Source: Clostridia bacterium (lineage in GTDB: Bacteria > Bacillota > Clostridia > RGIG6154). Taken from it: a stretch of DNA of 64,000 bases. The stretch lies in contig JAFQRW010000008.1 in NCBI GenBank assembly GCA_017409875.1, positions 181,390-245,389 of the forward strand, written 5' to 3'. Made by a program: the position numbers and the translations under genes. Below the pieces are notes generated by a model, which did no database searches, was not told the DNA's origin, and worked only from the letters and a program-made list of their open reading frames with translations. Numbering within the stretch: position 1 is the first letter of the stretch; each line of letters begins with the position of its first letter. Positions 1-64,000 of this stretch are shown piece by piece.

Positions 1-82
1 AATCAACGAACTTAAGGCGGGACTTAATGCTTCTGTTACAAAGTATCAGTCAGAGCTTGATAAACTTGTTAGCGATAAATAA
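1..82 (+). CDS. 3' end of an upstream CDS (partial, product unknown)
   Basis: Open frame from the window edge to TAA at 80-82. Encodes ...INELKAGLNASVTKYQSELDKLVSDK*. No recognisable domain. Confidence 0.3.
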   Translation, partial: INELKAGLNASVTKYQSELDKLVSDK

Positions 83-99
83 GAAAGGACTGCTTAAAA

Positions 100-576
100 A
101 TGTTGGAAATCTTAAGAATTATTGAAAAAGACGGTTTGGCAAGCGTAGATAAAATTGCTGAAATTACAGGCCGTGATGCAGATACTGTAAAAAAACAGCT
201 CTCAGAGCTTAAAGAAAGCGGAATTGTTGCAGGATACAAAGCAGTTGTAAATTGGGATAAATATGATTCAAATACAGTTATTGCGCTTATTGATGTAAAA
301 ATGTCACCCCAGCTTGGTAGCGGATATGACAGAGTAGCGGCAAAGATTTATAACTATCCATTTGTTAAGAGTGTATATCTTATGTCGGGAGGATATGATT
401 TATCAATTACTATTGAGGGTAAAAGTTTAAAAGAGATAGCAAATTTTGTATCTGAAAAACTTGCTCCTATGGAATGTATACTTTCAACAACTACGCACTT
501 TATATTAAGGAAATACAAAGAAGAAGGGTTTATTCTCGATAATCCTGAAGAAGACAGGAGAGTGGTGACCTTTTGA
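100..576 (+). CDS. Lrp/AsnC family transcriptional regulator
   Basis: 158 aa. N-terminal HTH (LASVDKIAEITGRDADTVKKQLSELKESGIV) then an AsnC-type C-terminal ligand domain. Overlaps the downstream aminotransferase by 4 nt, a typical regulator and target pairing. Confidence 0.8.
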   Translation: MLEILRIIEKDGLASVDKIAEITGRDADTVKKQLSELKESGIVAGYKAVVNWDKYDSNTVIALIDVKMSPQLGSGYDRVAAKIYNYPFVKSVYLMSGGYDLSITIEGKSLKEIANFVSEKLAPMECILSTTTHFILRKYKEEGFILDNPEEDRRVVTF

Positions 577-1745
577 TTAATTTCGACGAAATTTTTTCAT
601 CTGTTGCAAAAAACATAAAACCGTCGGGTATAAGGAAATTTTTTGATATAGCAGCTACAATGGAAGACGTTATATCATTAGGTGTTGGAGAACCTGACTT
701 TGTTACGCCGTGGCATATCAGAGATGCAGGCATAATGTCACTTGAACAGGGACATACACACTACACTTCAAATTCAGGTATTGCAGAGCTTCGCAATGAG
801 GTTTGTAATTATTTTGAAAGGCACTTTGAACTTTCATATAAAGAAGACCAAGTACTTATCACAGTGGGAGGAAGCGAGGCGATTGACCTGTGCTTTCGTG
901 CGCTTATTTCTCCGGGAGATGAAGTTATTATCCCCGAACCGAGCTTTGTTTGTTATACTCCATGTACACAGCTTGCAGGAGGCGTTCCTGTTGCTGTTGT
1001 TACTGAGGAAAAAGACGAATTTATACTAACCGCTGAAAATTTAAAGAAAGCAATTACATCCAAAACAAAAATTTTGGTGCTTCCGTATCCTAACAATCCT
1101 ACAGGCGCAATAATGACTAAACAGCAGCTTGAGGATATAGCAAAGGTTTTAGATGGTACAGATATAATTGTTTTGGCAGATGAAATATATGCTGAGCTTA
1201 CGTACGGCTGTAAGCATTTTTCTATTGCAAACATTCCTGAAATGAAAGAAAGAACCGTTATCGTTGGTGGATTTTCAAAATGCTATGCAATGACAGGATG
1301 GCGTCTTGGATTTGCAATAGGCGATGAAAGGATTATTTCTCTTATGAGAAAAATTCATCAGTTTGCAATAATGTCAGCACCGACAACAAGCCAGTATGCA
1401 GCAATAGAAGCACTTAAAAACGGAGACTGGGACATCGCACAAATGCGCGCACAGTATGACGAAAGACGTGTATACCTGATTGAAAGACTTAATAAAATGG
1501 GACTTAGTTGCTTTGAGGCTAAAGGTGCATTTTACGTGTTCCCATGCATAAAATCTACAGGACTTTCTTCAGATGAGTTTTGCAATCGCCTTTTACAAGA
1601 AAAGCATGTAGCGGTAATCCCGGGAAATGCTTTTGGCGATTCGGGAGAAGGGTTTATAAGAATTTCGTATGCTTATTCTCTTTCAAGAATTGAAAAAGCA
1701 CTTGACAGAATTGAAGAGTTCTTAAAGGAGCTTAAAAAATTATGA
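573..1745 (+). CDS. pyridoxal-phosphate-dependent aminotransferase, class I/II (aspartate/aromatic aminotransferase-like)
   Basis: 390 aa. Fold-type I aminotransferase signature including the PLP-lysine region GGFSKCYAMTGWRLGF and NPTG motif. Confidence 0.85.
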   Translation: MINFDEIFSSVAKNIKPSGIRKFFDIAATMEDVISLGVGEPDFVTPWHIRDAGIMSLEQGHTHYTSNSGIAELRNEVCNYFERHFELSYKEDQVLITVGGSEAIDLCFRALISPGDEVIIPEPSFVCYTPCTQLAGGVPVAVVTEEKDEFILTAENLKKAITSKTKILVLPYPNNPTGAIMTKQQLEDIAKVLDGTDIIVLADEIYAELTYGCKHFSIANIPEMKERTVIVGGFSKCYAMTGWRLGFAIGDERIISLMRKIHQFAIMSAPTTSQYAAIEALKNGDWDIAQMRAQYDERRVYLIERLNKMGLSCFEAKGAFYVFPCIKSTGLSSDEFCNRLLQEKHVAVIPGNAFGDSGEGFIRISYAYSLSRIEKALDRIEEFLKELKKL

Positions 1746-2629
1746 CAAAATGTGCAGTCATCGACCTTGGCTCAAATTCCATAAGAATGGGATTTTTTGA
1801 GAAAAAAAACGGCAACTTGGTTCAAACAGAAAGATTTCGTGAGCAGGTAAGAATTTCTGAAGGTTTAGCATCAGACAATCTTTTAAAAGATGAGCCTGTA
1901 AAAAGAACGCTTTCAGCAATAAAAAGATTTAAAGGAATAATTGACCAAAGGGATATTAAAAATGTTAAAATTGTTGCAACAGAAGCGTTAAGGCGTGCAA
2001 ACAACAGCGATGTTTTTACATCTTTGGTAAAAAAGGACTTTGGTATTGATGTTTTGATAATTGACGGTCTTAAAGAAGCTGAGTATGATGTGCTTGCGGC
2101 TAAAATGTCAGCTGAATACGAAAGCTTTTATATGATTGATACCGGTGGCGGAAGTGTTGAAATTGCCTTGGTTTGCGAAAATAAGATAAAAGAGGCGGTT
2201 TGTCTGCCACTCGGAAGCGTTGTTATGACAGAAAACTTTGGAACAGACCGGCAAAGTGCTGAAAATCTGGAAATTTTTATAGAATCAGAGCTCAAAAAAA
2301 CCGGTATTATTGTTAAAAACAGTTTTCCTGTTGTTGCACTTGGTGGGTCAAATAAAGAACTTGCAAAAATAGGCTTGTGCGATGAGTCTGAAACTAATAT
2401 TGACGGTTATAAAATGTCGGTGCAAAATGCAAAAGACATTTATAAGAAACTAAAGAGTATGACTTTTGAAGAAAGAAAGTCTGTTAAAGGTTTGGATGTA
2501 AAAAGGGCAGATACCATTGTAGCGGGACTTTGCCCCATAGTCACTTTGTTAAATCTTTCTGGAACAACTGAAATATGTTTTTGCACAGGCAGCGTAAGAG
2601 AGGGAGTAGCGGCTGGGCTTTTATTATGA
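1742..2629 (+). CDS. Ppx/GppA family phosphatase (exopolyphosphatase / guanosine pentaphosphate phosphohydrolase-like)
   Basis: 295 aa. N-terminal AVIDLGSNSIRMGFFE actin-like ATPase fold typical of the Ppx/GppA N-domain. Confidence 0.7.
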   Translation: MTKCAVIDLGSNSIRMGFFEKKNGNLVQTERFREQVRISEGLASDNLLKDEPVKRTLSAIKRFKGIIDQRDIKNVKIVATEALRRANNSDVFTSLVKKDFGIDVLIIDGLKEAEYDVLAAKMSAEYESFYMIDTGGGSVEIALVCENKIKEAVCLPLGSVVMTENFGTDRQSAENLEIFIESELKKTGIIVKNSFPVVALGGSNKELAKIGLCDESETNIDGYKMSVQNAKDIYKKLKSMTFEERKSVKGLDVKRADTIVAGLCPIVTLLNLSGTTEICFCTGSVREGVAAGLLL

Positions 2630-3570
2630 AAAGTGATTTTATATATTCTTTAGACAACAAGAGGTATCACACACTTAATTATCATATATTACAAAAATTT
2701 GGCAGCAGAGTATTTAAGGCGGTAATAGATGCAGGTTTTACCTGTCCTAATATTGACGGTACTTTAGGCTTTGGAGGCTGCACATATTGCACTTCAGGTG
2801 CTGCAGAGTTTACAAATCCATCAGATGTCAGCGTAAGTGCACAGATTGAACTTGAAAAACAAAGGATTTATAAAAAGTGGGGTAGGGTTCCCGTTATTGC
2901 ATATTTTCAGGCTCACACCAATACCTATGCCGATTTAAGCAAACTTAAAAGACTTTATGAAGAGGCTCTTTCTGTCCAAGGCGTTGTGGGGTTAAGCATC
3001 GCAACAAGACCTGATTGTTTAGATGATGAAAAAATCAGTTATTTAAAAGAGTTATCTCAAAAAACGTACCTAACTGTAGAACTCGGACTTCAAACTGCGT
3101 TTGACGAAACAGCAAAAAAAATAAACAGGGGTTACCTGTTTGATGCCTTTGAACACACCTTTAATAAATTGAAACAAAATGGCATAAGAGTTTGTGTTCA
3201 CCTTATCAATGGGCTGATTGATGAAACGCCTCAAATGATGATACAAACTGCAAAAACACTTGGGAAAATGAAACCAGATGCAGTAAAAATTCACCTTCTT
3301 CATATTATGAAGGGTACTGTGTGCCAAAAAGAGTATGAAGACTTAAAGCTAATCCCAATGACAATAGAAGATTATATAAAAACGGTCTGTGAACAATTAA
3401 GATATTTACCACCCGAGTGTGTAATTGAAAGAATTACAGGCGACGGTTCAAAAGAAAACCTAATTGCACCTCGCTGGAGTACAAACAAAATAGCTGTCCT
3501 TGGCGGGATAGACAAATTTATGGAAGAAAACAACATTTATCAGGGAGATAAATGCCATACGATTGACTAA
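2626..3570 (+). CDS. radical SAM protein, TIGR01212 (YhcC-like) family
   Basis: CPNIDGTLGFGGCTYC cluster motif. The ATG at 2626 overlaps the upstream stop as ATGA. The ORF-track start at 2575 is probably too far upstream. Confidence 0.7.
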   Translation: MKSDFIYSLDNKRYHTLNYHILQKFGSRVFKAVIDAGFTCPNIDGTLGFGGCTYCTSGAAEFTNPSDVSVSAQIELEKQRIYKKWGRVPVIAYFQAHTNTYADLSKLKRLYEEALSVQGVVGLSIATRPDCLDDEKISYLKELSQKTYLTVELGLQTAFDETAKKINRGYLFDAFEHTFNKLKQNGIRVCVHLINGLIDETPQMMIQTAKTLGKMKPDAVKIHLLHIMKGTVCQKEYEDLKLIPMTIEDYIKTVCEQLRYLPPECVIERITGDGSKENLIAPRWSTNKIAVLGGIDKFMEENNIYQGDKCHTID

Positions 3571-3583
3571 ATGGAGGAATTAA

Positions 3584-6157
3584 ATGATTAATATTGATAT
3601 TGCTGTTGTGACTTATAATTCTCAAAAATGGATTGATTCGTTCTTAAATGCAATCAGAAATTCTAAATATGATTTAAAACGATTGCACTTATACTTTAAA
3701 GATAATGGTTCTTCAGATAGAACGGTTGAATTGTTGGAGAAATATGAATATAAAGCAGATTTTGATGAATACAAGGTAGTTTCAGAAAATAGCAATATAG
3801 GATTTGGGGCAGGAAGCAATCGCGCTGCACAAATGGGTAAAAGTCCATATATCTTGTTTTTAAATGTTGATACGGAAATTGAGGAAGATGCGTTTAAGGA
3901 ACTCAACAAGAAAGTTCAAATTTCAGATGAAAGCGTTGCAGTGTGGGAAATGCGTCAATTTCCTTATGAGCATCCTAAAATATATAGTCCGGTGACATTG
4001 GAAACATCATGGGTAAGTGGAGCATGTTTTTTATTACGCAGAGATATCTTTGATATTACAGGCGGGTTTGACGAATCTATTTTTATGTATGGTGAAGATG
4101 TGGAACTGTCATGGAGAATACGCTCTATGGGATATAAACTTATGTATGTCCCAGATAGTTGTGTATATCATTATGCATATGCTTCAGCAAATGAGATTAA
4201 ACCGGTACAGTATTATGGCTCACTTGAAGCAAATATTATGCTTAGGTGGAGATATGGAAATATTACACAAATAATAGCAGGATATAAATTTTTGCTTAAA
4301 GCATATTTCAAACCTGCACATTTTGCAGATGCAAAGAAAAATATTTTCCATATTATTATAAAATCTTTTAAAATGGGAGTTTCATTTAGAAACAAGTATG
4401 GGAAATTAAAAAATAATGTAGCAAAATTTTTAAGATATGACTATGAATATGCCAGAAATGGTGCATTTTATGAAAATGAAAGATTTGATAAAAACAATAC
4501 GCCTCTGGTGTCCGTAATAGTAAGAACTTGTGGCAGACCTTATGTTTTGGAGGAATGTCTTAAATCTATACGTAATCAAACATACAAGAATATAGAGGTG
4601 TGTATTGCTGAAGACGGATTACCAGTTTCAGAAGGTTTCATAAAAGATAGATTTCCTGATATGAACATCAAGTATGTTGCAACGATTGAAAAAAAAGGTA
4701 GAAGCAATGCAGGAAACAGAGCATTGGAAATGGCAACGGGAAAATATTTGAATTTTCTTGATGATGATGATGTGTTTTATTGCGATCATATTGAAACTAT
4801 GGTTAATGCAGCGTTGAAAAATCCTGATGAAAAAATGTTCTATTCAAAGTCGTTTGAAACACCAATAACGATTAAAACAAGGGAGCCATACGTGTATCAG
4901 CTTAAAGAATATTATGAAGTAAAGCGTGCAGAATATTCGTCGGCTACATTGATAATGAGTAATTTATTCCCAATACAAACTGTATTTTTTAAGCGAGAAG
5001 TGTATGAACAAAAAGGCGGATTTAGCACAAATTACGAATATCTTGAGGATTGGGATTTGTGGCTCAAGTATTCAGAAATTGCAGACTATATACTTGTTAA
5101 TAAAACAACATCGGAATATCGCGTGCCTGCAGTAAATAACATTGCTAAGGAAAGGGTTGTTTTACTCAAACAAAATGAGGAAACAATACGAAACAAGTAT
5201 TTTAAATTGAGTAAAAAAGCAGTAGAGTGTAAAAGTAAGATATATTTGACAAAATCCTTGATATATACAATTGATAGCGTGCAGGTTTATTCCAAAAGCA
5301 GTTTACAAGTAGTTGGATGGGCGATTGCAAGCAAGGAACTTAAAAATGCCGATGTTTTGGTGTGCATAACAAACAAAGACGGAAGTAAATTATACTTTAA
5401 CACTCACAGGTATAAAAGGATTGATGTAAATGAGGAATACCCACAAATAGATTGTAAAGATTGCGGCGTTTCTGCTTGGATTCCACTTGGAAAACATGGT
5501 GTTGATTGTATAAGGACAATAGAGTTTGTTTGCAAAAAAAACGATAAGTTTTACATAAATAGAAATTTTGCAATTCGGTTTTATAAATTTGAAAAAGCGC
5601 GCAAACTCATAGTAAAATTAAATAGAATTAAAAATATGTTTTCGGCAAATGCAAATCGAATTAACAAAAGGGAAGTGTCGGCGGCAACTGTTTTTGATGA
5701 GAATTACAACAAGGTGAAAAAACTTTACTCTCAAAAAAGTATTTATTCTCGCAGGATGCGATGTAATATAGATAAAGCAAAGATATATTGTGGTAATGTT
5801 TTGGTAGTTGTAGGGTGGTGTCTTCTTGAGGGGATTAAAAGTGAAGCAGTTACACCGATACTGAGAATTACTGATAAGAGGAAAAAAGTTCATTTAATTT
5901 ATTGTGAGAAGGAAATAAGAAAAGATGTAGTCAAGATATTTTTGGATAATAAGTATCTTAATAGTGGTTTTGTTATGGATATTGATCTTGATTTATATCG
6001 AATTAACAAGATAAAAAAAATAGAACTTTTAGCTGAATATAAAAAGAAGCTTTATATATGCTCAAAAAGTGAATATTCTTTTAGGCAAAGAATGAAGAAT
6101 TTTGTGGTTTCGGTATTGTACCATATTAATATGTTGCTTAATAATATTACTGTTTAG
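3584..6157 (+). CDS. large multidomain glycosyltransferase with two tandem GT2 (GT-A) domains and a C-terminal duplicated module
   Basis: 857 aa. First GT2 domain at the N-terminus (IDIAVVTYNSQKWI...DxD-like). Second GT2 from about aa 305 (LVSVIVRTCGRPYVLEECLKSIRNQTYKNIEVCIAEDG ... LDDDD). The C-terminal 350 aa contains two VVGW-containing repeats. Confidence 0.75.
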   Translation: MINIDIAVVTYNSQKWIDSFLNAIRNSKYDLKRLHLYFKDNGSSDRTVELLEKYEYKADFDEYKVVSENSNIGFGAGSNRAAQMGKSPYILFLNVDTEIEEDAFKELNKKVQISDESVAVWEMRQFPYEHPKIYSPVTLETSWVSGACFLLRRDIFDITGGFDESIFMYGEDVELSWRIRSMGYKLMYVPDSCVYHYAYASANEIKPVQYYGSLEANIMLRWRYGNITQIIAGYKFLLKAYFKPAHFADAKKNIFHIIIKSFKMGVSFRNKYGKLKNNVAKFLRYDYEYARNGAFYENERFDKNNTPLVSVIVRTCGRPYVLEECLKSIRNQTYKNIEVCIAEDGLPVSEGFIKDRFPDMNIKYVATIEKKGRSNAGNRALEMATGKYLNFLDDDDVFYCDHIETMVNAALKNPDEKMFYSKSFETPITIKTREPYVYQLKEYYEVKRAEYSSATLIMSNLFPIQTVFFKREVYEQKGGFSTNYEYLEDWDLWLKYSEIADYILVNKTTSEYRVPAVNNIAKERVVLLKQNEETIRNKYFKLSKKAVECKSKIYLTKSLIYTIDSVQVYSKSSLQVVGWAIASKELKNADVLVCITNKDGSKLYFNTHRYKRIDVNEEYPQIDCKDCGVSAWIPLGKHGVDCIRTIEFVCKKNDKFYINRNFAIRFYKFEKARKLIVKLNRIKNMFSANANRINKREVSAATVFDENYNKVKKLYSQKSIYSRRMRCNIDKAKIYCGNVLVVVGWCLLEGIKSEAVTPILRITDKRKKVHLIYCEKEIRKDVVKIFLDNKYLNSGFVMDIDLDLYRINKIKKIELLAEYKKKLYICSKSEYSFRQRMKNFVVSVLYHINMLLNNITV

Positions 6158-6171
6158 AATAGAGGACACGA

Positions 6172-7308
6172 ATGATTAATGTTTTATTAACATACACTAC
6201 ACTAATACCTTCAGTAAGATTTTGTGCATTTCATCCGCTTAAATTTCTGTCTGAAAGCGAAGAAATAAATCTGGTATGCAAAATGAGCCATAAGGTCACG
6301 GCGTCAGATTTGAACTTTTGTGACGTGTTGGTTATGGTGCGATGTTGCGAGGATAGGGAACTTGAAATAGCACAGCAATGTAAAAAAGCAGGGATTAAAA
6401 TTGTCTATGTGATAGATGACGATCTGCTTAATGTTCCTGACAGTATAGAGGGGTATGAATACTTTGGACTGGAAAAGCATAAGAAAAACCTGATTGAAAT
6501 TATGAGTCTTTCAGATGTATTGTGGAGTCCAAATTGCAATTTGATAAAAAAATACGGACATTTTTTAAAAAAAAGTGTGCTGATTGACGAACCATTTATA
6601 GGGGATATAAATGCACATAAGTACGATAGTGGAAAAATCCGTATTGGTTTTGCCGGAACGGCAACCCACAGAACTTTTATAAATGATTTTTTAGGCGATG
6701 TGCTGAAAATAATTAAAAATACTTATAAAGACAAGGTCAGTATTGAATTTTTTGGGTTTAAGCCTGATTTTATAAAGGAAATCGGAGGACAATACATTCC
6801 ATACTGCGATGATTATGAGGCTTATTGTAAAATTATGCGTGAAAGAAATTGGGATATAGGACTTGCCCCATTAGAAGAAAACGAATTTACTTCATGCAAA
6901 TACTTTAACAAATATATTGAGTATTCTTCTTATGGCATAGTTGGTGTTTATTCTGCTGTTCAACCATATACATTTGGTATTAATAATGGTGTTAATGGCT
7001 TGTTGGCTGAAAATACTGTTGAAAGCTGGGTAAAGGCAATCAAAACGCTTGTAGAAGATAAAGAATTACTGAAGGAAATATCTCAGTTTGCCCAAGTTGA
7101 ACTTCAAACTAAGTTTAATGTTGAATCGGTTGCAGAGAAAATTTTTGATAAAGAAATTTTTATAAAATGTACTAAAAAATCTACCATAAAATACAGAAAA
7201 AAATCTTTTGTTGCAGGAAAATTTAAAATATATATGCAAATATACGGAATTTTTATGCCTATAATGGTTGTGAAAAAATGTGTTCAAAAAACTTTTCGGA
7301 ATTTTTAG
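6172..7308 (+). CDS. hypothetical protein, putative GT-B-fold glycosyltransferase
   Basis: 378 aa. The C-terminal segment EYSSYGIVGVYSAVQPYTFGINNGVNGLLAEN resembles the GT4-type E-x7-E region. Sits in the glycosylation locus. Confidence 0.4.
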   Translation: MINVLLTYTTLIPSVRFCAFHPLKFLSESEEINLVCKMSHKVTASDLNFCDVLVMVRCCEDRELEIAQQCKKAGIKIVYVIDDDLLNVPDSIEGYEYFGLEKHKKNLIEIMSLSDVLWSPNCNLIKKYGHFLKKSVLIDEPFIGDINAHKYDSGKIRIGFAGTATHRTFINDFLGDVLKIIKNTYKDKVSIEFFGFKPDFIKEIGGQYIPYCDDYEAYCKIMRERNWDIGLAPLEENEFTSCKYFNKYIEYSSYGIVGVYSAVQPYTFGINNGVNGLLAENTVESWVKAIKTLVEDKELLKEISQFAQVELQTKFNVESVAEKIFDKEIFIKCTKKSTIKYRKKSFVAGKFKIYMQIYGIFMPIMVVKKCVQKTFRNF

Positions 7309-7320
7309 AAAATAAAGAAA

Positions 7321-7356
7321 CTGTCTCACTAAAAAAGTGAGGCAGTTCTTTTGTCA
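7321..7356. terminator. bidirectional rho-independent terminator
   Basis: CTGTCTCAC-taaaaaa-GTGAGGCAG stem-loop with an A-run upstream and T-run downstream. Lies between convergent genes ending at 7308 (+) and 7412 (-). Confidence 0.75.
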
Positions 7357-7411
7357 TTTTAAATTTTTGATTTAGGTGTTCTAATATTTTCTGTTCAAAA
7401 TGTAATCTTAT

Positions 7412-7822
7412 CTACTTTTTAAATATTACAAATTTGGAAGCAAAATAGTTTAAGGTCATTACAATTACATTCGTAATAATTTTACACGCCATTGAATTAA
7501 ACTGCAGAAAATCAACTAATAATACCATTATTGCAGTATCAATCACACCTGAAAATACCCGGCAAGAAAAGAATGAAACTATTTCATAAATTAACTCTTT
7601 TGCACTTCGACCTTGGCTATTAAATACATATAACTTATTTGTTATAAATGCAAATAAAACTGACAACATCCAGGCAACAGAATTTGATATTAAAGTATTG
7701 CAATTTAAAACATGGGATGTAAAAAAATAGCTGATTATATTAACTAAGGTAGTTAACCCACCAAAAAACACATATAAAACTATGGGCTTATATTTTTTTA
7801 AAATCGTTCTTATATACATCAT
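7412..7822 (-). CDS. GtrA family membrane protein (polysaccharide synthesis / lipid-linked sugar flippase-like)
   Basis: 136 aa, four predicted TM helices, typical GtrA-like size and hydrophobic pattern. Overlaps the upstream GT2 stop by 4 nt. Confidence 0.7.
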   Translation of the reverse strand: MMYIRTILKKYKPIVLYVFFGGLTTLVNIISYFFTSHVLNCNTLISNSVAWMLSVLFAFITNKLYVFNSQGRSAKELIYEIVSFFSCRVFSGVIDTAIMVLLVDFLQFNSMACKIITNVIVMTLNYFASKFVIFKK

Positions 7823-8763
7823 TTAATTTTTATCACCTTATCATTATTTGATTCTGATATTATATAGTGCGGACGATTTTTAACCTCCAGATATATCTTT
7901 GCTATATATTGACCAATAATACCCAAACATAAGAGGATCATTCCGCCTATGAAAAGAAGAACACTCATGGTAGAAGCCCATCCTGTAACAGGATCCCCCC
8001 ATATAAGTTTACGAATAATAATAAATGCAACAAACAGAAACGATATCCCTGTTATACTTACACCAAGTAATGACGCAATACTTAAAGGCATTTGTGAAAA
8101 ATTAACAATTCCGTCAATAGAATATTTAAATAAATTCCAAAAATTCCATTTTGTTTGACCGGCGATACGTTCTATGTTTTCATACGGTAGCCAATATGTT
8201 TTGAAACCAATCCAACCAAATATGCCTTTAGAAAATCTATTATATTCACTCATTGCAACAATGGCATCCACCATTTTTCGTTTCATTAACCTAAAATCTG
8301 TTGCTCCACCAACAACGTCTGCATCAGATATTTTATTTATAATTTTGTAAAACAGCTTTGCAAATAAACTTCTTAATCGAGGTTCTCCTTCTCTGGTATT
8401 CCTTCGTGCTGCTACACTATCGTACTCTTTATTCTGCAAAATGCTTAACATTTTTGGAATAAGCGATGGTGGATGTTGCATATCTGCATCTATGACTGTA
8501 ACATAATCGCCGCTAACATTGCAAAAACCGGCATACATTGCTGCTTCTTTACCAAAATTACGAGCAAAAGATATATATGTAATATGATTGTCACACTTTG
8601 CAAAGTCCTTAAGTAAATTCAGCGTATTATCTTTTGAACCATCATTTATAAACAAAATTTCATAATCGCATGACAATGACTTCATAACCTTTGTAACTTC
8701 ATCAAAAAACAAAGGTAGGGCTTCTTGTTCGTTATAACATGGCACAATAAGTGATATTTTCAT
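7819..8763 (-). CDS. glycosyltransferase family 2, polyprenyl-phosphate sugar transferase (GtrB / DPM1-like)
   Basis: 314 aa. MKISLIVPCYNEQEALP ... INDGSKDNT ... VIDADMQHPP, plus two C-terminal TM helices. Classic GtrB-like architecture, co-transcribed with the GtrA gene. Confidence 0.85.
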   Translation of the reverse strand: MKISLIVPCYNEQEALPLFFDEVTKVMKSLSCDYEILFINDGSKDNTLNLLKDFAKCDNHITYISFARNFGKEAAMYAGFCNVSGDYVTVIDADMQHPPSLIPKMLSILQNKEYDSVAARRNTREGEPRLRSLFAKLFYKIINKISDADVVGGATDFRLMKRKMVDAIVAMSEYNRFSKGIFGWIGFKTYWLPYENIERIAGQTKWNFWNLFKYSIDGIVNFSQMPLSIASLLGVSITGISFLFVAFIIIRKLIWGDPVTGWASTMSVLLFIGGMILLCLGIIGQYIAKIYLEVKNRPHYIISESNNDKVIKIK

Positions 8764-8928
8764 TGGTTTCCCTCTTTTTTTGCATTTTTTTCATTATACT
8801 GCACATCATATGATTTGTCAATAATTTAAAGTTATGGCAAATAAGACTTGCTTCTGTTGACTTTTACATTTTTTTATGTTAAACTTATTCTGTTTAAATT
8901 GTCAAAAAACATTAGGAAGTGATTCAAT

Positions 8929-10230
8929 ATGACAAAAATCTGTTTTACTCCGCAAAAAAAAAATATTGCATATAAAATTGCAATATACATTTTTTTTGTC
9001 AGTATTATTTTTTTCATACGTTTACCATTTGGTTACATATCTGATGATGCCGTAGTTGCACCAACGGTAACTACTCAAACTATTTGGGAAAACTTTATGC
9101 AACGTTGGTTATACAATGGTCGCATATTTACTGATGTGTTAGCAAACATGTTTTATCGTATACCAATGATTTACTGGAAACTGTTTGATACACTTGTGTA
9201 TGTTATTATGGCAACATTAATTAGTAAAATATTTACTAAAAATACATGGTTTGACTTGCTGATGACATGTGGTTTGATTTTGCTATTCCCGATAAATTGC
9301 CTTAATAGTGCAGGATACATTGCAACTACAACTAATTATGTATACCCTGTATTATGCATGTTGTTTGTCGCATATCATTTAAATCTTTGTGTTAAAAAGA
9401 AACATATACCTATTGTTTTATACATTGTGACATTTGTTTCTATACTTTATGCCACTAACCATGATCAAGGTGCAGTATTTTTGATAGGAGCTCTTTTCCT
9501 GTTCTTGATTTATGCATTATGCACGCATATGAATCAAAAAGTTATATTTACTACTATAGTTTTGTTAGGATTTGCTTTTTGTTGCTATGTTTTTATGTTT
9601 ATGATGCCAGGTCATCTTTTCAGAATGACGAATACAGCAGAAATGTATCATTGGTTTCCACAGTATGCTGAATGGTCATTTGCAAAAAAAATCTATCATG
9701 GATTCTCTACAACCATTGCTAATTTGTTGTTTACAAATGTTAAACTGTTCTTTGTGTTGTGTGTTTTAATTTTTTTGCAGGCTATGTCACAGGATTCCGT
9801 TTACAAAAAAATTATAAGTGCAATTCCTCTTGCTGTGATTACATTTGCTAATTTTTTCGGAGAAAGTAAGTTTGTTGTGTATTACGACTATTCGTGTGGA
9901 ATGCCTGATTTGATTCCAATTTCTATTAGTATTTTACCACTGATATTGTCAGTTACAGCAGTGTGTAGCATTTTTTATACAGTGTGTAGTTGTGTCAAAC
10001 AAAAAGAAAGTAAATTTATGTTGTTGGGATTGCTAGTATTATCTGCAATTACCAGAGAATTGATGGGATTATCTGCGACTATATATGCATCATCTTTCCG
10101 CACATTCACTTTTTTTCTGTACGCAATAATCATTTGTTGTTTGATACTGATGAAAGACTTGTATGATAAAAACAATAAATCCAACTGGTGTGTTGGCATC
10201 GGTGCAATTTTTGCAATGTTTTTGTTGTAA
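8929..10230 (+). CDS. polytopic integral membrane protein (putative GtrC-like glycosyltransferase or polymerase), hypothetical
   Basis: 433 aa with about 12 predicted TM segments. Divergent from the GtrA/GtrB pair. No soluble catalytic domain recognisable. Confidence 0.4.
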   Translation: MTKICFTPQKKNIAYKIAIYIFFVSIIFFIRLPFGYISDDAVVAPTVTTQTIWENFMQRWLYNGRIFTDVLANMFYRIPMIYWKLFDTLVYVIMATLISKIFTKNTWFDLLMTCGLILLFPINCLNSAGYIATTTNYVYPVLCMLFVAYHLNLCVKKKHIPIVLYIVTFVSILYATNHDQGAVFLIGALFLFLIYALCTHMNQKVIFTTIVLLGFAFCCYVFMFMMPGHLFRMTNTAEMYHWFPQYAEWSFAKKIYHGFSTTIANLLFTNVKLFFVLCVLIFLQAMSQDSVYKKIISAIPLAVITFANFFGESKFVVYYDYSCGMPDLIPISISILPLILSVTAVCSIFYTVCSCVKQKESKFMLLGLLVLSAITRELMGLSATIYASSFRTFTFFLYAIIICCLILMKDLYDKNNKSNWCVGIGAIFAMFLL

Positions 10231-10270
10231 TCAAATTATAGTAATCATCATTCTATGAGATCTTTTATGA

Positions 10271-10298
10271 TAAATATCTTAACAAAAGGGACTGTTAA
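10271..10298. terminator. bidirectional terminator hairpin
   Basis: AAAAGGGACTG-ttaac-CAGCCCCTTTT between convergent genes ending at 10230 (+) and 10295 (-). Confidence 0.55.
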
Positions 10299-11218
10299 CC
10301 AGCCCCTTTTATTTTTAATATTGTCATTATTTGAAAAAGTTTTTTTATAAATGGTTGTTTGTATAGTTGATATTTTTGTAAAATTGTAAGTTTTTTAAAA
10401 ACAGAGCATTTGTGAATATTGGCATAACATTCAATCATTTTTAATTGATGTGGGGGTAGCAGCTTTTGATAACGTTTCAGAAATGAACAAGATTGATTAA
10501 TTGATGCTTTGACGGAATTTACCATTTGCGTGTTAGTTAATGGCGATATGGTTCTTGCACCTACCTGATTTTCTTCGTGCTGACGGTAGAGTATGGTGGG
10601 AGTGGTTACCACTTCAACTCTGCCGAAGGCTGATGCAATTAAAAACAGCCACCAGTCATGCATAATGATATCTTCAGAATTTGTTCCTTTTGCCAAATCA
10701 AGTAATGCTTTGTTAATCATCATGGTACAGCCTGTTACAATGTTTTGAACCAAAGCACGGTTTAAAGTGGTTTTGGTGATGTCAAATTTCTGCATTTTAA
10801 AGAATGATGGATTGATAGTGTTAAGGTTTTTGTCAACAACAGTTAAATCGGTATGGCAAAGAATGGGTACATCTTTGCCATAAGTGTTTTCTGTTGCCTG
10901 CATTTTTTTTAATGTTACTTCGATTTTGTTTTCAAACCAGATATCATCCTGATCGCAAAACATTATGTAGTCGGATTTTGCATAATTAATAAGCTCAAAA
11001 AAATTGTTTTTTGCGCTGCCGGACGGAACACCTTCAACAAATGTTACTTTTTCTGGATACAACTGGTTAAACTCTTTAATTATATACAAAGAGCTGTCAG
11101 TTGACCCGTCATCACGGATTATAATATTAAATTCTTTATAAGTCTGGTTTAAAATTGAGGTAAGCTGCTCTTTTAAATATTTTTCGCCGTTATAGACCGC
11201 AACAAGAATATCTATCAC
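10295..11218 (-). CDS. glycosyltransferase family 2 (rhamnosyltransferase-like)
   Basis: 307 aa. MIDILVAVYNGEKYLKEQLTSILNQTYKEFNIIIRDDGSTDSS, DQDD motif. Confidence 0.85.
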   Translation of the reverse strand: MIDILVAVYNGEKYLKEQLTSILNQTYKEFNIIIRDDGSTDSSLYIIKEFNQLYPEKVTFVEGVPSGSAKNNFFELINYAKSDYIMFCDQDDIWFENKIEVTLKKMQATENTYGKDVPILCHTDLTVVDKNLNTINPSFFKMQKFDITKTTLNRALVQNIVTGCTMMINKALLDLAKGTNSEDIIMHDWWLFLIASAFGRVEVVTTPTILYRQHEENQVGARTISPLTNTQMVNSVKASINQSCSFLKRYQKLLPPHQLKMIECYANIHKCSVFKKLTILQKYQLYKQPFIKKLFQIMTILKIKGAG

Positions 11219-11279
11219 ACAATCATCCTTTCAATAAATATTCTACCATGTATACCATTTAAAGTCAATCAGCGTGTTG

Positions 11280-11308
11280 TTGACAAATTTAAGCTTTTTT
11301 TGTATAAT
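11280..11308 (+). promoter_or_regulatory. sigma-70-type promoter for holB
   Basis: TTGACA, 17-nt spacer, TATAAT. About 30 nt upstream of the TTG start. Confidence 0.5.
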
Positions 11309-11341
11309 TAGATGTGTGATTTTTGAAAGGTTGAGTTTAAG

Positions 11342-12328
11342 TTGAAATTTGAAGCGGTAAAGTGGCAGGATGATATAATAAGCAGTATAAGATACAGTAT
11401 TTTAAACAACAGCTTAGGTCATGCTATGCTGCTTTGCGGCCAGAAAGATGAATGCTTTAAATTAGCAAATGCAGTTGCAGATGCTATATTGTGCGAGGGA
11501 AAGGATGCTTCTTTTTGCGGCTCATGCCCGTCGTGCGTTAAATTAAATGCTGGCTCGCATCCTGATAAAATCGTTGTTACACCTAAAAAGGCGAGTATGG
11601 GCGTTGAGGAAATAAGAGATTTTTCGGCAAATGTTTATATAAAACCATATTTTGGTGGCAGGAAAATTTATATTTTTAAAGACGCAGATAAACTTACCGT
11701 TGCTGCTCAAAATGCACTGTTAAAGCTATTGGAGGCACCGCCTTCGTATGTGCTTATCATTATGATAACACCAAAAGAAGAGGACTTGCTCCCAACAGTT
11801 TTGTCGAGGCTTATAAAATACACGCTTAAACTGCCGTCATGGCAGCAGGTTTTGCAGTATTTATCAGAAAAATATCCCGAAAAAAAAGAAATGGCAGCTT
11901 TTTGTGCCAGATTCTGCGACGGAAATCCAATTGGGGCAGAGCAGCTTTTAAAAGAGAACGGATTTTTTGATAAAAGAAAACGGCTTTTGATTTTTTTAGG
12001 AAAGCTTACTAAAAATGAAAAATCTGCAGTGTTTGATTTTGCAAATTATCTGACAGACGATAAAGATAATTTTGAAGAAAATCTGGGGTTTATATTTGCT
12101 ATCTTGCGTGACTGTGTTATGCTTAATGCAAACCTCGGAGAAAAAGCAGTAATAAACAGTGATTTGTGCAAAGAACTTACAGCACTTTCAAAAAGGGTTA
12201 CAAACACTAAAATTGATAGAGTAATTAAAGAGTTTTCTATGGCAAACGAAAATATAAAAAAGAATGCTTCGTTTGCGCTGACAGTTACAAATACGCTGCT
12301 TAGCGTTTGGGAGGAAATACATGACTGA
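11342..12328 (+). CDS. holB: DNA polymerase III subunit delta-prime
   Basis: 328 aa. AAA+ clamp-loader fold with degenerate P-loop, zinc module CGSCPSC, and LLKLLEAPP ... SRL (SRC-like) motif. TTG start. Confidence 0.8.
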   Translation: MKFEAVKWQDDIISSIRYSILNNSLGHAMLLCGQKDECFKLANAVADAILCEGKDASFCGSCPSCVKLNAGSHPDKIVVTPKKASMGVEEIRDFSANVYIKPYFGGRKIYIFKDADKLTVAAQNALLKLLEAPPSYVLIIMITPKEEDLLPTVLSRLIKYTLKLPSWQQVLQYLSEKYPEKKEMAAFCARFCDGNPIGAEQLLKENGFFDKRKRLLIFLGKLTKNEKSAVFDFANYLTDDKDNFEENLGFIFAILRDCVMLNANLGEKAVINSDLCKELTALSKRVTNTKIDRVIKEFSMANENIKKNASFALTVTNTLLSVWEEIHD

Positions 12329-13181
12329 AATAGTAGGAATCAGATTTAAAAATTCAGGCAAGGTTTACTATTTTGACCCTCAGGGCAAAAAGTACAACAA
12401 AGAACAAAATGTTATTGTTGAAACTGCAAGAGGAGTTGAAATGGGCGTTGTTGCGATAGCAAATAAAATGTCTGATGATAAAAATATAGTTTCACCGTTA
12501 AAGCCTGTTTTGCGCGGTGCAAGTGAAAAGGACTTAAAGCAGGCAAAAGAAAACGAAGAGAAAGAAAAAGAAGCCTATAAAATCTGTAATGAAAAGATTG
12601 AAAAGCATAATCTTGACATGAAATTGGTTGATGTTGAATATACATTTGACCAGAATAAGATTTTGTTTTACTTTACATCAGACGGACGAGTTGACTTCAG
12701 AGAACTTGTAAAAGACTTAGCCTCTGTATTCAAAACAAGGATAGAACTTCGCCAGATCGGTGTACGTGATGAGGCAAAAATTGTAGGCGGACTTGGTGTG
12801 TGCGGAAGAAAGCTTTGCTGTGCTTCACATTTAGGAGGATTTGAACCTGTGTCAATCAAAATGGCAAAGGAACAGAATTTGTCACTTAATCCAACAAAAA
12901 TTTCCGGCACATGCTCAAGACTCATGTGCTGTTTAAAATACGAGCAGGAGGCATACGAGGAACTTAATAAAATTACGCCGAATGTTGGCTCTGAGGTTGA
13001 AACGCTATCAGGCAGAGGTTTTGTTACCGACGTGAATCTTTTGAAGGGATTATTAAAGGTAAGCCTTGCTGAAAGTGACAACAATATTCAAACCTATCAT
13101 GTAAGTGAAATTAAAGTTATTAAATCAGCAAAAATCAGGGTTAGTGATGAGGACCTTAAGATGCTTAAAGATTTAGAGTAA
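12321..13181 (+). CDS. PSP1 domain protein (RicT/YaaT, stage 0 sporulation protein)
   Basis: 286 aa. PSP1 C-terminal domain with LCCASHLGGFEPVSIKMAKEQNLSLNPTKISGTCSRLMCCLKYE. Sits downstream of holB as in Bacillus yaaT. Confidence 0.8.
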   Translation: MTEIVGIRFKNSGKVYYFDPQGKKYNKEQNVIVETARGVEMGVVAIANKMSDDKNIVSPLKPVLRGASEKDLKQAKENEEKEKEAYKICNEKIEKHNLDMKLVDVEYTFDQNKILFYFTSDGRVDFRELVKDLASVFKTRIELRQIGVRDEAKIVGGLGVCGRKLCCASHLGGFEPVSIKMAKEQNLSLNPTKISGTCSRLMCCLKYEQEAYEELNKITPNVGSEVETLSGRGFVTDVNLLKGLLKVSLAESDNNIQTYHVSEIKVIKSAKIRVSDEDLKMLKDLE

Positions 13182-13209
13182 CTATTTGTAAAAAAATACT
13201 TGCAAAATT

Positions 13210-13238
13210 TAAATTTTATGATACAATGTATATAGTGT
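13210..13238 (+). promoter_or_regulatory. sigma-70-type promoter (extended -10) for the ferredoxin gene
   Basis: TTGCAA, 16-nt spacer, TGaTACAAT. Confidence 0.45.
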
Positions 13239-13256
13239 TTAAGGAGGTGTTCTACG

Positions 13257-13427
13257 ATGGCATATGTAATTAACGACGAATGCATCAGCTGTGGCGCTTG
13301 TGAAGGCGAATGCCCTGTATCTTGCATTGCTGCTGGCGATGGTAAGTACGAAATCAACGCAGACGAATGTATCGAATGCGGTTCATGCGCAAGTGTTTGC
13401 CCTGTTGGCGCTCCTGTTGCTGAATAA
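13257..13427 (+). CDS. 4Fe-4S ferredoxin (2x[4Fe-4S], clostridial type)
   Basis: 56 aa, absent from the ORF track because it is under 60 aa. MAYVINDECISCGACEGECPVSCI...CIECGSCASVCPVGAP. AAGGAGG RBS at 13241-13247. Confidence 0.85.
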   Translation: MAYVINDECISCGACEGECPVSCIAAGDGKYEINADECIECGSCASVCPVGAPVAE

Positions 13428-13442
13428 TATTACGCAAAAAAA

Positions 13443-13476
13443 GAGCGATGGCAGACAGTCATCGCTTTTTTTGTTT
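13443..13476 (+). terminator. rho-independent terminator after the ferredoxin gene
   Basis: GAGCGATG-gcagacagt-CATCGCT stem followed by TTTTTTTGTTTTGTT. Confidence 0.65.
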
Positions 13477-13493
13477 TGTTAGGAGTATTTGTT

Positions 13494-14240
13494 TTGAGTT
13501 TACGAATTGATGATTTGCAGATTAATAATTTAAAACTTATTCAGGATAAAAGTCTGTTTTGCTTTGGAACAGATGCTGTTTTGCTTGCAAATTTTGCAAA
13601 GCCCTTAATAAACGCAGAAATACTTGACATTGGAACAGGTAATGGAATAATCCCTGTTTTACTGTCTGCCAAGGTAAAAGCAAAACATATAACAGGTATA
13701 GAAATTCAACAAGAGAGCTTTTTGCTTGCACAAAAAAACATTGAACTCAACTCACTTGGCGGTCTTGTTTCTGTAGTTTTGGGAGATGTAAGACAAAAAG
13801 AGTGCCTTAATAAACAGTTTAACTACATAACCTGTAATCCACCATATAAAATGGCAGGAACGGGAATTGAAAATCCAAAATCACCGCTTGCAATAGCTCG
13901 CCATGAGCTTACACTGACATTGGATGATGTTTTTAGCAGGGCAGAAAAACTTTTGGTTTCAAAAGGCAAAATTGCAATGGTACATAAGCCTGAAAGACTT
14001 GCTGAAATTTTTTATACTATGAATAAATATAAAATTGAGCCTAAAAGACTGCAGCTTGTTTATTCAACTGCTAAGGCTGCCGAACCATCCTTGGTTTTGG
14101 TTGAAGGCGCAAAAGACGGCGGTAAGGGAATAAGATATGAAAAAAACCTGTATGTTTATGACGAAAATGGCAACTATACTGCAAACATCAATGATTTATA
14201 TAATAAGACCTTAAAGGAGGATGAAAATGAGCGAGCATAA
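13494..14240 (+). CDS. class I SAM-dependent methyltransferase (tRNA1(Val) m6A37 methyltransferase YfiC/TrmN6-like)
   Basis: DIGTGNG and CNPPY motifs. The start is uncertain. The open frame begins at 13476, and a TTG at 13494 follows an AGGAG RBS. Confidence 0.7.
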   Translation: MSLRIDDLQINNLKLIQDKSLFCFGTDAVLLANFAKPLINAEILDIGTGNGIIPVLLSAKVKAKHITGIEIQQESFLLAQKNIELNSLGGLVSVVLGDVRQKECLNKQFNYITCNPPYKMAGTGIENPKSPLAIARHELTLTLDDVFSRAEKLLVSKGKIAMVHKPERLAEIFYTMNKYKIEPKRLQLVYSTAKAAEPSLVLVEGAKDGGKGIRYEKNLYVYDENGNYTANINDLYNKTLKEDENERA

Positions 14241-15063
14241 ACTTTATTTGGTGGCAACGCCCATAGGTAATCTTTCTGATATGTCAAAAAGAGCGATAGA
14301 AGTGTTACAAAACGTAGATTTTATCGCAGCGGAAGATACAAGGAATACTTTAAAGCTTTTAAATAAGTTTGGAATTAAAAAACCTATGGTCAGCTATTTT
14401 GAGCATAATAAGAGACAGCGTGGGGAGTATATTGTTTCAAGAATAGAGAGCGGAGAAAATTGCGCTTTGGTTACCGATGCGGGAACTCCTGCAATTTCAG
14501 ACCCGGGCGAAGATATTGTAAAACTATGTGCCGAAAAAGATATTGATGTTGTGCCAATTCCGGGAGCTTGTGCGTTTGTTCAGGCACTTATTGTTTCGGG
14601 GTTAGATACGGGAAGATTTTCTTTTGAGGGTTTTTTATCGGTGAATAAACCACAGCGAAATAAACATTTGGAAGAAATAAAAATGCATACCCAGACACTT
14701 ATATTTTATGAGGCTCCGCACAAGTTAAGAAAGACGCTTTCAGATTTATATAGCCACTTGGGGGACAGAAAGATTGCCCTTTGCCGTGAGCTTACAAAAA
14801 TGTACGAACAAGTGATAAGGACAACAATTAAAGGCGCTATTGATTATTTTGAAGCCAAAGAGCCTAAGGGTGAATTTGTTTTAGTTGTTGAGGGTTTTAA
14901 AGGTGAGGAAGTCGGTCAAATGACCAACGAAGATATACTGCAAGAAGTAAATAACCTTTTAAATAGCGGAATGGATAAGAAAAGTGCAATAAAAGAAGCA
15001 GCAACAAAAGCAGGACTTCCAAAACGTGAGGTTTACCAAATGGTCTTACAAAGCGAGCAGTAA
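14227..15063 (+). CDS. rsmI: 16S rRNA (cytidine1402-2'-O)-methyltransferase
   Basis: LYLVATPIGNLSDMSKRAIEVLQNVDFIAAEDTR. Tetrapyrrole methylase fold typical of RsmI. ATG at 14227, 6 nt after AAGGAGG. Confidence 0.85.
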   Translation: MSEHKLYLVATPIGNLSDMSKRAIEVLQNVDFIAAEDTRNTLKLLNKFGIKKPMVSYFEHNKRQRGEYIVSRIESGENCALVTDAGTPAISDPGEDIVKLCAEKDIDVVPIPGACAFVQALIVSGLDTGRFSFEGFLSVNKPQRNKHLEEIKMHTQTLIFYEAPHKLRKTLSDLYSHLGDRKIALCRELTKMYEQVIRTTIKGAIDYFEAKEPKGEFVLVVEGFKGEEVGQMTNEDILQEVNNLLNSGMDKKSAIKEAATKAGLPKREVYQMVLQSEQ

Positions 15064-15104
15064 CAAATTTCAAGTTCCCTTAATATTATAAATTAAGGGA
15101 GTGA

Positions 15105-15407
15105 GTGCAAGTGCTTTTTGAAATATTATTTTGTTTTTTTACGGTTTTTGGTATAATGCAACTTATGGCGCTTTTGTGGGAAATGTTTTTTTCAAAAATC
15201 CCATCAGATGCAGCACTTATTGTAAAAGTGGATGAAAATACGGACTTTAAAGTGCTTTGCTCAGAGCTTAAAAACCAAAAGGCAAATGTTGTTTTTGTGT
15301 ATGATGACATTAACGAAAAAAAGCTTAAGATTTTAGAAAAAAATTTCGAGTTTGCGCGCTTTATTTCAAAAGACAGTTTAACAAACGAACTTTCAAGGAT
15401 AATATAA
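15105..15407 (+). CDS. hypothetical small membrane-anchored protein
   Basis: 100 aa with a GTG start and one N-terminal TM helix. The RBS lies in the 3' arm of a hairpin at 15077-15099. Confidence 0.4.
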   Translation: MQVLFEILFCFFTVFGIMQLMALLWEMFFSKIPSDAALIVKVDENTDFKVLCSELKNQKANVVFVYDDINEKKLKILEKNFEFARFISKDSLTNELSRII

Positions 15408-15419
15408 ACGGAGAAAAAT

Positions 15420-17618
15420 ATGGAGAAAATTACCGGTACAATAGAAGAAGTTATTTTTTACAATGAAGACAATGGGTATTGCGTTGCAGATATTGATTCA
15501 AACGGAGTACTTATAACTATTGTAGGAAATATTATGGGGATTTCTCCCGGTGAAAGCATAACGGTTGAGGGAGAATATAAAACGCACCCCGTGTACGGAC
15601 ATCAGTTTTCAGTTCGTGCTTTTTCTAAAACACCGCCTAATTCGATAGACAGCATTTATAAATATTTAAGTTCGGGGATGATTAAGGGCATAAGGTCTGC
15701 AACAGCTAAAAAGATTGTGGATGCGTTTGGTACTGATTCTTTGAATGTAATAGAAAATACCCCTGAAAAACTTGCTGATATTAAAGGGATAAGCATTAAA
15801 AAGGCTTATGAAATCGGCAATTCCTACATAACACAGTTTGGTGTGAGAAATATTGTTATGTTTTTACAGGAGTATGATATTTCAATAGGATTTTCAGGGA
15901 AAATATTTAAAAAATTCGGCTACAATGCCATAGAAAAAATAAGGGCAAACCCTTATATCTTATGCGAGCAAATTCACGGAATAGGGTTTAAAACAGCTGA
16001 TAAAATAGCATTAAAACTCGGTGGAAACATAAACAGTCAGGAAAGAGTAAAAGCGGGTGTTAAATATGTCTTGCAGGAGTTTTCTTCAAGCGGGCATACT
16101 TTTTGCCCTGAATATTTGCTTGTAAAAAAAGGCGCTGCGGTTTTACAGTGCGATGAAAGTGTTGTAGGTAACGCTATAACCGAGCTTTCGATAGAAAGAG
16201 GAATAATAATTGAGAAAAAGGAAGATTTTAATGCAGTATATCTTCCTTCGATGCACGTTGCAGAAAAAAATGTCGCATATATTTTAAAACAACTAAATGC
16301 TAAATATCCTGAAAAAGAAACACCTGAGCTTGTGAAAATCATAGAAAAAGTGGAAAAGCATACAAAAATCACACTTAATTCTGCTCAGAAAAAAGCGGTT
16401 ATAAATGCGCTTACAATGCCGGTTTTGGTAATTACCGGAGGCCCTGGCACAGGAAAAACTACGGTTATTAATACAATAATTAACGCAATGGAGCTTAGCG
16501 GAAAAACTGTAACCTTAGCAGCGCCTACAGGCAGGGCCGCAAAAAGAATTTCAGAACTTTCGGGCAGAGAAGCTAAGACCATTCACAGACTATTAGAGTC
16601 AAATTTTTCGTGTGATGAAGACAAAACTGTGTTTTCAAGAAACGAAACAAATCCGCTGGATGCAAAAGCTGTTATAATAGACGAGATGTCTATGGTGGAC
16701 CTTATGTTATTTAACAGCCTTTTAAAAGCAATCCCTGAAGGTACAACCTTAATAATGGTAGGAGATGCAGACCAGCTTCCGTCGGTAGGACCCGGAAATG
16801 TTTTGAGAGATATTATAAGAAGCGGCGGAATTGAAACTGTGCAGCTTACAGAAATTTTCAGACAAGCTCAGGAAAGTATGATTGTTGTAAATGCTCACAG
16901 AATCAATAGCGGACTTTTTCCTTATCTTAATGAACAAAACAAGGACTTCTTTTTTATTAAAAGGCAGTCGCCCGAACAGATAATTTCAACTATTGTTGAG
17001 CTTGTGAAAACAAGACTTCCCAAAACCTATGATTTAGACCCGTTTTGCGATATTCAGGTTTTAACACCAACCCGAAAAGGTGCTGTGGGTGTTAATTCTT
17101 TGAATAAAGCACTTCAAGAGGCGTTAAACCCACCTGAAAATCGGCTAAAAACCCAGCAGGAAATTGGTGGCATCTTGTTCCGTGAGCTTGACAAGGTTAT
17201 GCAGATTAAAAACAATTATGATATCGAATGGGAAAGTGCAAACCAAAAAGAGATTGGACTCGGACTTTTTAACGGCGATATCGGAATTGTAGAGAAAATT
17301 GACAAAGAATACGAGCTTATGAATATAACATTTGACGGAGAAAAAGAAGTTATATATCCTTTTTCTTATGCTTCGGATTTGGAACAGGCGTATGCAACTA
17401 CTATTCATAAAAGCCAGGGAAGCGAGTTCCCGGTAGTAATTATTCCTATGTTTCCGGCACCTATTTCGCTTATGAGCAGGAATTTACTTTATACTGCGGT
17501 AACCAGAGCAAAAAAACTTGTTGTTTTGGTTGGACAAGCAGGAGTGTTAGAGCAGATGGTTAAGAACAATTCTGAGGTTAACAGATTTTCAGGACTTAAA
17601 GAAAGGCTTATGTATTAA
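15420..17618 (+). CDS. recD2: ATP-dependent RecD-like DNA helicase (RecD2, SF1B)
   Basis: 732 aa. N-terminal HhH region, Walker A GGPGTGKTT, DEMSMVD, C-terminal SF1B motifs. Confidence 0.85.
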   Translation: MEKITGTIEEVIFYNEDNGYCVADIDSNGVLITIVGNIMGISPGESITVEGEYKTHPVYGHQFSVRAFSKTPPNSIDSIYKYLSSGMIKGIRSATAKKIVDAFGTDSLNVIENTPEKLADIKGISIKKAYEIGNSYITQFGVRNIVMFLQEYDISIGFSGKIFKKFGYNAIEKIRANPYILCEQIHGIGFKTADKIALKLGGNINSQERVKAGVKYVLQEFSSSGHTFCPEYLLVKKGAAVLQCDESVVGNAITELSIERGIIIEKKEDFNAVYLPSMHVAEKNVAYILKQLNAKYPEKETPELVKIIEKVEKHTKITLNSAQKKAVINALTMPVLVITGGPGTGKTTVINTIINAMELSGKTVTLAAPTGRAAKRISELSGREAKTIHRLLESNFSCDEDKTVFSRNETNPLDAKAVIIDEMSMVDLMLFNSLLKAIPEGTTLIMVGDADQLPSVGPGNVLRDIIRSGGIETVQLTEIFRQAQESMIVVNAHRINSGLFPYLNEQNKDFFFIKRQSPEQIISTIVELVKTRLPKTYDLDPFCDIQVLTPTRKGAVGVNSLNKALQEALNPPENRLKTQQEIGGILFRELDKVMQIKNNYDIEWESANQKEIGLGLFNGDIGIVEKIDKEYELMNITFDGEKEVIYPFSYASDLEQAYATTIHKSQGSEFPVVIIPMFPAPISLMSRNLLYTAVTRAKKLVVLVGQAGVLEQMVKNNSEVNRFSGLKERLMY

Positions 17619-18340
17619 TGATTAGCTTTGAAAGAATTTTAAGAGTATTTTTCCCGCCAAAGTGTATATGCTGTGATAACTTGGTTGACATAGATATGAG
17701 CTATCCTCATATATGTAAAGAATGCAAAGACAGAGTTAAAATAAGCCCTATAAGAATATGTCCCGTGTGCAGCAGACCTATGGATATTAATGCTTATGCG
17801 CCGTATTGTAAATACTGTGCAGGTGAAAAGGTAAAGTTTAAGTATTTGATTTCACCGCTTGTATATGATGAAACAGGTTCTGAGATAATTAAAAAGTATA
17901 AGTTTTTGTCAAGAACCGAGATGGCTAACAGCTTAGCGGTTTTGTTGTGGGAAAGAATAAAGCAGTATAATTTAGAAACTGAATTTGATGTAATTATTCC
18001 TGCACCATCAGGAAAAACAAAAGGACTTAATTTAAGAACTGAACACATGAAAGATTTGTGCAAAGTATTAAGCCGTCTTTCAGGCGTGCCTTACAAAGAG
18101 CTTTTATTTAAAAAGGATAAAACAGTATCACAAAACAGCCTTGGAGCAAAAGAAAGAAAAACAAATCTTAAGGGCAAAATTATATATAAGGGCGGAGAAT
18201 ATAACAAGGTTTTGCTTGTTGACGACGTTTATACAACAGGCGCAACCATTGATGAAAGCTGTCTTATGCTAAAAAAGGCAGGTTGCAAAGAAATTTATGT
18301 GGGAATTATTGCGGTGAACATAAATGAAGAATTTGAGTAA
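17618..18340 (+). CDS. comFC: ComF family protein (phosphoribosyltransferase domain, ComFC-like)
   Basis: N-terminal double zinc-ribbon (CxxC x4) then a PRTase domain (LLVDDVYTTGATI). Follows recD2 as in many Firmicutes. Confidence 0.75.
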   Translation: MISFERILRVFFPPKCICCDNLVDIDMSYPHICKECKDRVKISPIRICPVCSRPMDINAYAPYCKYCAGEKVKFKYLISPLVYDETGSEIIKKYKFLSRTEMANSLAVLLWERIKQYNLETEFDVIIPAPSGKTKGLNLRTEHMKDLCKVLSRLSGVPYKELLFKKDKTVSQNSLGAKERKTNLKGKIIYKGGEYNKVLLVDDVYTTGATIDESCLMLKKAGCKEIYVGIIAVNINEEFE

Positions 18341-19082
18341 TTTTATTTTAAACCTTGGTATTGATCGCTTTGGATTTTGCAAAGCGGGAGATTTTTATGC
18401 AGTTGTTATGCTTTTCCCATATTATTCAGGAAAAGTTGATGATTCTAATATTTCTGTCTATACTTATTCAGAGGATTATCACATTATTATAAAAAGATAT
18501 CTTGAAAAAGTGGCAGATTTTATTAAGTTGGCAGGAAAGTTTAATACTCAGATTTATGTTGATGTAAGTCCGTATAATGACATTGAGCTTGGATTTAAAG
18601 CAGGACTCGGCGTGATAGGAAAAAACGGACTTTTAATTAATGACAAATATGGAACTTTCCACTTTATAGGATATGTAGTAACAGATATGCCTTTAAGCGA
18701 GTCGGTGCCACTTAAAGGAGAATGCCTTAACTGCAATAAATGTATAAAAAATTGCCCGGCAGGTGCATTAAAAGATAAAGATTTTACCAAGTGTTTGTCA
18801 GAAGTTACTCAAAAAAAGGGCAAGCTTTCAGATGATGAAATAAAGCTTATTAAAGAAAACGGCAGTTCCTTTGGTTGCGATATATGCCAAAATGTTTGTC
18901 CTATGAACAAGTTTAATATAACACCTATAGAGGATTTTAAGGTAAATCTTGTAACAAAAATTAAAAGCAGTGATTTTGAGGGGCTTTCAAATAAAGAGTT
19001 TAAACAAAAATATCAAAACCGTGCTTTTTCGTGGAGAGGTAAAAATGTGCTTTTGAGAAATCTTGATATTTTAGACAGCTAA
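18324..19082 (+). CDS. epoxyqueuosine reductase QueG-like 4Fe-4S protein (short form)
   Basis: ECLNCNKCIKNCPAGAL and FGCDICQNVCPMN match the QueG ferredoxin/C-terminal motifs. At 252 aa it is shorter than canonical QueG (about 380 aa). Confidence 0.55.
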   Translation: MKNLSNFILNLGIDRFGFCKAGDFYAVVMLFPYYSGKVDDSNISVYTYSEDYHIIIKRYLEKVADFIKLAGKFNTQIYVDVSPYNDIELGFKAGLGVIGKNGLLINDKYGTFHFIGYVVTDMPLSESVPLKGECLNCNKCIKNCPAGALKDKDFTKCLSEVTQKKGKLSDDEIKLIKENGSSFGCDICQNVCPMNKFNITPIEDFKVNLVTKIKSSDFEGLSNKEFKQKYQNRAFSWRGKNVLLRNLDILDS

Positions 19083-19345
19083 GCACGCCTTAGAGAAGAT
19101 GTTTCTGATGGCAGAATGTAGTCTACAAGTATTATATCTTCTCCAACAGTCTTTATATTGTTCCATGGAATAACATAGTCGTCGGCAGTGCCGAAAAGAC
19201 CTAAAAATTTTGCACCGCCAGGGATTATTATGGCATTTAGTTTTCCGGTGGTTATGTCAATGTCAACATCGCATACATATCCAAGACGCTTTCCGTCATA
19301 AATGTTTATTACTTCTTTTTGCCTGAAATCAGATGTTTTGTTCAT
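19079..19345 (-). CDS. YlmC/YmxH family sporulation protein (PRC-barrel)
   Basis: MNKTSDFRQKEVINIYDGKRLGYVCDVDIDITTGKLNAIIIPGG. Start taken at the internal ATG preceded by a GGAGG-like RBS. The ORF track extends it 10 codons further. Confidence 0.75.
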   Translation of the reverse strand: MNKTSDFRQKEVINIYDGKRLGYVCDVDIDITTGKLNAIIIPGGAKFLGLFGTADDYVIPWNNIKTVGEDIILVDYILPSETSSLRRA

Positions 19346-19464
19346 AAAAAAATCCTCCTTTGCAGATTGGTACATTATATGATTTTAAATACCCATTTAT
19401 GTTTGACAAACTAATAGTGATATGATAAAATTTTAGAGATATAAAATAAAAAAGGCGGTATTTT

Positions 19465-20670
19465 ATGTTTAAACCGGAACTTATTACTTTAATACACAAT
19501 GCAGCAGTTATTCAAAGATGGAATGACCATATAAGACCTGGCACGGGATTTGTGGAAATGGATAAACAGGCACATAAAACCTTTTATGCATTTGTGCTGG
19601 CGAAGTGTCATGAAGATGCAGGCGGAGAAGTTGATTATGTCAAGCTTATAGATGGCATTATTTTTGAGTTTTTGCACAGAGTTATCTTAACCGATATCAA
19701 ACCTCCCATTTATCATAAACTAAAAAAAGAGATGGGAGATAAAATCGACGAGTATGTTGAGTGCGAATTAAAGGATTATTTAGAAGGAATAAAAGATTTT
19801 CCTGACAAAATGCACAAATACTTTACAGATTTAACATACAGCGCTACAGAACGTGATATAATAAGGTTTGCACATTACCTCGCAACAAAATGGGAATTTG
19901 ATATTATATACCCATTAAATATCGGAATGTATAATATTGAAAAAACAAAAGCAGAGGTTAATGAAAGCCTTGCAAAGTGTAACTGGTTTGACGGAAAACG
20001 TGTTTTTTATCAAAATCCTAAACTTACCGATTTTTTGAATTTAATAGGACAGCTTAGATTTCAGCAAAGATGGACAGCAACAGCAAGAATACCACAGACT
20101 TCAGTCATGGCACATACGTTTGTCGTTGCAGTGCTTTCATATTTTTGCACGGTTGAGACAGGTGGATGCAATCAAAGAATAGAGAACAACTTTTTTGGTG
20201 CACTTTTCCACGACTTGCCAGAAGTTTTAACCCGTGATATCATCTCTCCTGTTAAAAGAGGTGTAGAGGGGTTAGATGAGATTATTAAAAATATCGAAGA
20301 CAGTCAGATGAAGAGTGTTATCTATCCTCTAATCCCTGAAAAGTGGGTACAGCAGCTTGAGTTTTTTACTAATGACGAATTTTCTTCAAAAGTTGTAATA
20401 AACGGAGAAATAAAGACAGTTACTTCAGAAGAAATCAGCAAAAATTACAATGAAAAAATATTTAATCCGATAGACGGAAAAATCATAAGAGCGTGCGACC
20501 ATTTGTCTGCATATTTAGAAGCGTACCTGTCTATGAAAAACGGTATTGAGGCAGAACCTCTAAAAAGGGCATTGGTAACATTAAGAGACACATACAAAGA
20601 TCTTAAAGTTGCAGGAATTGATTTCGGTGCATATTTTGAGTATTTCTTTGAAGAGGCATATAACAAATAG
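19465..20670 (+). CDS. HD-domain phosphohydrolase with tandem YfbR-like (5'-deoxynucleotidase-like) halves
   Basis: 401 aa. Second half has QRW...MAHTF...LFHDLPEVLTRDIISPVK, similar to YfbR H..HD..D motifs. First half is a degenerate copy (IQRWNDHIRP...). Confidence 0.55.
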   Translation: MFKPELITLIHNAAVIQRWNDHIRPGTGFVEMDKQAHKTFYAFVLAKCHEDAGGEVDYVKLIDGIIFEFLHRVILTDIKPPIYHKLKKEMGDKIDEYVECELKDYLEGIKDFPDKMHKYFTDLTYSATERDIIRFAHYLATKWEFDIIYPLNIGMYNIEKTKAEVNESLAKCNWFDGKRVFYQNPKLTDFLNLIGQLRFQQRWTATARIPQTSVMAHTFVVAVLSYFCTVETGGCNQRIENNFFGALFHDLPEVLTRDIISPVKRGVEGLDEIIKNIEDSQMKSVIYPLIPEKWVQQLEFFTNDEFSSKVVINGEIKTVTSEEISKNYNEKIFNPIDGKIIRACDHLSAYLEAYLSMKNGIEAEPLKRALVTLRDTYKDLKVAGIDFGAYFEYFFEEAYNK

Positions 20671-20686
20671 GAAAGGACAGATAAAA

Positions 20687-21508
20687 ATGAGTGAATGTAC
20701 ACATGATTGCAGCACTTGCAGTTCAAATTGTCAAAGCAGGGAGCCTGTAAGTTTGCTTGAACCATTGAACGAAAAATCAAGTGTTAAGAAAGTTATTGGA
20801 GTAATCAGCGGCAAAGGCGGAGTTGGAAAATCTTTGGTAACATCTTTGCTTGCAGCTAAAATGAATAAAAAAGGCTTTGAAACAGCTATTTTAGATGCTG
20901 ATATTACCGGCCCGTCAATACCTAAAGCTTTTGGGATTAAAGAAAAAGCAACAGGTGATGATACAGGACTTATCCCTGTAGAAAGCAGTGGCGGGATTAA
21001 AATTATGTCAACTAATCTTTTGCTTCCCGAAGAAACAGATCCTGTTGTATGGAGAGGCCCGGTTATTGCAGGGGCAGTAAAGCAGTTCTGGACAGATGTT
21101 ATCTGGAATGATGTTGACTATATGTTTGTAGATATGCCTCCGGGAACAGGTGATGTTGCACTCACTGTGTTCCAGAGCCTGCCTTTAGATGGTATTGTTA
21201 TTGTAACATCACCGCAGGACTTGGTTTCAATGATTGTGGGAAAAGCCGTTAAAATGGCATATCTTATGAATATACCGGTTTTGGGACTTGTTGAAAACTA
21301 CAGCTATCTTGAGTGCCCCGATTGCGGCAAAAAGATAAATGTTTTTGGGCAAAGTAAAATAGAAGAAGTAGCAAAAGAATACAGTCTTAAAGTTTTAGCT
21401 AAGCTTCCAATAAATCCTGAATATGCAGCAAAATGCGATGCAGGAAAAGTTGAAGAAATTGAAACTGATTGGCTTGATGATGCAATTTCAGCAATAGAAA
21501 ATGCATAA
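20687..21508 (+). CDS. Mrp/NBP35 family iron-sulfur cluster carrier ATPase (ApbC-like)
   Basis: N-terminal Cys-rich segment, deviant Walker A GKGGVGKS, ParA/MinD fold, CPxC (CPDC) near the C-terminus. ATG at 20687 after a GGA-rich RBS. Confidence 0.85.
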   Translation: MSECTHDCSTCSSNCQSREPVSLLEPLNEKSSVKKVIGVISGKGGVGKSLVTSLLAAKMNKKGFETAILDADITGPSIPKAFGIKEKATGDDTGLIPVESSGGIKIMSTNLLLPEETDPVVWRGPVIAGAVKQFWTDVIWNDVDYMFVDMPPGTGDVALTVFQSLPLDGIVIVTSPQDLVSMIVGKAVKMAYLMNIPVLGLVENYSYLECPDCGKKINVFGQSKIEEVAKEYSLKVLAKLPINPEYAAKCDAGKVEEIETDWLDDAISAIENA

Positions 21509-21513
21509 AAATA

Positions 21514-21545
21514 AGCCACCTTTTAAGGTGGCTTTGATTTTTTAT
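21514..21545. terminator. bidirectional rho-independent terminator
   Basis: AGCCACCTT-ttaa-AAGGTGGCT then TTGATTTTTTA. Lies between convergent genes. Confidence 0.75.
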
Positions 21546-22150
21546 TATGCATCATACACTTCGAAAGAAGTATCGGTGTAATTTTCTTTGATACTATAGT
21601 AAAAATTAGCTTTTGTCGCTTCCATATACGGGAACACATAGATTCCTGCAATGCCGAAAGTAACGGAAACCAAAAGTCCCCAGCCTATGAAGGAAAGGTA
21701 GAGTATAAACAAATCTGCTTTGTGCCCGTTCATCATTTTCTTGCTGGCGTTTAATGCTTCCATTGCGGTAAATGACTTGTTTTCAGCAAGGATATATGGT
21801 GCCATTGAATATGAAAGAGACGCAATAATTCCGGGAATTACAAAAAGCAAAGACCACAAAAAAGTAAACAGTGGAATTAAAATATATAAAAGTATTGCGT
21901 GAGCCAAAACGTCAAAATGATTAAAAAGCTCTAATAGTTTAGGTGGCTCGCCGTTTCTTAATTTTAAGAAAATGGTTATAAGACCAATATCAAGCGGTGC
22001 CGAAATAACAATAGTTGCAATAGCACCAATACTTGGGATTGCAGAAACCGCACTGCTTATAACTATACAAATAAGCATGCACACAAATAAAGCACCAATG
22101 TTTCCGCTTATTTGTTGCTTTGCCATCGCTTTAAGTTCGATTCTGTTCAT
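21545..22150 (-). CDS. DUF975 family membrane protein
   Basis: 201 aa. Typical DUF975 N-terminus with multiple TM helices. AAGGAG RBS. Confidence 0.6.
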   Translation of the reverse strand: MNRIELKAMAKQQISGNIGALFVCMLICIVISSAVSAIPSIGAIATIVISAPLDIGLITIFLKLRNGEPPKLLELFNHFDVLAHAILLYILIPLFTFLWSLLFVIPGIIASLSYSMAPYILAENKSFTAMEALNASKKMMNGHKADLFILYLSFIGWGLLVSVTFGIAGIYVFPYMEATKANFYYSIKENYTDTSFEVYDA

Positions 22151-22396
22151 ATAAATACTCCTTTAATTATATCATCAAACTACAGAATTTAAGGCGGTCT
22201 TGAATTTTTGAAGTTTACTACATTAATTGTAACACATATACTGTTAAAAATCAATAAAAAAACAAATTGAATTATAACTAAGCAACATATAGCAACTAAT
22301 AAAAAAATTGACAATAAAACTAATATATTCTATCATAAATAAGTAGTATAAGTGAAAAATTGGCATATTGTTGCAAAAGCATATATAGGAGAAATC

Positions 22397-22657
22397 ATGG
22401 AAAACAACTTTTCATACTTTCAAAATTATAAATGCACATATTTTCCTTGCCATAAAAATGCGGGAGAGAATTTTAACTGTATGTTTTGCTATTGCCCGCT
22501 TTATGCATTAGGAGATAAGTGCGGAGGGAATTTCACCTACACGCAAGACGGCATTAAAGACTGTTCTGACTGCTTTATTCCACACAGTGAAAATGGATAT
22601 TCTTACGTAATTTCAAAGATTGATAAAATTAAAAAACTTGCTGAAAGAGAAGATTAG
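22397..22657 (+). CDS. cysteine-rich small domain protein
   Basis: CHKNAGENFNCMFCYCPLY...CGGNF...CSDCFIPH. Start taken at the ATG after AGGAG. The ORF track starts 15 codons earlier. Confidence 0.55.
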   Translation: MENNFSYFQNYKCTYFPCHKNAGENFNCMFCYCPLYALGDKCGGNFTYTQDGIKDCSDCFIPHSENGYSYVISKIDKIKKLAERED

Positions 22658-22719
22658 TTTGTCGATTTTTATTTTAACCAGATACGAGCATATAATAATT
22701 GAAAATATGAGGTGGTAAA

Positions 22720-23424
22720 GTGCTATTATATATAGTAAGACACGGAGATCCTATTTATGAGACAGATTCTTTAACAGACAGGGGAAAGTTGCAAGCGGAA
22801 GCCGTAGGAAAAAGAATGTTTGATGCAAAAATAGACAGAATTTTTTCTTCCCCTATGGGACGCGCAAAAGAAACTGCAGAACCTGCGTGCCGATTGCTTG
22901 GACTTGAAAAAAACATAGAAGAATGGACTCACGAGATAGGTGATGAAAGATTGACACCTTTTCCTGACGGAAAAATGAAATCAATCACATTAGTGCAGAA
23001 TACATATTATCGTGAAAATGGGAATATAGATTTGCCTTATGACAGAACTTATGAATGTAGTGGTATAAATCAATCCAATATGGAATCAGCGGTGAAATAC
23101 ATCGAGGAAAACGGAAAAGAATTTCTCGAAAGACTGGGTTATCGTGAAGAAAACGGCATTTATCGTATTTTAAGAAATAATGAAGAAAAGGTTGCACTCT
23201 TTTGCCATGCCGCTTTTTCACGGGCATGGCTTTCTGTTTTATTACACATACCTCTTCATATAATGTGGGCATCGTTTCAATATACACATACAGGAGTCAC
23301 AGTTGTTGAATTCCAGAATAACGCAAACGGAATCACTGCTCCACGATGTTTGTGTTTTTCGGACGTTTCACATCTGTATGCATCAGGTCTGGATTTGTTG
23401 CACGATAACAGAGTGGGAATATAG
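22720..23424 (+). CDS. histidine phosphatase family protein (phosphoglycerate mutase-like)
   Basis: LLYIVRHGDPIY (RHG catalytic motif) and a later histidine region. GTG start. Confidence 0.75.
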   Translation: MLLYIVRHGDPIYETDSLTDRGKLQAEAVGKRMFDAKIDRIFSSPMGRAKETAEPACRLLGLEKNIEEWTHEIGDERLTPFPDGKMKSITLVQNTYYRENGNIDLPYDRTYECSGINQSNMESAVKYIEENGKEFLERLGYREENGIYRILRNNEEKVALFCHAAFSRAWLSVLLHIPLHIMWASFQYTHTGVTVVEFQNNANGITAPRCLCFSDVSHLYASGLDLLHDNRVGI

Positions 23425-23464
23425 TTTATAATTCTTGCTTGACGGCTTAGGAGGTAATCATTTA

Positions 23465-24328
23465 GTGAAAAAAACATATTTTTATGCGGGAGTTTCTATC
23501 TTTTGTTGGTCAACAGTTGCGACAACTTGCAAAATCCTTCTTCGTGAGCTTAACAACATACAGCTTCTGTGGATGAATTCACTGATTGCAGGATTGTTTT
23601 TGCTTTTGTTAAATATTTGCCTCGGGAACTTTAAAAAATATAAAAATTATAAATTAAAAGACTATTTAATTATGGTTGCAATAGGAATTCCCAGCACAAT
23701 ATTTTATTATATGTTTTATTATGCAGGAACGGATATTTTACCTGCATCGCAGGCGTTTATCATTAATTATCTGTGGCCGATAATGAGTGTATTGTTTGCG
23801 TGTATTATTTTAAAAGAAAAATTTACAGCAAAAAAACTTGTTGCTATTTTTATTTCGTTTTTTGGTGTAATTGTTGTTATAGGCGGAGACATAGATGGCT
23901 TTAACGGTCAGATGCTCTTTGGAGCGCTTTATTGTATTCTTGGGGCTGTCTCATATGGTATATTTACAGCTCTTAATCAAAAAATGAATTACAATAAGAG
24001 TATGACACTTATGGTAAGCTATTTTGCTACTTTTATATTCACGCTATTGATTAATTTAATCAATGGAGATGTTTTTATACCCGACACTAATCAAATGCTT
24101 GGGTTTGTGTGGAATGGTGTTTTTACGGTGGCGATTGCAAATACCTTTTGGGTTATGGCGCTTGAAACCGGGAAAACAGAGAAGGTATCAAATCTTGCAT
24201 ACATAACACCGTTTTTATCGCTTGTATGGACATATTTATTCTTAAATGAAGCAATAAAACTAAGCTCGTTAGTAGGATTGATAATTATTATTTTTGGAAT
24301 ATTAATTCAGATGAAAGAAAAGAAGTAA
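23465..24328 (+). CDS. DMT superfamily transporter (EamA-like, 10 TM)
   Basis: Two EamA repeats. GTG start after AGGAGG. The ORF track begins 10 codons upstream at 23435. Confidence 0.7.
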   Translation: MKKTYFYAGVSIFCWSTVATTCKILLRELNNIQLLWMNSLIAGLFLLLLNICLGNFKKYKNYKLKDYLIMVAIGIPSTIFYYMFYYAGTDILPASQAFIINYLWPIMSVLFACIILKEKFTAKKLVAIFISFFGVIVVIGGDIDGFNGQMLFGALYCILGAVSYGIFTALNQKMNYNKSMTLMVSYFATFIFTLLINLINGDVFIPDTNQMLGFVWNGVFTVAIANTFWVMALETGKTEKVSNLAYITPFLSLVWTYLFLNEAIKLSSLVGLIIIIFGILIQMKEKK

Positions 24329-24443
24329 AAAATTTGTCCCCGACTTGGCACGAGTAATAATATGTAGAGTTTTGACGATAATATAAATAAGAATTTGACG
24401 GAGTTGTTCATTTAGAATCAACTACCGGAGAGGAATTGCCGAG

Positions 24444-25046
24444 ATGAAAAGATTTTTCATAAAGTATAATCTTGAAATACTGACAACATTGATGTTTACC
24501 TTCGTTACACTGGTTGCAATTTTTAATACAACACCATCAATTACGCAAAAAATGCTTGTAGCATATGTGTTTCTTTTTACACTTCATGAGTGGGAAGAAA
24601 ACAGATTTCCGGGCGGATTTGTAAACATCATGGAAGAAATGATAGGCAAGAAATTCAGCGAAGATGCAAAAGAACTATCGCATATTCCAGTGATAATTTT
24701 ACTTCTGCTTATTCATATCATTCCGTATCTTTTTGACTCCGTAGTTTTTTTGACTTTGATTCCTGTCTTTCTTGGCGTTTTTGAAGGATTCGTACATATT
24801 ATGGGTGTCAAATTGTCCAAAGCAAAAAAATTCTACACTCCGGGAATGGTTACGGCATATATGATGTTGGCTGTATCCATTTTCAATATTTACTATTTAA
24901 TAGCAAACAAAATGATAATAGGAAAAGACTGTTTGTTGGGTATTGCTTGTATGCTCGTGAGTTTTGCTATTATGCAAAACAGAGTGCTTGTGATAAACGG
25001 TATTTCTTATAAAGATATGCTCAATATAATAAAGAAAAAGAAGTAA
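24444..25046 (+). CDS. HXXEE domain-containing membrane protein
   Basis: 200 aa, about 6 TM helices, conserved LHEWEE (HxxEE) motif. Confidence 0.6.
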   Translation: MKRFFIKYNLEILTTLMFTFVTLVAIFNTTPSITQKMLVAYVFLFTLHEWEENRFPGGFVNIMEEMIGKKFSEDAKELSHIPVIILLLLIHIIPYLFDSVVFLTLIPVFLGVFEGFVHIMGVKLSKAKKFYTPGMVTAYMMLAVSIFNIYYLIANKMIIGKDCLLGIACMLVSFAIMQNRVLVINGISYKDMLNIIKKKK

Positions 25047-25347
25047 ATTCCAACGTATAAAACAGTTAGATAAATTTCAATTTGTCGAGTTGTTTTATAA
25101 AACTTAATACAATAGTTTGCCGATTTTGATATTTACATATCGGGCAGGAAAACCTATTATTCCTGCGGGTTCTAAAGAATTTTGTTCAAAGAAAACAGTT
25201 GAAAAAATAGTAGGTCCTATTATTCACTGTTCACCCGACTTGACACGAACTTTTACTAAAATATAATAACACTTGAAATATGTGTAAAATAGTGATATAC
25301 TTAAATAAACAGGTATTAAAATATAATATGAAAGAAGACATAGATAA

Positions 25348-27639
25348 GTGGCAATAACATACGAACGAAAAAAACAAAATAATATTTTATATACAATTGT
25401 TGCTACACTTTTAATATGTGCAGTTTTTTTTGCGATGGTTGTATCTTTCTTTATTAAGGCTGAGGGCGATGCTTATGAAATGCTTCATATTCAGACAAAA
25501 CAGATTAAAGACGATCTTACCTTGCAGTTAAAATCAGACAGAGAAAACCTTATTACTATGGCAAACTTTGCGTCAAAGCTCTATGCTGACGGAAAAGGCT
25601 ATGAGCGTATGTTTGATTCCTTTAAGCCTATCGGTTTGTTTTCAAGAATTGGTATACTTAATCCGGACTGCACCTTTATCACAAAGGACGGAGTTTATGA
25701 TTTAAAAGGACAAATTTCATTTGAAGAACAAGCCCTTTTAGGAGAACATGTTACCGGTAGAACTTATAGCTATTCAATGCCCGATGAGCAGGTAGTCCGC
25801 AGCTCTGTTCCGATTCAGGTAAACGGAGAAACTGTTGGCATTATGTATGGTATTATCAATATCGAAACTATCAACGAAAAATACAATAATATGGCAAAAG
25901 AGCTTGATGCTCAGCTTTTTGTTTATGATAAGGAAACAGGAAAATTTATTATAGATACAATAAATGAAAAACCATCTGAACTGTCAAACTTGAAAGACAG
26001 GGAGTATAATGACGGCTATTCATACGAATTGATGGTAAATTCCGACAAAGGTTATTCTTCTTTTAAGTCAATACGTACAGGGGAGAATCTTTATATTCAT
26101 TATTCTATCATTGAAGATTTTAACTGGGGTATTATGCTTGCCCGTTATGAAACTCAGGTGTTTGAGGAAACTCATAGAATATCTCAAAACTTATTTGTTA
26201 TCTTTGGTGTAATCATCTTGATTATGGCAGTTTATCTTGAGTTGATATTAAAAAACGAAAAAAACAGAGCAAAATTAAATTCAGAGTCTTCTGCTATCAG
26301 GCATCTTCTTCTGGAAATAAACAGGCAACATGAAAATATAAATACCGCTTTAAGAAGAATAAAAGAATTTTCAAGTGCCCGTTCCTGCTTCTTTGCAGAT
26401 ACCGACGGAGAAGATTATTACTACATAAAGCCTTCCTTAAAGGATAAATGCTTGTTGGGTGACGAAAGAAAATACTTTATCAGTGAGCTTTTCAGGTATG
26501 CCGCAAACATTCATTCGGATAATTCATCTACCGGATTTATGCAGATTATTCCCAACAGTCACCTTTTAAAAACCAATCCGGAATTGTATCACTTTTTATT
26601 AAATCAAGGCATCAAAGATGTTTCTTTTGCGATTATTGCAGACAAAAACAACCATGTTAGTATCTTAGGTGCGATTAATCCCAAAAAAAGTTATGAAATC
26701 AGAAAACTCGCCAGCGATGTTGTTATTTGCTTTTCTATTGCCATATATAACAAAAAGCATCTTAACAAAACTGAGCTTGCTGCAACAACGGATTCTCTTA
26801 CCGGAGCCTTAAACCGTGTTGCATATAAAAAAGACATTCTCGTTTTTGACGAAGAAAAACCGGAAGATTTTTCCTGCATTTATATTGATGTTAACGAGCT
26901 TCATATCAGGAACAATAAATACGGACACGCCGCAGGCGATGAAATGCTTATCTATATTGCAAACTCCTTAAAGGAAGTGTTCTTTGGCCAGTACATTTAT
27001 CGTATGGGTGGCGATGAATTTTTAGTGTTTGCGAAAAAGATTCCACAAGAAATTATTAAACAGAGCATAGAAACCTTTGTTCAGCAAATAAAAACAAAGG
27101 ACTACAACGTTGCTATTGGTATATCTCACAGAACTCGAAATACAAACAGTGAAGAAATGGTTCGTGAAGCTGAAATCAGAATGTATGAGGCAAAGGCTCA
27201 GTATTATCAGGAAAAAGAAATGAAAAACACCTCGCATATTGATGACAAAGGTTATGTTCATACAAAGACAGGCATACTCGAAATTGATACGATGATTTCT
27301 ATTCTGAAAGAAAATTATAATGGAATATATCGTGTAGACTTAGATACAGACAAAGCACATCGTATTTTGATGCCTGCATACCTTGGTTATAATGAAAATG
27401 AGGAACATTTTTCTAAGCTTTTGATTAAGTATATAGATGATTCTGTTGCACCTGAATTTCACAGAGCAACTATGAACTTTTTGAACTATGATGCTCTTAA
27501 AAGACAACTTTTGGAAGGTAATACTCCCAGAATTACATATAAAAAGACTAACGGAGAAACTGTAATCCTTAGTATTTATAGGTTAAGCAATGAAGAAAAT
27601 TCTGTAAATAATACGCTTTGGGTTTTTGCAAAAGATTAA
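25348..27639 (+). CDS. membrane sensor diguanylate cyclase (periplasmic Cache-like domain, GGDEF domain with intact GGDEF motif, C-terminal extra domain)
   Basis: 763 aa, two TM helices flanking a periplasmic domain of about 250 aa. GGDEF domain has TGALNR ... YRMGGDEFLVFA. GTG start. Confidence 0.8.
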   Translation: MAITYERKKQNNILYTIVATLLICAVFFAMVVSFFIKAEGDAYEMLHIQTKQIKDDLTLQLKSDRENLITMANFASKLYADGKGYERMFDSFKPIGLFSRIGILNPDCTFITKDGVYDLKGQISFEEQALLGEHVTGRTYSYSMPDEQVVRSSVPIQVNGETVGIMYGIINIETINEKYNNMAKELDAQLFVYDKETGKFIIDTINEKPSELSNLKDREYNDGYSYELMVNSDKGYSSFKSIRTGENLYIHYSIIEDFNWGIMLARYETQVFEETHRISQNLFVIFGVIILIMAVYLELILKNEKNRAKLNSESSAIRHLLLEINRQHENINTALRRIKEFSSARSCFFADTDGEDYYYIKPSLKDKCLLGDERKYFISELFRYAANIHSDNSSTGFMQIIPNSHLLKTNPELYHFLLNQGIKDVSFAIIADKNNHVSILGAINPKKSYEIRKLASDVVICFSIAIYNKKHLNKTELAATTDSLTGALNRVAYKKDILVFDEEKPEDFSCIYIDVNELHIRNNKYGHAAGDEMLIYIANSLKEVFFGQYIYRMGGDEFLVFAKKIPQEIIKQSIETFVQQIKTKDYNVAIGISHRTRNTNSEEMVREAEIRMYEAKAQYYQEKEMKNTSHIDDKGYVHTKTGILEIDTMISILKENYNGIYRVDLDTDKAHRILMPAYLGYNENEEHFSKLLIKYIDDSVAPEFHRATMNFLNYDALKRQLLEGNTPRITYKKTNGETVILSIYRLSNEENSVNNTLWVFAKD

Positions 27640-27645
27640 AATTTG

Positions 27646-27674
27646 TTGACAAAGACGGTTCATTGTGTTAAAAT
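27646..27674 (+). promoter_or_regulatory. sigma-70-type promoter driving the riboswitch-led operon
   Basis: TTGACA (27646-51), 17-nt spacer, TAAAAT (27669-74). Confidence 0.55.
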
Positions 27675-27689
27675 TAATAACAAATGAAT

Positions 27690-27806
27690 ATTTAGCAAAA
27701 TCGGCGAAAGCCGGTGACGCAAAGCAAAGAGGCTAAAGCTTATGCCACGCCAGTCCAGCTGCAATGATAAGAGTCTTTCATGGCTTTCTATTGTTGCAGT
27801 TTTTTG
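27690..27806 (+). promoter_or_regulatory. candidate c-di-GMP-I (GEMM) riboswitch with terminator expression platform
   Basis: AGCAAAAUCGGC-GAAA-GCCGGUGACGCAAAGC reproduces the GEMM-I core: GCAAA, a P2 hairpin with GNRA tetraloop, then the near-invariant GACGCAAAGC. A second hairpin region follows (GCUUAU ... AUAAG). Its 3' arm overlaps an intrinsic terminator. Confidence 0.55.
27759..27806 (+). terminator. intrinsic terminator (riboswitch expression platform)
   Basis: CUGCAAUGAUA ... UAUUGUUGCAG stem of 11 bp (two G-U pairs) followed by UUUUUUG. Confidence 0.6.
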
Positions 27807-27822
27807 TTTATAGGAGAATTGT

Positions 27823-28515
27823 ATGAATGTAGTTACAAGAGAAGAAAAGAAATTTTTAATAAGTCTTGAAGAATTTCGGAATAAGTCACATTACCTTGAT
27901 AATCTGCTCATTCAGGATGAACATAACGGCATTGATGGATATATAATTAGGTCGCTCTATTTTGACACAGTTTACGATGATGATTTTTTTGAAAAACTTG
28001 AAGGTACAGAAACAAGGCGGAAGATACGCCTTAGAATTTATGACCCAAAACACGATTTTGCAATGCTGGAAATGAAGCAAAAACAGGGTGCGGCACAGAA
28101 AAAACGTTCACTTAGAATGACGAAAGCCGATGCCGAGGATTTAATCAAAGGCAAATATGAAGTTTTACTGAAATATGAAGAAGATTTTGCAAAAGAGTGC
28201 TACGGACTTATGCATTATAAATGCTACCGACCGAAAACGATTGTTCAGTATAACAGAAAGGCATACATAGCAAAGGAAAATAAAATAAGAATTACCTTTG
28301 ACAATAATATCGTGGCAACAGAAACCAATTTTGATTTGTTTTGCGAAAACCTTGTTATGTATCCTGTTTTAGACAAATTCAATGTTGTTTTAGAAGTGAA
28401 ATTTAACGGATTTTTGCTTGATTATATCAGGCAGTTTATAAACAGCATCAATAAAAGCGAGCTTTCGGTAAGCAAATACGCCTTAGCGAGACAGCAAAGT
28501 TATGCGGAGGTTTAA
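27823..28515 (+). CDS. VTC domain-containing protein (polyphosphate polymerase-like / CYTH-like fold)
   Basis: 230 aa. The pattern YIIRSLYFDT ... RRKIRLRIYD ... LEMK is typical of the bacterial VTC domain that co-occurs with DUF4956 and CotH. Confidence 0.65.
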   Translation: MNVVTREEKKFLISLEEFRNKSHYLDNLLIQDEHNGIDGYIIRSLYFDTVYDDDFFEKLEGTETRRKIRLRIYDPKHDFAMLEMKQKQGAAQKKRSLRMTKADAEDLIKGKYEVLLKYEEDFAKECYGLMHYKCYRPKTIVQYNRKAYIAKENKIRITFDNNIVATETNFDLFCENLVMYPVLDKFNVVLEVKFNGFLLDYIRQFINSINKSELSVSKYALARQQSYAEV

Positions 28516-28521
28516 TAAATT

Positions 28522-30276
28522 ATGAAAAAATGTTTTTGTTTATTGCACACTTTGATAATGCTTGCAACAGCTTTTAGTGTCAGCGCAACTTCTCAAGGCA
28601 GAGCGATTTGGCAGGATCCGGAAAACGTTGTAGTTATCTGTGGCGAAGAAGATGCGGAGCACCAATTCTTCAGAGCCGATACTATAGACGGAGAATATGA
28701 ATATATTGGAAAATCATCTACAGGCACATTTCGTGATGACACGGCAAGCTATCCCGGTACATATTTTTATAAAATAAAAAAATATGATGCATCAGGTGAA
28801 AAAACTTACGAATCAGGTCCGATAAAGCCAGATATTTATCCGCAAGCGCTTTCAAAGGTCAGTGTGATAATGTATCATAATTTTGTGAGCGAGGAAGATG
28901 TTAAGGCGGGAGTGGAATTTGATGAGTATTCCATTAAACCGGAGGATTTTGAGGAAGATTTGCTCTGGCTTAAAAACAATGGATATGTAACAATAACCTC
29001 AGACGATTTGTTAAGGCATCTTGAAGGGAAAAAATCACTGCCGCAAAAGGCGGTTATAATTTCTATAGATGACGGCTCGTGGGGAGTATATACAAATGCA
29101 TATCCGCTTTTGAAAAAATATAATATGAAAGCTGATTTTAACATAATCGGTGCAAATATTGATAAAGCCTGGGAAAACTTAGATTCGGGAGGAACAAGAA
29201 GCGGTGAAAGTGCTCCGTATTGCACATGGGAAGAGCTTGCCCAAATGTTAGATAGCGGAAAAATCAATATATGTTCACATACATACGGACTTCATGTTTA
29301 TGATAAAGAAAAACGAATCGGAATGAGTATGATGGAAGGCGAGACTCCAGAAGATTTTGCAGATATTGTAAAAAAGGATTACAACCTTTCCGTTAGTTGT
29401 ATAGAAGGCTGGACGGGTAAAAAGCCGGAAACAGTAGCTTATCCATATTCAAAAAGAAGTGCCGAGAGCGACAAGCTCGTTCTTGAAAATACAGGATATA
29501 AGATTCTTATGGCAGGAGAAGGCGCAAGAGGTACTGCTGCAAATTATTTTGTTAAAGACTGCCACATCACAAACCAGCTTATGCTTTTAAGCAGACCTTG
29601 TAGAATGGAAGGAACTCCGATTGGAACCTATCTTGAAAGAATAGATAAAAAAGATGGTCAGAACGGAATAAACAAAAGTATAGATTTCATCAAGGTGCAA
29701 AATACCGATGAGATTGCATCGGATTATCAAATATTTGATGATGTTAAAACAAACGCATGGTTTTCGGGAAGTGTGTATTATTCGTATTTAAATAGTTTGA
29801 TGAAAGGCGTAGGCAACAAAGAGTTTGCTCCTGACGATTATATAAACAGAGCGATGGCTGCAACGCTACTTAACAGACTTTCAGGAAATGATGATGCTAA
29901 AACAAATATCATGTTTGGTGATGCAGAAGGCACAGAATGGTGGTATAATTCGGCAAAATGGGCAGCAGAAAACGGAATACTTAATGTCTTTGATGATAAA
30001 AGCTTTAAGCCTGAACAACCAATCAGCAGAGAAAACCTTGCACGGGCAATGTATAATTGCGGAAGGTATTTAAAACTTGATATGTCTGAAAAGGCAGATA
30101 TTACTAAATTTACCGATTATGCAAATATAACTCAGAAAAATAAAGATGCAGTTGCCTGGGCAGTAGCAAAGGGTATTTTTAAAGGTAACGCCGATGGAAC
30201 TTTTAATCCGTCTGGTAATGTAACAAGAGCGGAAATGTCTATGGTACTCAGAAATTGGCTCAGTAAAGGAGAGTAA
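28522..30276 (+). CDS. secreted polysaccharide deacetylase (NodB homology domain) with three C-terminal SLH domains
   Basis: Signal peptide. Deacetylase motifs (ISIDDGSWGVY, CSHTYGLH). C-terminal SLH repeats (e.g. FKGNADGTFNPSGNVTRAEMSMVL). Confidence 0.75.
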   Translation: MKKCFCLLHTLIMLATAFSVSATSQGRAIWQDPENVVVICGEEDAEHQFFRADTIDGEYEYIGKSSTGTFRDDTASYPGTYFYKIKKYDASGEKTYESGPIKPDIYPQALSKVSVIMYHNFVSEEDVKAGVEFDEYSIKPEDFEEDLLWLKNNGYVTITSDDLLRHLEGKKSLPQKAVIISIDDGSWGVYTNAYPLLKKYNMKADFNIIGANIDKAWENLDSGGTRSGESAPYCTWEELAQMLDSGKINICSHTYGLHVYDKEKRIGMSMMEGETPEDFADIVKKDYNLSVSCIEGWTGKKPETVAYPYSKRSAESDKLVLENTGYKILMAGEGARGTAANYFVKDCHITNQLMLLSRPCRMEGTPIGTYLERIDKKDGQNGINKSIDFIKVQNTDEIASDYQIFDDVKTNAWFSGSVYYSYLNSLMKGVGNKEFAPDDYINRAMAATLLNRLSGNDDAKTNIMFGDAEGTEWWYNSAKWAAENGILNVFDDKSFKPEQPISRENLARAMYNCGRYLKLDMSEKADITKFTDYANITQKNKDAVAWAVAKGIFKGNADGTFNPSGNVTRAEMSMVLRNWLSKGE

Positions 30277-30278
30277 AA

Positions 30279-30959
30279 ATGAGAAGTCAGATTTTTAATT
30301 TAATTAAAGACCAGTCAACACTTACGTGGGAGCAGATTGTTGCAAATATTATCGTTTCGGGAATTTTAGGATTATTGATTTTCATATCCTATATGATTTC
30401 ACACCGTGGAACGATTTACAGTAAAAAGTTTAATGTTTCACTCGTTGTGCTTACGGTTCTTACCTCAATGGTTATGACGGTTATTGGCAACAATGTTGCA
30501 CTGTCGCTTGGTATGGTAGGTGCACTTTCTATTGTTCGTTTCAGAACGGCCATTAAAGATTCAAGGGACACGGTTTACATATTCTGGACAATAATTGTAG
30601 GTATCTGCTGCGGTGTTGGTGACTTTATTGTTGCAGGTATTGGAAGCGGTTTTGTATTTATTCTTCTCCTCATCTTTGGAGCAATTAAAAATAACAATCG
30701 TATGCTTGTGATTATCCGGGGAGAAAGAACAAAGGAAGCACAGATTCAGGCAGTGATGTATAAATTTTTTGGTGCAAAAGCGGTTTTAAGAGTTAAAAAC
30801 TCAACAGATACATCTATTGAATTTATCTATGAAATTACACAGAAATTGCTTTTGCAGGCGGAAAGAAAAAACAATATTGCAATCAATGACGAAATTTATA
30901 AAATCGGCAATATTGACTACGTAAACGCAGTAATGCAAAACGATGAAATTTCCAACTGA
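30279..30959 (+). CDS. DUF4956 domain-containing membrane protein
   Basis: 226 aa. TM helices then SIVRFRTAIKDSRDTVYIFW, characteristic of DUF4956, the usual partner of VTC-domain proteins. Confidence 0.65.
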   Translation: MRSQIFNLIKDQSTLTWEQIVANIIVSGILGLLIFISYMISHRGTIYSKKFNVSLVVLTVLTSMVMTVIGNNVALSLGMVGALSIVRFRTAIKDSRDTVYIFWTIIVGICCGVGDFIVAGIGSGFVFILLLIFGAIKNNNRMLVIIRGERTKEAQIQAVMYKFFGAKAVLRVKNSTDTSIEFIYEITQKLLLQAERKNNIAINDEIYKIGNIDYVNAVMQNDEISN

Positions 30960-30978
30960 TTTTTAGGAGGTGTAAGGG

Positions 30979-32460
30979 TTGAAATATAAGTTAATAGGAT
31001 TATTATCAGTAGCCCTTACGCTGATTGCAATAATCTTTATAAGCCGGTCTATGCCTGAAGATAATGGCACAAGATACATAGAACATATTATGGCAGAAGA
31101 AAAAGAGGCTTGCAAGTTACACGAAAATGATACCATTTGCACGCATCTGCCTATTGTAAATATAAATACAAACGGGACAGAAATTCCCGGAAAACCTATA
31201 TATGACGAAGAGTTTAGAGTTATAGATTATACTTTGGCAACAGATGGCACAACTACAATAAAAGCATCTTTAGATGTGATAAACAATGAAAAAGCGTATA
31301 ATCATCTGACCGACCCGAAAACAGATATGGGCGAGGTAATGATAAGGGTAAGAGGCCATTCGTCAAGAAGATTTGAAAAGGCAAATTATTTTATTCGCTT
31401 TATAGATTCTGCAGGAGAAAATAACCTGCAGGAGTTTTTGGGAATGGATGCACACCACGAATGGGCGCTTCACGGGCCGTTCCTTGATAAAACGCTTATC
31501 CGTAATTATATGTGGTATAACATAGCAGGAGAAATGATGGAATACAGCCCCAATGTTAGATTTTGCGAGCTTCTTATTAACGGAGAATACAGAGGCCTTT
31601 ATCTTGCAACGGAGATGATTACAGCTGGGAAAGAAGGCGCAAGACTATCTCTTTCTGTAAACAAAAAAGATAACACTTTTTCGGGTTATGCTCTTCGCCT
31701 TGACTGGGGAGACACCGATGAGGCAAACAAGCTCTATCCTTTTACAAATTATACAACAAGAGCAAAAACACAACACGAGCTTGTATATCCCGGAACAAAA
31801 AATATGACACCGGAATTAAAAGAAGCTATAAAGAATGAGTTTTCATTATTTGAAAAAACGCTTTATTCTTATGACTACAACAATGAAAAATACGGATACA
31901 AAAATTATATAGATACCGATTCATTTGTAGATTATTTTCTGATAAACGAGTTGACTTGTAATTACGATGCAGGCTCACTTTCAACTTATATCTATAAAGA
32001 CACTCCGGGCAAATATAAAATGTGTGTGTGGGACTTTAACTCAGCCTGCGATTTGTATCAGGAAAGTGCTGTTGTCACAGAATCTTTTAATTTAAATTCC
32101 AGATTGTATTTTCAAATGCTTTTTATGGATGATGAATTTACCGACAAGGTAGTAAATAGATATCACGAACTTAGAAAAACTGTTTTCAGTGAAGAGTATT
32201 TAATGAACTTTATTGATGATACTGTAGAGTATTTAAAGCCTGCTATCAAAAGAAATTACGATAAATGGGGTTATACGTTTAGCCCAGAATATGACCTTTT
32301 GCATCCTTCCGGAAGAAACTTAAGGACATACGAAGAGTATTTGATGCAACTAAAAGATTTTATCAAAAAAAGGCTTGCATTTATGGACGAAAATATCGAG
32401 TCACTTAAACAAAACAGTACAGAATCAAAAACTAAAAAATATAATGAAGTTTCAGATTAA
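30979..32460 (+). CDS. cotH: CotH kinase family protein (spore coat protein H-like atypical protein kinase)
   Basis: 493 aa. N-terminal TM or signal anchor. CotH-family core (e.g. MIRVRGHSSRRFEKANYFIRF, WDFNSACD). TTG start after AGGAGG. Confidence 0.7.
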   Translation: MKYKLIGLLSVALTLIAIIFISRSMPEDNGTRYIEHIMAEEKEACKLHENDTICTHLPIVNINTNGTEIPGKPIYDEEFRVIDYTLATDGTTTIKASLDVINNEKAYNHLTDPKTDMGEVMIRVRGHSSRRFEKANYFIRFIDSAGENNLQEFLGMDAHHEWALHGPFLDKTLIRNYMWYNIAGEMMEYSPNVRFCELLINGEYRGLYLATEMITAGKEGARLSLSVNKKDNTFSGYALRLDWGDTDEANKLYPFTNYTTRAKTQHELVYPGTKNMTPELKEAIKNEFSLFEKTLYSYDYNNEKYGYKNYIDTDSFVDYFLINELTCNYDAGSLSTYIYKDTPGKYKMCVWDFNSACDLYQESAVVTESFNLNSRLYFQMLFMDDEFTDKVVNRYHELRKTVFSEEYLMNFIDDTVEYLKPAIKRNYDKWGYTFSPEYDLLHPSGRNLRTYEEYLMQLKDFIKKRLAFMDENIESLKQNSTESKTKKYNEVSD

Positions 32461-32480
32461 ATGAAAAGGAGGTACAGGTT

Positions 32481-34655
32481 TTGAAAAAGTTTATTATTAT
32501 AATATCGCTGATTATACTTGTACTTCTTGGTTTTGATTGGCTTTACTTTTACGAGGGCGTGTATTTTAATTCCGGAAAAGAAAAGCCTATAGAATATTTT
32601 ACGAAGGTGGACGGCGAAGAAATTTATATAAAAAAGGATGATTCCTTTGAATCTTATGAGATTCGAGGCGTCAATTTAGGTTCAGGGATTCCCGGTGAGT
32701 GGGCAACATCTTTTGCAATAGATGAAGAGACTTATCTGAGATGGTTTAAATATATTCAGGATATGGGTGCAAATACCATTCGCATTTACACCATTCAAAA
32801 CGACACTTTCTATAATGCCTTTTATCAATACAACAAAGATAACGAAAATCCGCTTTATCTTATCCACGGCGTATGGGTGAATGACTATGTTTTGAACTCT
32901 CACAGAGATGCATACAGTAAGGATTTTTATGATTTGTTTTTAGAACACAGCAAAGTAATGGTTGATGTTATTCATGGCAAAAGGAAATTGAATCTTGGCA
33001 GAGTTGCCAGCGCCGGTCACGGTACATACCAAAATGACATATCCGATTGGGTTATAGGCTATATTTTAGGTGTTGAGTGGGACGATTCAACCGTTGCTTA
33101 CACAGATGATTTGTATAAGGGAATAGAGGGTTATTCATCCTACAAAGGCGAGTATATGTATACATCCCCTGATGCCACTCCATTTGAAACGATGCTTACA
33201 ATGGTAGGGGACAAGGTTATTGAGTATGAAACAAAGCGCTATGGCGAGCAGAGGCTTGTTGCATTTTCAAACTGGCCCACAACAGACCCGTTTGAGTATC
33301 CGCAAATTATCAAGGAGTTCTTTATGAAATGTGCCCGTGTAGATACGGAGCATATTAAGACAACTGATGCGTTTATTCCCGGTCAGTTTGCTTCATACCA
33401 TGTTTATCCTTACTATCCTTATTATTTAAGCTTTGCAGAGGACTGGTCTGTATTTGGCATTGAGTCAAAGGATACTTTCCGTAATGAAGAGGGAAATGTC
33501 AATGCATACCGTGCATATCTTACAATGCTCAATAACCACCATACAATGCCTGTTGTAATATCCGAATTTGGTGTATCTACCGGAAGAGGCATGGCACAAG
33601 TCGATAAAGACACCGGCAGAAATCAGGGTAACACATCAGAACAAAAGCAAGGTCAGGCTCTTGTTGAGTGTTGGGAAGATATTAAAATCACAGGTTGTAA
33701 CGGCGGATGCGTGTTTACCTGGCAGGACGAATGGTTTAAGCGCACATGGAACACAATGCACGCAGTAAATCTTACAAGAACTGCTTATTGGTCTGACTAT
33801 CAGACAAACGAGCAGTATTTCGGGCTTTTGTCATTTGACCCCGGAAACGAAAAGAGCGTTTGCTATGTGGATGGCGATGTTTCAGAGTGGACTGATAGTG
33901 ATATAATTCAAAGCGGGAACACCGAACTTTCGGTTAAATATGACGAAAAGTTTATATATTTTCTTGTAAAAAAAGACGGGCTTGATTTTGAAAATGAGGT
34001 TTTATATATTCCTGTTGATGTAACCGAAAAAACAGGCAGTAATTACTGCAAAAACTTTGATGTGAAATTTGCAAGAGATGCGGATTTTGTTATTGTTTTA
34101 AACGGAAAAGATAACAGCCGTATTATGGTGCAGGAACGCTATGATGCCCTTCGTTCAACCTATTCGAAGGATATTCATAAATTCGATACATATCTTAAAG
34201 AGAATGTTCCCGATAAAAATTCTTCTTTATTTGTAAATGTTGAATTGATACTTCGTACCGCAATCGCACTTTCGCCCGAAACTAAGGAGACGGTTGCAGA
34301 GGCTTACGAAACAGGAAAACTTTTGTACGGTAATGCAAATCCCGAGAGCAGAGATTTTAATTCTCTTGCGGATTTTTGCGTGGGCGGGGATTATATTGAA
34401 ATCAAACTCCCTTGGCAGCTTTTAAACTTTGCAGACCCGTCTAAAATGCTTGTTCACGATGACTATTATGACGGAAATTACGGAATTGAATATATAAGCG
34501 TTGATAAGATATATGCAGGCGTTGGTACTGGAAATGACAGAATTTCACTTGATGAAATTAAACTTAAAGGCTGGGGTAACAAGGTAACCTATCACGAAAG
34601 ATTAAAAAGTTCATATTATATAATGCAGAATTTATGGAAGGAGGGCGCAGAATAA
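32481..34655 (+). CDS. hypothetical membrane-anchored protein, putative TIM-barrel glycoside hydrolase-like (clan GH-A-like)
   Basis: 724 aa. N-terminal TM. IRGVNLGSGIPGEWATSF...ANTIRIY resembles the start of a (beta/alpha)8 glycosidase. VVISEFGV resembles a GH-A nucleophile motif. C-terminal beta-rich region of about 300 aa. Confidence 0.4.
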   Translation: MKKFIIIISLIILVLLGFDWLYFYEGVYFNSGKEKPIEYFTKVDGEEIYIKKDDSFESYEIRGVNLGSGIPGEWATSFAIDEETYLRWFKYIQDMGANTIRIYTIQNDTFYNAFYQYNKDNENPLYLIHGVWVNDYVLNSHRDAYSKDFYDLFLEHSKVMVDVIHGKRKLNLGRVASAGHGTYQNDISDWVIGYILGVEWDDSTVAYTDDLYKGIEGYSSYKGEYMYTSPDATPFETMLTMVGDKVIEYETKRYGEQRLVAFSNWPTTDPFEYPQIIKEFFMKCARVDTEHIKTTDAFIPGQFASYHVYPYYPYYLSFAEDWSVFGIESKDTFRNEEGNVNAYRAYLTMLNNHHTMPVVISEFGVSTGRGMAQVDKDTGRNQGNTSEQKQGQALVECWEDIKITGCNGGCVFTWQDEWFKRTWNTMHAVNLTRTAYWSDYQTNEQYFGLLSFDPGNEKSVCYVDGDVSEWTDSDIIQSGNTELSVKYDEKFIYFLVKKDGLDFENEVLYIPVDVTEKTGSNYCKNFDVKFARDADFVIVLNGKDNSRIMVQERYDALRSTYSKDIHKFDTYLKENVPDKNSSLFVNVELILRTAIALSPETKETVAEAYETGKLLYGNANPESRDFNSLADFCVGGDYIEIKLPWQLLNFADPSKMLVHDDYYDGNYGIEYISVDKIYAGVGTGNDRISLDEIKLKGWGNKVTYHERLKSSYYIMQNLWKEGAE

Positions 34656-35761
34656 TGAAAATAGAAATTATGATTTATACTTATATTGCAATTTGCGTAA
34701 GTATGATTTTGTATAATATAATCTATATTTTCGTTTTAAAGCACAGACAGCGCGCCCTTGTTATTGATTCCGAAAAATTAAAGAAAATATTAACTGAACA
34801 AATAGACATACTCAAAAAAGGCGAAGAGATATCCGAAAAGCATAAAAAGTTTCTTTGCCGTGAACTTGATAAAACTGCGGGAATTACCGCTTTTGACAAA
34901 GCACTTGAAGTAGTGTTTGATAAAGAGGAAGAATTTACCGAAAAATACCTTGTGGATACTTTCTCTGTTTTTGAAATTCTCACTCATAGATACATAACCA
35001 AGGATACACTTAAAATTGCATACTTCCCATACATACTGCACAAGTACAATATTTTAAAACATCACGAAGGCGAAAGGCTTACATCAGCACTTTTTGACAT
35101 TTTGCGTTCTGTAAATGTATATTGCAGAGAAAACACGCTAAAAGCACTTTACAGTATGCAAAAACCTGATATTGTTGGGAGAGCACTTAAAGTTATCGAT
35201 ACAAATCTTTCATTTCATCATCCCAAGCTCATAAGTGATGGTCTTATGTTTTATAAGGGTGACAGGGAGGAGCTTAAAAACACACTTTTTAGATACTTTA
35301 AAGATTACTCTGTGCAGATGCGGGTTGATATCTTAAATTACTTCAGATTTGCAGGCGTAAGATGTGATGATGAAATGCTGGAGTTATTAAAAAACGAGAA
35401 GGAAAACAATGAAATCAGGTTTTCTGCTATTCGTTATTTTGAAAAATTTCCATTAAGCGATGCAGAACCTGTCATATTAAATTTAGCAGAGAATCTGGAA
35501 AATCGCACATGGGAATATCAGGCGATTGCAACCTCGGCACTAAAATCCTATCCGGGGGATACGACATTTAGAATTTTAGTAAAAAATCTTTCCAGCTCAA
35601 ACTGGCATATAAGACAAAACAGTGCCATTTCCTGCGAAAAGCTTGGTTATACATATCAGGACTTAATAAATGTGTTTGACGGAAATGACAGATATGCAAG
35701 AGAGATTATCAGGTATCGTCTTGACAGAAGAAATGCAGAGGAAGAGGCGGTGAAAGCATAA
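34655..35761 (+). CDS. HEAT-repeat (PBS lyase-like) membrane-anchored protein, hypothetical
   Basis: ATG at 34655 overlaps the upstream stop (TAATG). N-terminal TM. Repeated alpha-helical HEAT-like units (e.g. NWHIRQNSAISCEKLG). Confidence 0.45.
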   Translation: MKIEIMIYTYIAICVSMILYNIIYIFVLKHRQRALVIDSEKLKKILTEQIDILKKGEEISEKHKKFLCRELDKTAGITAFDKALEVVFDKEEEFTEKYLVDTFSVFEILTHRYITKDTLKIAYFPYILHKYNILKHHEGERLTSALFDILRSVNVYCRENTLKALYSMQKPDIVGRALKVIDTNLSFHHPKLISDGLMFYKGDREELKNTLFRYFKDYSVQMRVDILNYFRFAGVRCDDEMLELLKNEKENNEIRFSAIRYFEKFPLSDAEPVILNLAENLENRTWEYQAIATSALKSYPGDTTFRILVKNLSSSNWHIRQNSAISCEKLGYTYQDLINVFDGNDRYAREIIRYRLDRRNAEEEAVKA

Positions 35762-37164
35762 TGCAGATGGAATTAATTAAGCAAATTTTTGATGTTATCG
35801 GCGTTTGCTTCATCGTTTATTTAATTGGCTACTCCACATTTTTGTTTTTATCGGTGGTGGTTGGTGCAACCACTCTTTATAAAAGAAAAATGCAGGACAG
35901 ACTTATGAATAAGTTTGCCGAGAACTATTTTGTGCCAATAACAATAGTTACCCCTGCTTACAATGAAGAAGTTACCGTTGTGCAGACTGTAAAGTCGCTT
36001 TTAACCCTTGATTACAAGCTTTATGAAATTATTGTGGTGGATGACGGCTCAAAGGATAGCACATCACAGCAGTTAATTGATGCTTATAATATGCATCCTG
36101 TAAGAAGACCTCTTCACAGGTCTATTGACTGCCAGCCTGTAGAATTTATATATGAATCCCACGAACAAAAAGTACCGCTTACACTCATCCGTAAGAAAAA
36201 CGGCGGGAAAGCAGATGCACTTAATATGGGTATCAATGCTGCACAATATCCGTATTTTATATGTATGGATGCCGACTCGGTTTTGCAGTACGACTCACTA
36301 AAAAAACTGGTTGTACCTGTTTTGGAAGAAGAAAATGTGGTTGCAGTCGGCGGAACGGTAAGACCGTCTAACGATGTGGAACTTTATGAGGGCAGGGTTG
36401 TAAAATACAGACTCCCTAAAAACATATTGGCTTGTATGCAGCTTTTAGAATATGACCGCTCATTTTTAGCATCAAGAATACTGTTTGACAGATTCAACGG
36501 CTCTTTAATTATCTCAGGAGCATTTGGAATGTTCAAAAAAGAAACAGTTATTGCAGCGGGCGGATATGACCATGGCACAATGGGCGAGGATATGGAGCTT
36601 GTGGTAAAACTTCATTCCTACTGTCTTACAAATAAAATTCCTTATTCCATCAAATACGCAACCGATGCGGTTTGTTGGACGCAGGTGCCCGAAAAGCTCG
36701 GCGACCTTAAAAAACAAAGAAAACGTTGGCATTTGGGACTTTTTCAGACAATGTGGAAGCATAAAAAGATGATGGCTAATCCAAAATACGGAGCAGTTGG
36801 CTTTGTATCATATATGTATTTTCTTTTATATGAATTGCTTTCACCCTTTATTGAAGTTTTCGGAGTGTTTACAATGATTGCAGCATACCTAATTGACCTT
36901 TTGAACTTGCCGTTTATGCTACTATTTATGCTGATTTATGCTTCATATAACTCTATACTCACTTTGACGGCGTTCTTTTCAAGAATACAGACAATTGACT
37001 TAACGGTAAAACCAAGTGATTGTCTTAGAGCAATAATGCTTTGCTTTTTTGAGGTTACTACACTTAGGTTTATTATGGCGTTTGTTCGACTTACAGCATT
37101 TAAAGGGTACAAAAAGAAAAAGCTTGATTGGGGACGAATTGAGCGAAAGAAAATGAATATTTAA
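35761..37164 (+). CDS. processive membrane glycosyltransferase family 2 synthase (cellulose synthase / PgaC / YdaM-like)
   Basis: 467 aa. N-terminal TM. GT2 domain (VTPAYNEEVTVV...VVDDGSKDST, DAD). QxxRW motif (QRKRW). Four C-terminal TM helices. Confidence 0.8.
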   Translation: MQMELIKQIFDVIGVCFIVYLIGYSTFLFLSVVVGATTLYKRKMQDRLMNKFAENYFVPITIVTPAYNEEVTVVQTVKSLLTLDYKLYEIIVVDDGSKDSTSQQLIDAYNMHPVRRPLHRSIDCQPVEFIYESHEQKVPLTLIRKKNGGKADALNMGINAAQYPYFICMDADSVLQYDSLKKLVVPVLEEENVVAVGGTVRPSNDVELYEGRVVKYRLPKNILACMQLLEYDRSFLASRILFDRFNGSLIISGAFGMFKKETVIAAGGYDHGTMGEDMELVVKLHSYCLTNKIPYSIKYATDAVCWTQVPEKLGDLKKQRKRWHLGLFQTMWKHKKMMANPKYGAVGFVSYMYFLLYELLSPFIEVFGVFTMIAAYLIDLLNLPFMLLFMLIYASYNSILTLTAFFSRIQTIDLTVKPSDCLRAIMLCFFEVTTLRFIMAFVRLTAFKGYKKKKLDWGRIERKKMNI

Positions 37165-37182
37165 GGAGGCTCTGCAAGAAAA

Positions 37183-39063
37183 ATGAAAAAGTTTATATTG
37201 CTCTTACTAGCAGTGTTTGCATTTTTTGTGCAGCCAGTTTTTGCAGAGGTTATAACTACACACAGTACAGAGGGTTATGCAAGTTACCTTTATGTTGCAG
37301 GAAATCCGGATAATTACCCAATAGAATATTACGATGAAGATGAAAAAGCATATAAGGGTGTTATACCCGATTTGCTAAGTAAAATTTCTGAACATTCAGG
37401 ACTTGATTTTGTCTATATTAACGGAAATAAAAACGAAAGATATGAGATGGGCGAAAATCTTCAGGCGGATATCATTTCATCACTAGAGACAAATACTTCC
37501 TACGGCAAGGAGTATCTCGAACTGATTTCTTATGAAAATTACGGAAAAACCCAAAAAACAGGTCTTGTTTTTACAACACTTGCAGATGATAATATAATTA
37601 CCAAGATTAAAACTGCCTTAAACGAAATATCCCTTGATGAAAGAAATGGTATATACCTGTCCTATGCATCACAAACCTCAAAAACAAGCTATAAATGGAT
37701 AATAGGCACACTTTTGTTGTCCTTCATCCTTCTTGCTTTTGTTGTGTTTTTGTTTTTACATATCAAAAGAATGCGAAAAGAAAACGAAGTTGACAAAATG
37801 ACAGATGCAGAAACAGGAATGGGAAATCTGCAGTTTTTCAAATATCATTTCAGGCACACTATAGGGGACATTTCCAGAAATCTGTACCACATTGCATATA
37901 TTATCTTAGACAGTAGTTACCTCCGTTCCTATCATGGCGACAGTTCATTTGATGAGGTTTTAAAATACACAGCATCTGTTCTGTCAGAACACGCAGGTGA
38001 CAGAGAAATACCTGCGCGAATTACCGAAAACGGATTTGCCCTTGCGTATCAGTCTACAAATGACGAAGATGCAAAAAATAGACTCAAAGAAATTATGGAT
38101 AAACTTAACAGCTTTGAGGGCGTGAAGGATAAAAGCAACAAGCTTGTTTTCCACGCAGCAACCTATCATCTTGCACAGACAGACAGAAACTGTGAAATTT
38201 TGCTATTTAATCTGAGAAAGAACTGTAACGCTATTTTTGGAACCGATAACCAGATTATGTATTGTGACACCCATTCTATGAATTTGGTTCAGGAGGAAAA
38301 GAAAATTACAGAAAGCATTTTAAAGGGCTTTGAAAACAATGAATTTAAGATGTATATGCAGTTTATTGTTGATAACAAAACAAAAAACATTGTGTCAGCA
38401 GAAGCACTTTCAAGATGGGACAGTCATGAAAAAGGACTGATAGGTCCGGGTAAATATATAAAAAATATGGAAAATTCAGGGATGATTTCAAGACACGATT
38501 TTTATATGTTTGAGTGTGCTTGCCGCCAGCTTGAAAAATGGAAGGATACGAAATACGGCCACATCACGATTTCCTGCAACTTTACAAGAATAACTCTTTC
38601 TGAGGAAAACTTTATAGATAAGCTCAAGATGATTTCCGACGGATACAATTTTGATAAATCAAAAATAGCCATAGAAATTACTGAGGATGCTATCGAAAAG
38701 GACAGAGAAACTGCAACAAATAATGTTAGACTTTGTAAGGAGCTCGGCTTTAAAATTTACCTTGATGACTTGGGAAGTGGTTATACATCCCTTGCAAATT
38801 TATGTGATTATCCTATTGATGTAGTTAAGATTGACCGTGATATTCTGCTTAAAACCGAGTCAGAAAATGGCAAAAAATTATTTGCCGGAATCATAGCTCT
38901 TGCTCATAATATGGACATAAAAGTTATTTGCGAAGGCGTTGAAACAGAAATGCACAACGCACTTGTGTCGGAATCTGATTGCGATTTCGTTCAAGGATGG
39001 TATTACTCAAAAACACTTCCGTTGGAAGAATGTGAGTCGTTTATATCATCAAAATCTATTTAA
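37183..39063 (+). CDS. membrane c-di-GMP phosphodiesterase (periplasmic domain, TM, degenerate GGDEF, EAL)
   Basis: 626 aa. Signal peptide and TM at about aa 165-190. GGDEF-like domain lacking the GGDEF motif. EAL domain with EALSRW, DDLGSGYTS and EGVE motifs. Confidence 0.75.
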   Translation: MKKFILLLLAVFAFFVQPVFAEVITTHSTEGYASYLYVAGNPDNYPIEYYDEDEKAYKGVIPDLLSKISEHSGLDFVYINGNKNERYEMGENLQADIISSLETNTSYGKEYLELISYENYGKTQKTGLVFTTLADDNIITKIKTALNEISLDERNGIYLSYASQTSKTSYKWIIGTLLLSFILLAFVVFLFLHIKRMRKENEVDKMTDAETGMGNLQFFKYHFRHTIGDISRNLYHIAYIILDSSYLRSYHGDSSFDEVLKYTASVLSEHAGDREIPARITENGFALAYQSTNDEDAKNRLKEIMDKLNSFEGVKDKSNKLVFHAATYHLAQTDRNCEILLFNLRKNCNAIFGTDNQIMYCDTHSMNLVQEEKKITESILKGFENNEFKMYMQFIVDNKTKNIVSAEALSRWDSHEKGLIGPGKYIKNMENSGMISRHDFYMFECACRQLEKWKDTKYGHITISCNFTRITLSEENFIDKLKMISDGYNFDKSKIAIEITEDAIEKDRETATNNVRLCKELGFKIYLDDLGSGYTSLANLCDYPIDVVKIDRDILLKTESENGKKLFAGIIALAHNMDIKVICEGVETEMHNALVSESDCDFVQGWYYSKTLPLEECESFISSKSI

Positions 39064-39096
39064 CTTGCAGTTAAAAATTGTACTTATAAGAAAAAG

Positions 39097-39140
39097 GCAA
39101 TGAGCATAACCCGTGTGGGTTACGCTCATTGCTTTTTTGT
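39097..39140 (+). terminator. strong rho-independent terminator ending the operon
   Basis: GCAATGAGCATAACCC-gtgt-GGGTTACGCTCATTGC then TTTTTTG. Confidence 0.85.
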
Positions 39141-39167
39141 TTATGTCTTTGGTTTTTAAAGAACAGT

Positions 39168-39196
39168 TTGCAATTTTTGCATATTTATGATATAAT
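39168..39196 (+). promoter_or_regulatory. sigma-70-type promoter with about 210-nt leader before the HTH/sdaA gene
   Basis: TTGCAA, 17-nt spacer, TATAAT. Confidence 0.45.
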
Positions 39197-39404
39197 ATTT
39201 TGACGGGAAATCTAGTGTTCTCGCAGATTTTAAGGAAAAGTGTTAAAGGAAAACTATGTTCTCTTGATTTGACACCAGTAGAAAAATGATAGTCGCATCA
39301 ACCACAGATAGAGTTGATGTGGCGATAATATTTTAAAATGCCTTTATAGTTGGAAGTTTTTTAGTTATAATATTTAGTGAAATTTCTTATATGAGGTAGA
39401 GAAA

Positions 39405-40841
39405 ATGGATAGATTTAATTCGAATAAGCTTAAGCAGTTGAGAGAGGCAAATCGCATTACTCAAAAACAACTTGGAGATTTATTGGGAATAAGCGACAGA
39501 GCAGTTTCAAAATGGGAATCAGAATTGTCCAAACCCTCGGGGAAAAATCTTGTTTCTTTAGCAAAAATATTTAATGTGACAGTAGAAAGCTTTTTTGAAA
39601 ACTCAAGCATTATAAAAACTAAAAAAGAAAATACTATTGCTGGTATGGAATCGTTAACCGAACTGTATAAAATTGGAAGAGGACCGTCAAGCTCACATAC
39701 AATTGGTCCTGAAAAGGCGTGTTTGATTTTCAAAAGCAGAAATAAGGACGCAGATAGATTTAAGGCCATTTTATATGGTTCTCTTGCTAAAACAGGAAAA
39801 GGGCATTGTACAGATGAAGTAATACGGAAAACATTTTCTCCTTATGAATGCGAAGTCGAATTTAACTATATTTATGACGATATCCCACACCCGAATACAA
39901 TGGAACTTATTTCATATAAGAAAAATATCGAGCAAGATAGAATAAGAGTTTTTAGTATAGGCGGCGGTAGTATTGCATTTGAAAATGATGTTTATGAAAC
40001 TCCTGAAAGAATATATAAACTTGATAAATTTACTTCAATAGCAAGTTATTGTGAAGAAAAAAATATACGACTTTGGCAGTATGCTGTTGAAAATGAAGAC
40101 GAAGAATTTTCAGACTATATGCATAAAATATGGAATGCTATGAAAACGGCTATAAAAAGCGGATTAGTTGATACAGGAGAACTTCCAGGTGGATTAGGGA
40201 TTCAAAAGAAAGCAAAATCTCTATTTAATAATCAGCATGTTGACGAATCACCTGTTACAAAAGAAAATAGAATAGTTTGCTCCTATGCTTTCGCTGTCGG
40301 CGAACAAAATGCATCCGGAGAAAAAATTGTCACTGCTCCTACATGTGGTGCTGCAGGTATTGTGCCGGCGGTTTTATACTATCAGCAACAAAAGAATAAT
40401 TTTAGTGATGAAAGTATAGTTCGTTCGCTTATGACAGCAGGAATAATAGGGAATTTGATAAAGACTAACGCATCTATATCGGGAGCAGAATGTGGGTGTC
40501 AGGCGGAGGTTGGAAGTGCTTGCGCTATGGCTGCTGCTGCACTTGGAGAACTGTTTGAGCTTTCTATTGATAAGATTGAATATGCGGCAGAAATTGCTAT
40601 TGAGCATCATTTAGGTCTTACTTGTGATCCAATCTGCGGGTTGGTTCAAATTCCGTGTATTGAACGAAACGCTGTTGCTGCGATGAGAGCAATAAATGCT
40701 GTTAATTTAGCAAGCTTTTTATGGAATACAAGAAAAATTTCGTTAGATAAAGTTATTCAAACCATGAAAGAAACAGGTTATGATATGCATAAATCATATA
40801 AAGAAACTTCCGAGGCGGGGCTTGCTAAAATTCATATATGA
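39405..40841 (+). CDS. sdaA: XRE-family HTH domain fused in frame to Fe-S-dependent L-serine dehydratase (single-chain beta+alpha)
   Basis: Residues 1-70 form a Cro/C1 HTH (ITQKQLGDLLGISDRAVSKWE). From MESLTELYKIGRGPSSSHTIGPEKA onward it matches the L-serine dehydratase beta then alpha domains. No stop codon lies between them. Confidence 0.7.
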   Translation: MDRFNSNKLKQLREANRITQKQLGDLLGISDRAVSKWESELSKPSGKNLVSLAKIFNVTVESFFENSSIIKTKKENTIAGMESLTELYKIGRGPSSSHTIGPEKACLIFKSRNKDADRFKAILYGSLAKTGKGHCTDEVIRKTFSPYECEVEFNYIYDDIPHPNTMELISYKKNIEQDRIRVFSIGGGSIAFENDVYETPERIYKLDKFTSIASYCEEKNIRLWQYAVENEDEEFSDYMHKIWNAMKTAIKSGLVDTGELPGGLGIQKKAKSLFNNQHVDESPVTKENRIVCSYAFAVGEQNASGEKIVTAPTCGAAGIVPAVLYYQQQKNNFSDESIVRSLMTAGIIGNLIKTNASISGAECGCQAEVGSACAMAAAALGELFELSIDKIEYAAEIAIEHHLGLTCDPICGLVQIPCIERNAVAAMRAINAVNLASFLWNTRKISLDKVIQTMKETGYDMHKSYKETSEAGLAKIHI

Positions 40842-40922
40842 TAAAGAAAATAAAGTGGTTAGTGTTGTGTGCTAACTCGTGAGTAGTAAAAGTAAAAATC
40901 CTGACTTAAGGTGGAGATACAA

Positions 40923-42032
40923 ATGAAAGTATTAGTATTGACAATACCCACAGGCGGAGGACATTTGTCAACCGGTGTAGCAATAGAAAAATACATGAAA
41001 CAACGTGGCCATGAGGCAAAGCTGATTGATGTTTACAAGTATATCAGCAGACTTTTGGGAGGTAGCGTCCAAAAGGGATATTTGGCATCAACTAAATATG
41101 CCCCCAATATGTATGGCAAGTTTTACAGAATTGCAGAAAAAAGTGATTCTTATGATAAATTTCACATGCTAAAGGCAGCAAATAGTCTTATGACAATAAA
41201 ATTTGCAAAATACATGAAAGCGTATAAGCCGGATGTGGTTATTGCAACGCACGTTTTAGCGGCACATTTAATTAATGCTTTAGATGATGATATTTTATCG
41301 TCGGTTATTACTATGGGTATTGTTACTGATTATACAATCCATCCTTTTTGGGATGAAACCTGTCTTGATTACTATATAACAGCATCAGAACTTTTAAATT
41401 GTCAGGCAGCAAAGAAAAATCTGCCGCTTAAAAAGGTTAAACCTTTTGGTATACCAATCGACCAGAAATTTGCAGATAAAATTGAAAAAACAGAGGCAAG
41501 AAAGATAATTGGAATAGATAATAAGCCTACTGTTTTGGTAATGAGCGGCTCTATGGGATTTGGCAAAGTGTTAAAACACATAAAAGAACTTGATAAGCTT
41601 GAAATGGATTTTCAGATGATAGTGGTATGTGGCAATAACAAGACTTTAAAGAGAAAAGTAGATGAACTTGAAACTGTAAAAAAAGTATATAGTTTTGGTT
41701 TTGTAAACAATGTAGACGTTTTGATGGATGCGTCTGACTGCATAATCACAAAACCGGGCGGACTTACCGTTTCAGAAAGCCTGGCAAAAGGTATGCCAAT
41801 GATTCTCATAAATCCAATTCCGGGTCAGGAGGACAGAAATGTTGAGTTTTTGCTTAACAACGGTATGGCACAGCTTATAACTTCCACATATCCCGTAGAT
41901 GAGGCTATTTATCAGCTCTTTAAGAATGAATGGAAAATTGGAAATCTTTCTGAAGGTATAAAATATATCGGAAAACCTTATGCCACACGTGATTTGTGTG
42001 AGTTTATTATAAGTCTTGGAGAGAGGGAATAA
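40923..42032 (+). CDS. MGDG-synthase-family glycosyltransferase (diacylglycerol glycosyltransferase, UgtP/YpfP-like, GT28)
   Basis: MKVLVLTIPTGGGHLSTGVAIEKYMKQRGHE and a GT-B C-terminal half. ATG at 40923 after AAGGTGGAG. Confidence 0.75.
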   Translation: MKVLVLTIPTGGGHLSTGVAIEKYMKQRGHEAKLIDVYKYISRLLGGSVQKGYLASTKYAPNMYGKFYRIAEKSDSYDKFHMLKAANSLMTIKFAKYMKAYKPDVVIATHVLAAHLINALDDDILSSVITMGIVTDYTIHPFWDETCLDYYITASELLNCQAAKKNLPLKKVKPFGIPIDQKFADKIEKTEARKIIGIDNKPTVLVMSGSMGFGKVLKHIKELDKLEMDFQMIVVCGNNKTLKRKVDELETVKKVYSFGFVNNVDVLMDASDCIITKPGGLTVSESLAKGMPMILINPIPGQEDRNVEFLLNNGMAQLITSTYPVDEAIYQLFKNEWKIGNLSEGIKYIGKPYATRDLCEFIISLGERE

Positions 42033-42035
42033 GAA

Positions 42036-42731
42036 TTGTTTGAAAAGCATTTGTTTCGTAAAGCCAAGGGGCAGCTTATTAAAGGAAACGAACAAAAAGC
42101 ACTTGAAATTTTTGAAAAACTTATGAAAAAGAAAAAGCCTACTCTTGAAATGAAAGTTTTTTATGCTTTCTATTTAATGAAAAACGGTGATTTCATAAAG
42201 GCAAGACAAGTTTATGATAACCTCATTTTGCCATTTAAAGGTAAGACAAAAAAGTGTTCAAGAGATACAAAAGTGCAGATCGAGCAAAACTATGCCCTTT
42301 TGCTGTGGAAAGAAGGCAACTTAAAAGAGGCAGTTAAAATAACAGAAAATATTTTAAAGGGTTACAAAAACTCGGTGGTGTATGGAAATTTAGGGTATTT
42401 TTATATACTGCAGGGAGAAATTGAAAAAGCACTAGAACTTAACAAAGAAGCTTATGATTTTTCATCTGACGATGCGATTATTTTAGACAATCTTGCGTTT
42501 AGCTATTACCTTTCAGGTAATATTGATAAGGCTGAAGAGATTTACATAAAAATGCACGAGCAAAAAAAGCCTGCATTTCCTGAAGGCTACTACAACTACG
42601 GATTGGTAGCTTTAAAAAAGGGAGATAAAGAAAAAGCAAAAGAGCTTTTTGAAAAAGCACTTTTGCAGAAGTTTTCTTATTTGTCTGACCTTACCAGAGA
42701 AACTGTTGAAAATGCGTTAAAAAACCTTTAA
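42036..42731 (+). CDS. tetratricopeptide (TPR) repeat protein
   Basis: 231 aa of TPR-like repeats (e.g. LGYFYILQGEIEKALELNKEAYDF). TTG start. Confidence 0.6.
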   Translation: MFEKHLFRKAKGQLIKGNEQKALEIFEKLMKKKKPTLEMKVFYAFYLMKNGDFIKARQVYDNLILPFKGKTKKCSRDTKVQIEQNYALLLWKEGNLKEAVKITENILKGYKNSVVYGNLGYFYILQGEIEKALELNKEAYDFSSDDAIILDNLAFSYYLSGNIDKAEEIYIKMHEQKKPAFPEGYYNYGLVALKKGDKEKAKELFEKALLQKFSYLSDLTRETVENALKNL

Positions 42732-43675
42732 AAGTTTTGTGCAAAATCAACCTTTTCTACTGTGAATTCCTTTCCCTTTAAGTAATCAAGGGGAGAGGGA
42801 GAAGAAAAATTAAACTTAATCTTGTATGAGTACAGCGCCTGGTGTTTAAAGCCAAGGTGCTGATTTTGTTTGTTGGTACCATACTTGGTATCGCCTGCTA
42901 AAGGATGCCCTATGTAGGCAAAATGCGCCCTTATCTGGTGAGTTCTCCCTGTAAGAAGGTCAACTTCAACCAAAGATAATCCGTCTTTTTCTTTTAATAC
43001 CTTATATTTAGTTGAAATTTTTCTTGCACCTTCTTGCGGAGTATCAAATATAAATGCGCGGTTGAGCTTGCTGTTTTTTATATGATAAGCATTTAATGTA
43101 TCACTTTTTTTGTCAAGAGTGCCGTGAATGATGCAAAGATATTTTTTTAAAATTTCTCTGTTTTTAATTTTTTCATTGATAGTGCGCAGAGCAGTTGCGT
43201 TTTTTGCAGCAATTACAATTCCGCCCGTGTTTTTGTCAATCCTGTTGCAAAGCGAGGGGGTAAAAGAGCTTTTATCATCAGGGTTATATTCTCCTTTTAG
43301 ATAAAGGTATGCCTGAATTTGCGTAACAAGGTCGTCGCTTTTATCTTGTGTTAAATCAGAATGAACGCTTATACCGGGTTTTTTGTCAACTAAAATTATA
43401 TTTTCATCTTCATATAAAATGCTTAAAACAGGAACAACAGAGTAAACGTCAGGTTTACTCTGTTTTGTTTCTAAAAACTCATCTTTAATGTATAGCTCCA
43501 ATGTATCCCCCACAGAAAGTCTTGAAGAAATTTCGCATCTTTTTCCGTTAAGTTTAATATCCTTTTTACGAATGCTTTTATACATCATAGACTGCGGAAG
43601 ACAAGGAAACATTTTTGTTAAGAATTTGTCAAGTCTCTGGTTTGCGTCATTTTCGCCGATAATAAATTTTTGCAT
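42728..43675 (-). CDS. RluA family pseudouridine synthase (S4 domain + catalytic domain)
   Basis: N-terminal S4-like domain. Catalytic motif CNRIDKNTGGIVIAAK (HRLD-type). HQIRAHF. Confidence 0.8.
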   Translation of the reverse strand: MQKFIIGENDANQRLDKFLTKMFPCLPQSMMYKSIRKKDIKLNGKRCEISSRLSVGDTLELYIKDEFLETKQSKPDVYSVVPVLSILYEDENIILVDKKPGISVHSDLTQDKSDDLVTQIQAYLYLKGEYNPDDKSSFTPSLCNRIDKNTGGIVIAAKNATALRTINEKIKNREILKKYLCIIHGTLDKKSDTLNAYHIKNSKLNRAFIFDTPQEGARKISTKYKVLKEKDGLSLVEVDLLTGRTHQIRAHFAYIGHPLAGDTKYGTNKQNQHLGFKHQALYSYKIKFNFSSPSPLDYLKGKEFTVEKVDFAQNF

Positions 43676-43678
43676 TGT

Positions 43679-44599
43679 TTAGTCCAATATATAAATTTTT
43701 GCAGCTCTTCTGCCGAATTTTAAACATTCTGAGCGTGAGTTGAAGAAAAGGTCAACTTTGTTACCTTTGATTGCTCCGCCTGTATCGCCGGCAATAGCTT
43801 CACCGTATACCCAGCTACCGTCTGCAGCTTCAATATAAAGTCTTGTGCCAAGCGGAATAACTCTTGGGTCTACTGCAACAACACCATACTGAGCACGCAT
43901 GCCGGATGCAGTAATACCGTATCCTCTGTCGCCCGGGTTTTTACCGCAGCTTTCATAAGAAAGGTCATAGGCAGTAGCAGAAGCGGTAATTACATTGTTA
44001 AATGAAAGCTCTTTTCCACCTGATGTTACGAGTTTTGAACCTGTAACTGAAGAACCGGTTTTGTTATAAATAGTAACAACTTTTGTTCCTTGTTCAATAA
44101 TTTCGTCAACAGGTTTTTTGTCAATAATTTCTGATGTTAAAACTCTTGAAGTTTCTACACCGTTTTCATATCTTACTGTGTAGGTTGAGGTTTTTAAACC
44201 GTCATTACCTTCACGGATAAGCTTTGAAGTTCCTTTTTCCAAAGAGCTGTTATAAGTTGTGATAGAATCTTTTTTTATAACTTCAGTTTCTGTAACAGTA
44301 TCCGTGCTTACTCGTACAACCTCAAAAGTAAGTGTGTTTGTTTCACTGTTAAATACAGGCTTTATATAATCATCGCCTGAAATTGCATAACCGTTGTAGT
44401 TTAAAAAGTTTTTGTCAATATCTGAATATGGGTCGTTACCTTTATAGTTTAAGTCGATAAGTTTTCCACCGTCTAAAACGCATATTCTCATTTCAGATGC
44501 AGGATCTTTAGTATACGCTGAGACAATGGGAGCGATGATAGAAACCAAAACCAGTGAAATCAGAATTCTGGTCATCACCTTTTTAGATTTAAAAAACAT
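43679..44599 (-). CDS. 3D-domain protein with G5 domain (YabE/YuiC-like putative cell-wall-binding lytic transglycosylase-like protein)
   Basis: N-terminal TM or signal. G5-like middle region. C-terminal 3D domain (YGEAIAGDTGGAIKGNKVDLFF). Start at the ATG after GGAGG. Confidence 0.7.
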   Translation of the reverse strand: MFFKSKKVMTRILISLVLVSIIAPIVSAYTKDPASEMRICVLDGGKLIDLNYKGNDPYSDIDKNFLNYNGYAISGDDYIKPVFNSETNTLTFEVVRVSTDTVTETEVIKKDSITTYNSSLEKGTSKLIREGNDGLKTSTYTVRYENGVETSRVLTSEIIDKKPVDEIIEQGTKVVTIYNKTGSSVTGSKLVTSGGKELSFNNVITASATAYDLSYESCGKNPGDRGYGITASGMRAQYGVVAVDPRVIPLGTRLYIEAADGSWVYGEAIAGDTGGAIKGNKVDLFFNSRSECLKFGRRAAKIYILD

Positions 44600-44829
44600 A
44601 AGTACCTCCAAATCGTTTATGGCAATTACTCTGTATTAAAATGACAAAAATCGCCATTTTGAGCCATTTGCCGTATCGTATTTCTTTGGACTTGATAGAT
44701 TGTAACACTTTTTTAACAATTTGTCAAGTTTTTTTAATAAAAATTCGATATCTGTTACAAATTATATACAGATTTTGGATAAAATATGCACTTATTATTC
44801 GCATTAGGGTATCCAAAACCCGTCAAAAC

Positions 44830-44858
44830 TTGACTTTTTTATAGCATAATGCTATAAT
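44830..44858 (+). promoter_or_regulatory. sigma-70-type promoter for the t6A gene cluster
   Basis: TTGACT, 17-nt spacer, TATAAT. Confidence 0.5.
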
Positions 44859-44891
44859 CAAGTGAAAATATACTTATTAAAAGGACAGATT

Positions 44892-45302
44892 ATGGAAATG
44901 TTGTGCAAAAGCGCTGAAGATACAGTTTTAAGTGGCTTTGAATTTGGTAAAAAACTAAAAAAAGGTGATGTTGTGTGCTTAATCGGTGATTTGGGTGCGG
45001 GAAAGACAACCTTTACAAAGGGCATAGCAAAAGCACTTAATACAAAGTATGAGCCTGTAAGCCCCACATTTTCAATTGTGCATGATTATGGCGGAGATAT
45101 TCCGCTATATCATTTTGATTTGTATAGACTTACGAATGAAAATGATTTAATGAGTATTGATTTTGACAGCTATATTTTTTCTGACGGCATTTGCGTGATA
45201 GAGTGGCCTGACCTGGCACTGGATTTGCTTGAGAATTACTATACAGTTGAAATTAAATATAGTGGCAATATGCGTACCATAAATATAAAGGAGAGTGAAT
45301 AA
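44892..45302 (+). CDS. tsaE: tRNA threonylcarbamoyladenosine biosynthesis ATPase
   Basis: Walker A GDLGAGKTTFTKG. About 137 aa, typical TsaE. Confidence 0.8.
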   Translation: MEMLCKSAEDTVLSGFEFGKKLKKGDVVCLIGDLGAGKTTFTKGIAKALNTKYEPVSPTFSIVHDYGGDIPLYHFDLYRLTNENDLMSIDFDSYIFSDGICVIEWPDLALDLLENYYTVEIKYSGNMRTINIKESE

Positions 45303-45975
45303 ATTGAAAACTCTTGCTCTTGATACCGCAACTGCAGCCGCATCTGTTGCAGTTGTTGAGGACGGCAAAATGCTCGGAGTTATGACACTTAACTTAAAAA
45401 AACCTCATTCGCAGAAAATTATGGTAGCAGCACAAAAACTTTTAGAACAGTTAGAGCTTAAAGTAAGTGATATTGATTTGTTTGCTGCTGCTCACGGCCC
45501 TGGATCATTTACCGGATTGCGTGTGGGCATTGCTGCTGTAAAAGGTTTTGCAGACTCATTAAATAAGCCGGCTATAGGTGTTTCAACTTTAGAGGCAATG
45601 GCTTACCCTTATTTAATGTATAAAGACTTAGTATGTCCCTTGATTGATGCAAGACGAGATCAAGCATATTATGCAGTATATAAAAAAGGAACTCAAACAG
45701 AGGAAATTTTTAAGGCTGATTGTCAGAATATAAAAAATATTATCTGTCAGCTTGCAGTTTTAAACAAAAAAGTGATTTTTACAGGTGACTGTGTTTATAC
45801 TCATAAGGATTACATTGTTTCACAGCTTGGTGAAAATGCTGTGTTTGCAGATGAACTTTACTGCGTAAACAGTGCTGTGGCAGTAGGATATATTGCAGAA
45901 AAAAGATATTTATATAAAAAAGAAAGCGGGATTAGCCCCGATTACGTGTTAAAAGCATATACGGGAAATGATTGA
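45295..45975 (+). CDS. tsaB: tRNA threonylcarbamoyladenosine biosynthesis protein TsaB
   Basis: LALDTATAAASVAVVE ... GPGSFTGLRVGIA (Kae1/YeaZ fold without metal site). The start is either GTG at 45295 or TTG at 45304. Confidence 0.8.
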   Translation: MNKLKTLALDTATAAASVAVVEDGKMLGVMTLNLKKPHSQKIMVAAQKLLEQLELKVSDIDLFAAAHGPGSFTGLRVGIAAVKGFADSLNKPAIGVSTLEAMAYPYLMYKDLVCPLIDARRDQAYYAVYKKGTQTEEIFKADCQNIKNIICQLAVLNKKVIFTGDCVYTHKDYIVSQLGENAVFADELYCVNSAVAVGYIAEKRYLYKKESGISPDYVLKAYTGND

Positions 45976-45985
45976 GGTGAATGAT

Positions 45986-46474
45986 ATGGAAAGAAGAGAT
46001 AAGGTTAATTACTATCTTGATATCGCAGAAACTGTGTTAGAACGCGGAACTTGTTTAAGACGAAACTTTGGTGCTATTATTGTAAAAAACGATGAAATTG
46101 TGTCAACAGGCTATGTGGGTGCTCCCAGAAACAGACAGAATTGTATTGATATGGGAGAGTGCATAAGGCAAAAGCTTAATGTACCAAGAGGTACAAGATA
46201 TGAGCTTTGCCGCTCAGTTCACGCTGAGGCAAATGCAATAATCAGTGCATCAAGAAGTGAGATGATTGGTTCGGCTCTTTATCTCGTGGGTAAGGAAAAA
46301 TCAGACGGAACACTGGTAAAAAATGCAATGCCTTGTTCAATGTGTAAGAGAATGATAATAAATGCGGGCATAGAGAAAGTTTACATAAGAGATGATAAAG
46401 AAAATTATAGAGTATATAATGTGGTAGAGTGGGTTCATGATGACGATTCACTCGAAATGAAGGACAACTATTAA
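45986..46474 (+). CDS. deoxycytidylate (dCMP) deaminase family protein (ComEB-like)
   Basis: Zinc-binding HAE(ANAI) and PCSMC motifs. ATG at 45986 after GAGGTG. Confidence 0.75.
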   Translation: MERRDKVNYYLDIAETVLERGTCLRRNFGAIIVKNDEIVSTGYVGAPRNRQNCIDMGECIRQKLNVPRGTRYELCRSVHAEANAIISASRSEMIGSALYLVGKEKSDGTLVKNAMPCSMCKRMIINAGIEKVYIRDDKENYRVYNVVEWVHDDDSLEMKDNY

Positions 46475-46488
46475 AAGAGGACAGCTTA

Positions 46489-47502
46489 ATGGTAACGCAG
46501 TTTTTAAAGGTAGAAAAGGGCAAATATGAAAACTTAGAAAAAGCCGCCGCTATTATAAATAGAGGCGGACTTGTTGCATTCCCTACAGAAACAGTTTATG
46601 GTCTTGGAGCAGACGGACTTAATGAAACGGCTGTTAAAAAAATATACGTTGCAAAGGGAAGACCGGCAGATAATCCGCTTATTTTGCATATTTCTGACAA
46701 AAAGGATTTGCTTTCTTTGGTAACTGAAATTACTCCTGTTGCCCAAAAGCTTATGGAAAAATTCTGGCCAGGACCTATGACCCTTGTACTGAAAAAACAA
46801 AAAGTTGTTTCTGATACAGTTTCGGGGGGATTAGATACTGTTGCTGTAAGGCTTCCTGAAAATGAAATTGCAAGAAAACTTATTTCGCTTGCAAAAACAC
46901 CAATAGCAGCGCCATCTGCAAATTCTTCGGGAAGACCAAGTCCTACCAGGGCAAAGCACGTTTTAGAAGATTTAGACGGAAAAATTGATATGATTTTAGA
47001 TGGCGGTAGTTGTGATGTAGGCCTTGAGTCAACAGTTATTGATGTAACAGGACTTGAAGCGGTTATTTTAAGACCGGGCGGAGTTACCTATGACGATATT
47101 AAAGAACTTGGCATAAAGGTAAGCTACGATAAGCATCTTATAGATAAAAGCGCAGTTGAAAAACCTAAAAGCCCCGGCATGAAGTATAAGCATTATGCAC
47201 CAAAGGGAAATCTTGTTGTACTTGAAGGGGAGTATGAAAAAATCAAAGATTATATCAAAAAATTCCCGGATGCAGGTGTTCTTACTTTTGATGAATATCC
47301 TATAGGAAATAAAATTGAGTTTTCTTTGGGAAGTATTAATAAATCGGTACAGGGAAGCAAGCTGTTGTTTGATATTTTAAGAAAATTTGATAGTCTTGAC
47401 GTTAAAACAATGTTTGCAGTAAGACCTAAAGAAGACGGTATTGGTTTTGCACTTTGCAACCGTTTGTTTAAAGCGGCAGGCGGGCAGATTCTGGAGGTTT
47501 AA
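46489..47502 (+). CDS. tsaC: L-threonylcarbamoyladenylate synthase (TsaC/Sua5 with Sua5 C-terminal domain, YwlC-like)
   Basis: YrdC domain (AFPTETVYGLGAD ... KGRP) plus a C-terminal Sua5 domain. 337 aa. Confidence 0.8.
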   Translation: MVTQFLKVEKGKYENLEKAAAIINRGGLVAFPTETVYGLGADGLNETAVKKIYVAKGRPADNPLILHISDKKDLLSLVTEITPVAQKLMEKFWPGPMTLVLKKQKVVSDTVSGGLDTVAVRLPENEIARKLISLAKTPIAAPSANSSGRPSPTRAKHVLEDLDGKIDMILDGGSCDVGLESTVIDVTGLEAVILRPGGVTYDDIKELGIKVSYDKHLIDKSAVEKPKSPGMKYKHYAPKGNLVVLEGEYEKIKDYIKKFPDAGVLTFDEYPIGNKIEFSLGSINKSVQGSKLLFDILRKFDSLDVKTMFAVRPKEDGIGFALCNRLFKAAGGQILEV

Positions 47503-47503
47503 A

Positions 47504-47953
47504 ATGGAGTATAAAATAGTGCCTTTGACAGAAGAACACGTCAGTGGCATTAAATTGATAGATGATTTGTGCTTTGAGTCGCCATGGTCGCTAAAATCTT
47601 TTAAAAGTGAACTTTCAAATCCGCTCGCTGTGTATTTTGTTGCACTTATGGGCGAGCAGGTAATCGGCTACTGTGGTTATTGGTGGGTTTTTGATGAAGG
47701 TCAGATTACAAATATAGCAGTGCATCCCGATTACAGAAAAATGGGGATTGCATCTAAACTAATGGATGAAATGGTTAAAAAATGCTCTGTTACAGATGTG
47801 TATTCACTTACATTAGAGGTAAGAGTAAGCAATAAACCTGCAATTTTACTGTATGAAAAGTACGGATTTAAAAAAGTAGGGCTCAGACCTAAATATTACG
47901 ACAATAAAGAAGATGCACTGCTTATGACAAAGGAGATAGAACAAGTTGGCTAA
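47504..47953 (+). CDS. rimI: ribosomal-protein-alanine N-acetyltransferase (GNAT)
   Basis: GNAT motifs. ATG at 47504 after GGAGG. Between tsaC and tsaD, the usual position in Firmicutes. Confidence 0.75.
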
Positions 47954-48947
47954 AATTCTTGCAATAGAAAGCTCATGCGATGAAACTGCTGCCGCAGTAG
48001 TTGAAGACGGTACAAAAGTTTTGTCAAACATAATAAATTCTCAGGCTAAGCTTCATAAAAAGTATGGAGGAGTAGTGCCTGAGGTTGCATCACGCCTTCA
48101 TGCAGAGGTTATAGACAGTGTTGTAAAAGAGGCGCTTAAAACAGCTAATTGCACTCTTGATGAAATAGATGCCGTTGCAGTAACTTATGCTCCCGGTTTA
48201 ATTGGATCGCTTTTGGTAGGACTTTCTTATGCAAAGGCTTTGGCTCATGGAGCAAACAAACCTTTAATTGCGGTACATCATATTGAAGGGCACATTTGTG
48301 CTAATTATTTGTCGGGGCTGACACCGCCGTTCGTGTCACTTGTAGCATCAGGCGGACATAGCCATATTATATATGTCCCTGATTATCGCAAGTATAAAGT
48401 TTTAGGAAAAACCAGAGACGATGCAGCAGGTGAGGCTTTTGATAAGGTTGCCAGAGTGTTAGGACTTGGCTATCCTGGTGGGCCAAGCATAGATAAAGCC
48501 GCAAAGATGGGCAAAAACAGAATTCCGATAACCAAGCCGAAATTTCACGAAGAAACGCTTGATTTTTCATTTAGCGGAATAAAAACTGCCATTATAAACT
48601 ATTGCCATAATGCTGAACAAAAAGGCGAAGAAATTAATGTTTCAGATGTTGCGATGAGTTTTCAGGATACTGTTGTGGAAATTTTAACTGATAACACATT
48701 TAAGGGTGTAAAGCAAGCAGGTGTTAAAAAAGTGTGCCTGGCAGGCGGAGTTGCTTCAAACTCAAAACTTCGCGAAAGCTTTAAACAAAGGGCGCAAGAA
48801 GAAGGTGTTGAGTTTTTCTGCCCCGAACTGATATTTTGTACAGACAATGCTGTAATGATAGGGGCAGCAGCTTACCACTATTATTTAAGAAAAGAGTTTT
48901 CAGGACTTGATTTAAATGCTATGGCGTTTGTGCCTATTGAAGATTAA
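47946..48947 (+). CDS. tsaD: tRNA N6-adenosine threonylcarbamoyltransferase
   Basis: [14 protein letters not shown] ... HHIEGHI (metal-binding His pair) ... Kae1/TsaD fold. Confidence 0.85.
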
Positions 48948-48952
48948 AAAAA

Positions 48953-48981
48953 GCGGTGTGAATTTCACACCGTCTTTTTTT
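48953..48981. terminator. bidirectional rho-independent terminator
   Basis: GCGGTGTGAA-t-TTCACACCGTC with an A-run before and a T-run after. Sits between tsaD (+) and apt (-). Confidence 0.8.
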
Positions 48982-49501
48982 AGTCTTCTCTTAATTTTAA
49001 TATTGAATTTATTTCGTAGCCTGCAAGCTTTTCCCTGCCATCTAAACCTTCAATTTCAATAAAGAATGAAAGTGCAGTAACTTTTCCGCCGAGCTTTTCA
49101 ACAAGCTTTATTGCAGCGTCAACCGTTCCGCCGGTAGCCAAAAGGTCGTCAATTACAACTACATTCTGTCCCGGAGCAATAGCATCTTCGTGCATTTCAA
49201 CGGTATCTGTGCCATATTCTAAGCTGTAAGACTCAGATACTGTCTTATAAGGCAATTTGCCGGGCTTTCTTACTAAAGCATGGCTTTTGCCAAGCTTATA
49301 AGCTATAGCCGATGCAAACAAAAATCCTCTAGATTCTAGGCTTACAATCACATCGCAGGGAACACTTCCGATGTAATCTGCCATGGTGTCTACAACATAT
49401 TTAAAAGCTTCGGGATTCTGCAAAATTGTTGTTATGTCAAAAAACTGAATACCCTTTTTAGGGAAATCGGGAACAACTCTTAAATGCTTTTTTAAATCCA
49501 T
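48980..49501 (-). CDS. apt: adenine phosphoribosyltransferase
   Basis: 173 aa. MDLKKHLRVVPDFPKKGIQFFDITT ... VIDDLLATGGT PRPP-binding motif. Confidence 0.9.
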   Translation of the reverse strand: MDLKKHLRVVPDFPKKGIQFFDITTILQNPEAFKYVVDTMADYIGSVPCDVIVSLESRGFLFASAIAYKLGKSHALVRKPGKLPYKTVSESYSLEYGTDTVEMHEDAIAPGQNVVVIDDLLATGGTVDAAIKLVEKLGGKVTALSFFIEIEGLDGREKLAGYEINSILKLRED

Positions 49502-49516
49502 AATAATAACTCTTTC

Positions 49517-50683
49517 TTATTTGATAATTCTTACACGGATTACGCCATCAATAGAAGAAATGCTATCTGCTGCTTCTTCGTGTTCTTCTGATAAATCAAG
49601 AATTGTGTACGCATAGTCACCTTTGCTTTTATTAATCATATTGTCAACATTAACTGCCGATACAGCGTTTGTAATCTGGCTGATCATTGTTGGAACATTT
49701 TTGTGCATAACACAAATTCTCATCACACCTTCTCTCGGAGCACTGCAGTTAGGGAAGTTTACAGAGTTAGAAATGTTACCGTTTTCAAGGTAATCTCTGA
49801 TTTCTCTTGCAGCCATAACTGCGCAGTTATCTTCTGATTCTTCTGTTGAAGCGCCAAGGTGGGGGATGCAAACAATGTTTTTAACATCGATTAAGTCAGC
49901 ACTTGGGAAGTCTGTTACATATCTTGCTACTTTACCGCTTTCAAGACCTGCAATTAAAGCTTCGTTATTAACAAGCTCGTTTCTTGAGAAGTTAAGAATT
50001 CTTACGCCGTCTTTGCAAAGTGCAAGAGTTTCGTTATTGATTGTATATTTTGTGCTTGGATTAAGCGGCACATGGATTGTAATATAATCGCACTGAGCGA
50101 AAATATCATTGATGTTATTAACATGAATAATTGAACGTGATAATCCCCATGCAGCATCAACTGAAATATACGGGTCATAACCAAAAACCTGCATACCGAG
50201 ACTGTGAGCAGCGTTGGCAACCATAACACCTATAGCACCAAGACCGATAACACCGATTTTTTTGCCTGCAATTTCATGACCTGCAAACTGACCTTTTCCT
50301 TTTTCTACAAGTTTAGCGGCAGCATCGCCTTCGTTTTTTAAAGTTGAAGTCCATTTTACGCCTTCTGTAATATCTCTTGATGCAAGGAAAAGACCGCATA
50401 TAACAAGCTCTTTAACAGCATTTGCATTAGCGCCCGGAGTGTTGAATACAACAATGCCTTCTTCGGCACATCTTTCAACAGGGATGTTGTTGGTTCCTGC
50501 ACCTGCTCTTGCGATTGCTTTTAAATTATCACCAAACTGCATATCGTGCATTGCAGCGCTTCTTACTAAAATACCGTCGGGATTTTGAACATTGTCAGAA
50601 ACATTGTAATTTGTGCCAAGCTTGTCAAGCCCGATTTTTGCAATTTTATTTAAAGTTAAAATATCATACATTTTCAAATTCAC
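49517..50683 (-). CDS. serA: D-3-phosphoglycerate dehydrogenase (2-hydroxyacid dehydrogenase with C-terminal ACT domain)
   Basis: NAD-binding GLGAIG, catalytic R/E/H pattern, C-terminal ACT. Adjacent to serC. Confidence 0.8.
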   Translation of the reverse strand: MNLKMYDILTLNKIAKIGLDKLGTNYNVSDNVQNPDGILVRSAAMHDMQFGDNLKAIARAGAGTNNIPVERCAEEGIVVFNTPGANANAVKELVICGLFLASRDITEGVKWTSTLKNEGDAAAKLVEKGKGQFAGHEIAGKKIGVIGLGAIGVMVANAAHSLGMQVFGYDPYISVDAAWGLSRSIIHVNNINDIFAQCDYITIHVPLNPSTKYTINNETLALCKDGVRILNFSRNELVNNEALIAGLESGKVARYVTDFPSADLIDVKNIVCIPHLGASTEESEDNCAVMAAREIRDYLENGNISNSVNFPNCSAPREGVMRICVMHKNVPTMISQITNAVSAVNVDNMINKSKGDYAYTILDLSEEHEEAADSISSIDGVIRVRIIK

Positions 50684-50689
50684 CTCAAA

Positions 50690-51772
50690 TTATTTGTTGT
50701 CAGCTTCAAACTTCTTCATAAAGTCAACAAGAGCAACAACGCCTTCTGTTGGCATTGCGTTATAAATGCTTGCTCTCATACCGCCTACACTTCTGTGACC
50801 TTTAAGGTTTACAAAGCCGTTAGCTGTTGCTTCTTTGATAAATTTAGCGTTAAGCTCATCATCACCTGTTATGAAAGGAACGTTCATAAGTGAACGGTCT
50901 TCTTTTACAACAGTTCCTTTAAACATTGAAGACTCATCTAAAAAGTCATAAAGAATTTTAGCTTTTTCAATGTTAATCTGTTCCATCTTTTCAAGACCGC
51001 CAAGCTCTTTTAAGTATTTGAACACAAGACCGCAAACATAAATGCCATAGCAAGGAGGTGTGTTGTAAAGAGAATCGTTGTCGGCGTGGATTTGATACTT
51101 AAGCATTGTAGGAGTAATATCCATAGCATTGCCAATTAAATCGTCTCTGATGATAGCGATAGTAACGCCTGCAGGACCTACGTTTTTCTGAGCACCTGCA
51201 TAAATAAGACCGTATTTTTTAACATCAACAGGTTCAGATAAAATGCAAGATGACATATCTGTTACCAATGGAACATTTCCTGTGTCGGGAACTGTATGAT
51301 ATTTGGTGCCATAGATAGTGTTGTTTGTAGTTGTATGAACATAGTCAGCTTCGGGGTCAAACATACTCTTGTCAAGTTTTGGTATATAGTTAAATATTTT
51401 ATCTTCGCTTGAAGCAACTTTTCTTGCCTGACCGTAAAGGTTAGCTTCTGAAAAAGCTTTTTTTGACCACTGACCTGTGATTACATAGTCAGCCTTTTTG
51501 TTTTTTGTCATAAGGTTTAAAGGTACCATTGCAAACTGTGTTGAGGCACCGCCCTGTAAAAACAACACTTTGTAGTTATCAGGAATATTCATTAAGTCTC
51601 TTAAATCCTGTTCAGCAGTTTTTATGATTTCGTCATAAACTTTGGATCGATGACTCATTTCCATAACGCTCTGACCGGAGTCCTCATAATTGAGCATTTG
51701 CTCTGCGGCGATTTTTAATACTTTTTCAGGCAACATTGAGGGGCCTGCTGAAAAATTGTACACTCTTTCCAT
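50690..51772 (-). CDS. serC: 3-phosphoserine / phosphohydroxythreonine aminotransferase
   Basis: MERVYNFSAGPSMLPEKVL N-terminus diagnostic of SerC. 360 aa. Confidence 0.9.
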   Translation of the reverse strand: MERVYNFSAGPSMLPEKVLKIAAEQMLNYEDSGQSVMEMSHRSKVYDEIIKTAEQDLRDLMNIPDNYKVLFLQGGASTQFAMVPLNLMTKNKKADYVITGQWSKKAFSEANLYGQARKVASSEDKIFNYIPKLDKSMFDPEADYVHTTTNNTIYGTKYHTVPDTGNVPLVTDMSSCILSEPVDVKKYGLIYAGAQKNVGPAGVTIAIIRDDLIGNAMDITPTMLKYQIHADNDSLYNTPPCYGIYVCGLVFKYLKELGGLEKMEQINIEKAKILYDFLDESSMFKGTVVKEDRSLMNVPFITGDDELNAKFIKEATANGFVNLKGHRSVGGMRASIYNAMPTEGVVALVDFMKKFEADNK

Positions 51773-51828
51773 AGTTTTTTACTTCCTTTCAAAATGTGTT
51801 ATATTAGTATATTATAAACTATTATACT

Positions 51829-51857
51829 ATTATACACCCGATTTCTCGACAAGTCAA
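51829..51857 (-). promoter_or_regulatory. sigma-70-type promoter for serC-serA-apt
   Basis: Minus strand reads TTGACT, 17-nt spacer, TATAAT. About 55 nt upstream of the serC start. Confidence 0.5.
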
Positions 51858-51906
51858 CCATCGGTAGAAATTAAATTTTATTTAATAACTCTACTGCCGG
51901 TAGAGT

Positions 51907-52725
51907 TTAGATTTTATTTATTCTTGCATAATTAAAAAGATATTGCTGAGCATAACCTGCCAGATTACCGAATTTTTCCTGTACAAAGCGATTAATCTCG
52001 TTTGGAGTTAGAGTTTTAAATCCGTAAAGAGCAGTTAAAACTTTTTTCATCCATACGTCGGTCGGGAACACTTCAGTACGCGTAGCACCAAACAAAAGTA
52101 TGCAATCGGCAACCTTAGGTCCCACTCCCTTGATTTTTGAAATTTCTGCTCTGGCTTGGTCAATGGGTGCGTTTTTAATAACATCAATATCAAGCTGATT
52201 TAAGTAAATCTTTTGTGAGGCGTCAATTATATAGCTGTCACGGTAACCTGCTTTTAAAAAGCCAAGGTCTGATGGATTAAGACACGCCAATGTTTTTGCA
52301 TCAGGAAAAGAAAAATATCCATCGCCTAAATTTTCACCAAACTGCCTGCATAAGCTTTCTATAATGGCTTTTATTCTTGGAATATTGTTGTTTTGTGAAA
52401 TTATAAATGATATAACGGTCTCAAAAAAATCCTGTTTTAAAATTCTTATACCGCACGAACTTGAAATTGCCTCTTTTATTATGCTGTCAACATTTAAAGA
52501 ACGCATTATTTCGTTGTAGTCGGTTAAACAGTCAAAATAATCTTCCCAAACAGGGCTTTCGTCAGACAAAACAAAACCGTGGTCTTCTTTTTTAATATTA
52601 AGAACTTTCCCAAAAGCAACGCCGTTATAGCTGCCATCTTGATTTTTGTTCCACCTGAAGCATTGACCGCATTCAAATGTGTCTGTCAAATCAAACGGCG
52701 AGACATTTAAAACCAAAATTATCAC
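51907..52725 (-). CDS. HhH-GPD superfamily DNA glycosylase (8-oxoguanine glycosylase / AlkA-like N-glycosylase)
   Basis: OGG-like N-terminal domain (FDLTDTFECGQCFRW) and HhH-GPD motif (IKGVGPKVADCILLFG ... D). Confidence 0.7.
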   Translation of the reverse strand: MIILVLNVSPFDLTDTFECGQCFRWNKNQDGSYNGVAFGKVLNIKKEDHGFVLSDESPVWEDYFDCLTDYNEIMRSLNVDSIIKEAISSSCGIRILKQDFFETVISFIISQNNNIPRIKAIIESLCRQFGENLGDGYFSFPDAKTLACLNPSDLGFLKAGYRDSYIIDASQKIYLNQLDIDVIKNAPIDQARAEISKIKGVGPKVADCILLFGATRTEVFPTDVWMKKVLTALYGFKTLTPNEINRFVQEKFGNLAGYAQQYLFNYARINKI

Positions 52726-52824
52726 CTCATACTGATTTTACAACAAAATTCCCCTAAAATCAACACATAAGTTTGACAAAAAAGGCATAAATGACTATAA
52801 TTAGTGATTGAAAGGAAGGTTAAG

Positions 52825-53967
52825 ATGAGAATCAAAGAAACAGTAATATCACTTACAATGATTGTTATATGTGTCTGCCTTATTTTTGGTGCATTCAAGC
52901 TTGAAAGTATGTTTGAAGTTCCTGACACCAAAATATTAGAAGCTGATTTTGAAAGCGGTCTTAAAAACAAAGTTGACAGCGGTGTTAGCATATTAGAGTT
53001 TGGAAATATGGCACTTGAAAATAAAAGTATAGCAGGAAAAGGTGTAAAACTGAGCGGAGGACATCTTTCGCTTAACGGTTCAGGGCACACAAAACTCCGT
53101 GATGAGCTTACGTTTTCAATATGGTTTAACATATCCGATACAACACCTACTGACCCGATGCTTCTTTCAAGAGAGTCAACTTCAGGCGATGTAACTCAAG
53201 GACCGATTTCAATACATTTTTCTGATAATTATACTTATTTCAGAAGCGACATAACATTTAAACTTCAAAATTCTGAATACGGAAGCTATTCTTTTAAATC
53301 AAAAGAGCTTTTTAATCATGATACAATAAAAAATGAATGGCATAATCTTACTGTTGTTTTCGAAAAAAACATCTTGTATTATTATTACGATGGTGTACTT
53401 TCAAGTGCGGAAGTGCTGCCGGTTGAGCTTTTTGATTATATTACCATTGCAAACAACAATAAAACCTTTGAAATAGGCAAGGGAGCATGGGGTAACCTTT
53501 TAGGAATGATTGATGAGGTTGCATTTTATGATTATGCCGTTTCAAAAGATGAGGCACTTAAATTTTATAACAAGGGTGTTGAAAAATATAAAAACAAACT
53601 TGTTATGAAACTAAATAGCGATACTGCAGATTTAAACGGAGAAATTATTGAGGCACCCGGTCTGGTTGAAGAAAATGAGACAATTATGATTTCTGCGGAT
53701 TTTATAGTAAATCAAATGGGCGGAAAAATTGCTCATGACGAAACAGACGGTTACGGCAGAGCAGACATAACATTAGGAAGCGATAAAATTTCAATCTGGG
53801 TAATGGATACAAATGCAGTTATAAATAATAAATTTTCAAAACTCAGCGTATATCCGATTGTGAAAGACGAAATGGTTTATGTGCCTGTAAGATTTGTTGC
53901 CGAAGGATTAGGTGCTATGGTTTCGTGGAATGAAGAAATTGGCGAGGTAACAATTTACTTTAAATAA
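52825..53967 (+). CDS. secreted LamG/concanavalin-A-like lectin domain protein with C-terminal copper-amine-oxidase N-terminal-like domain
   Basis: Signal anchor. LTFSIWFN...LLSRES (LamG-like). The C-terminal 100 aa has VYVPVRFVAEGLGAMVSWNEEIGEVTIY, typical of the Cu_amine_oxidN1 stalk domain. ATG at 52825 after AAGGAAGG. Confidence 0.55.
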   Translation: MRIKETVISLTMIVICVCLIFGAFKLESMFEVPDTKILEADFESGLKNKVDSGVSILEFGNMALENKSIAGKGVKLSGGHLSLNGSGHTKLRDELTFSIWFNISDTTPTDPMLLSRESTSGDVTQGPISIHFSDNYTYFRSDITFKLQNSEYGSYSFKSKELFNHDTIKNEWHNLTVVFEKNILYYYYDGVLSSAEVLPVELFDYITIANNNKTFEIGKGAWGNLLGMIDEVAFYDYAVSKDEALKFYNKGVEKYKNKLVMKLNSDTADLNGEIIEAPGLVEENETIMISADFIVNQMGGKIAHDETDGYGRADITLGSDKISIWVMDTNAVINNKFSKLSVYPIVKDEMVYVPVRFVAEGLGAMVSWNEEIGEVTIYFK

Positions 53968-53998
53968 TTTCCCGGGAAATATAAAGTGGAGGACATTT

Positions 53999-54904
53999 AT
54001 GATACTCTCAACAACAACAAGACAACTTTTTTCAGAATTCGGATATCAAAAAGGAATTGAAGTTGCAAAAGAATGTGGCTTTGATGCTATAGATATCGGC
54101 TTTATGCGTGATATAATTGAAAATGAAGAGTTTTCAGAACAAAATTACGAAAAAACTTGTGACATGCTTTTAAAAGAGGTAAAAAACAGCGGTCTTTATT
54201 TTAATCAGGCTCATGCCCCGTATCCGAGTATGCGCTTTCGTAACACTCACGAAACAGCGGAAGAATATAACAAAAGAATAAAACCACATATTGTTCGTTC
54301 AATAAAAATGGCAGGTATTTTAGGTGCAAAGCAAATTGTAGTGCATCCGATAGATGCAACCTCAAGACCGGATATAAACCAAAAAGAGTTAAATTTGGAA
54401 TTTTTCAATTCTTTAGTGCCGCTGTGCAGAGAGTTTAATATAAAAATAGCTATTGAAAATATGTGGAAATACTCAAGTGAGTTTGGCAGAATTGTTGCAA
54501 ACGTATGTAGCTTTGGAAGAGAACTGGCCGACTATTTTGATGCTTTGGACGAAAGATATTTTACAGTTTGCCTTGATGTTGGACATTCAAGTCTGGTAGG
54601 TCAGCACGCACACGAGGCAATTTATGAGCTTGGAAATAAAAGACTTACTGCCCTTCATATTCATGATAATGACTTAAATAATGATTTACATACAATTCCA
54701 TATTTTGGGAAAATGGACTGGAGTGCAATAATGAAAGCGCTCGCAGACATTGCTTACAAGGGCGACTTTACCTTTGAGGTTTTGACAGACAGCTTTAAAA
54801 TAGGAAGAGGAAATAAAGAATTAACTAAAAAATATTACGAACTTTTGGCTTTAACAGGTAAAGAGCTTATAAAACAATTTGAGGAATATAAAAATGAGAT
54901 GTGA
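53999..54904 (+). CDS. sugar phosphate isomerase/epimerase (xylose isomerase-like TIM barrel)
   Basis: 301 aa. AP-endonuclease-2/XylA-like TIM-barrel pattern (VVHP ... IAIEN ... LDVGH ... HIHDN). Confidence 0.7.
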   Translation: MILSTTTRQLFSEFGYQKGIEVAKECGFDAIDIGFMRDIIENEEFSEQNYEKTCDMLLKEVKNSGLYFNQAHAPYPSMRFRNTHETAEEYNKRIKPHIVRSIKMAGILGAKQIVVHPIDATSRPDINQKELNLEFFNSLVPLCREFNIKIAIENMWKYSSEFGRIVANVCSFGRELADYFDALDERYFTVCLDVGHSSLVGQHAHEAIYELGNKRLTALHIHDNDLNNDLHTIPYFGKMDWSAIMKALADIAYKGDFTFEVLTDSFKIGRGNKELTKKYYELLALTGKELIKQFEEYKNEM

Positions 54905-54925
54905 AGTTCACATCTCATTTTTCTT
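54891..54925. terminator. bidirectional terminator (near-perfect palindrome)
   Basis: AAAAATGAGATGTGAA-g-TTCACATCTCATTTTT. Overlaps the stop codon of the + gene and follows the - gene. Confidence 0.7.
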
Positions 54926-55112
54926 CTATATTGCAATTTTTTATTGCATATTCCAAAAATGTACCTATTAACTCATTTCGGGAACGGTTTGTAATGTCAG
55001 CAATATGATCAATGCTTTCCACTATTTCGTTCTTTATACGAATAGAAAATGTTTTGTAACCATCATCGCCCTTTAAAGGTTTTTTGGTTATTTTTAAAAT
55101 ATCTTTTTTCAT
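54915..55112 (-). CDS. ribbon-helix-helix (CopG-like) small DNA-binding protein, paralog 1
   Basis: KTFSIRIKNEIVESIDHIADITNRSRNELIGTFLEYAI fits the RHH beta-strand plus two helices with an RSRNELI core. 65 aa from the internal ATG. Confidence 0.5.
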   Translation of the reverse strand: MKKDILKITKKPLKGDDGYKTFSIRIKNEIVESIDHIADITNRSRNELIGTFLEYAIKNCNIEEK

Positions 55113-55129
55113 AATAATTATCCAACATA

Positions 55130-55312
55130 TCAATTTATTTCAACATTATCAACAGAATTTTCAAGAATAATGTTGATTAATTCGTTTCTCGAACGATTGC
55201 TTTTTGAAGATAAATTGTCTATTTTTTTGAGTGTACCATCTTTAATACGAACAGATATAATTTTATATCCGTCTTCGCCCTTTTTGTTTATTTTTATAAT
55301 AGGTTTGTCCAT
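55130..55312 (-). CDS. ribbon-helix-helix (CopG-like) small DNA-binding protein, paralog 2
   Basis: KIISVRIKDGTLKKIDNLSSKSNRSRNELINIILENSV is paralogous to the downstream gene. ATG at 55312 after GAGGTG. Confidence 0.5.
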   Translation of the reverse strand: MDKPIIKINKKGEDGYKIISVRIKDGTLKKIDNLSSKSNRSRNELINIILENSVDNVEIN

Positions 55313-55429
55313 GAATATCACCTCATAGTTTAATTATAGTTTGGTTGTATTCAAAAATAAATATCATAAAAATATTCAAAATATATTCAATTTATATTGA
55401 CAGGTGTATGTGTAAATGTTATACTCAGT

Positions 55430-56056
55430 TTACGGATTGCACTTCTGACAAGGTGTTTTCCCACTGTCATACGCCTCGCTTCGTGGAACAGGGGAGGCGT
55501 TTTTGGCATACGAGCAGTTTTCTTTATGAAATTTATTGCCCGATTTGGTTATGTACACAGTATCGGAGGCATTATCTTCGGTAAGAGGCGGGGGAGTAAA
55601 TTTTTCAGGGAGTTCATATATCCTTGTTTCTGTAATCTGTGATGCTTTTTGTGGCGTTACTTCAGTTTCCACCAATTCATCATCTTTTTGGTCTTCAGAT
55701 AAAAGAATTATTTTAGCTGCAACTTCAAAAATATCATTGCTTACAATAATCTTTATCTTGTTACTTGTGACATCGCCGTTTTTTGAAGTGGCATAAACAT
55801 AAGTTTCGCCTTCGTTAATCGCACAAACATTATTCCCCTCGCAAACAGCTACAAATTCATTTTCACTTATGAGATTATAGTCAGAAAGTGTTGCAGTTTC
55901 GGGCTTGGTGCTTACACTTAAGTTTTTTGACATATCACTTTCAAGTCTTACGGTTTGTGAGTTTATATGAAGTGCTGTAACCGGTTTGTGTGGGGTACAT
56001 GAGACAACCTGCAGCAAAAAAGCGGCAATCAGGCATATAAATATTGCTTTTTTCAT
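55430..56056 (-). CDS. lipoprotein with bacterial Ig-like (Big_2-like) domain and C-terminal Cys/His-rich module
   Basis: Signal peptide with lipobox LLQVVSC. Ig-like segment. C-terminal ...TKSGNKFHKENCSYAKN...GKTPCQKCNP (putative Zn ribbon). Confidence 0.5.
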   Translation of the reverse strand: MKKAIFICLIAAFLLQVVSCTPHKPVTALHINSQTVRLESDMSKNLSVSTKPETATLSDYNLISENEFVAVCEGNNVCAINEGETYVYATSKNGDVTSNKIKIIVSNDIFEVAAKIILLSEDQKDDELVETEVTPQKASQITETRIYELPEKFTPPPLTEDNASDTVYITKSGNKFHKENCSYAKNASPVPRSEAYDSGKTPCQKCNP

Positions 56057-56058
56057 CA

Positions 56059-56087
56059 AAAATTTCCTTTCTTTTACAAAAAACAAG
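56059..56087 (+). promoter_or_regulatory. sigma-70-type promoter for ppdK
   Basis: TTTACA, 17-nt spacer, TATAAT. An AGGAGGG RBS precedes the ATG at 56218. Confidence 0.5.
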
Positions 56088-56217
56088 CCTCATTATATAT
56101 TTTTACATTTGAAAAGTCAATGCTTTTTTAAAGCAAAAAAGATTTTTAAAAGTTTTTCTTTACAAATTGGGGAAAAAAGAGTATAATAGGTCTGATAAAA
56201 TATTAGGAGGGTAACTA

Positions 56218-58848
56218 ATGAGTAAAAAATTCGTTTACTTATTCTCAGAAGGAGACGCATCAATGCGTGAACTCCTTGGTGGTAAAGGCGCAAACCTTGC
56301 TGAGATGACAAAGATCGGTCTTCCTGTTCCTCAGGGCTTTACTGTTTCAACAGAAGCTTGTACACAGTATTATGAAGATGGCCGTAAAATCAACGCTGAA
56401 ATTCAGGCAGAAATTATGGAAAATATCATAAAGATGGAAGCTATCTGCGGCAAAAAATTTGGCGACAAAGAAAATCCACTTTTGGTATCAGTTCGTTCAG
56501 GTGCAAGAGCATCAATGCCAGGTATGATGGATACAATCTTAAACCTTGGTCTTAATGAAGACGTTGTTGAAACAATGGCTGCTAAAACAGGTAATGCTCG
56601 TTGGGCATGGGACTGCTACAGAAGATTTATTCAGATGTATTCAGACGTTGTTATGGAAGTTGGTAAGAAATACTTTGAACAGCTTATCGACGAAATGAAA
56701 GAAGCTAAAGGCGTTACTCAGGATATCGAACTTGATGCTAACGATTTAAAAGAACTTGCTGCACAGTTTAAAGCAGAATATAAAAACAAAATCGGTAAAG
56801 ACTTCCCGGCTGATCCTAAAGAACAGCTTATGGGTGCTGTTGAAGCCGTTTTCCGTTCATGGGACAACCCAAGAGCAAACGTATACAGAAGAGATAACGA
56901 TATCCCTTATTCATGGGGTACAGCTGTTAACGTACAGATGATGGCATTCGGTAACATGGGTGACGATTGCGGTACAGGTGTTGCGTTTACTCGTGACCCT
57001 GCTACAGGTGAACCCGGTCTTATGGGTGAATTCCTTGTAAACGCACAGGGTGAAGACGTTGTTGCCGGTGTTCGTACTCCTATGCCAATCGCTCAGATGG
57101 CTGAAAAATTCCCAGAAGCATTCGAAGAGTTCAACAAGGTTTGCAAAATCCTTGAAGACCACTACAGAGATATGCAGGATATGGAATTTACAATCGAAAA
57201 CAAAAAGCTTTATATGCTCCAGACAAGAAACGGTAAGAGAACTGCAAAAGCTGCTCTTAAGATTGCTTGTGACTTGGTTGACGAGGGCATGATTGATAAG
57301 AAAAAAGCTGTTGCTATGATCGATCCAAGAAACCTCGATACACTTTTACATCCTCAGTTTGATGCTAAAGCATTAAAAGCTGCTACTCCTATGGGCAGAG
57401 GTCTTGGAGCTTCTCCAGGTGCAGCATGCGGTAAAATTGTATTTACAGCAGAAGATGCTGAAAGCTGGAACGCTAAGGGCGAAAAAGTTATTCTTGTTCG
57501 TTTAGAAACTTCACCTGAAGATATTACAGGTATGAAAGCTTCTCAGGGAATCTTAACCGTTCGTGGTGGTATGACTTCACACGCAGCCGTTGTTGCTCGT
57601 GGTATGGGTACTTGCTGCGTATCAGGTTGTGGCGATATCAATATGGATGAAGAAAATAAGAGATTTACATTAGCAGGCAAAACTTTTGTTGAAGGCGATG
57701 CTATTTCAATCGATGGTTCAACAGGTAACATCTACGATGGTATCATTCCTACAGTTGATGCTGAAATCGCAGGCGAATTCGGCAGAATTATGCAGTGGGC
57801 TGATGAATTCAGAACACTTCAGGTTAGAACAAATGCTGATACTCCTGCTGATGCTAAAAAAGCTCGTGAACTCGGAGCTGAAGGTATCGGTCTTTGCCGT
57901 ACAGAACATATGTTCTTTGAAGCAGACAGAATTGCTGCATTCAGAGAAATGATTTGCTCAGATACAGTTGAAGAAAGAGAAGCAGCGCTCGAAAAAATTC
58001 TTCCATATCAGCAGGGCGACTTTGAAAAACTTTATGAAGCTTTAGAAGGTAATCCTGTTACAATCAGATTCTTAGATCCTCCGCTTCATGAGTTCGTTCC
58101 TACAGAAGAAGCTGATATTGCAGCTCTTGCTAAAGCTCAGGATAAGGCAGTTGAAGATATTAAAGCTATTATTTCTTCACTCCACGAATTTAACCCAATG
58201 ATGGGTCACCGTGGCTGCCGTCTTGCAGTAACATATCCTGAAATTGCAAAAATGCAGACAAGAGCAGTTATCCGTGCTGCTATCAATGTTAAAAAAGCTC
58301 ACGCTGACTGGAATTTAGTTCCTGAAATTATGATTCCTTTAGTTGGCGATATTAAAGAACTTAAGTATGTTAAGGAAGTTGTTGTTGCTACAGCTGATGA
58401 AGAAATCGCTAAAGCAGGCGCAGACCTTAAATACGAAGTTGGTACAATGATCGAAATCCCAAGAGCGTGCCTCACTGCTGATGACATCGCTAAAGAAGCT
58501 GAATTCTTCTGCTTTGGTACAAACGACCTTACTCAGATGACATACGGTTTCTCAAGAGACGATGCTGGTAAGTTCTTAGATGCTTACTATGATGCAAAAA
58601 TCTTTGAAAATGATCCGTTTGCTAAGCTCGACCAGACAGGTGTTGGTAAGCTTATGGAAATGGCTGTTACAATGGGTAAGAAAGTTCGTCCTGAAATGCA
58701 CTGCGGTATCTGCGGTGAACACGGTGGCGACCCTGTTTCAGTTGAGTTCTGCCACAAGATTGGCTTAACTTACGTATCATGCTCACCGTTCAGAGTTCCG
58801 ATTGCTCGCCTTGCTGCTGCTCAGGCTGCAATCAACGACAAAAAATAA
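56218..58848 (+). CDS. ppdK: pyruvate, phosphate dikinase
   Basis: 876 aa, colinear PPDK signature: N-terminal ATP-grasp, central phosphohistidine domain (GGMTSHAAVVARGMG), C-terminal PEP-utilising TIM barrel. Confidence 0.95.
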   Translation: MSKKFVYLFSEGDASMRELLGGKGANLAEMTKIGLPVPQGFTVSTEACTQYYEDGRKINAEIQAEIMENIIKMEAICGKKFGDKENPLLVSVRSGARASMPGMMDTILNLGLNEDVVETMAAKTGNARWAWDCYRRFIQMYSDVVMEVGKKYFEQLIDEMKEAKGVTQDIELDANDLKELAAQFKAEYKNKIGKDFPADPKEQLMGAVEAVFRSWDNPRANVYRRDNDIPYSWGTAVNVQMMAFGNMGDDCGTGVAFTRDPATGEPGLMGEFLVNAQGEDVVAGVRTPMPIAQMAEKFPEAFEEFNKVCKILEDHYRDMQDMEFTIENKKLYMLQTRNGKRTAKAALKIACDLVDEGMIDKKKAVAMIDPRNLDTLLHPQFDAKALKAATPMGRGLGASPGAACGKIVFTAEDAESWNAKGEKVILVRLETSPEDITGMKASQGILTVRGGMTSHAAVVARGMGTCCVSGCGDINMDEENKRFTLAGKTFVEGDAISIDGSTGNIYDGIIPTVDAEIAGEFGRIMQWADEFRTLQVRTNADTPADAKKARELGAEGIGLCRTEHMFFEADRIAAFREMICSDTVEEREAALEKILPYQQGDFEKLYEALEGNPVTIRFLDPPLHEFVPTEEADIAALAKAQDKAVEDIKAIISSLHEFNPMMGHRGCRLAVTYPEIAKMQTRAVIRAAINVKKAHADWNLVPEIMIPLVGDIKELKYVKEVVVATADEEIAKAGADLKYEVGTMIEIPRACLTADDIAKEAEFFCFGTNDLTQMTYGFSRDDAGKFLDAYYDAKIFENDPFAKLDQTGVGKLMEMAVTMGKKVRPEMHCGICGEHGGDPVSVEFCHKIGLTYVSCSPFRVPIARLAAAQAAINDKK

Positions 58849-58864
58849 TAATAACGGTTATTTA

Positions 58865-58897
58865 AAGCGGAAAGCTATTTGGCTTTCCGCTTTTTAT
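58865..58897 (+). terminator. rho-independent terminator after ppdK
   Basis: AAAGCGGAAAGC-tatttg-GCTTTCCGCTTT then TTAT. Confidence 0.8.
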
Positions 58898-58977
58898 ATG
58901 TAAAAAAATGGAATTTGACAAAGATTATTTTAAGTGGTAGAATAAATGTGAGTTATGTAGGAAAAGAAGGGTGAATA

Positions 58978-59295
58978 TTGAGTATTGAATTATCAATGAA
59001 CGACAACAGAAAAAAGCTGGTTGATTGTATGATAAAAGATTTGCCTGCAATCAGAAAACAGCTTAAGTTGTCGCAAACTCAGCTTGGTGAAAGACTTGGA
59101 AAAAAAAGACAGACTATTTCTTCTATTGAGCGTCACTTAATGCCTCTAAAATGGGATACTTTTTTAGCAATTATGATGCTTGTAGAACAAAATCACGATA
59201 TAATAAAGTGCAAGAATCTTGAAATGTATGAAAGCGGTGTAAAGCAGGAAATGTACGTAGAGCTTTACAGAGGAAAAAAACTTGCAAAACTATAA
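58978..59295 (+). CDS. XRE family HTH transcriptional regulator
   Basis: LSQTQLGERLGKKRQTISSIE helix-turn-helix. The start is ambiguous, either TTG at 58978 or ATG at 58996. Confidence 0.55.
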   Translation: MSIELSMNDNRKKLVDCMIKDLPAIRKQLKLSQTQLGERLGKKRQTISSIERHLMPLKWDTFLAIMMLVEQNHDIIKCKNLEMYESGVKQEMYVELYRGKKLAKL

Positions 59296-59882
59296 AGTTG
59301 TTTTAGAATATATTGGAGCTAAGTATAACGGCTGGCAAAAACAGGGAAATAACAAAAACACAATTCAGGGAAAGCTTGAGAATATTTTAGCTGAGCTTTC
59401 AGGTGAACAAGTTGAGATTTATGGCTCGGGCAGAACAGATAAAGGAGTTCATGCTAAATGCCAGGTGGCAAGCTTTAAGCTTGATAAAGAGATGTATTGT
59501 GAGTTTTTAAGAAATTATTTAAACAAATATTTGCTGCTGACATAAAAGTAAATTTGGTCCAAAAAGTCCACCAAAGATTTCATGCAAGACTTAATGCGAA
59601 ATCAAAAACTTATGAATACAAAATTGCAAATGTGGAAAAGCCCTCAGTTTTTGAATGTAAGTATTGCGCTTTTATTGAAGAAAACTCGATTTGTAGCAAA
59701 TGATAAAAGCATCTGAGTATTTTTTGGGCAGACACGATTTTAAAGCATTTTGCTCTAATAAAATATATAAAAAATCAACAGAAAGAGAAATTTTTGACAT
59801 TACTATTTCAAAAAATGATATGGACTTATTTTACTTAACGTTGAATATTAAAAAACGAGACCTTAACGGTCTCGTTTTTTAG
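59282..59882 (+). pseudogene. truA: tRNA pseudouridine38-40 synthase TruA, disrupted (frameshifts + in-frame stop + 3' truncation)
   Basis: TruA-like sequence is spread over three reading frames. The catalytic-region motif GSGRTDKGVHA is intact in the first piece. The second piece has DIKVNLVQKVHQRFHARLNAKSKTYEYKI. An in-frame TAG precedes MIKASEYFLGRHDF. The homology stops about 60 codons short at the spo0A terminator. Confidence 0.65.
59850..59880. terminator. bidirectional terminator (3' end of spo0A)
   Basis: AAAAAACGAGACC-ttaac-GGTCTCGTTTTTT. Confidence 0.75.
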
Positions 59883-60634
59883 CTTGCTTTAAGCTGAAGT
59901 CTTAAACGGTCTGCAATCATTGCGATAAATTCCGAGTTAGTCGGCTTGCCTTTTCCGCTTGCAATAGTGTAGCCGAAAATTCCGTTCAAAACGTCTGTGT
60001 CGCCTCTGTCCCAGGCAACTTCTATTGCGTGTCTTATTGCTCGCTCAACGCGTGAGGCTGTTGTTCCATACTTTTTAGCAACAGTAGGGTATAAGAGCTT
60101 GGTAATAGAGTTTATAACATCCATATTGTCAATAGTCATCATAATAGCTTCTCTTAAATACTGATATCCTTTAATGTGTGCAGGCACGCCTACTTCGTGA
60201 ATTACAGCAGTAACTTTTGTTTCAATATCAGCAAGACCCGATTTTGCAGGAAAACTATCGGAATTTTTGGACTTTTTAAAAATACCTCTGATTCTGTCAA
60301 CAATAATGTCATGTTCTACAGGCTTTAGCATATAGTAGCTTGCACCCGCATCAATAGCTTTTGCAATAATCTTGTCCTGAGCAGCGGCTGAAATTACGAT
60401 GTACTCAGGATTCTTTGGATATTTCTTCTCCATAACTCCAATTCCGTCAAGTTTTGGCATAACAAGGTCCAAAACTACAACATCAGGACTTGTGTTTTTG
60501 ATATATTCCACTGCCTCAAGTCCGTCTGCTGCCACACCAACAACTTTGATATCCTCAAACTTGTCGAAATGTGCTTTTAAAGTTAAAGCGTACTCCTTGT
60601 TATCTTCTGCAATTAATACTCGTATTTTTGACAT
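59879..60634 (-). CDS. spo0A: sporulation transcription factor Spo0A
   Basis: Receiver domain (VLIAEDNKE ... DLVMPKLDG). C-terminal Spo0A-specific DNA-binding domain with the hallmark [15 protein letters not shown]. Confidence 0.9.
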
Positions 60635-60676
60635 TTTTTAACCCCATCCTTTATTGGTAATTTTTGGTATATCCAA

Positions 60677-60705
60677 ATTATACCAAAAATTGGTAAAAAA
60701 TTCAA
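60677..60705 (-). promoter_or_regulatory. sigma-A-type promoter (extended -10) upstream of spo0A
   Basis: Minus strand reads TTGAAT, 17-nt spacer, TGgTATAAT. An 8-bp inverted repeat TTGGTATA/TATACCAA overlaps the -10 and TSS region. Confidence 0.5.
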
Positions 60706-60779
60706 GTGTTTTCTTAAAATTTTTTCAAAATATTTTTTATAGTAGTTTTTAGTGACATAAAAATGCCTATAAATACAGC

Positions 60780-60806
60780 AAACGCACCCTTGTAAAGGTG
60801 CGTTTT
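60780..60806. terminator. terminator hairpin after the PfkB kinase gene
   Basis: AAACGCACCCTT-gtaa-AGGTGCGTTT flanked by T/A-rich runs. Confidence 0.65.
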
Positions 60807-60810
60807 AAAA

Positions 60811-61686
60811 TTAAATATTTTTTAAAAAATCAAGCATATCGGACGGGACTGCATCTTTTTTAGAAACAACATACGAGCTTATTTTCGAGGAAAGTTCAAG
60901 AGAAGTTTGAATATCGGAGCCATTAAAAAAGCTTGTTAGAAATGTTGAACCAAAGCTGTCACCTGCACCAACTGTGGAAACTACGTTGCAGGGCACAGCG
61001 TCTGCATAATAAAACTGATTTTTTGAGCAATCTAACGCAAGGCTTCCGTCTTTGCCAAGAGTTAAAATAATAATTTTAACTTGCTTATACTCACTTGCCA
61101 ACTTTTGCAAAGCTTCTTTGTTATCTATTGTTGTATTAAAAAGCTCATCAGTTACAACCGGTAATTCTTCATCGCTGATTTTTACAATAGTTGCATTTTT
61201 CAAGCAAAACTCAATGCTTGCTTTTGAGTAAAACGGTGGCCTGATATTAAGGTCGGTATATATTTCTTTAAAATTGTTTTGCAAAATTAGTTGTTTTAAA
61301 ACATTTATGTTGTGCTCAGACCTTAATGCAAGAGTTCCAAAAGCCAACACATCAAATTCTTCTTCAAATTTATCAGGGAGTTTTATATAATCATACGATA
61401 CATCTTTTAAAAGATTATAACTTGGCAATGCATTTTCATCTAAAGTAACAAGACATTTACCTGTTTGTTTTTGTAAAATTTTAGATATATATTTTGTGCT
61501 GACTCCAAGAGAGTTAACCTCATTAATTAAATCATTTCCATAACTGTCACGGCCAACTGCAGAAAGCATAAAGGCTTCAGCACCTTGCAAAGATGCATGA
61601 GCTGCTAAATTAAGTGGCGCACCCCCTAGATATTTTGCATCAGGGTAAACATCCCAGAGAATTTCGCCAAACGATAGCATTTTCAC
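60811..61686 (-). CDS. PfkB family carbohydrate kinase (fructokinase-like)
   Basis: GEILWDV ... GGAPLN N-terminus. C-terminal GAGDSF ... ATP-binding motif of ribokinase/PfkB family. Confidence 0.75.
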   Translation of the reverse strand: MKMLSFGEILWDVYPDAKYLGGAPLNLAAHASLQGAEAFMLSAVGRDSYGNDLINEVNSLGVSTKYISKILQKQTGKCLVTLDENALPSYNLLKDVSYDYIKLPDKFEEEFDVLAFGTLALRSEHNINVLKQLILQNNFKEIYTDLNIRPPFYSKASIEFCLKNATIVKISDEELPVVTDELFNTTIDNKEALQKLASEYKQVKIIILTLGKDGSLALDCSKNQFYYADAVPCNVVSTVGAGDSFGSTFLTSFFNGSDIQTSLELSSKISSYVVSKKDAVPSDMLDFLKNI

Positions 61687-61763
61687 AACAAATCACCTCT
61701 TGTTTAATAATAGCACACAAAATAGTAATTATCAAGCATAAGATGCTTTATATTAGTTAAATT

Positions 61764-62597
61764 TTATATTTCACTAAGATCAATTTTAAACAACAATGCG
61801 CCTCTGTTGCCGCCTGCGTAATTTTGTGTTGCAATTATGTAAAGATGATTGTCGTATTCACAAGCAGCAGGATAATGACAACCACTGTGGAAATCTTTAT
61901 CAGTATCAAAAAGCACAATTTGTTTAGTGAAATTTTTACTATTATCATCAGTAAGGTATAATGACACTTTTGTACGATTGATTTTATCGGTATTACAAAC
62001 CAGATAATGTCTGCCGTCAGATAAATCCCCACAATAGAGCTTGCTGGAAATGATTGGAATATCATGAGAGCAAATATCACTCCAGGTTTCTCCATAATCT
62101 TTGGAAATGTAGACTAGCGGAACGTGTGCTTTATCATTTCTGCAAAACATATATAACACGTTTTCTGCACATATTACAGAAATTTCGGGGTGTATTAGTT
62201 CTTTACCGTTTGGTAAATCTCCGTTTTCTGCAATTTTCACAAGATGCCAGTCTGCATCTATTTTTCCACTGTCAGAAATGAGTGCAGCGGGTGTGTTTGG
62301 AAATCCATCCAACTCACCAATTCTTCCGGGAAGCAAAAGTTTTCTGTTTGGCAGGCTTACAACATTTGTATTAAGCTTAAACGGAACGGGCTTTGACCAT
62401 AAAAACTCAAATTTATCAGTCTTTTCATTAAGCACATAAAGGTCTAATGAATGAATGTGATCAGGTGCAACCATTTGATTTACAAACATATAAAGCTTAT
62501 CATCACAGATTCCGTAAACCGGTGGGCAATATAATATTTTTCCGCTTTTGTCATCGCATATTATTTCAAGGTCTGTCCATGTTTTTGCCTTTGTCAT
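61764..62597 (-). CDS. BNR/Asp-box repeat protein, sialidase-like beta-propeller (hypothetical glycosidase)
   Basis: Asp-box-like SKDYGETW. Several beta-rich repeats and no signal peptide. Start taken at the first ATG after the AraC stop. The ORF-track start at 62954 overlaps the AraC gene in another frame. Confidence 0.4.
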   Translation of the reverse strand: MTKAKTWTDLEIICDDKSGKILYCPPVYGICDDKLYMFVNQMVAPDHIHSLDLYVLNEKTDKFEFLWSKPVPFKLNTNVVSLPNRKLLLPGRIGELDGFPNTPAALISDSGKIDADWHLVKIAENGDLPNGKELIHPEISVICAENVLYMFCRNDKAHVPLVYISKDYGETWSDICSHDIPIISSKLYCGDLSDGRHYLVCNTDKINRTKVSLYLTDDNSKNFTKQIVLFDTDKDFHSGCHYPAACEYDNHLYIIATQNYAGGNRGALLFKIDLSEI

Positions 62598-62655
62598 AAG
62601 AACGTCTTGCGCATATAGGAGTGTAACCCTGCAATTCTTTTTCCGGACAGTTATA

Positions 62656-63435
62656 TCACGAAGCGTACAAGCATCCCTTATACTCAATAATTGCAGCTTC
62701 GTGCAAAAACTTAAATGTATCATCGGGTACATGTATGGAAACATATTTATAATATGATGGTATTTGAGTAACTCCATTTTCGGTAAAACGAACACAACCA
62801 AGCTTTGTTGCCATAATAAAATCATCATAGTTATATGAATCATGAATATATATATCAGGGTATTTTGTTCTGAACAACGAGGGAGATATTCCAACATTTT
62901 TTGTAAAAATTTCAGTAAAATAACTTGTGTTATTAAAACCGCACAAGGATGCAATATCAGAAATTTTTTTGTCTGTTTGCAAAAGCAGTCTCATTGACTT
63001 TTCAAGCCTTTTTTTGGTTTTGAATGTATTAATTGAAATATTATATCTGTCTTTAAATATATGACACATATAGTAATAGCTTATATTCAGGTCGGTTGCA
63101 ATTTGCTCAATACTAAAATCTTCAGTAAGGTTATCATCAATGTATGAAACAATTGATTTTATTAAATCATTTTCTTTGTTTTTTATATTTTCTCGTCCTG
63201 TTTTTAAGCAATCAATTATTGATTCAAGAATTTTAATGTCACATTGCTCGTATTTGTAGAATTGTCTTATTAAATTATCCAGATGCGAAGGATTGTAGTG
63301 ACATCTTTCTATACAATCAATTTTGAAGTATTCAAAAAGCTCGGAAATTATATTTTCTTTTTCAATATTTTCTGCAAAAAAGACTGCCAGAGAATGAGTT
63401 TCTTTAAATTTAATATTTATAAATAAAAACCTCCA
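62656..63435 (-). CDS. AraC family transcriptional regulator (start codon unresolved)
   Basis: Dual HTH of the AraC type (EQIATDLNISYYYMCHIFKDRYNISINTFKTKKRLEKSMRLLLQTDKKISDIASLCGFNNTSYFTEIFTKNVGISP). The open frame runs about 115 codons upstream of the first ATG with no ATG/GTG/TTG. A C-terminal extension of about 70 aa follows the HTH. Confidence 0.5.
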   Translation of the reverse strand, partial: WRFLFINIKFKETHSLAVFFAENIEKENIISELFEYFKIDCIERCHYNPSHLDNLIRQFYKYEQCDIKILESIIDCLKTGRENIKNKENDLIKSIVSYIDDNLTEDFSIEQIATDLNISYYYMCHIFKDRYNISINTFKTKKRLEKSMRLLLQTDKKISDIASLCGFNNTSYFTEIFTKNVGISPSLFRTKYPDIYIHDSYNYDDFIMATKLGCVRFTENGVTQIPSYYKYVSIHVPDDTFKFLHEAAIIEYKGCLYAS

Positions 63436-63642
63436 TTACAATAAAATTATATCACAATGGAGGCTTTATATCTATAACATTTTTGCTTGATTTTTATCTT
63501 GATGTTTAATTGGAATCTGTCAACATAAGTTGTCAACGTTGAATCAATTTTAATTTAAATAATTATTTTATTACTTGTTGTGCTTGTGTCAGTGATTTTT
63601 GTGCCTAAAAAATCCTTCTATAAATACAACTGTGCAGAAAAA

Positions 63643-63672
63643 AAGATGATGACATAATCATTATCTTTTTTT
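63643..63672. terminator. terminator hairpin after the partial AraC gene
   Basis: AAGATGATGA-cataa-TCATTATCTT flanked by an A-run and a T-run. Confidence 0.55.
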
Positions 63673-64000
63673 CATTTTTCTATATACAAGGGGTGAACAG
63701 AATTTGTTTTGTTTAAAAGTTTCAGTGAAATACGAGGGGGAAGAAAACCCGGTTTGTGCAGAAATCTCAGAAATGGTTTTATCTGTTTCCAAAAGCAACT
63801 TTTCCGCCTTGCATATTCTAACGAAGTTTAAGTATTTAATAAATGAGGTGTTCATTGCTTCTTTGAAAATTCTGCAGAAATGAGCATTATCTATGTGCAA
63901 AATACTGCTCACATCAGAAAGCGAGAGTTTTTCGCAGCAATGAACATTTATGTACTCTATAACAGGGAGAAACCGTATAAGTTGTTTGTTTTGCAAAAAT
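63661..64000 (-). CDS. AraC family transcriptional regulator, C-terminal HTH domain (5' part beyond window)
   Basis: C-terminal AraC dual-HTH (LSDVSSILHIDNAHFCRIFKEAMNTSFIKYLNFVRICKAEKLLLETDKTISEISAQTGFSSPSYFTETFK). The ORF continues past the window edge. Confidence 0.6.
   Translation of the reverse strand, partial: FLQNKQLIRFLPVIEYINVHCCEKLSLSDVSSILHIDNAHFCRIFKEAMNTSFIKYLNFVRICKAEKLLLETDKTISEISAQTGFSSPSYFTETFKQNKFCSPLVYRKMKKR

Follow-up and report, generated by a model that had tools for sequence, protein, structure and literature searches.

The 64-kb stretch of Clostridia DNA that we analyzed (the window) contains, on its plus strand, a block of eight genes encoding a VTC-domain protein, a polysaccharide deacetylase, a DUF4956 membrane protein, a CotH-family protein, a 724-amino-acid (aa) protein referred to here as T, a HEAT-repeat protein, a family-2 glycosyltransferase (GT2), and a phosphodiesterase, with a diguanylate cyclase gene immediately upstream. 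All nine open reading frames sit exactly at the coordinates given in the original prediction, and the domains, riboswitch, and terminator it had named were found where it had placed them. The tight packing it described was confirmed, with gaps between the eight genes, in order, of 6, 2, 19, 20, −22, −1, and 18 nt. With 34655 as the HEAT start codon, which a GGAAGGAGGG RBS precedes, the −22 overlap would shrink to 1 nt (a TAATG stop/start). A sigma-70-type promoter (TTGACA-17-TAAAAT with an extended TG; 27646 to 27674, plus strand), recognized by consensus match only (11/12 matches), precedes the block. At its end, the strong terminator predicted at 39097 is an intrinsic terminator (39097 to 39138, plus strand; hairpin 39097 to 39132) with a 15- to 16-bp stem, −30.2 kcal/mol, and U6. 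The genes flanking the operon are unrelated housekeeping genes. The riboswitch, a genuine c-di-GMP-I element, together with the promoter, the close spacing of the genes, and the terminator, supports a single tightly packed unit.

Is the gene order conserved across Clostridia, a check that the original prediction had proposed? The order VTC–DUF4956–CotH–T–HEAT–GT2 was kept with 0 violations in 80 species-level loci, 63 of them complete. The gene cluster is real and very widespread among gut Clostridia.

c-di-GMP enzymes at both ends of the operon

The upstream gene (25348 to 27639, plus strand), which has its own consensus promoter (25240 to 25267), encodes a 763-aa membrane sensor diguanylate cyclase (Pfam GGDEF, 72.9 bits). 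Two transmembrane (TM) segments surround a weak dCache-like domain (25.5 bits, below the cutoff of 45), the GGDEF554 motif is intact with a canonical GHAAGD, and an RxxD I-site is absent. The last operon gene (37183 to 39063, plus strand) encodes, in order, a signal/TM segment, an extracytoplasmic SBP_bac_3-like domain, a TM helix, a degenerate GGDEF domain (ENGFA282), and an EAL domain (192 bits) whose catalytic set is complete (E407, N466, E498/E501, D528, K549, E584, and Q604). Two second-messenger enzymes do bracket the block, as had been predicted. The accompanying suggestion that the last gene product is a degenerate-GGDEF receptor in the style of YdaK or PelD was not borne out: because the RxxD I-site is absent from its degenerate GGDEF domain and its EAL catalytic set is fully intact, the sequence points most likely to an active sensor phosphodiesterase.

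The gene immediately before VTC encoded a GGDEF protein in 24 of 53 related loci, and an EAL phosphodiesterase gene followed the GT2 gene in 51 of 58. Among loci with both flanks, 39/41 carried one or more c-di-GMP elements, and the EAL gene was present in every one of the 25 with the riboswitch. The riboswitch, the GGDEF/EAL flanks, and the conserved gene order make a c-di-GMP-gated extracellular polymer system, one of the functions originally proposed, the best explanation. We consider it quite probable that the block is an operon for a synthase-dependent exopolysaccharide, induced by c-di-GMP and working by the steps proposed here and in the following sections; it would then belong to a known kind of system, in which the VTC–DUF4956–CotH trio would have an accessory role. 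The neighboring sensor cyclase would produce c-di-GMP, and the sensor phosphodiesterase would degrade it, providing negative feedback.

Genes probably involved in polymer synthesis and modification

The synthase gene (35761 to 37164, plus strand) encodes a processive GT2 with the motifs DDGS94, DAD170, GED275, and QRKRW319 and with N- and C-terminal TM helices. PgaC/IcaA (TIGR03937) was its best curated GT2 family at 149 bits, compared with 43 for NodC and 32 for CelA. The deacetylase gene (28522 to 30276, plus strand) encodes a secreted CE4 enzyme (Polysacc_deac_1) with three SLH repeats as anchor and the metal-site pattern SIDD181 and HTYGLH (H-x4-H spacing). Judged by sequence, the GT2 is nearest to PgaC/IcaA and the deacetylase to PgaB/IcaB. 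Both fall well short of the equivalog cutoffs for PgaC and PgaB (422 for TIGR03937), which counts against the exopolysaccharide reading. So does the distribution of the deacetylase gene: it is operon cargo in the window, as originally listed, but is not part of the core, being found in only 12 of the 63 complete loci and at variable positions.

T (32481 to 34655, plus strand) is a membrane-anchored extracytoplasmic protein without a Pfam match. Its fold could be assigned to the clan GH-A (β/α)8 barrels, followed by C-terminal β-sandwich domains, in agreement with the TIM-barrel hydrolase-like protein originally proposed, and its predicted activity is glycanase- or transglycosylase-like. Two further points against our reading come from T, whose best structural match is a β-1,3-glucanase and in whose wider family two glutamates are not conserved (40/71 and 27/71). 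The HEAT-repeat protein (34634 to 35761, plus strand; likely true start, 34655) has, consistent with its description as a membrane protein, one N-terminal TM helix, followed by a cytoplasmic helical domain that ends in PBS-type HEAT repeats (profile match to PBS-type HEAT/alphaRep, E = 1e-25; sub-threshold only in Pfam). Its mean K+R count, 0.8 before the TM helix and 3.9 after it, predicts an N-out/C-in orientation. Natural T-HEAT fusions exist, and their topology fits the orientations predicted for T and the HEAT protein. There are also natural T-CE4 fusions, a PgaB/PelA-like two-domain arrangement, with a deacetylase of the same type as that in the window (34% identical).

We propose that the GT2 polymerizes and exports a β-linked polymer, probably rich in N-acetyl-hexosamine, and that its partner may be a membrane-spanning unit of extracytoplasmic T and the cytoplasmic HEAT protein. 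The SLH-anchored deacetylase of this lineage would modify the polymer at the wall. Could the polymer instead be something other than a PNAG-like chain? The structural match of T to a β-1,3-glucanase means that it could be a glucan. The product would then be another β-glycan (a β-1,3-glucan or a chitin-like chain) remodeled by T as a GH157/GH72-like glucanase or glucanosyltransferase, and the deacetylase would be a lineage-specific add-on acting elsewhere, for example, on peptidoglycan or a secondary cell-wall polymer. We regard this as a possible but distinctly less probable chemistry, given the GT2 family scores, the specifically PgaB/IcaB-like deacetylase, and the recurrence of that type in the T-CE4 fusion. 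Pel, the product of the other systems that host the trio, is likewise a partly deacetylated HexNAc polymer (PMC12345266).

For the N-acetyl-hexosamine polymer that we favor, a close comparison is with pgaABCD/icaADBC. Shared features are a processive GT2 with D, DxD, (T/G)ED, and QxxRW motifs and flanking TM helices, a CE4 N-deacetylase of the PgaB/IcaB type and, with pga, c-di-GMP control; the linkage of a glycoside-hydrolase-like domain to a deacetylase in some T family members also resembles PgaB. In contrast, the operon lacks PgaD/IcaD, PgaA, and IcaC, both of its enzymes fall below the equivalog cutoffs, and it adds the HEAT protein and the phosphate trio. Its c-di-GMP control also differs from that of pga in acting via a riboswitch rather than, or besides, allosteric synthase binding.

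The riboswitch leader

The putative riboswitch noted upstream of the block is a c-di-GMP-I (GEMM-I) aptamer (27684 to 27766, plus strand; Rfam, 57.7 bits against a gathering score of 35, E = 4e-9) and the sole Rfam match in the window. Its expression platform (27757 to 27806, plus strand) is an intrinsic terminator hairpin with a U-run (−20.4 kcal/mol, z = −4.1), directly followed by the RBS (AGGAG) and the VTC start codon. Of 65 loci, 41 had an aptamer ahead of the VTC gene; that about a third of loci lack the riboswitch counts against the best explanation. Alignment of 45 homologous aptamers gave 93.7% paired cells and compensatory changes in 13 of 19 pairs.

The 5′ arm of the terminator overlaps the 3′ strand and tail of the aptamer by ∼10 nt in the window. 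In all 45 leaders it shares 7 to 25 nt (median, 11) with the aptamer 3′ end, including the C after P3, and in many of them the terminator incorporates the second hairpin's entire 3′ strand (GACUGACCGCAC). Terminator and aptamer are mutually exclusive in the pilM ON switch, whereas the two folds coexist in the Cd1 OFF switch (PMC9262584). Because the overlap fits the former and not the latter, we infer an ON-switch design, in which c-di-GMP on the aptamer would block the overlapping terminator and allow read-through into the operon. The pilM-type riboswitch (GEMM-Ib, Geobacter) and the pbuE adenine ON switch likewise have mutually exclusive folds, with the terminator 5′ arm made from the aptamer 3′ strand and the ligand-pairing C sequestered by the terminator.

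The opposite direction, an OFF switch, appears unlikely to us. Production of the polymer and phosphate machinery would then require low c-di-GMP, and the phosphodiesterase, being co-transcribed, would create positive feedback and bistability. Most characterized class-I c-di-GMP riboswitches of C. difficile, such as Cd1, are OFF switches (for Cd1, see PMC9262584), and part of the terminator stem in the window (AUGAUAAGAGUC/GGCUUUCUAUUGU) could form beside a folded aptamer. However, OFF switches need both folds to coexist, which they cannot do here because the terminator 5′ arm uses aptamer nucleotides, as it does in 45/45 leaders. Moreover, no separate antiterminator is evident in the 34 to 64 nt between aptamer and start codon, and exopolysaccharide operons are generally c-di-GMP induced.

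Turning back to the ON design, the ligand site of the window's aptamer carries one substitution. Position 27694, the counterpart of Vc2 G20 immediately 5′ of GCAAA, is A rather than G, as in GEMM-Ib; operon-linked aptamers as a set differ from GEMM-Ib, with G in 35/45 and A in 10/45. The A weakens and broadens ligand recognition by the window's aptamer, another point against our reading. c-di-GMP likely remains the ligand, since GGDEF and EAL enzymes bracket the locus and the cyclase has its canonical GHAAGD.

The VTC–DUF4956–CotH trio and its relatives

The VTC gene (27823 to 28515, plus strand) encodes a soluble, stand-alone 230-aa protein (Pfam VTC, 131 bits) with a polyphosphate-polymerase-like triphosphate-tunnel fold as judged by profile alignment to yeast Vtc4 (3g3q), the tunnel residues of which match the invariant K10, R69, R71, E83, K85, K94, R95, R145, and R156. 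The 226-aa DUF4956 protein (30279 to 30959, plus strand; Pfam, 47.4 bits) is MgtC-like and has three to four TM helices, a C-terminal soluble domain of ∼90 aa, and an extremely conserved motif, LSLGMVGALSIVRFRTAxKDxRD; a search for a solved relative found none. The third member (30979 to 32460, plus strand) is a membrane-anchored CotH-family kinase-fold protein of 493 aa that matches the full Pfam CotH profile (202.7 bits). A hydrophobic N-terminal anchor is present in 76/76 orthologs, N328-x-D330 and W351-D352 are invariant, and N354 is nearly so. Membrane orientation is ambiguous from the charge bias (2.1 versus 1.8), and the catalytic Asp residues could not be aligned to a solved CotH structure; both observations count against the proposed mechanism.

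With the eukaryotic VTC complex (Vtc4 tunnel plus TM channel), the operon shares a VTC tunnel domain with conserved basic residues. Its VTC gene also lies next to one for a dedicated multi-pass membrane protein, a pairing that suggests synthesis coupled to translocation. The operon's VTC protein differs in lacking an SPX domain and a DUF202 TM domain, its membrane partner DUF4956 is unrelated by sequence, and bacterial VTC proteins are putative polyphosphate synthases. The reading we prefer by this analogy, as yet unproven, is that VTC and DUF4956 act as a membrane-coupled polyphosphate synthase/translocase, and the anchored CotH kinase may phosphorylate the polymer or a surface protein.

Gram-positive Pel loci have an accessory set of cotH, a polyphosphate polymerase, DUF4956, and a DUF4832 TIM-barrel hydrolase (Whitfield 2020, PMC7112168; Raya 2025, PMC12345266). 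As in the operon, genes for VTC, DUF4956/MgtC-like, membrane or secreted CotH, and membrane-anchored TIM-barrel glycoside hydrolase proteins directly adjoin synthase-dependent polysaccharide genes, a deacetylase gene among them; in bifidobacteria, the set is joined by a dual DGC/PDE gene. The Pel loci differ in having PelF (GT4), PelG, PelD, and PelE in place of the PgaC/IcaA-like GT2 and its HEAT partner, and no DUF4832 domain is detectable in T, a 724-aa GH-A barrel. In Streptococcus intermedius, deletion of the DUF4956 or CotH homologue lowers Pel and aggregation (PMC12345266). The trio appears to be a portable accessory module that serves Gram-positive Pel loci as well.

Might the trio instead be an independent phosphate/polyphosphate homeostasis unit that is merely co-located with polysaccharide genes? 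In its favor, a biochemical link of any of the three proteins to polysaccharide is so far putative, the VTC family is tied to polyphosphate synthesis, and DUF4956 resembles MgtC. We find this unit very improbable: in 80 species as well as C. perfringens, the trio always adjoins T-HEAT-GT2; it sits behind the same riboswitch and is also linked to the unrelated Pel synthase system, where homologue mutants lower output (PMC12345266). The sporulation link originally suggested, under which CotH would be a spore-coat kinase as in Bacillus and the GT2 would build a spore-associated glycan, is prompted by CotH family membership and by hosts belonging to the Clostridia, many of which sporulate, and is just as improbable in view of the sigma-70-type promoter, c-di-GMP control, the conserved CotH anchor, the lack of cotB- or cotG-like substrates nearby, and the occurrence of the trio in streptococci and bifidobacteria, which do not sporulate and in which it influences aggregation dependent on Pel (PMC7112168, PMC12345266).

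The operon had been called undescribed. In fact, its six-gene core had appeared in a 2010 table as NELoc-2 of C. perfringens necrotic-enteritis strains (Lepp 2010, PMC2879425; Lacey 2018, PMC5964661), reported only as a strain-associated marker without function or mechanism, with DUF4956 annotated as tubulin/FtsZ and GT2 as chitin synthase (PMC2879425), and the CotH/VTC/DUF4956 set was known beside Pel loci. VTC, DUF4956, CotH, a ∼700-aa hypothetical protein, HEAT, and GT2 occur there in identical order with nearly matching lengths, and on a C. perfringens contig all six were 28 to 46% identical to ours over their full length. That locus had no riboswitch, EAL gene, or adjacent GGDEF gene, which also counts against our reading. 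NELoc-2 further differs in lacking the SLH-deacetylase and, in strain CP4, in following a sigma-factor gene and having a duplicated VTC/DUF4956 pair around a resolvase. New here are the invariant order in 80 loci, the EAL gene linkage, the aptamer/terminator ON design, the T fusions, and the pairing of the trio with a GT2 synthase. Trio synteny was stated not to be found outside Pel loci (Raya 2025, PMC12345266); because it is present in both the window's operon and NELoc-2, the trio also serves a PgaC/IcaA-like GT2 synthase, contrary to that statement.

Gene order and known relatives of the operon

The eight genes on the forward strand between 27823 and 39063, together with the gene for a GGDEF diguanylate cyclase upstream of them (25348 to 27639), make up nine open reading frames whose coordinates match exactly those of the original prediction. 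The tight packing that it described was also found, with successive gaps of 6, 2, 19, 20, −22, −1, and 18 nt, and Pfam confirmed the domains it had named (GGDEF, VTC, Polysacc_deac_1 with three SLH repeats, DUF4956, CotH, GT2, and GGDEF/EAL). The −22-nt overlap, which falls between the gene for the 724-aa protein T (32481 to 34655, forward strand) and the gene for the HEAT protein, is probably an artifact of start codon choice. The annotated ATG of the HEAT gene at 34634 has no ribosome-binding site; an alternative ATG at 34655 overlaps the T stop codon as TAATG, lies behind a GGAAGGAGGG ribosome-binding site, and gives a product of 368 aa, a length that agrees with those of the orthologs. The TAATG overlap and GGAAGGAGGG suggest that the two genes are translationally coupled and that the 368-aa form is the one produced.

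A near-consensus sigma-70-type promoter (27646 to 27674, forward strand) precedes the riboswitch aptamer, and the terminator expected to close the block was recovered as a hairpin (−30.2 kcal/mol) with a U6 tail. Around the block lie housekeeping genes unrelated to it (DUF975, histidine phosphatase, EamA, HXXEE, serine dehydratase, and an MGDG-synthase-like glycosyltransferase). A Phe_leader match on the reverse strand (21506 to 21622), which shares sequence with the 3′ end of the DUF975 gene and contains a terminator-like hairpin, scored below the gathering cutoff (29.6 versus 55 bits; E = 0.28) and was rejected as an almost certain chance hit. Among the matches listed, the closest species-level relatives of the window are Ructibacterium and Congzhengia MAGs.

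Is this gene order kept in other genomes? The family of T is large and unnamed (1,598 clusters at 50% identity). Taking one genome per GTDB species, we confirmed at least 585 relatives of T and kept the best 80 of these at least 585 loci, which are 52 to 90% identical in T. They cover Oscillospiraceae, Ruminococcaceae, Lachnospiraceae, and others and include the isolates Zongyangia hominis and Diplocloster hominis. Every open reading frame in the 80 loci was compared by BLAST with the window's nine proteins. The order VTC-DUF4956-CotH-T-HEAT-GT2, whose conservation across Clostridia had been proposed as a check, was observed with no violations in these best 80 of at least 585 loci. All six core genes were present in 63 of the 80, the remaining loci being interrupted by contig ends. 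Within the same best 80 of at least 585, an EAL gene followed GT2 in 51 of the 58 loci with enough downstream sequence, a GGDEF gene lay directly upstream in 24 of 53, and at least one c-di-GMP element was found in 39 of the 41 loci with both flanks; where both flanks and a riboswitch were present, the EAL gene was present as well (25/25). Systems in which c-di-GMP controls a synthase-dependent exopolysaccharide are a well-known kind; what is new here is an invariant operon order that is very widespread in gut Clostridia, as seen in the best 80 of at least 585 loci. In one Lachnospiraceae MAG (L051), one open reading frame of 1109 aa covers both GT2 and the EAL protein; it is either a natural fusion, which would imply physical coupling, or an assembly error. 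Another locus (L030) has a 736-aa open reading frame with a HEAT-like N-terminal part and an EAL-like C-terminal part, and GT2 was not detected in that locus.

The SLH-deacetylase had been counted as a gene of the operon. It is indeed part of the block in the window, but it occurs in only 12 of the 63 complete loci among the best 80 of at least 585. Its position changes as well, with at least four slots seen: it may lie in the VTC/DUF4956 gap, in the DUF4956/CotH gap, after GT2, or upstream. Because it is rare and its slot is variable, we regard it as an accessory gene. The locus L005, among the closest relatives of the window listed, lacks the gene, and its distribution suggests repeated gain and loss. 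A very large deacetylase-related open reading frame lies upstream in L011 (1491 aa) and another in L071 (1027 aa), the latter also upstream but on the opposite strand.

The operon had been called undescribed; its gene set had in fact been published before, both as NELoc-2 and as Pel accessory genes. NELoc-2 was defined in Clostridium perfringens necrotic-enteritis strains by Lepp et al. in 2010 (PMC2879425), whose Table 4 lists a VTC protein (230 aa), a “tubulin/FtsZ” protein (222 to 226 aa), a CotH protein (497 aa), a conserved hypothetical protein (685 aa), a HEAT-repeat protein (377 aa), and a GT2 “chitin synthase” (466 aa). The gene order is identical to that of the window and the sizes are nearly so, and the “tubulin/FtsZ” protein is simply DUF4956. 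A distant T relative (P0220; E = 3e-114) falls into the same cluster as C. perfringens WP_126963693.1, and the C. perfringens contig L085 carries VTC-DUF4956-CotH-685aa-HEAT-GT2. Over their full lengths, the six core proteins of the window and of C. perfringens are 42, 46, 35, 35, 28, and 44% identical (E values from 1e-19 to 1e-148). No aptamer, EAL gene, or adjacent GGDEF gene was found at the C. perfringens locus. In strain CP4, NELoc-2 has an upstream sigma-factor gene and a VTC/DUF4956 pair duplicated around a resolvase, whereas the window has the GGDEF gene and the riboswitch upstream and single copies of VTC and DUF4956. Since the core stands without c-di-GMP elements in C. perfringens and with them in the gut loci, we infer that it is older than the signaling layer, which was added in gut lineages. 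For NELoc-2, the comparison offers a concrete candidate function, the synthesis of a matrix or adhesion polysaccharide.

The second known setting is the Pel locus. In streptococci and clostridia, cotH, a polyphosphate polymerase gene, and the genes for DUF4956 and DUF4832 proteins adjoin pelDEADAFG, and in bifidobacteria a DGC/PDE gene takes the place of DUF4832 (Whitfield et al. 2020; PMC7112168). In Streptococcus intermedius, deletion of the DUF4956-like or the CotH-like gene lowers Pel production and aggregation, and the TIM-barrel + DUF4832 protein has hydrolase activity (Raya et al. 2025; PMC12345266). The Pel accessory set and the window have in common CotH, VTC, DUF4956, and a TIM-barrel hydrolase, although T has no detectable DUF4832. 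The synthases differ: the Pel locus has PelF (GT4) with PelG, PelD, and PelE, whereas the window's block has GT2 only, and no Pel family was found in the nine proteins or their neighbors. According to Raya et al., the three genes were not seen in synteny anywhere but at Pel loci (PMC12345266). The finding that the VTC-DUF4956-CotH trio also serves a PgaC-like GT2 is new here and contradicts that claim. Our literature search found neither a characterized bacterial VTC/DUF4956 system nor CotH operons tied to c-di-GMP riboswitches.

The c-di-GMP riboswitch and its signaling enzymes

The putative riboswitch ahead of the operon proved to be a c-di-GMP-I aptamer (RF01051; 27684 to 27766), which scored 57.7 bits (gathering threshold, 35), spans positions 1 to 87 of the 87-position Rfam model, and was the sole match in an Rfam scan of the 64-kb window. 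Using a covariance model built from six aptamers, we searched all the loci and found the aptamer in 44 related loci from the best 80 of at least 585, hence in 45 with the window; of the 65 loci in that set with 250 nt or more of sequence ahead of the VTC gene, 41 have it. In all aptamer-bearing loci except one, its 3′ end lies 34 to 112 nt ahead of the start codon. Across the 45 aptamers, pairing holds in 93.7% of cells and compensatory changes occur in 13 of the 19 pairs, far above what was observed in shuffled and slid controls. The two-hairpin fold with its GNRA tetraloop is likewise kept, with a GAAA loop in all 45 except that of L037. Seven loci without a class-I aptamer contained no c-di-GMP-II or other riboswitch. 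All operon forms with a riboswitch known to date come from metagenome-assembled genomes, and neither of the two cultured carriers yielded a riboswitch match. In Zongyangia hominis (L057), where the riboswitch is absent, a duplicated tRNA gene array (5840 to 6929) stops a short distance ahead of the VTC gene. A pair of tRNA genes (6582 to 6750) directly precedes the riboswitch in L021.

The base just 5′ of GCAAA is G in 35 of the 45 aptamers and A in the other 10, among them the window's (27694). Apart from the window, these A-type aptamers are found in 9 of the 44 related loci, mostly in the window's own clade and including several of its closest relatives. We take this position to be the equivalent of Vc2 G20. 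A G there confers selectivity for c-di-GMP, and G20A variants bind both c-di-GMP, about a thousandfold more weakly (53 nM versus picomolar), and 3′3′-cGAMP (120 nM); the A-variants that occur naturally in clostridia are bispecific (PMC6140456). The cyclase encoded upstream of the operon has the canonical motif GHAAGD. In hybrid GGDEF enzymes that make cGAMP, a serine stands in place of the canonical motif residue. Given the canonical motif of the adjoining cyclase, c-di-GMP thus is still the likely ligand of the window's aptamer, perhaps with a higher activation threshold. Ligand specificity may have broadened among the G20A-type aptamers, whose occurrence in one sub-clade is new here.

In which direction does the switch work? 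A hairpin and U-run follow the aptamer in 45 of 45 leaders, and the 5′ arm of this terminator overlaps the 3′ end of the aptamer by 7 to 25 nt (median, 11 nt). Many of these terminators take the entire 3′ strand of the second hairpin, GACUGACCGCAC. The window's terminator stem, AGCUGCAAUGAUAAGAGUC / GGCUUUCUAUUGUUGCAGUU, begins 10 nt inside the aptamer and contains the C directly after the second hairpin, which we take to be the equivalent of the ligand-pairing C92. In the pilM ON switch, the aptamer and terminator folds are mutually exclusive and the ligand-pairing C is sequestered by the terminator, whereas in the Cd1 OFF switch aptamer and terminator coexist (PMC9262584). The main alternative is that the leader is an OFF switch, as in Cd1, which also pairs a c-di-GMP aptamer with a terminator; the operon leaders differ from Cd1 in that their two folds exclude each other, and in this they resemble pilM. 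On the strength of this pilM-type design, we consider it quite probable that c-di-GMP switches the operon on, provided that the riboswitch functions at all.

The product of the last gene has the domain order signal/TM, SBP_bac_3-like, TM, degenerate GGDEF (ENGFA), and EAL. The EAL motif set noted in it was borne out: PF00563 scored 192 bits, and E407, R411, N466, E498, E501, D528, K549, E584, and Q604 are kept in 31 orthologs. The proposed likeness to the degenerate-GGDEF receptor of ydaJKLMN did not hold up, since no RxxD was found five residues upstream of ENGFA and the EAL catalytic set is intact; with the I-site absent and EAL intact, the reading as a YdaK/PelD-like receptor was rejected. 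The protein is most likely an active, ligand-sensing phosphodiesterase. An ON switch with an active phosphodiesterase as last gene would form a negative-feedback loop, and with the cyclase next door the source of the signal would be local. Such a circuit of cyclase, ON riboswitch, and cotranscribed phosphodiesterase, as predicted here from sequence, is new and would be a compact natural one. The cyclase itself carries a C-terminal extension of ∼145 aa after GGDEF (residues ∼620 to 763) with no family match, and an architecture of 763 to 767 aa recurs in the closest related loci listed (L005, L007, L008, L011, L016, L067, and L079).

Synthase, deacetylase, and the T-HEAT pair

GT2 carries all the features expected of a processive QxxRW synthase, as originally predicted: D, DxD, (T/G)ED, and QxxRW with flanking TM helices. 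Its motifs are DDGS94, D170xD172 (DAD170), GED275-277, and QRKRW319-323, between N- and C-terminal TM helices, and D, DxD, GED, and QRKRW are invariant in 67 orthologs. PgaC/IcaA is the best curated family (TIGR03937, 149.4 bits, well below the equivalog cutoff of 422.3), NodC scored 43 bits and CelA 32 bits, and no close solved structure was found. The enzyme is PgaC/IcaA-like in its motifs and differs by its sub-cutoff equivalog score. For the deacetylase, the PgaB N-terminal domain (TIGR03938, 130 bits; cutoff, 322) and IcaB (68 bits; cutoff, 248) are nearest to its catalytic domain; its metal-site pattern consists of an Asp in SIDD181 and H-x4-H in HTYGLH. No match to the small membrane partner PgaD/IcaD was found among the nine proteins, and the place that this partner holds in pga/ica is occupied here by the 368- to 375-aa TM + HEAT protein. 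A glucan or a chitin-like polymer is the main alternative for the product. The sub-cutoff PgaC/IcaA score leaves room for it, and the ranking of the curated families, together with a deacetylase nearest to PgaB and IcaB, points instead to a HexNAc-rich polymer, which we prefer.

The 724-aa protein T had been described as TIM-barrel hydrolase-like, and its AlphaFold model, built on a 71-sequence alignment (pLDDT 93.6; pTM 0.92), agrees, predicting a clan GH-A (β/α)8 barrel followed by β-sandwich domains. The modeled barrel can be superposed on clan GH-A enzymes (GH157/GH2/GH5/GH72-like) at no more than 18% identity, and by sequence no Pfam or NCBIfam match places T in an existing GH family. Among operon-linked orthologs, E199 (in GVEW) is kept in 77 of 78 and E362 (in SEFG, a classic motif) in 78 of 78; in the wider T family, the counts are 40 and 27 of 71, respectively. 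From their strand positions in the model, E199, after β-4, is expected to be the acid/base and E362, on β-7, the nucleophile. An N-terminal anchor was seen in 77 of 78 orthologs; from the charge bias, the catalytic domain is predicted to be extracellular. Fold, candidate catalytic residues, and fusions of this ∼700-aa protein are new here, so that a hypothetical protein gains a modeled fold and a probable activity.

The HEAT assignment likewise survived: the protein is below threshold in Pfam, but its ortholog profile matches PBS-type HEAT repeats (E = 1e-25), all the matches of that profile being to generic or designed HEAT repeats. A single TM helix followed by positive charges predicts an N-out/C-in orientation. 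Five members of the T family (P0156, P0177, P0181, P0199, and P0216) are fused C-terminally to the HEAT protein, and the predicted orientations make such a fusion topologically coherent, in the order TM, ecto-glycanase, TM, and cytoplasmic HEAT domain. We infer that T and HEAT may act as a transmembrane partner unit of the synthase. In a further member, P0123, the fusion partner of T is a CE4 deacetylase with 34% identity to that of the window. Twelve T-family members (P0147, P0204, P0214, P0219, P0222, P0227, P0236, P0237, P0243, P0248, P0259, and P0260) have an extra N-terminal region of ∼300 to 390 aa; none of the 12 regions resembles any operon protein, and the 4 that were scanned had no Pfam match.

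The VTC-DUF4956-CotH trio

Pfam confirmed the assignment of VTC (131 bits; cutoff, 23), a soluble single-domain protein of 230 aa. Its ortholog profile matches the catalytic domain of Vtc4 (3g3q; E = 0.0023); the Vtc4-aligned residues K10, R69, R71, E83, K85, K94, R95, R145, and R156 are invariant in 71 orthologs. Vtc4-type complexes have SPX and a DUF202 TM channel, whereas the window's VTC lacks both and has DUF4956 as its membrane neighbor. DUF4956 has three to four TM helices and a C-terminal soluble domain, with one extremely conserved stretch (LSLGMVGALSIVRFRTAxKDxRD), and no solved relative was found. Membership of the CotH family is equally clear (PF08757, 202.7 bits against 23.8, over profile positions 1 to 322 of 322). 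The N-lobe aligns to Bacillus cereus CotH (5jd9); the catalytic segment was compared with 5jd9 as a single sequence, as a profile, and as an isolated segment, none of which aligned beyond the N-lobe. N328-Y-D330 and W351-D352 are invariant and N354 is nearly so. These two motifs, ∼22 residues apart as expected, resemble Bacillus subtilis D228/D251 and are candidate counterparts of that pair. In B. subtilis CotH, mutation of the catalytic pair D228/D251 kills activity (PMC7821199). The conserved predicted catalytic residues of the trio argue for real enzymatic activity.

The operon thus has a conserved GT2 synthase and extracytoplasmic glycan-processing enzymes behind an aptamer that is exclusive with a terminator, with a phosphodiesterase gene last. 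In the proposed mechanism, c-di-GMP from the neighboring cyclase would stabilize the aptamer and block termination, the synthase would make and export a β-linked polymer, probably HexNAc-rich, and T would trim or transglycosylate it. In the window's lineage, the SLH-anchored enzyme would also deacetylate the polymer, and the phosphodiesterase would reset the signal.

Where does the trio fit? It is locked in order to a PgaC-like synthase in many gut Clostridia and in NELoc-2 and is therefore synthase-agnostic, so that whatever it does must relate to a feature shared by this system and Pel. By analogy with Pel in S. intermedius, the trio is probably required somehow for polymer output. We favor, again by analogy, a reading in which VTC with DUF4956 would make and export polyphosphate and CotH would phosphorylate. 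The main alternative, that the trio belongs to unrelated phosphate homeostasis, would fit the alignment of VTC to Vtc4 and fits less well with the locked gene order and the phenotypes of the S. intermedius mutants.

The favored polyphosphate reading can be taken further, to a tentative and rather unlikely form in which VTC and DUF4956 would be the bacterial counterpart of the eukaryotic VTC complex, a membrane translocase joined to a polyphosphate synthase, and bring polyphosphate to the surface, as a phosphoryl donor for CotH acting as an ecto-kinase or as a polyanionic cross-linker. As a donor, it would let CotH phosphorylate nascent polysaccharide or wall proteins where ATP is absent; as a cross-linker, it would bind partly deacetylated, cationic polysaccharide. 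If true, surface polyphosphate would explain why the trio accompanies two unrelated synthases (Pel GT4 and GT2) in loci that include deacetylases, and gut Clostridia, streptococci, and bifidobacteria would have a new c-di-GMP-controlled biofilm matrix that is phosphorylated or bears polyphosphate. The trio, whose mutants lower Pel output, is an acknowledged open question of Gram-positive biofilm biology, one that these results make more tractable. Cultured, genetically tractable carriers are C. perfringens, Zongyangia hominis, and Diplocloster hominis.

A role in sporulation, raised originally and the other main alternative for the locus, is suggested by the CotH family and was considered and rejected, since all 76 CotH orthologs are anchored in the membrane at the N terminus, the operon has a sigma-70-type promoter and a c-di-GMP leader, and no coat genes lie nearby. 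In the sfz cluster of Zetaproteobacteria, the CotH-domain protein Sfz6 is encoded beside c-di-GMP-linked GT2 exopolymer genes (PMC8250860). This cluster is unrelated to the window's operon, yet both have a CotH-domain protein and a GT2, which hints at a wider association of CotH with exopolysaccharides.

Follow-up and report, generated by a model that had tools for sequence, protein, structure and literature searches.

A diguanylate cyclase gene is followed, in the DNA analysed here (the window, a stretch of 64,000 nucleotides), by a short leader and then by an operon that opens with a VTC-domain gene. This arrangement raises the question of which signal the leader senses and in which direction it would switch the genes behind it. 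Our account, which we consider probable, is that a class I c-di-GMP aptamer with its own strong promoter acts as a transcriptional ON switch for an eight-gene exopolysaccharide-like operon; ligand binding, switch direction, transcription start, operon product and feedback loop are inferred computationally in this account. A previous, sequence-only reading of the locus had placed a GGDEF cyclase gene directly upstream of the leader, which was borne out. Its description of the operon as a VTC/CotH operon also holds, but the operon is much larger than it had described: it also encodes a deacetylase, a glycoside-hydrolase-like protein and a GT2 synthase, and it closes with an EAL phosphodiesterase gene. 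The genes of the locus are arranged as follows.

25348-27639, plus strand: membrane sensor and GGDEF diguanylate cyclase, 763 aa (Pfam GGDEF, 72.9 bits)
27823-28515, plus strand: VTC/polyP-polymerase-domain protein, first gene of the operon
28522-30276, plus strand: PgaB/IcaB-like CE4 deacetylase with three SLH domains, a variable insert among relatives
30279-30959, plus strand: DUF4956 membrane protein with weak MgtC similarity, operon gene
30979-32460, plus strand: CotH kinase-family protein, operon gene
32481-34655, plus strand: 724-aa protein with an N-terminal TM helix and, tentatively, a glycoside-hydrolase-like TIM barrel predicted from a structure model
34634-35761, plus strand: HEAT-repeat-like protein, operon gene
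35761-37164, plus strand: PgaC/IcaA-like GT2 synthase, operon gene
37183-39063, plus strand: SBP_bac_3 sensor, degenerate GGDEF (SFDEV) and EAL phosphodiesterase, last gene of the operon (EAL, 192 bits)
39097-39132, strand unassigned (called on the minus strand by the scan): GC-rich 16-bp hairpin just after the operon

The GGDEF domain of the upstream cyclase carries an intact RMGGDEF motif and a base-recognition motif, NNKYGHAAGD, with the canonical Asp and not the Ser of Hypr enzymes. No RxxD I-site was found in its translation, and a dCache_1 match was weak (25.5 bits, below the cutoff). A Hypr-type cyclase next door was considered and rejected, as the guanine-recognising Asp is canonical. 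In nearly all loci of the window's clade the riboswitch is immediately preceded by an orthologue of the cyclase gene, and in the window the cyclase gene lacks a separate terminator ahead of the riboswitch. At the other end of the operon, the EAL domain shows the motifs EAL, DDLGSG, EGVE and QGW. The hairpin at 39097-39132, followed by a gap of 270 nt and an unrelated gene, is a candidate operon-end terminator that would have to function on the plus strand.

The genes for the 724-aa protein, the HEAT-like protein and the GT2 synthase are conserved in all loci. Searches with Pfam (E up to 5), NCBIfam and PDB sequences assigned no family to the 724-aa protein. Its structure model is of moderate confidence (mean pLDDT 59), and the best Foldseek matches were to GH157, GH2, GH50, GH72 and PslG, with E values of 1e-10 to 1e-4 and TM-scores of only 0.25-0.43. 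The GT2 synthase and the deacetylase stayed below the equivalog cutoffs of the PNAG (pga/ica) systems (PgaC_IcaA, 149 versus 422 bits; deacetyl_PgaB, 130 versus 322). Judged by these scores, the two proteins are relatives, not orthologues, of PgaC and PgaB, and the locus resembles the PNAG type without belonging to it. Pel-family matches in Pfam or NCBIfam were absent from the neighbouring genes, whose partners are the GT2, HEAT and glycoside-hydrolase-like proteins. The VTC/DUF4956/CotH trio is present but interrupted by the deacetylase gene, and thus departs from the Pel-associated module. Overall, the eight-gene operon looks like a synthase-dependent exopolysaccharide system.

The leader between the cyclase and the operon contains the following elements.

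27646-27674, plus strand: sigma-70-type promoter, TTGACA (27646-51), 17 nt, TAAAAT (27669-74)
27684-27766, plus strand: c-di-GMP-I (GEMM-I) aptamer by Rfam match, functional core 27694-27762
27694, plus strand: A at the equivalent of G20 (Vc2 numbering), alignment column 11
27695-27720, plus strand: P2 hairpin (covariance model; covariation)
27721-27723, plus strand: AAA linker, with A27721 as the A47 equivalent
27723-27760, plus strand: P3 hairpin, the true second helix (covariance model; covariation)
27757-27805, plus strand: intrinsic terminator (fold and covariation)
27761-27763, plus strand: GCA 3' junction, invariant
27812-27825, plus strand: Shine-Dalgarno AGGAG (27812-16) and ATG (27823) of the VTC gene (sequence)

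The sequence-only reading had recognised a GEMM-I core, AGCAAAAUCGGC-GAAA-GCCGGUGACGCAAAGC, which spans 27694-27725. Consistent with this, the covariance model RF01051 (c-di-GMP-I) gave a significant match on the plus strand at 27684-27766, with a score of 57.7 bits where the gathering score is 35 (E = 1.2e-8), aligning over model positions 1-87 of 87. It was the sole Rfam hit within the 64 kb window, and our own covariance model, R1, scored the same aptamer at 84.7 bits. Together with the score, the P2 motif, the AAA linker, a P3 with tetraloop receptor, and the 5' regulatory position with an expression platform identify 27684-27766, on sequence grounds, as a genuine class I c-di-GMP (GEMM-I) aptamer of the usual kind. 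A distance of 57 nt, which takes in the terminator, separates it from the VTC start codon.

P2 consists of a lower stem of 2 bp (G27695-C27720 and C27696-G27719), an internal loop of AAA and GAC above these GC/GC pairs, and an upper stem of 6 bp (27700-05 with 27710-15) capped by the GAAA tetraloop at 27706-09. It is followed by the linker, described as 'virtually always AAA' (Weinberg 2007, PMC1950547), and by P3, which pairs 27723-25 with 27758-60, 27729-30 with 27754-55, 27731-33 with 27749-51 and 27738-39 with 27744-45, and includes two non-canonical pairs (A27726/A27757 and A27728/C27756). Within P3, UAAA (27734-37) and CAC (27746-48) form the predicted tetraloop receptor, a variant of the 11-nt-type GCUAAG/UAUGC found in most relatives. 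The window has A.C in place of G.U, and the two alternate among the leaders (G.U in 43, A.C in 11).

Two of the three pocket positions have their usual bases: A27721 and C27762, the equivalents of A47 and C92, which do not vary. At position 20 the window has A27694 and not G. C27762 was assigned as the C92 equivalent, and hence as the putative pairing partner of the second ligand guanine, by elimination, because it is the only invariant C 3' of P3. A47 intercalates between the ligand bases in Vc2. C92 makes a Watson-Crick pair with the second ligand guanine, while G20 recognises the first ligand base (PMC6140456). A P1 helix was sought between the 5' flank (27684-27693) and 27763-27769, where merely 2+2 A-U pairs around a 2x2 mismatch were found; nothing P1-like was retained in the distant clade. 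With only 8-9 nt separating the -10 box from the aptamer in the leaders, a P1 cannot be drawn, and we conclude from the available pairing that this helix is missing or vestigial. In Vc2, tight binding owes much to P1, but Cd1 is likewise reported to be without it (PMC9262584).

Of the 79 testable species-level genomes, 73 have the same aptamer ahead of their VTC orthologue, in the same position as in the window, so that its placement in the leader of a VTC/DUF4956/CotH operon was borne out. Model R1 matched each of these loci exactly once, in every case 5' of the VTC gene, and the RF01051 family was present at 37-75 bits in 12 further leaders. The AAA linker and the GCA junction were invariant in 74/74 aptamers, and the P2 elements AAA, GAC and GAAA were invariant or nearly so. 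In the MAFFT alignment, 92.7% of the cells of aptamer pairs were paired, compared with 14-40% in slid controls. Homologous leaders also showed the compensatory base-pair changes expected of a conserved RNA, with changes on both sides in 15 of the 20 aptamer pairs, including all six of the 6-bp P2 stem, and 0/500 shuffles attained the covariation score. The 74-sequence alignment agreed with this picture.

The A27694 at position 20, missed by the earlier reading, bears on ligand specificity. Because A and G flip among the orthologues (column 11 is A in 46 and G in 28 of the 74 aptamers), c-di-GMP is the probable ligand, perhaps with cross-reactivity to cGAMP. In one pair of leaders (L035 and L041), this A/G exchange is the sole difference over 148 nt. 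That 3',3'-cGAMP is the physiological ligand, or that the aptamer is truly bispecific, seems unlikely to us. Such a reading could start from the A at column 11, which defines GEMM-Ib as a necessary, not a sufficient, feature. In Vc2, the G20A exchange lowers c-di-GMP affinity from picomolar to 53 nM and allows cGAMP to bind at 120 nM, and Clostridium beijerinckii has a naturally occurring, bispecific A20 aptamer (PMC6140456). However, A20 variants still bind c-di-GMP (PMC6140456, PMC4933901), and the Bc2 RNA of Bacillus thuringiensis, with A at the same site, is c-di-GMP-responsive both in vitro and in vivo (PMC4933901). A20 is not conserved among the orthologues here; the same operon is found behind either variant, and aptamers with G20 are selective against cGAMP. 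Coupling to cGAMP synthesis was not found in the adjacent gene, a canonical Asp-type GGDEF (GHAAGD) and not a Hypr enzyme with Ser/Thr, and the operon ends in an EAL phosphodiesterase.

The promoter that the sequence-only reading had proposed (TTGACA-17-TAAAAT) was confirmed; it matches the consensus at 11/12 positions and has an extended -10 element, with TG at 27666-67 (TGnTAAAAT). It is conserved among relatives, since 57 of 70 orthologous leaders have a promoter matching at 10/12 or more positions, 51 of these 57 with TG at -15/-14. Transcription would start at about 27681-27683, and there would therefore be almost no RNA ahead of the aptamer. None of the predicted folds sequesters the Shine-Dalgarno sequence or the VTC start codon.

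An intrinsic terminator ending in UUUUUU had also been predicted, and was located at 27759-27805 as CUGCAAUGAUA...UAUUGUUGCAG followed by U6. Its stem pairs 27758-27775 with 27782-27800 over 18 bp, with C27788 bulged and a loop at 27776-81; A27757-U27801 is a possible extra pair, and the U tract occupies 27800-27805. The stem has a predicted energy of -19.2 kcal/mol, with pair probabilities of 0.88-1.0 in the ligand-free ensemble, in which the base of P3 has a probability of 0.0. Covariation supports the terminator as well (96.6% paired, eight pairs with two-sided changes, 0/500 shuffles as good). A simple terminator scanner missed it because of the bulge, and our terminator heuristic mis-called four leaders (L021, L026, L049 and L053) by halting at U runs within the loop; these are artefacts and not exceptions.

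The aptamer and the terminator share 5-6 nt (27757/8-27762), comprising the base of P3, G27761 and C27762, the last of which pairs with G27796 in the terminator. In the window's clade the overlap amounts to 3-4 nt of P3 and 2 junction nt, and in distant orthologues to 4-11 nt. Folded without constraint, nearly all leaders formed a full terminator abutting the U tract. When the aptamer was forced, nearly all lost 5-6 basal terminator pairs, leaving a gap of 5-6 nt to the U tract. For the window this shortened the terminator from 18 to 13 bp and weakened it from -19.2 to -7.0 kcal/mol; in distant orthologues the forced aptamer abolished the hairpin. In these folding models, the terminator 5' arm reuses P3 and junction nucleotides, making the aptamer and terminator folds mutually exclusive.

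Taken together, the folds suggest that ligand-ON control by exclusion of the intrinsic terminator is the most likely switch logic. This was also the conclusion of the sequence-only reading, which we retain for a different reason. The ON logic holds because the terminator 5' arm reuses the end of P3, G27761 and C27762 (the true conflict, at 27757/8-27762), and not the helix on which that reading had relied. Without ligand, strand 27782-27800 would pair with 27758-27775 to form the 18-bp terminator next to U6, stripping off the three basal P3 pairs and C27762 and stopping transcription before the VTC gene. Binding of c-di-GMP at the three-way junction (A27694, A27721 and C27762) would keep 27757-27762 in the aptamer, so that merely a weak, AU/GU-rich 13-bp hairpin could form, 5 nt from the U tract, and RNA polymerase would read through. 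Terminators overlapping the second hairpin, with ligand-ON control predicted, were described for 78/322 GEMM instances (Weinberg 2007, PMC1950547), and the ON switches Bc2 (PMC4933901) and pilM (PMC9262584) provide experimental precedents.

Some observations count against the ON reading. The overlap is short in the window's clade, and a residual 13-bp hairpin is possible in the bound state. Moreover, a third fold, if kinetically persistent without ligand, would be an antiterminator and would invert the logic. The same aptamer would then be an OFF switch, which we regard as improbable. Here, the P3 5' strand (27723-27743) of the ligand-free RNA would pair with the terminator 5' arm (27767-27785), including the CUUAU/AUAAG pairing of the sequence-only reading, as an antiterminator; ligand would lock P3, free the terminator arm and raise termination. 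This fold is the predicted minimum free energy structure for transcripts with a 3' end at 27785-27793 and was seen at some transcript length in 33/49 leaders of the window's clade. There is also precedent, as all characterised class I riboswitches of Clostridioides difficile, also a clostridial species, are OFF switches, with a competing antiterminator (PMC11477304, PMC9262584). However, the advantage of the third fold over the aptamer fold is marginal (median -2.5 kcal/mol, before tetraloop-receptor and ligand energies are counted). It is missing from the other 16/49 leaders of the window's clade and from all 16/16 of the distant clade, lacks covariation support and has a probability of 0.0 at full length. 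As a conserved antiterminator it was rejected, being neither conserved nor more than marginally stable. In addition, the five GC-rich basal pairs of the terminator would still be blocked in the bound state because they are made of P3 and C27762. An OFF switch also leads one to expect an antiterminated default, whereas the ligand-free fold is here the terminator, and an exopolysaccharide operon repressed by c-di-GMP would be biologically unusual.

Far less credible is a decayed, non-functional aptamer beside a constitutive attenuator, or beside a terminator that serves to end upstream GGDEF transcription. The GGDEF gene does lack another terminator before 27757-27805, and decay has a precedent in one relative (L043), where a degraded aptamer (37 bits, G21 to A) lies beside a broken operon. 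However, the pocket nucleotides are invariant in 74/74 aptamers, compensatory changes maintain P2, P3 and the terminator over 73 species, and a dedicated conserved promoter lies immediately 5' of the aptamer. Least credible of all is the exact structure of the sequence-only reading, with P3 formed by AAAGCUUAU/AUAAGAGUCUUU (27735-43 and 27767-78) and its 3' arm doubling as the terminator 5' arm: complementarity of these segments is seen in the window, and 90.7% of alignment cells are paired, but an A/U-rich context gives as much by chance (shuffle mean 90.5%, with 220/500 shuffles equalling it; 82.7% in a control slid by +2; compensatory change at one pair only; ensemble probability 0.0 at full length), while the covariance model and covariation put P3 at 27723-27760, closed before that 3' arm, and the proposed 5' arm falls inside the tetraloop-receptor and loop region of the true P3.

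With the ligand-ON reading as the preferred one, the flanking enzymes could complete a circuit, in which the canonical diguanylate cyclase directly upstream would supply the signal and the terminal EAL phosphodiesterase would degrade it, giving negative feedback. A broader proposal is possible, and we hold it only tentatively: that an unreported link is widespread, with a c-di-GMP riboswitch gating a conserved non-Pel exopolysaccharide machine, centred on the VTC/DUF4956/CotH trio, in 73 or more species of uncultured Oscillospiraceae-like Clostridia from gut and rumen; that each locus is a self-contained c-di-GMP circuit with negative feedback; and that the A/G polymorphism adaptively tunes affinity, or c-di-GMP/cGAMP cross-talk, from one species to another.

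The RNA itself is ordinary. A routine Rfam scan finds the aptamer, and ON-type architecture has been known since 2007 (PMC1950547); the target operon is the mildly new part. The sequence-only reading had known of no link between this riboswitch class and a VTC/DUF4956/CotH operon, and in the full-text literature searched we likewise came across no report that connects a c-di-GMP riboswitch with VTC, DUF4956 or CotH. The lone co-occurrence, PMC4448311, was set aside, as it concerns an unrelated long cotH leader of B. subtilis. VTC/DUF4956/CotH is a recurring module of puzzling function in Gram-positive polysaccharide loci, such as streptococcal Pel and the C. perfringens necrotic-enteritis locus NELoc-2. 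Placing the trio under c-di-GMP control would be independent evidence tying it to the sessile, matrix-producing programme; its arrangement here, with the PgaC-like synthase, the deacetylase and the glycoside-hydrolase-like protein between a cyclase and a phosphodiesterase, recurs in dozens of gut and rumen species. The riboswitch as a reporter, or c-di-GMP as an inducer, would offer a handle for switching the operon on and identifying its product, and leaders that are alike except for A or G at position 20 supply a natural pair with which the effect of that base on affinity and specificity could be studied.

Among known riboswitches, Bc2, located upstream of cap in B. thuringiensis/B. cereus (Tang et al. 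2016, PMC4933901), is likewise a Firmicute GEMM-I aptamer with A at the G20 equivalent (A11 in Bc2). It also resembles the window element in its intrinsic terminator 3' of the aptamer, and agrees with what is predicted for that element in its transcriptional ON control and its surface- or biofilm-related target, a collagen adhesion protein. It differs in controlling a single adhesin gene and not a polysaccharide operon, and in having a 76-nt 5' leader before the aptamer where the window has almost none; Bc2 has been validated experimentally, whereas the window element is known from sequence. The pilM GEMM-Ib riboswitch of Geobacter metallireducens (Landgraf et al. 2022, PMC9262584) is also an ON switch with mutually exclusive aptamer and terminator, has A at the G20 equivalent, and its terminator sequesters the ligand-pairing C (C75-G102; in the window C27762-G27796). 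However, it senses 3',3'-cGAMP made by Hypr GGDEF enzymes of Deltaproteobacteria and has a ligand-induced P1, whereas the window has a canonical GGDEF and EAL context, A/G alternation among orthologues and no drawable P1. The aptamer fold and the A47 and C92 equivalents also occur in Vc2 (V. cholerae) and Cd1 (C. difficile flgB), and Cd1 likewise lacks a recognisable P1, but both riboswitches have G20 and are OFF switches. Cd1 further differs in its separate antiterminator and in a terminator that can coexist with the bound aptamer, while the two are predicted to be mutually exclusive in the window.

The GEMM architecture described earlier (Weinberg 2007, PMC1950547) agrees with that of the window in the terminator over the second hairpin, the GAAA tetraloop with its receptor and the AAA linker; the gene families listed there are without VTC, DUF4956, CotH or glycosyltransferases. 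The gene module itself has close parallels. Gram-positive Pel loci (Whitfield et al., 10.1101/768473; Streptococcus intermedius SIR_1592-1594, PMC12345266) carry the same CotH/polyP-polymerase/DUF4956 module beside a polysaccharide synthase, and in S. intermedius the trio affects Pel polysaccharide levels (PMC12345266). The authors of that work reported that the trio was not found outside Pel loci, and reported no c-di-GMP regulation (PMC12345266); contrary to the former statement, the trio does occur outside Pel loci. C. perfringens NELoc-2 (PMC2879425) and a Planococcus plasmid have the same order of VTC, DUF4956, CotH, a protein of about 690 aa, HEAT and GT. A cultured or annotated carrier of both riboswitch and operon was sought in a plasmid collection; plasmids of Planococcus maritimus and Pseudobutyrivibrio xylanivorans have the gene module, but the riboswitch was absent from these loci (model search with filters off). 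Compared with the Pel loci, the partner of the module here is a PgaC-like GT2 locus, with a c-di-GMP riboswitch and a flanking cyclase and phosphodiesterase.

The leader 5' of the VTC-domain gene, the first gene of its operon, carries a genuine c-di-GMP-I riboswitch that is conserved and typical in structure. In an Rfam scan of the whole 64-kb window at gathering thresholds, RF01051 (c-di-GMP-I) was the sole match, covering positions 27684-27766 (+) over the full model length with 57.7 bits (threshold 35; E = 1.2e-8). This confirms, far beyond chance, the core observation of the sequence-only reading, a GEMM-I aptamer in this leader. Every sequence element that it had listed was found, including its TTGACA-17-TAAAAT promoter. 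The leader is laid out as follows, with the aptamer anatomy read from the covariance-model alignment and P2 and P3 denoting the two aptamer hairpins.

27646-27674, + strand: promoter TTGACA-17 nt-TAAAAT, 11/12 positions matched, TG extended -10
27694-27725, + strand: core string AGCAAAAUCGGC-GAAA-GCCGGUGACGCAAAGC
G27695-C27720 and C27696-G27719, + strand: lower pairs of P2, followed by an internal loop of AAA and GAC
27700-27705 with 27710-27715, + strand: 6-bp stem of P2, capped by the GAAA loop
27721-27723, + strand: AAA linker
27723-27760, + strand: P3
27758-27775 with 27782-27800, + strand: terminator stem with one bulge, seen in the sequence as a long hairpin CUGCAAUGAUAAGAGUC...GGCUUUCUAUUGUUGCAG
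27800-27805, + strand: U6 tract
27812-27816, + strand: Shine-Dalgarno sequence AGGAG, with the ATG start at 27823

From its base up, P3 consists of AGC/GCU, two non-canonical pairs, GA/UC and GGC/GCC, and its apical part holds a UAAA/CAC receptor-like internal loop and a GC-UUAU-GC tip. Across the leader alignment (A3), this tetraloop-receptor loop (27734-27737/27746-27748) reads UAAG/UAU with a G.U wobble in 43 leaders and covaries to UAAA/CAC with A.C in 11, including the window, as would be expected if an isosteric protonated A+.C stood in for G.U. A different P3 had been drawn earlier, AAAGCUUAU (27735-27743) with AUAAGAGUCUUU (27767-27778), and was rejected as an aptamer helix. Its 5' arm falls within the apical part of the true P3. 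In a 43-sequence full-leader alignment, 90.7% of its cells were paired versus a column-shuffle mean of 90.5%, with 220 of 500 shuffles reaching the observed pairing, 82.7% in a control slid by +2 and a compensatory change in only one pair. Its probability in the full-length ensemble was 0.0. The drawn helix is a by-product of A/U-rich composition.

Eighty loci from species-representative genomes were fetched via alignment of VTC-protein homologues. All come from Clostridia that are uncultured; most bear the label Oscillospiraceae, Acutalibacteraceae, Congzhengia or Ructibacterium (the last two both classified in Oscillospiraceae), and a few that of Lachnospiraceae. RF01051 was found in 12 of 15 further loci scanned (37-75 bits). 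Our own covariance model (R1), built from 24 diverse leaders, detected the aptamer in the window and in 73 of 79 testable loci, exactly one per source, always 5' of the VTC gene and nowhere else in 858 kb; in six loci it was not found, even with filters off. In a structure-blind MAFFT alignment, 92.7% of aptamer cells were paired versus 14-40% in slid controls, and 15 of 20 pairs were altered on both sides, a covariation score that none of 500 shuffles reached. The 74-sequence alignment agreed. The AAA and GAC internal loops, the AAA linker and the GCA 3' junction were invariant (74/74), and the GAAA loop was present in 72 of the 74 aptamers.

Individual leaders showed further variation. The aptamer of L060 (3491-3577, Bariatricus sp. 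MAG; GGCCAAAC...GACGGAAAGC) has the otherwise near-invariant G21-C46 pair (Vc2 numbering), which closes the binding pocket, swapped to C-G in a compensatory manner, and it gave the top Rfam score seen (74.8 bits). The aptamer of L043 (5834-5926) is degraded, with G21 changed to A and only 37 bits in Rfam; a phosphodiesterase fragment lies directly 3' of the VTC gene in place of the operon, and the locus looks to be in decay. In L008 and L075 the P3 loop is enlarged by insertions of 30-40 nt, with the aptamer kept. L023 (5762-6000) and L053 (5671-6000) have ~180-330 nt of extra sequence that separates the riboswitch terminator from the VTC start and in L023 includes a second strong hairpin (-24 kcal/mol).

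With respect to the ligand, model column 11, equivalent to G20 of the V. cholerae aptamer Vc2 and reading the first ligand base, is A27694 in the window. The G20A variant of Vc2 has affinities of 53 nM for c-di-GMP and 120 nM for 3',3'-cGAMP, whereas the wild type binds c-di-GMP in the picomolar range and cGAMP at only 10 uM, and a natural A20 aptamer from Clostridium beijerinckii is bispecific (PMC6140456). Given its own A20, the window aptamer could cross-react with cGAMP. We favour c-di-GMP as the ligand because position 20 alternates among orthologous leaders (A in 46, G in 28), because the upstream adjoining gene encodes a GGDEF protein whose GHAAGD is canonical rather than of the Hypr Ser/Thr type and whose GGDEF motif is intact, and because the operon-terminal EAL domain retains its EAL, DDLGSG, EGVE and QGW motifs. 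Two species-level genomes (L035:1756-1903 and L041:5856-6003) have 148-nt leaders that differ solely by A versus G at position 20. These naturally isogenic leaders lend themselves to work on affinity and specificity.

The terminator noted in the sequence-only reading is well supported: across the window clade, the nearer orthologous leaders, it was 96.6% paired, with 8 pairs changed on both sides and 0/500 shuffles reaching this. In the window, the P3 3' strand and the terminator 5' arm share nucleotides 27757/8-27760, and the arm continues through G27761 and C27762. As the sole invariant C 3' of P3, C27762 is the probable equivalent of C92, which forms a Watson-Crick pair with the ligand; its terminator partner is G27796. 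Every leader was folded both unconstrained and with the aptamer pairs forced and the junction GC held unpaired. In the former the full terminator abuts the U tract in nearly all leaders, whereas in the latter the terminator loses 5-6 basal pairs and ends 5-6 nt short of the U tract. Forcing the aptamer in the window shortens the terminator from 18 to 13 bp and weakens the hairpin from -19.2 to -7.0 kcal/mol. Aptamer and terminator share 4-11 nt in the distant orthologues (L060-L080), where the forced aptamer abolishes the hairpin or leaves only a few pairs. The ligand-free ensemble of the window leader gave probabilities of 0.88-1.0 for the terminator pairs and 0.0 for the P3 base. In the full-leader MFE structure, 27721-27730 (A-rich linker and P3 5' strand, AAAGCAAAGA) pairs with 27800-27809, which engages the terminator U tract and lengthens the terminator helix.

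The stem of an intrinsic terminator must reach the U tract. Termination would therefore be the default state, and RNA polymerase would be expected to read through once ligand locks the aptamer, which suggests a transcriptional ON switch. When growing transcripts of the window leader were folded at successive 3' ends, the aptamer was the MFE until 27775, a third fold (AGC27723-25/GCU27783-85, AGAGGCU27728-34/AGUCUUU27772-78, CUUAU27739-43/AUAAG27767-71) at 27785-27793, the aptamer with the upper terminator again from 27795, and the full terminator from 27799. If it persisted without ligand, the third fold would serve as an antiterminator and turn the logic to OFF, but we consider this quite unlikely, as it is predicted in only 33/49 window-clade and 0/16 distant leaders, lacks covariation and has a median advantage of only -2.5 kcal/mol, with tertiary and ligand energies uncounted. 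An ON switch is the preferred direction. The sequence-only reading had reached the same direction and the correct class; its drawing of P3 falls, and it had missed both A20 and the full extent of the operon.

Eight tightly spaced genes follow the riboswitch on the + strand.

From 27823, + strand: gene 1, VTC-domain (polyP-polymerase-like) protein
28522-30276, + strand: gene 2, CE4 deacetylase akin to PgaB/IcaB with three SLH (cell-wall anchoring) domains
+ strand: gene 3, DUF4956 protein with weak MgtC similarity
+ strand: gene 4, CotH
32481-34655, + strand: gene 5, 724-aa protein without family
+ strand: gene 6, HEAT-like protein
+ strand: gene 7, GT2 akin to PgaC/IcaA, below the equivalog cutoff
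+ strand: gene 8, SBP + degenerate GGDEF + EAL protein
39097-39132: perfect 16-bp GC-rich hairpin GCAATGAGCGTAACCC-ACAC-GGGTTATGCTCATTGC, terminator-like on the minus strand in the scan

The hairpin follows the phosphodiesterase gene, precedes an unrelated gene and may close the operon as a terminator that works in both directions. The order VTC, DUF4956, CotH, 724-aa protein, HEAT, GT2 is kept in all loci, L043 being a broken operon, and the upstream cyclase gene is kept throughout the window clade. The deacetylase gene is a variable insert: it separates the VTC gene from the DUF4956 gene in only about 17/80 loci and lies after DUF4956 in L054, which marks it as a mobile accessory of an operon that is otherwise fixed.

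The 724-aa protein occurs in every related locus and, by size and order, in Planococcus and C. perfringens NELoc-2; it had no match in Pfam, NCBIfam or PDB sequences. In its model (mean pLDDT 59, moderate confidence), a TM helix at the N terminus is accompanied by a beta/alpha region, with the C-terminal beta-rich half unmodelled. The best structural matches were all TIM-barrel glycoside hydrolases (GH157, GH2, GH50, GH72 and the exopolysaccharide hydrolase PslG), with E values of 1e-10 to 1e-4 and TM-scores of only 0.25-0.43. We tentatively describe it as a TM anchor with a clan GH-A-like TIM barrel, and it may represent an unclassified glycoside-hydrolase family.

From its gene content, the operon looks like a synthase-dependent exopolysaccharide locus. 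A sensor cyclase would supply c-di-GMP, the riboswitch would turn ON the matrix operon together with the phosphodiesterase, and the signal would then decay. Because no separate terminator follows the cyclase gene, its transcript, too, may stop at the riboswitch terminator when c-di-GMP is low. The exopolysaccharide reading is supported by known relatives: C. perfringens NELoc-2 (PMC2879425) and a Planococcus plasmid share the gene order of the operon, the trio of CotH, polyP-polymerase and DUF4956 genes goes with Pel loci of Gram-positive bacteria (10.1101/768473), and deletion of two trio members in S. intermedius altered Pel levels and aggregation (PMC12345266). The riboswitch was not found with the module as carried on Planococcus and Pseudobutyrivibrio plasmids, so its link to the module is lineage-specific. 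On the Planococcus maritimus plasmid (L081, NZ_CP059541.1), a 1.1-kb stretch without annotated gene (3356-4469) had no Rfam family match; it lies ~900 nt 5' of the riboswitch-less VTC-DUF4956-CotH-HEAT-GT operon, with a hypothetical gene (4470-5396) between.

In the open-access literature we found no paper linking c-di-GMP-I riboswitches to the VTC/DUF4956/CotH module, in agreement with the novelty claimed for this association, and the C. difficile riboswitch catalogue holds no such link. The riboswitch is not new RNA biology, and any Rfam-based annotation would flag it; its value lies in the regulatory hint that it gives on a gene module still enigmatic, and in a natural A/G pair at a specificity position. 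Its aptamer/terminator arrangement is precisely that of 78 of 322 GEMM instances predicted to be ligand-ON (Weinberg et al., PMC1950547). Experimental precedents are Bc2 of B. thuringiensis, an ON switch that has A at the G20-equivalent site like the window and responds to c-di-GMP (PMC4933901), and pilM of Geobacter, an ON switch whose terminator sequesters the ligand-pairing C75 (PMC9262584).

What the first reader, a model, noticed from the sequence alone, without database searches (positions are those of the whole stretch)
39405..40841. In-frame fusion of an XRE-type HTH DNA-binding domain to L-serine dehydratase
The open reading frame begins with a 70-aa Cro/C1-type helix-turn-helix (QKQLGDLLGISDRAVSKWE). 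It then continues without any stop codon into a complete single-chain Fe-S L-serine dehydratase. The dehydratase canonical N-terminus is MESLTELYKIGRGPSSSHTIGP, matching the usual start of SdaA proteins (E. coli SdaA begins [22 protein letters not shown]). Either the enzyme carries a DNA-binding domain, making it a moonlighting or trigger-enzyme-like autoregulator, or two genes have fused by loss of a stop codon. A promoter about 210 nt upstream gives a long structured leader (hairpin CATCAAC ... GTTGATG at about 39300-39330).
Basis: seen in the sequence. Interest (0 to 1): 0.6.

Follow-up and report, generated by a model that had tools for sequence, protein, structure and literature searches.

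The report
Serine dehydratase fused to DNA-binding domain
In a group of uncultured gut Clostridia, the enzyme that breaks down serine carries a built-in DNA-binding domain, and matching DNA sites in front of its own gene and of the serine-synthesis genes suggest, without proving, that the enzyme itself controls serine metabolism genes.

Summary
ORF 39405-40841 (478 aa) encodes a Cro/C1-type HTH (aa 1-66), a 14-aa linker and a complete single-chain Fe-S L-serine dehydratase.

It is not an artefact:
- 116 of the 120 closest protein clusters and 21 species-level MAG loci carry the same fusion.
- The HTH is under strong purifying selection (dN/dS 0.05-0.17). The linker evolves neutrally.
- Three independent HTH losses are all in-frame and keep the upstream start codon.

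New finding: about 19 species with unrelated gene neighbourhoods share one upstream layout. A 15-bp palindrome (TCnACY-N3-RGTnGA) lies 44-45 bp before an invariant CTTTATAGTTG box that overlaps a promoter. It lies upstream of the conserved promoter, so it is probably not in a leader.

A matrix built from these sites finds only two other strong hits in the 64-kb window. Both lie in the serC-serA (serine biosynthesis) promoter, and one overlaps its -35.

Best reading: a new trigger enzyme that regulates its own gene and, in this lineage, represses serine synthesis. DNA binding, the effector and the sign of regulation are inferred. Comparative support for the serCA link is thin.

The parts
39405..40841 (+). 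Complete ORF of the HTH / L-serine dehydratase fusion (478 aa plus stop)
   Evidence: It is 100% identical to P0001, which NCBI names 'L-serine ammonia-lyase [Clostridia bacterium]'.
39405..39602 (+). Cro/C1 (XRE) helix-turn-helix domain, aa 1-66. The recognition helix SDRAVSKWE (aa 30-38) is invariant or nearly so.
   Evidence: Pfam HTH_3 E 5e-14. Five helices with pLDDT 83-92. Foldseek matches the P22 c2 repressor-operator complex and SinR, with TM (normalised to the target) 0.83-0.89. dN/dS 0.05-0.17. Invariant residues.
39603..39644 (+). Flexible linker, aa 67-80
   Evidence: pLDDT below 50 for aa 67-78. Mean pairwise identity 19% and dN/dS 0.6-2.
39645..40838 (+). Single-chain Fe-S L-serine dehydratase (beta then alpha domain), aa 81-478. 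It has a shortened beta domain and no C-terminal Cys.
   Evidence: TIGR00720 395 bits against cutoff 345. 4RQO E 1e-79 and TM 0.69/0.74. C365, C407 and C418 align with the three cysteines of 4RQO that I take from memory to be its Fe-S ligands, and are invariant. It is collinear with and 59% identical to the non-fused P0268.
39298..39312 (.). Candidate operator at the gene's own promoter: the 15-bp palindrome TCAACC-ACA-GATAGA. A better right half-site AGTTGA lies at 39312-39317. Its centre is about -73 from the inferred transcription start.
   Evidence: The homologous palindrome sits 43-45 bp (44-45 in all but one) upstream of box B in 18 species loci plus the window.
39342..39352 (+). Box B, CTTTATAGTTG: near-invariant, contains the weak -35 TTTATA and a half-site-like AGTTG
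   Evidence: Exact in the window and 15 loci, with 1-2 mismatches in 5 more.
39343..39371 (+). Conserved proximal promoter TTTATA-17-TATAAT. The inferred transcription start is near 39378.
39168..39196 (+).
51854..51868 (.). Candidate operator at the serC promoter, proximal site. On the - strand it reads TCTACC-GAT-GGTTGA. It overlaps the -35 TTGACT and its centre is about -39.
   Evidence: PWM 19.6 bits. Sequence. Conserved in L029 (18.1 bits).
51890..51904 (.). Candidate operator at the serC promoter, distal site (TCTACC-GGC-AGTAGA on the - strand). Its centre is about -75, 36 bp from the proximal site.
   Evidence: PWM 17.5 bits. Conserved in L029 (21.2 bits).
51829..51857 (-). serC promoter TTGACT-17-TATAAT (11 of 12 consensus matches)
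   Evidence: The core promoter is conserved in L026, L029, L030 and L049.
49517..51772 (-). serC (51772..50690) and a serA-like phosphoglycerate dehydrogenase gene (50683..49517): the candidate regulated operon
   Evidence: TIGR01364 530 bits against cutoff 444. The best match of the second gene is PGDH, below that model's cutoff.

Best explanation
The gene encodes a bifunctional 'trigger enzyme'. It is a catalytically intact, single-chain [4Fe-4S] L-serine dehydratase. A Cro/C1-type HTH domain is tethered to its N-terminus by a flexible 14-residue linker.

Shown:
- The fusion is translated from the upstream ATG.
- It is conserved across a clade of uncultured gut Clostridia.
- Both domains are under strong purifying selection.

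Inferred:
- The enzyme oligomer presents two HTH domains that bind a 15-bp palindrome, TCnACY-N3-RGTnGA.
- At its own promoter the site lies at about -73, at a fixed distance from an invariant box that contains a weak -35. This gives autoregulation.
- At the serC-serA promoter of this genome, two sites lie at about -39 (overlapping a near-consensus -35) and about -75. This would repress serine biosynthesis.
- The most coherent logic is a single DNA-binding state, most simply the serine-replete state. In that state the protein shuts off serine synthesis and sustains or activates its own catabolic gene.

The effector could be serine, the state of the Fe-S cluster, or something else. Neither the effector nor the sign of autoregulation is established.
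For: Fusion is real and conserved:
- 116 of the 120 best 90%-identity clusters carry HTH_3 plus SDH_beta plus SDH_alpha.
- 21 of 25 GTDB species loci have an intact fusion ORF, at 64-88% identity to the window protein.
- About 14-17 clusters in the 50%-identity library span both domains.

HTH is functional and translated:
- dN/dS is 0.05-0.17 for the HTH, 0.6-2 for the linker and 0.04-0.07 for the enzyme.
- The recognition helix is invariant.
- Three independent HTH deletions (L008, L013/P0103, P0095) are all in-frame and keep the first 7-11 codons.
- A Shine-Dalgarno precedes the first ATG but not Met81.

HTH fold: five confident helices and a disordered linker. The best structural matches are DNA-bound P22 c2 and SinR.

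Enzyme is intact:
- TIGR00720 scores above its cutoff.
- The residues aligned with the three Fe-S ligand cysteines, and the GPSSSH and GKGH motifs, are invariant.
- HTH-less variants keep the whole enzyme.

Operator:
- The palindrome, box B and the promoter keep fixed spacing (44-45 bp, then 17 bp) in about 19 species.
- There is no conserved synteny around the gene, so the control region travels with it.
- The core half-sites are sequence-conserved, with uncompensated changes at one tolerant position.
- In the 205 kb of loci L001-L025, the only hits of at least 14 bits are these sites.

Regulon:
- In the 64-kb window only two other hits reach 17 bits or more, against 0.06 expected by chance.
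- Both are in the 134-bp intergenic region upstream of serC-serA, and one overlaps the -35.
- Both are retained, with different variable bases, in L029. That locus belongs to the same MAG assembly as the fusion locus L015.
- They are absent from syntenic relatives L044 and L045, which have no fusion gene in the corresponding slot.
Against: - No binding data exist. The link between the HTH and the palindrome rests on co-occurrence only.
- The serCA link rests on this genome plus one relative, L029. That MAG could be chimeric.
- Four other serC lineages lack the sites: L049-52 (SerC 95% identical), L027, L028 and L033. Their fusion status could not be determined.
- For L044 and L045, only the syntenic slot was shown to lack the fusion, not the whole genome.
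- The window's own site is the weakest of the set (14.9 bits, degenerate right half).
- L014 and L025 have the HTH but no palindrome. L008 lost the HTH but keeps the palindrome.
- The flanks of the palindrome show dyad-symmetric covariation, which a plain operator model does not predict.
- XRE-like domains fused to enzymes need not bind DNA. HppE appears among the structural matches.
Confidence: 0.6

Rival explanations
1. The fusion is real and the HTH is functional, but the HTH does not bind the conserved palindrome. It could act as a protein-protein or oligomerisation module, as in RodZ or HppE, or bind some other DNA. The palindrome and box B would then be bound by a separate regulator of serine metabolism.
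For: - No binding evidence exists.
- HppE, an enzyme with an XRE-like domain, is among the structural matches.
- L014 and L025 carry the HTH without the palindrome, and L008 keeps the palindrome without the HTH.
- A standalone 64-aa HTH_3 gene lies near serC in relatives.
Against: - The palindrome travels with the fusion gene through about 19 unrelated genomic contexts.
- Its format (two 6-bp half-sites with a 3-bp spacer) is that of Cro/CI operators, on my own knowledge of those systems.
- The recognition helix is invariant, matching the invariant half-site core.
- L013, which has lost the HTH, has lost the whole control region.
- The standalone HTH gene is present both in genomes with the serC sites (L029) and without them (L044, L045), so it does not correlate.
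Confidence: 0.17
2. The protein is a serine-sensing transcription factor whose dehydratase domain has become a non-catalytic effector-binding domain. This is what happened to the shikimate-kinase-like domain of BzdR.
For: - The BzdR precedent (PMC3602430).
- The beta domain is about 38 aa shorter than in 4RQO, and the C-terminal Cys is missing.
Against: - All catalytic and cluster-binding motifs are invariant, and dN/dS is about 0.05.
- TIGR00720 scores above its curated cutoff.
- The short beta domain is shared with the non-fused 408-aa dehydratase P0268.
- Lineages that deleted the HTH keep the full enzyme. This implies the enzyme part is selected for in its own right.
Confidence: 0.1
3. Transcription starts at the distal promoter (39168-39196), and the inverted repeat acts as an RNA hairpin in a long regulatory 5' leader, as an attenuator or a binding site for an RNA-binding factor.
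For: - A distal promoter-like site exists with 10 of 12 matches.
- The 208-nt leader folds somewhat better than shuffled versions (z = -2.54).
- The flanks of the palindrome show compensatory, dyad-preserving changes above both controls.
Against: - No Rfam family matches.
- The distal promoter is not conserved, whereas TTTATA-17-TATAAT downstream of the repeat is conserved with fixed spacing.
- The central stem position is broken without compensation in 7 of 19 species, and the other core pairs never covary.
- No conserved terminator or U-run follows the repeat.
- At serC the same motif overlaps the -35 hexamer of the promoter, so it is not in a transcript leader.
Confidence: 0.08
4. Artefact: two genes joined by a sequencing or assembly error or by recent loss of a stop codon, or a protein made only from the internal Met81.
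For: - Met81 aligns with the start of non-fused homologues.
- Two cluster representatives (P0069, P0119) begin at MESL, but these may be cut gene calls.
Against: - The same open frame occurs in over 100 independent clusters and in 21 species loci.
- The HTH is under purifying selection.
- HTH deletions are in-frame and retain the upstream start.
Confidence: 0.02

Closest known systems
NadR (enterobacterial NAD regulator; own knowledge)
   Same: An N-terminal Cro/C1-type HTH is fused to enzyme domains of the pathway it regulates. One polypeptide both catalyses a reaction and represses pathway genes through palindromic operators.
   Different: NadR's enzyme domains are an NMN adenylyltransferase and a ribosylnicotinamide kinase, not an Fe-S dehydratase. 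Its regulon is NAD synthesis and salvage. There is no homology outside the HTH.
PutA (proline utilisation A; own knowledge)
   Same: [quoted passage not shown]
   Different: PutA uses a ribbon-helix-helix domain, is a flavoenzyme, and switches by binding to the membrane. It is not known to control biosynthetic genes as well.
BzdR (PMC3602430)
   Same: An N-terminal XRE-type HTH, a linker, and a domain derived from an enzyme. It is the stated model for how enzymes recruit DNA-binding domains.
   Different: BzdR's shikimate-kinase-like domain has lost catalysis and only binds the effector. Here all catalytic motifs are intact and the enzyme persists after loss of the HTH.
RbkR and BirA (bifunctional kinase or ligase regulators; RbkR: PMC5397151; BirA: own knowledge)
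   Same: An active enzyme and a DNA-binding domain sit in one chain and regulate genes of the same pathway.
   Different: They use winged-helix DNA-binding domains, different enzyme folds and different effector logic (the reaction product acts as co-repressor).
Legionella pneumophila L-serine dehydratase (PDB 4RQO) and E. coli SdaA (type-2, single-chain Fe-S L-serine dehydratases)
   Same: The enzyme part is homologous over its whole length (E 1e-79, 38% identity, TM about 0.7). It has the same beta-then-alpha order, the same aligned cysteines and the same GPSSSH motif.
   Different: Those enzymes have no DNA-binding domain. The window protein lacks about 38 aa of the beta domain. It also lacks the C-terminal cysteine that acts as an intrinsic inhibitor in the Legionella enzyme (own knowledge of the 4RQO paper).

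Membership tests
Single-chain Fe-S L-serine dehydratase (TIGR00720 sda_mono; type 2) | Scores above the curated cutoff of the equivalog model | tested here: met
   395.3 bits against cutoff 345.1
Single-chain Fe-S L-serine dehydratase (TIGR00720 sda_mono; type 2) | Beta domain followed by alpha domain in one chain | tested here: met
   SDH_beta at aa 83-140, then SDH_alpha at aa 220-474. Collinear with 4RQO.
Single-chain Fe-S L-serine dehydratase (TIGR00720 sda_mono; type 2) | Three cysteine ligands of the [4Fe-4S] cluster, and the GPSSSH(T) and GKGH active-site motifs | tested here: met
   C365, C407 and C418 align with residues 361, 403 and 414 of the 4RQO chain. That these are the cluster ligands C343, C385 and C396 of the native enzyme is from memory. 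All three, together with G93-H98 and G133-H134, are invariant in 55 family members.
Single-chain Fe-S L-serine dehydratase (TIGR00720 sda_mono; type 2) | Full-length beta domain and C-terminal Cys tail, as in the Legionella structure | tested here: not met
   About 38 residues are missing (4RQO chain 86-125), and the protein ends ...GLAKIHI without a Cys. The short beta domain is shared with non-fused P0268, so it is a subfamily trait and not a result of the fusion.
Single-chain Fe-S L-serine dehydratase (TIGR00720 sda_mono; type 2) | L-serine deaminase activity | not testable with these tools
   Needs an anaerobic enzyme assay
Cro/C1 (XRE) HTH DNA-binding domain (PF01381) | Profile match above the gathering score | tested here: met
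   52.4 bits against 23
Cro/C1 (XRE) HTH DNA-binding domain (PF01381) | Five-helix lambda-repressor-like fold | tested here: met
   Helices 6-15, 20-27, 31-38, 46-56 and 60-63 with pLDDT 83-92. P22 c2 and SinR match with TM (normalised to the target) 0.83-0.89 and rmsd 1.2-2.5 A.
Cro/C1 (XRE) HTH DNA-binding domain (PF01381) | Sequence-specific binding to a dyad-symmetric operator | tested here: inconclusive
   A conserved candidate operator of the right format was found. Binding itself cannot be tested in silico here.
Trigger enzymes with a DNA-binding domain (PutA, BirA, NadR type) | A catalytically competent enzyme domain and a DNA-binding domain in one polypeptide | tested here: met
Trigger enzymes with a DNA-binding domain (PutA, BirA, NadR type) | Operators at its own gene or at genes of the same pathway | tested here: inconclusive
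   Candidate sites lie at its own promoter in about 19 species, and at serC-serA in the window and L029. The assignment to this protein is inferred.
Trigger enzymes with a DNA-binding domain (PutA, BirA, NadR type) | DNA binding modulated by substrate, product or cofactor state | not testable with these tools
   Needs EMSA with and without L-serine, and with holo and apo Fe-S protein
BzdR subfamily | C-terminal shikimate-kinase-like effector domain | tested here: not met
   The C-terminal part is SDH_beta plus SDH_alpha. It is analogous in design only.

The most novel reading that the evidence does not exclude
An oxygen-labile [4Fe-4S] amino-acid dehydratase acts directly as a dual-mode transcription factor. 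In one effector state (serine-bound and/or holo-cluster) it uses a single operator type in two ways. It represses serine biosynthesis (serC-serA, site over the -35) and it activates its own catabolic gene (site at about -73, upstream of a weak -35). The enzyme that consumes serine would then be the cell's serine sensor, and possibly an Fe-S or redox sensor as well. The domain is modular: it has been gained once and lost in-frame at least three times.
Probability: 0.35. Interest if true: 0.75.

Novelty: new variant of a known kind. Interest (0 to 1): 0.6.

Why it matters
Enzymes that also act as transcription factors are few, and each has taught something about how metabolism feeds back on gene expression. 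An Fe-S L-serine dehydratase has not been described in this role in the literature I could search. Public annotation calls these proteins plain "L-serine ammonia-lyase".

This analysis turns a curiosity of domain architecture into a testable system:
- a defined 15-bp operator;
- a defined promoter layout conserved in about 19 species;
- a candidate second target, the serine biosynthesis operon, which gives a simple logic of repressing synthesis and tuning catabolism;
- natural HTH-deletion variants that can serve as controls.

It also suggests how serine homeostasis may be regulated in abundant, uncultured ruminant-gut Clostridia. I know of no characterised serine regulator in that group.

Tried and rejected
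- Rfam scan of 38900-39700 at E up to 10. It returned only chance miRNA-type hits on the upstream gene's terminator hairpin and nothing in the leader.
- Conserved synteny as a functional clue. There is none. Neighbours differ in almost every species, and the only recurrent ones are a MATE pump, an M20 peptidase and Na+/solute symporters, each in 2-4 loci.
- Metagenome scan anchored on the MGDG-synthase gene, meant to capture both promoters in one locus. It gave 10 loci, all distant or short, and none carried the fusion.
- Sua5-anchored look-ups, with the same aim. All five relatives (L044-L048) lack the fusion in the slot upstream of the MGDG-synthase gene. Two of them end before serC.
- The last look-up (P0272) did not reach the slot because of inserted genes.
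- Weak PWM hits at 3090, 10619 and 57706 (9.7-11.4 bits). All lie inside coding sequence and were dismissed.
- A 17-bit hit inside the MGDG-synthase coding sequence of relatives. It encodes a PTGGG motif and is a false positive.
- Reading the distal serC palindrome as the terminator of ogg. Rejected: it has a 3-nt loop and no U-run on the ogg strand, and relatives without it have no replacement.
- Treating box B as a second full palindrome. Rejected: only the AGTTGR half matches.
- Literature searches for this fusion found nothing specific.
Full report
**1. The observation**

The ORF 39405..40841 (+) is real and uninterrupted (478 aa). A GAGGT Shine-Dalgarno lies 7 nt upstream of the ATG.

- Pfam finds HTH_3 (aa 9-61, E 5e-14), the N-terminal part of SDH_beta (aa 83-140) and a complete SDH_alpha (aa 220-474).
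- The NCBIfam equivalog for single-chain L-serine ammonia-lyase (TIGR00720) scores 395 bits against a cutoff of 345.
So does a promoter-like site at 39168-39196.

**2. Not an artefact, and translated from the first ATG**

- The exact protein is in NCBI as "MAG: L-serine ammonia-lyase [Clostridia bacterium]".
- 116 of the 120 best 90%-identity clusters (70-100% identity) have the same three-domain architecture.
- A scan of one genome per GTDB species returned 25 loci. All are uncultured Clostridia MAGs, and the isolate names of most point to yak, sheep or goat gut. Their labels include Oscillospiraceae, Acutalibacteraceae, Ruminococcus and Ornithomonoglobus.
- Of the 25 loci, 21 carry an intact fusion ORF at 64-88% identity to the window protein. 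Two are cut by contig ends, and two have lost the HTH.
- In the library clustered at 50% identity, about 14-17 representatives span both the HTH and the dehydratase N-terminus. The family is therefore one modest clade.
- Nei-Gojobori dN/dS is 0.05-0.17 for the HTH, 0.6-2 for the linker and 0.04-0.07 for the enzyme. The HTH is under nearly the same constraint as the enzyme.
- Three independent deletions of the HTH have different boundaries: L008, L013/P0103 and P0095. All are in-frame and retain the first 7-11 codons. This is what one expects if translation starts at the upstream ATG.
- Met81, where non-fused relatives start, has no obvious ribosome-binding site.

**3. The two domains**

*Structure model.* The AlphaFold2 model has mean pLDDT 77.6. 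It shows a confident five-helix N-terminal domain, a disordered linker (aa 67-78) and the dehydratase body.

*HTH.* Foldseek matches the N-terminal domain to DNA-bound P22 c2 repressor, SinR, C.AhdI and similar proteins. TM normalised to the target is 0.8-0.9. The recognition helix SDRAVSKWE is invariant or nearly so across 55 family members.

*Enzyme.*
- Foldseek matches the body to Legionella L-serine dehydratase 4RQO (TM 0.69/0.74, 38% identity).
- C365, C407 and C418 align with three cysteines of 4RQO. From memory, these are that enzyme's Fe-S ligands. They are invariant, as are the GPSSSH and GKGH motifs.
- About 38 residues of the beta domain are missing relative to 4RQO, and so is the C-terminal Cys.
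- The short beta domain is shared with a non-fused 408-aa dehydratase that is collinear and 59% identical. It therefore predates the fusion.
- I conclude that the enzyme part is very likely active and that the HTH is an added module.

**4. A conserved control region travels with the gene**

Gene neighbourhoods of the 25 loci share essentially nothing. Yet in the window plus about 18-19 species the region upstream of the fusion gene has one layout:
- a 15-bp palindrome, TCAACY-NNN-RGTTGA;
- 44-45 bp later (start to start), an almost invariant CTTTATAGTTG ("box B"), which contains a weak -35 (TTTATA);
- exactly 17 bp later, TATAAT;
- about 25-35 nt later, the Shine-Dalgarno and the start codon.

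In the window these elements lie at 39298-39312, 39342-39352 and 39366-39371. It lies upstream of the conserved promoter, centred at about -73 from the inferred transcription start. The distal promoter at 39168-39196 is not conserved.

On an alignment of 19 sites, the six core pairs never covary. They are either invariant in sequence or broken without compensation; the third position is unpaired in 7 of 19. This is how a protein operator behaves, not an RNA stem. Rfam finds nothing in the leader.

One thing is unexplained. The four flanking positions on each side are complementary more often than both controls, and with varying sequence. Some hairpin or cruciform contribution therefore cannot be excluded. 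The window's hypothetical 208-nt leader folds modestly better than shuffled versions (z = -2.5).

**5. A second target in the same window**

I built a position weight matrix from the sdaA-upstream sites and scanned with it.

- In the 205 kb of loci L001-L025, the only hits of at least 14 bits are the training sites themselves.
- In the 64-kb window, apart from the gene's own site (14.9 bits), there are exactly two strong hits: 19.6 and 17.5 bits. Shuffled windows give 0.06 hits of at least 17 bits.
- Both lie in the 134-bp intergenic region upstream of a minus-strand operon. The operon is serC (TIGR01364, 530 bits against cutoff 444), a serA-like phosphoglycerate dehydrogenase gene, and apt.
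- The proximal site (51854-51868) overlaps the -35 of a near-consensus promoter, TTGACT-17-TATAAT. The distal site (51890-51904) lies 36 bp further upstream.
- These sites deviate from the consensus at the same tolerant position as the sdaA sites, so the motif is TCnACY-N3-RGTnGA.
- Weaker hits (below 12 bits) are all inside coding sequence.
- One false positive of about 17 bits occurs inside the MGDG-synthase coding sequence of relatives.

**6. Comparative test of the serC link: suggestive but thin**

- L029 is a serC locus from the same MAG assembly (CAZBJD01) as the fusion locus L015. It keeps both palindromes at the same positions with different variable bases (21.2 and 18.1 bits).
- L026/L044 and L030/L045 are syntenic relatives with SerC 93% identical. 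They keep the core serC promoter but have no palindromes. They also have no fusion gene, or remnant of one, in the slot upstream of the MGDG-synthase gene, where the window has it.
- L049-52 (SerC 95% identical) also lack the sites, as do three more distant serC loci (L027, L028, L033). Their fusion status could not be determined.
- The pattern is therefore "both present or both absent" wherever it could be assessed. That amounts to only two lineages against two, and only part of each genome was visible.

**7. Mechanism**

*Shown:* a conserved, translated fusion in which both domains are under selection; a conserved control region with an operator-like palindrome; and the same motif at the serCA promoter of this genome.

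*Inferred:*
- The oligomeric dehydratase presents tethered HTH domains that bind the palindrome.
- At serCA a site over the -35 implies repression.
- At its own promoter, a site at about -73 next to a weak -35 and the invariant box B fits activation, or cooperative repression with box B.
- Only one scheme gives coherent physiology with a single DNA-binding state: repress serCA and activate sdaA when serine is plentiful.
- The effector could be serine, the state of the cluster, or something else. It is unknown.

**8. Comparison with known systems**

By design this is a trigger enzyme of the NadR, PutA, BirA or RbkR kind. BzdR is the closest architectural analogue: an XRE HTH, a linker and an enzyme-derived domain (PMC3602430). 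BzdR's enzyme domain, however, is catalytically dead.

The enzyme part is a member of the single-chain Fe-S L-serine dehydratases. It belongs to a short-beta-domain subfamily that lacks the C-terminal Cys.

Searches of the paper library found no description of an HTH-dehydratase fusion.

**9. Verdict**

- The artefact and internal-start readings are refuted.
- The "structured leader" reading is replaced by a conserved operator-promoter module.
- The autoregulator reading is supported in silico and extended by a candidate link to serine biosynthesis.
- Confidence that the fusion is real and functional is about 0.97. Confidence that it binds the palindrome is about 0.6. Confidence that serCA is a true target is about 0.5.

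Noticed in passing
window 37183-39063 (+): The gene immediately upstream encodes a 626-aa protein. It has a signal peptide or transmembrane segment, a periplasmic solute-binding domain (SBP_bac_3), a degenerate-looking GGDEF domain and a strong EAL domain. This looks like an amino-acid-sensing c-di-GMP phosphodiesterase next to an amino-acid catabolic regulator. It ends with its own strong terminator hairpin at 39088-39141.
   Followed up: partly
L008 3989-5293; L013 3965-5209; protein P0095: There are three independent in-frame deletions of the HTH core with different boundaries. Each keeps the original start codon and the first 7-11 codons. L013 has also lost the palindrome, box B and the promoter, whereas L008 still has them.
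   Followed up: yes
window ~37183-40841, compared with L044 2080-4453, L045 1773-4441, L046 2711-4443, L048 2733-4444: The slot upstream of the MGDG-synthase gene is a variable region. Syntenic relatives carry glycogen phosphorylase and GH77, an EF-G-like gene, or a GH123 gene there. The window instead has the GGDEF-EAL gene and the fusion gene. The fusion module therefore looks like a lineage-specific insertion.
   Followed up: partly
alignment A2 (palindromes of the window and 18 loci), columns 8-11 and 27-30: The four bases flanking each side of the palindrome are complementary in about 55-60% of cases, with varying sequence (CAC/GTG, AAGG/CCTT, AATA/TATT, AAAA/TTTT). This exceeds the shuffled and slid controls. 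A simple operator model does not explain it.
   Followed up: partly
L026 6711-6905; L029 1386-1598; L030 6264-6458; L044 18378-18572: A standalone 64-70-aa HTH_3 gene lies a few kb from serC in several relatives. It is about 35% identical to the fusion's HTH over 57 aa. Its presence does not correlate with the serC palindromes.
   Followed up: partly
L026 20792-20806; L044 4477-4491; L047 4477-4491: A 17-bit match to the operator matrix lies inside the MGDG-synthase coding sequence, where it encodes a PTGGG motif. It is a useful reminder of the false-positive rate, about one independent hit per 600 kb scanned.
   Followed up: yes
L014 ~800-1193; L025 ~3600-4001: Two species keep the HTH but lack the palindrome. 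L014 has an entirely different upstream region, and L025 keeps only box B and the promoter. L014's recognition helix has A33T (SDRTVSKWE).
   Followed up: no
window 39312-39317: In the window and its closest relatives (L001, L002, L008), a perfect half-site AGTTGR sits 5 bp beyond the degenerate right half of the palindrome. This gives an alternative 8-bp spacing. It may mean that the tethered HTH domains tolerate variable half-site spacing.
   Followed up: no
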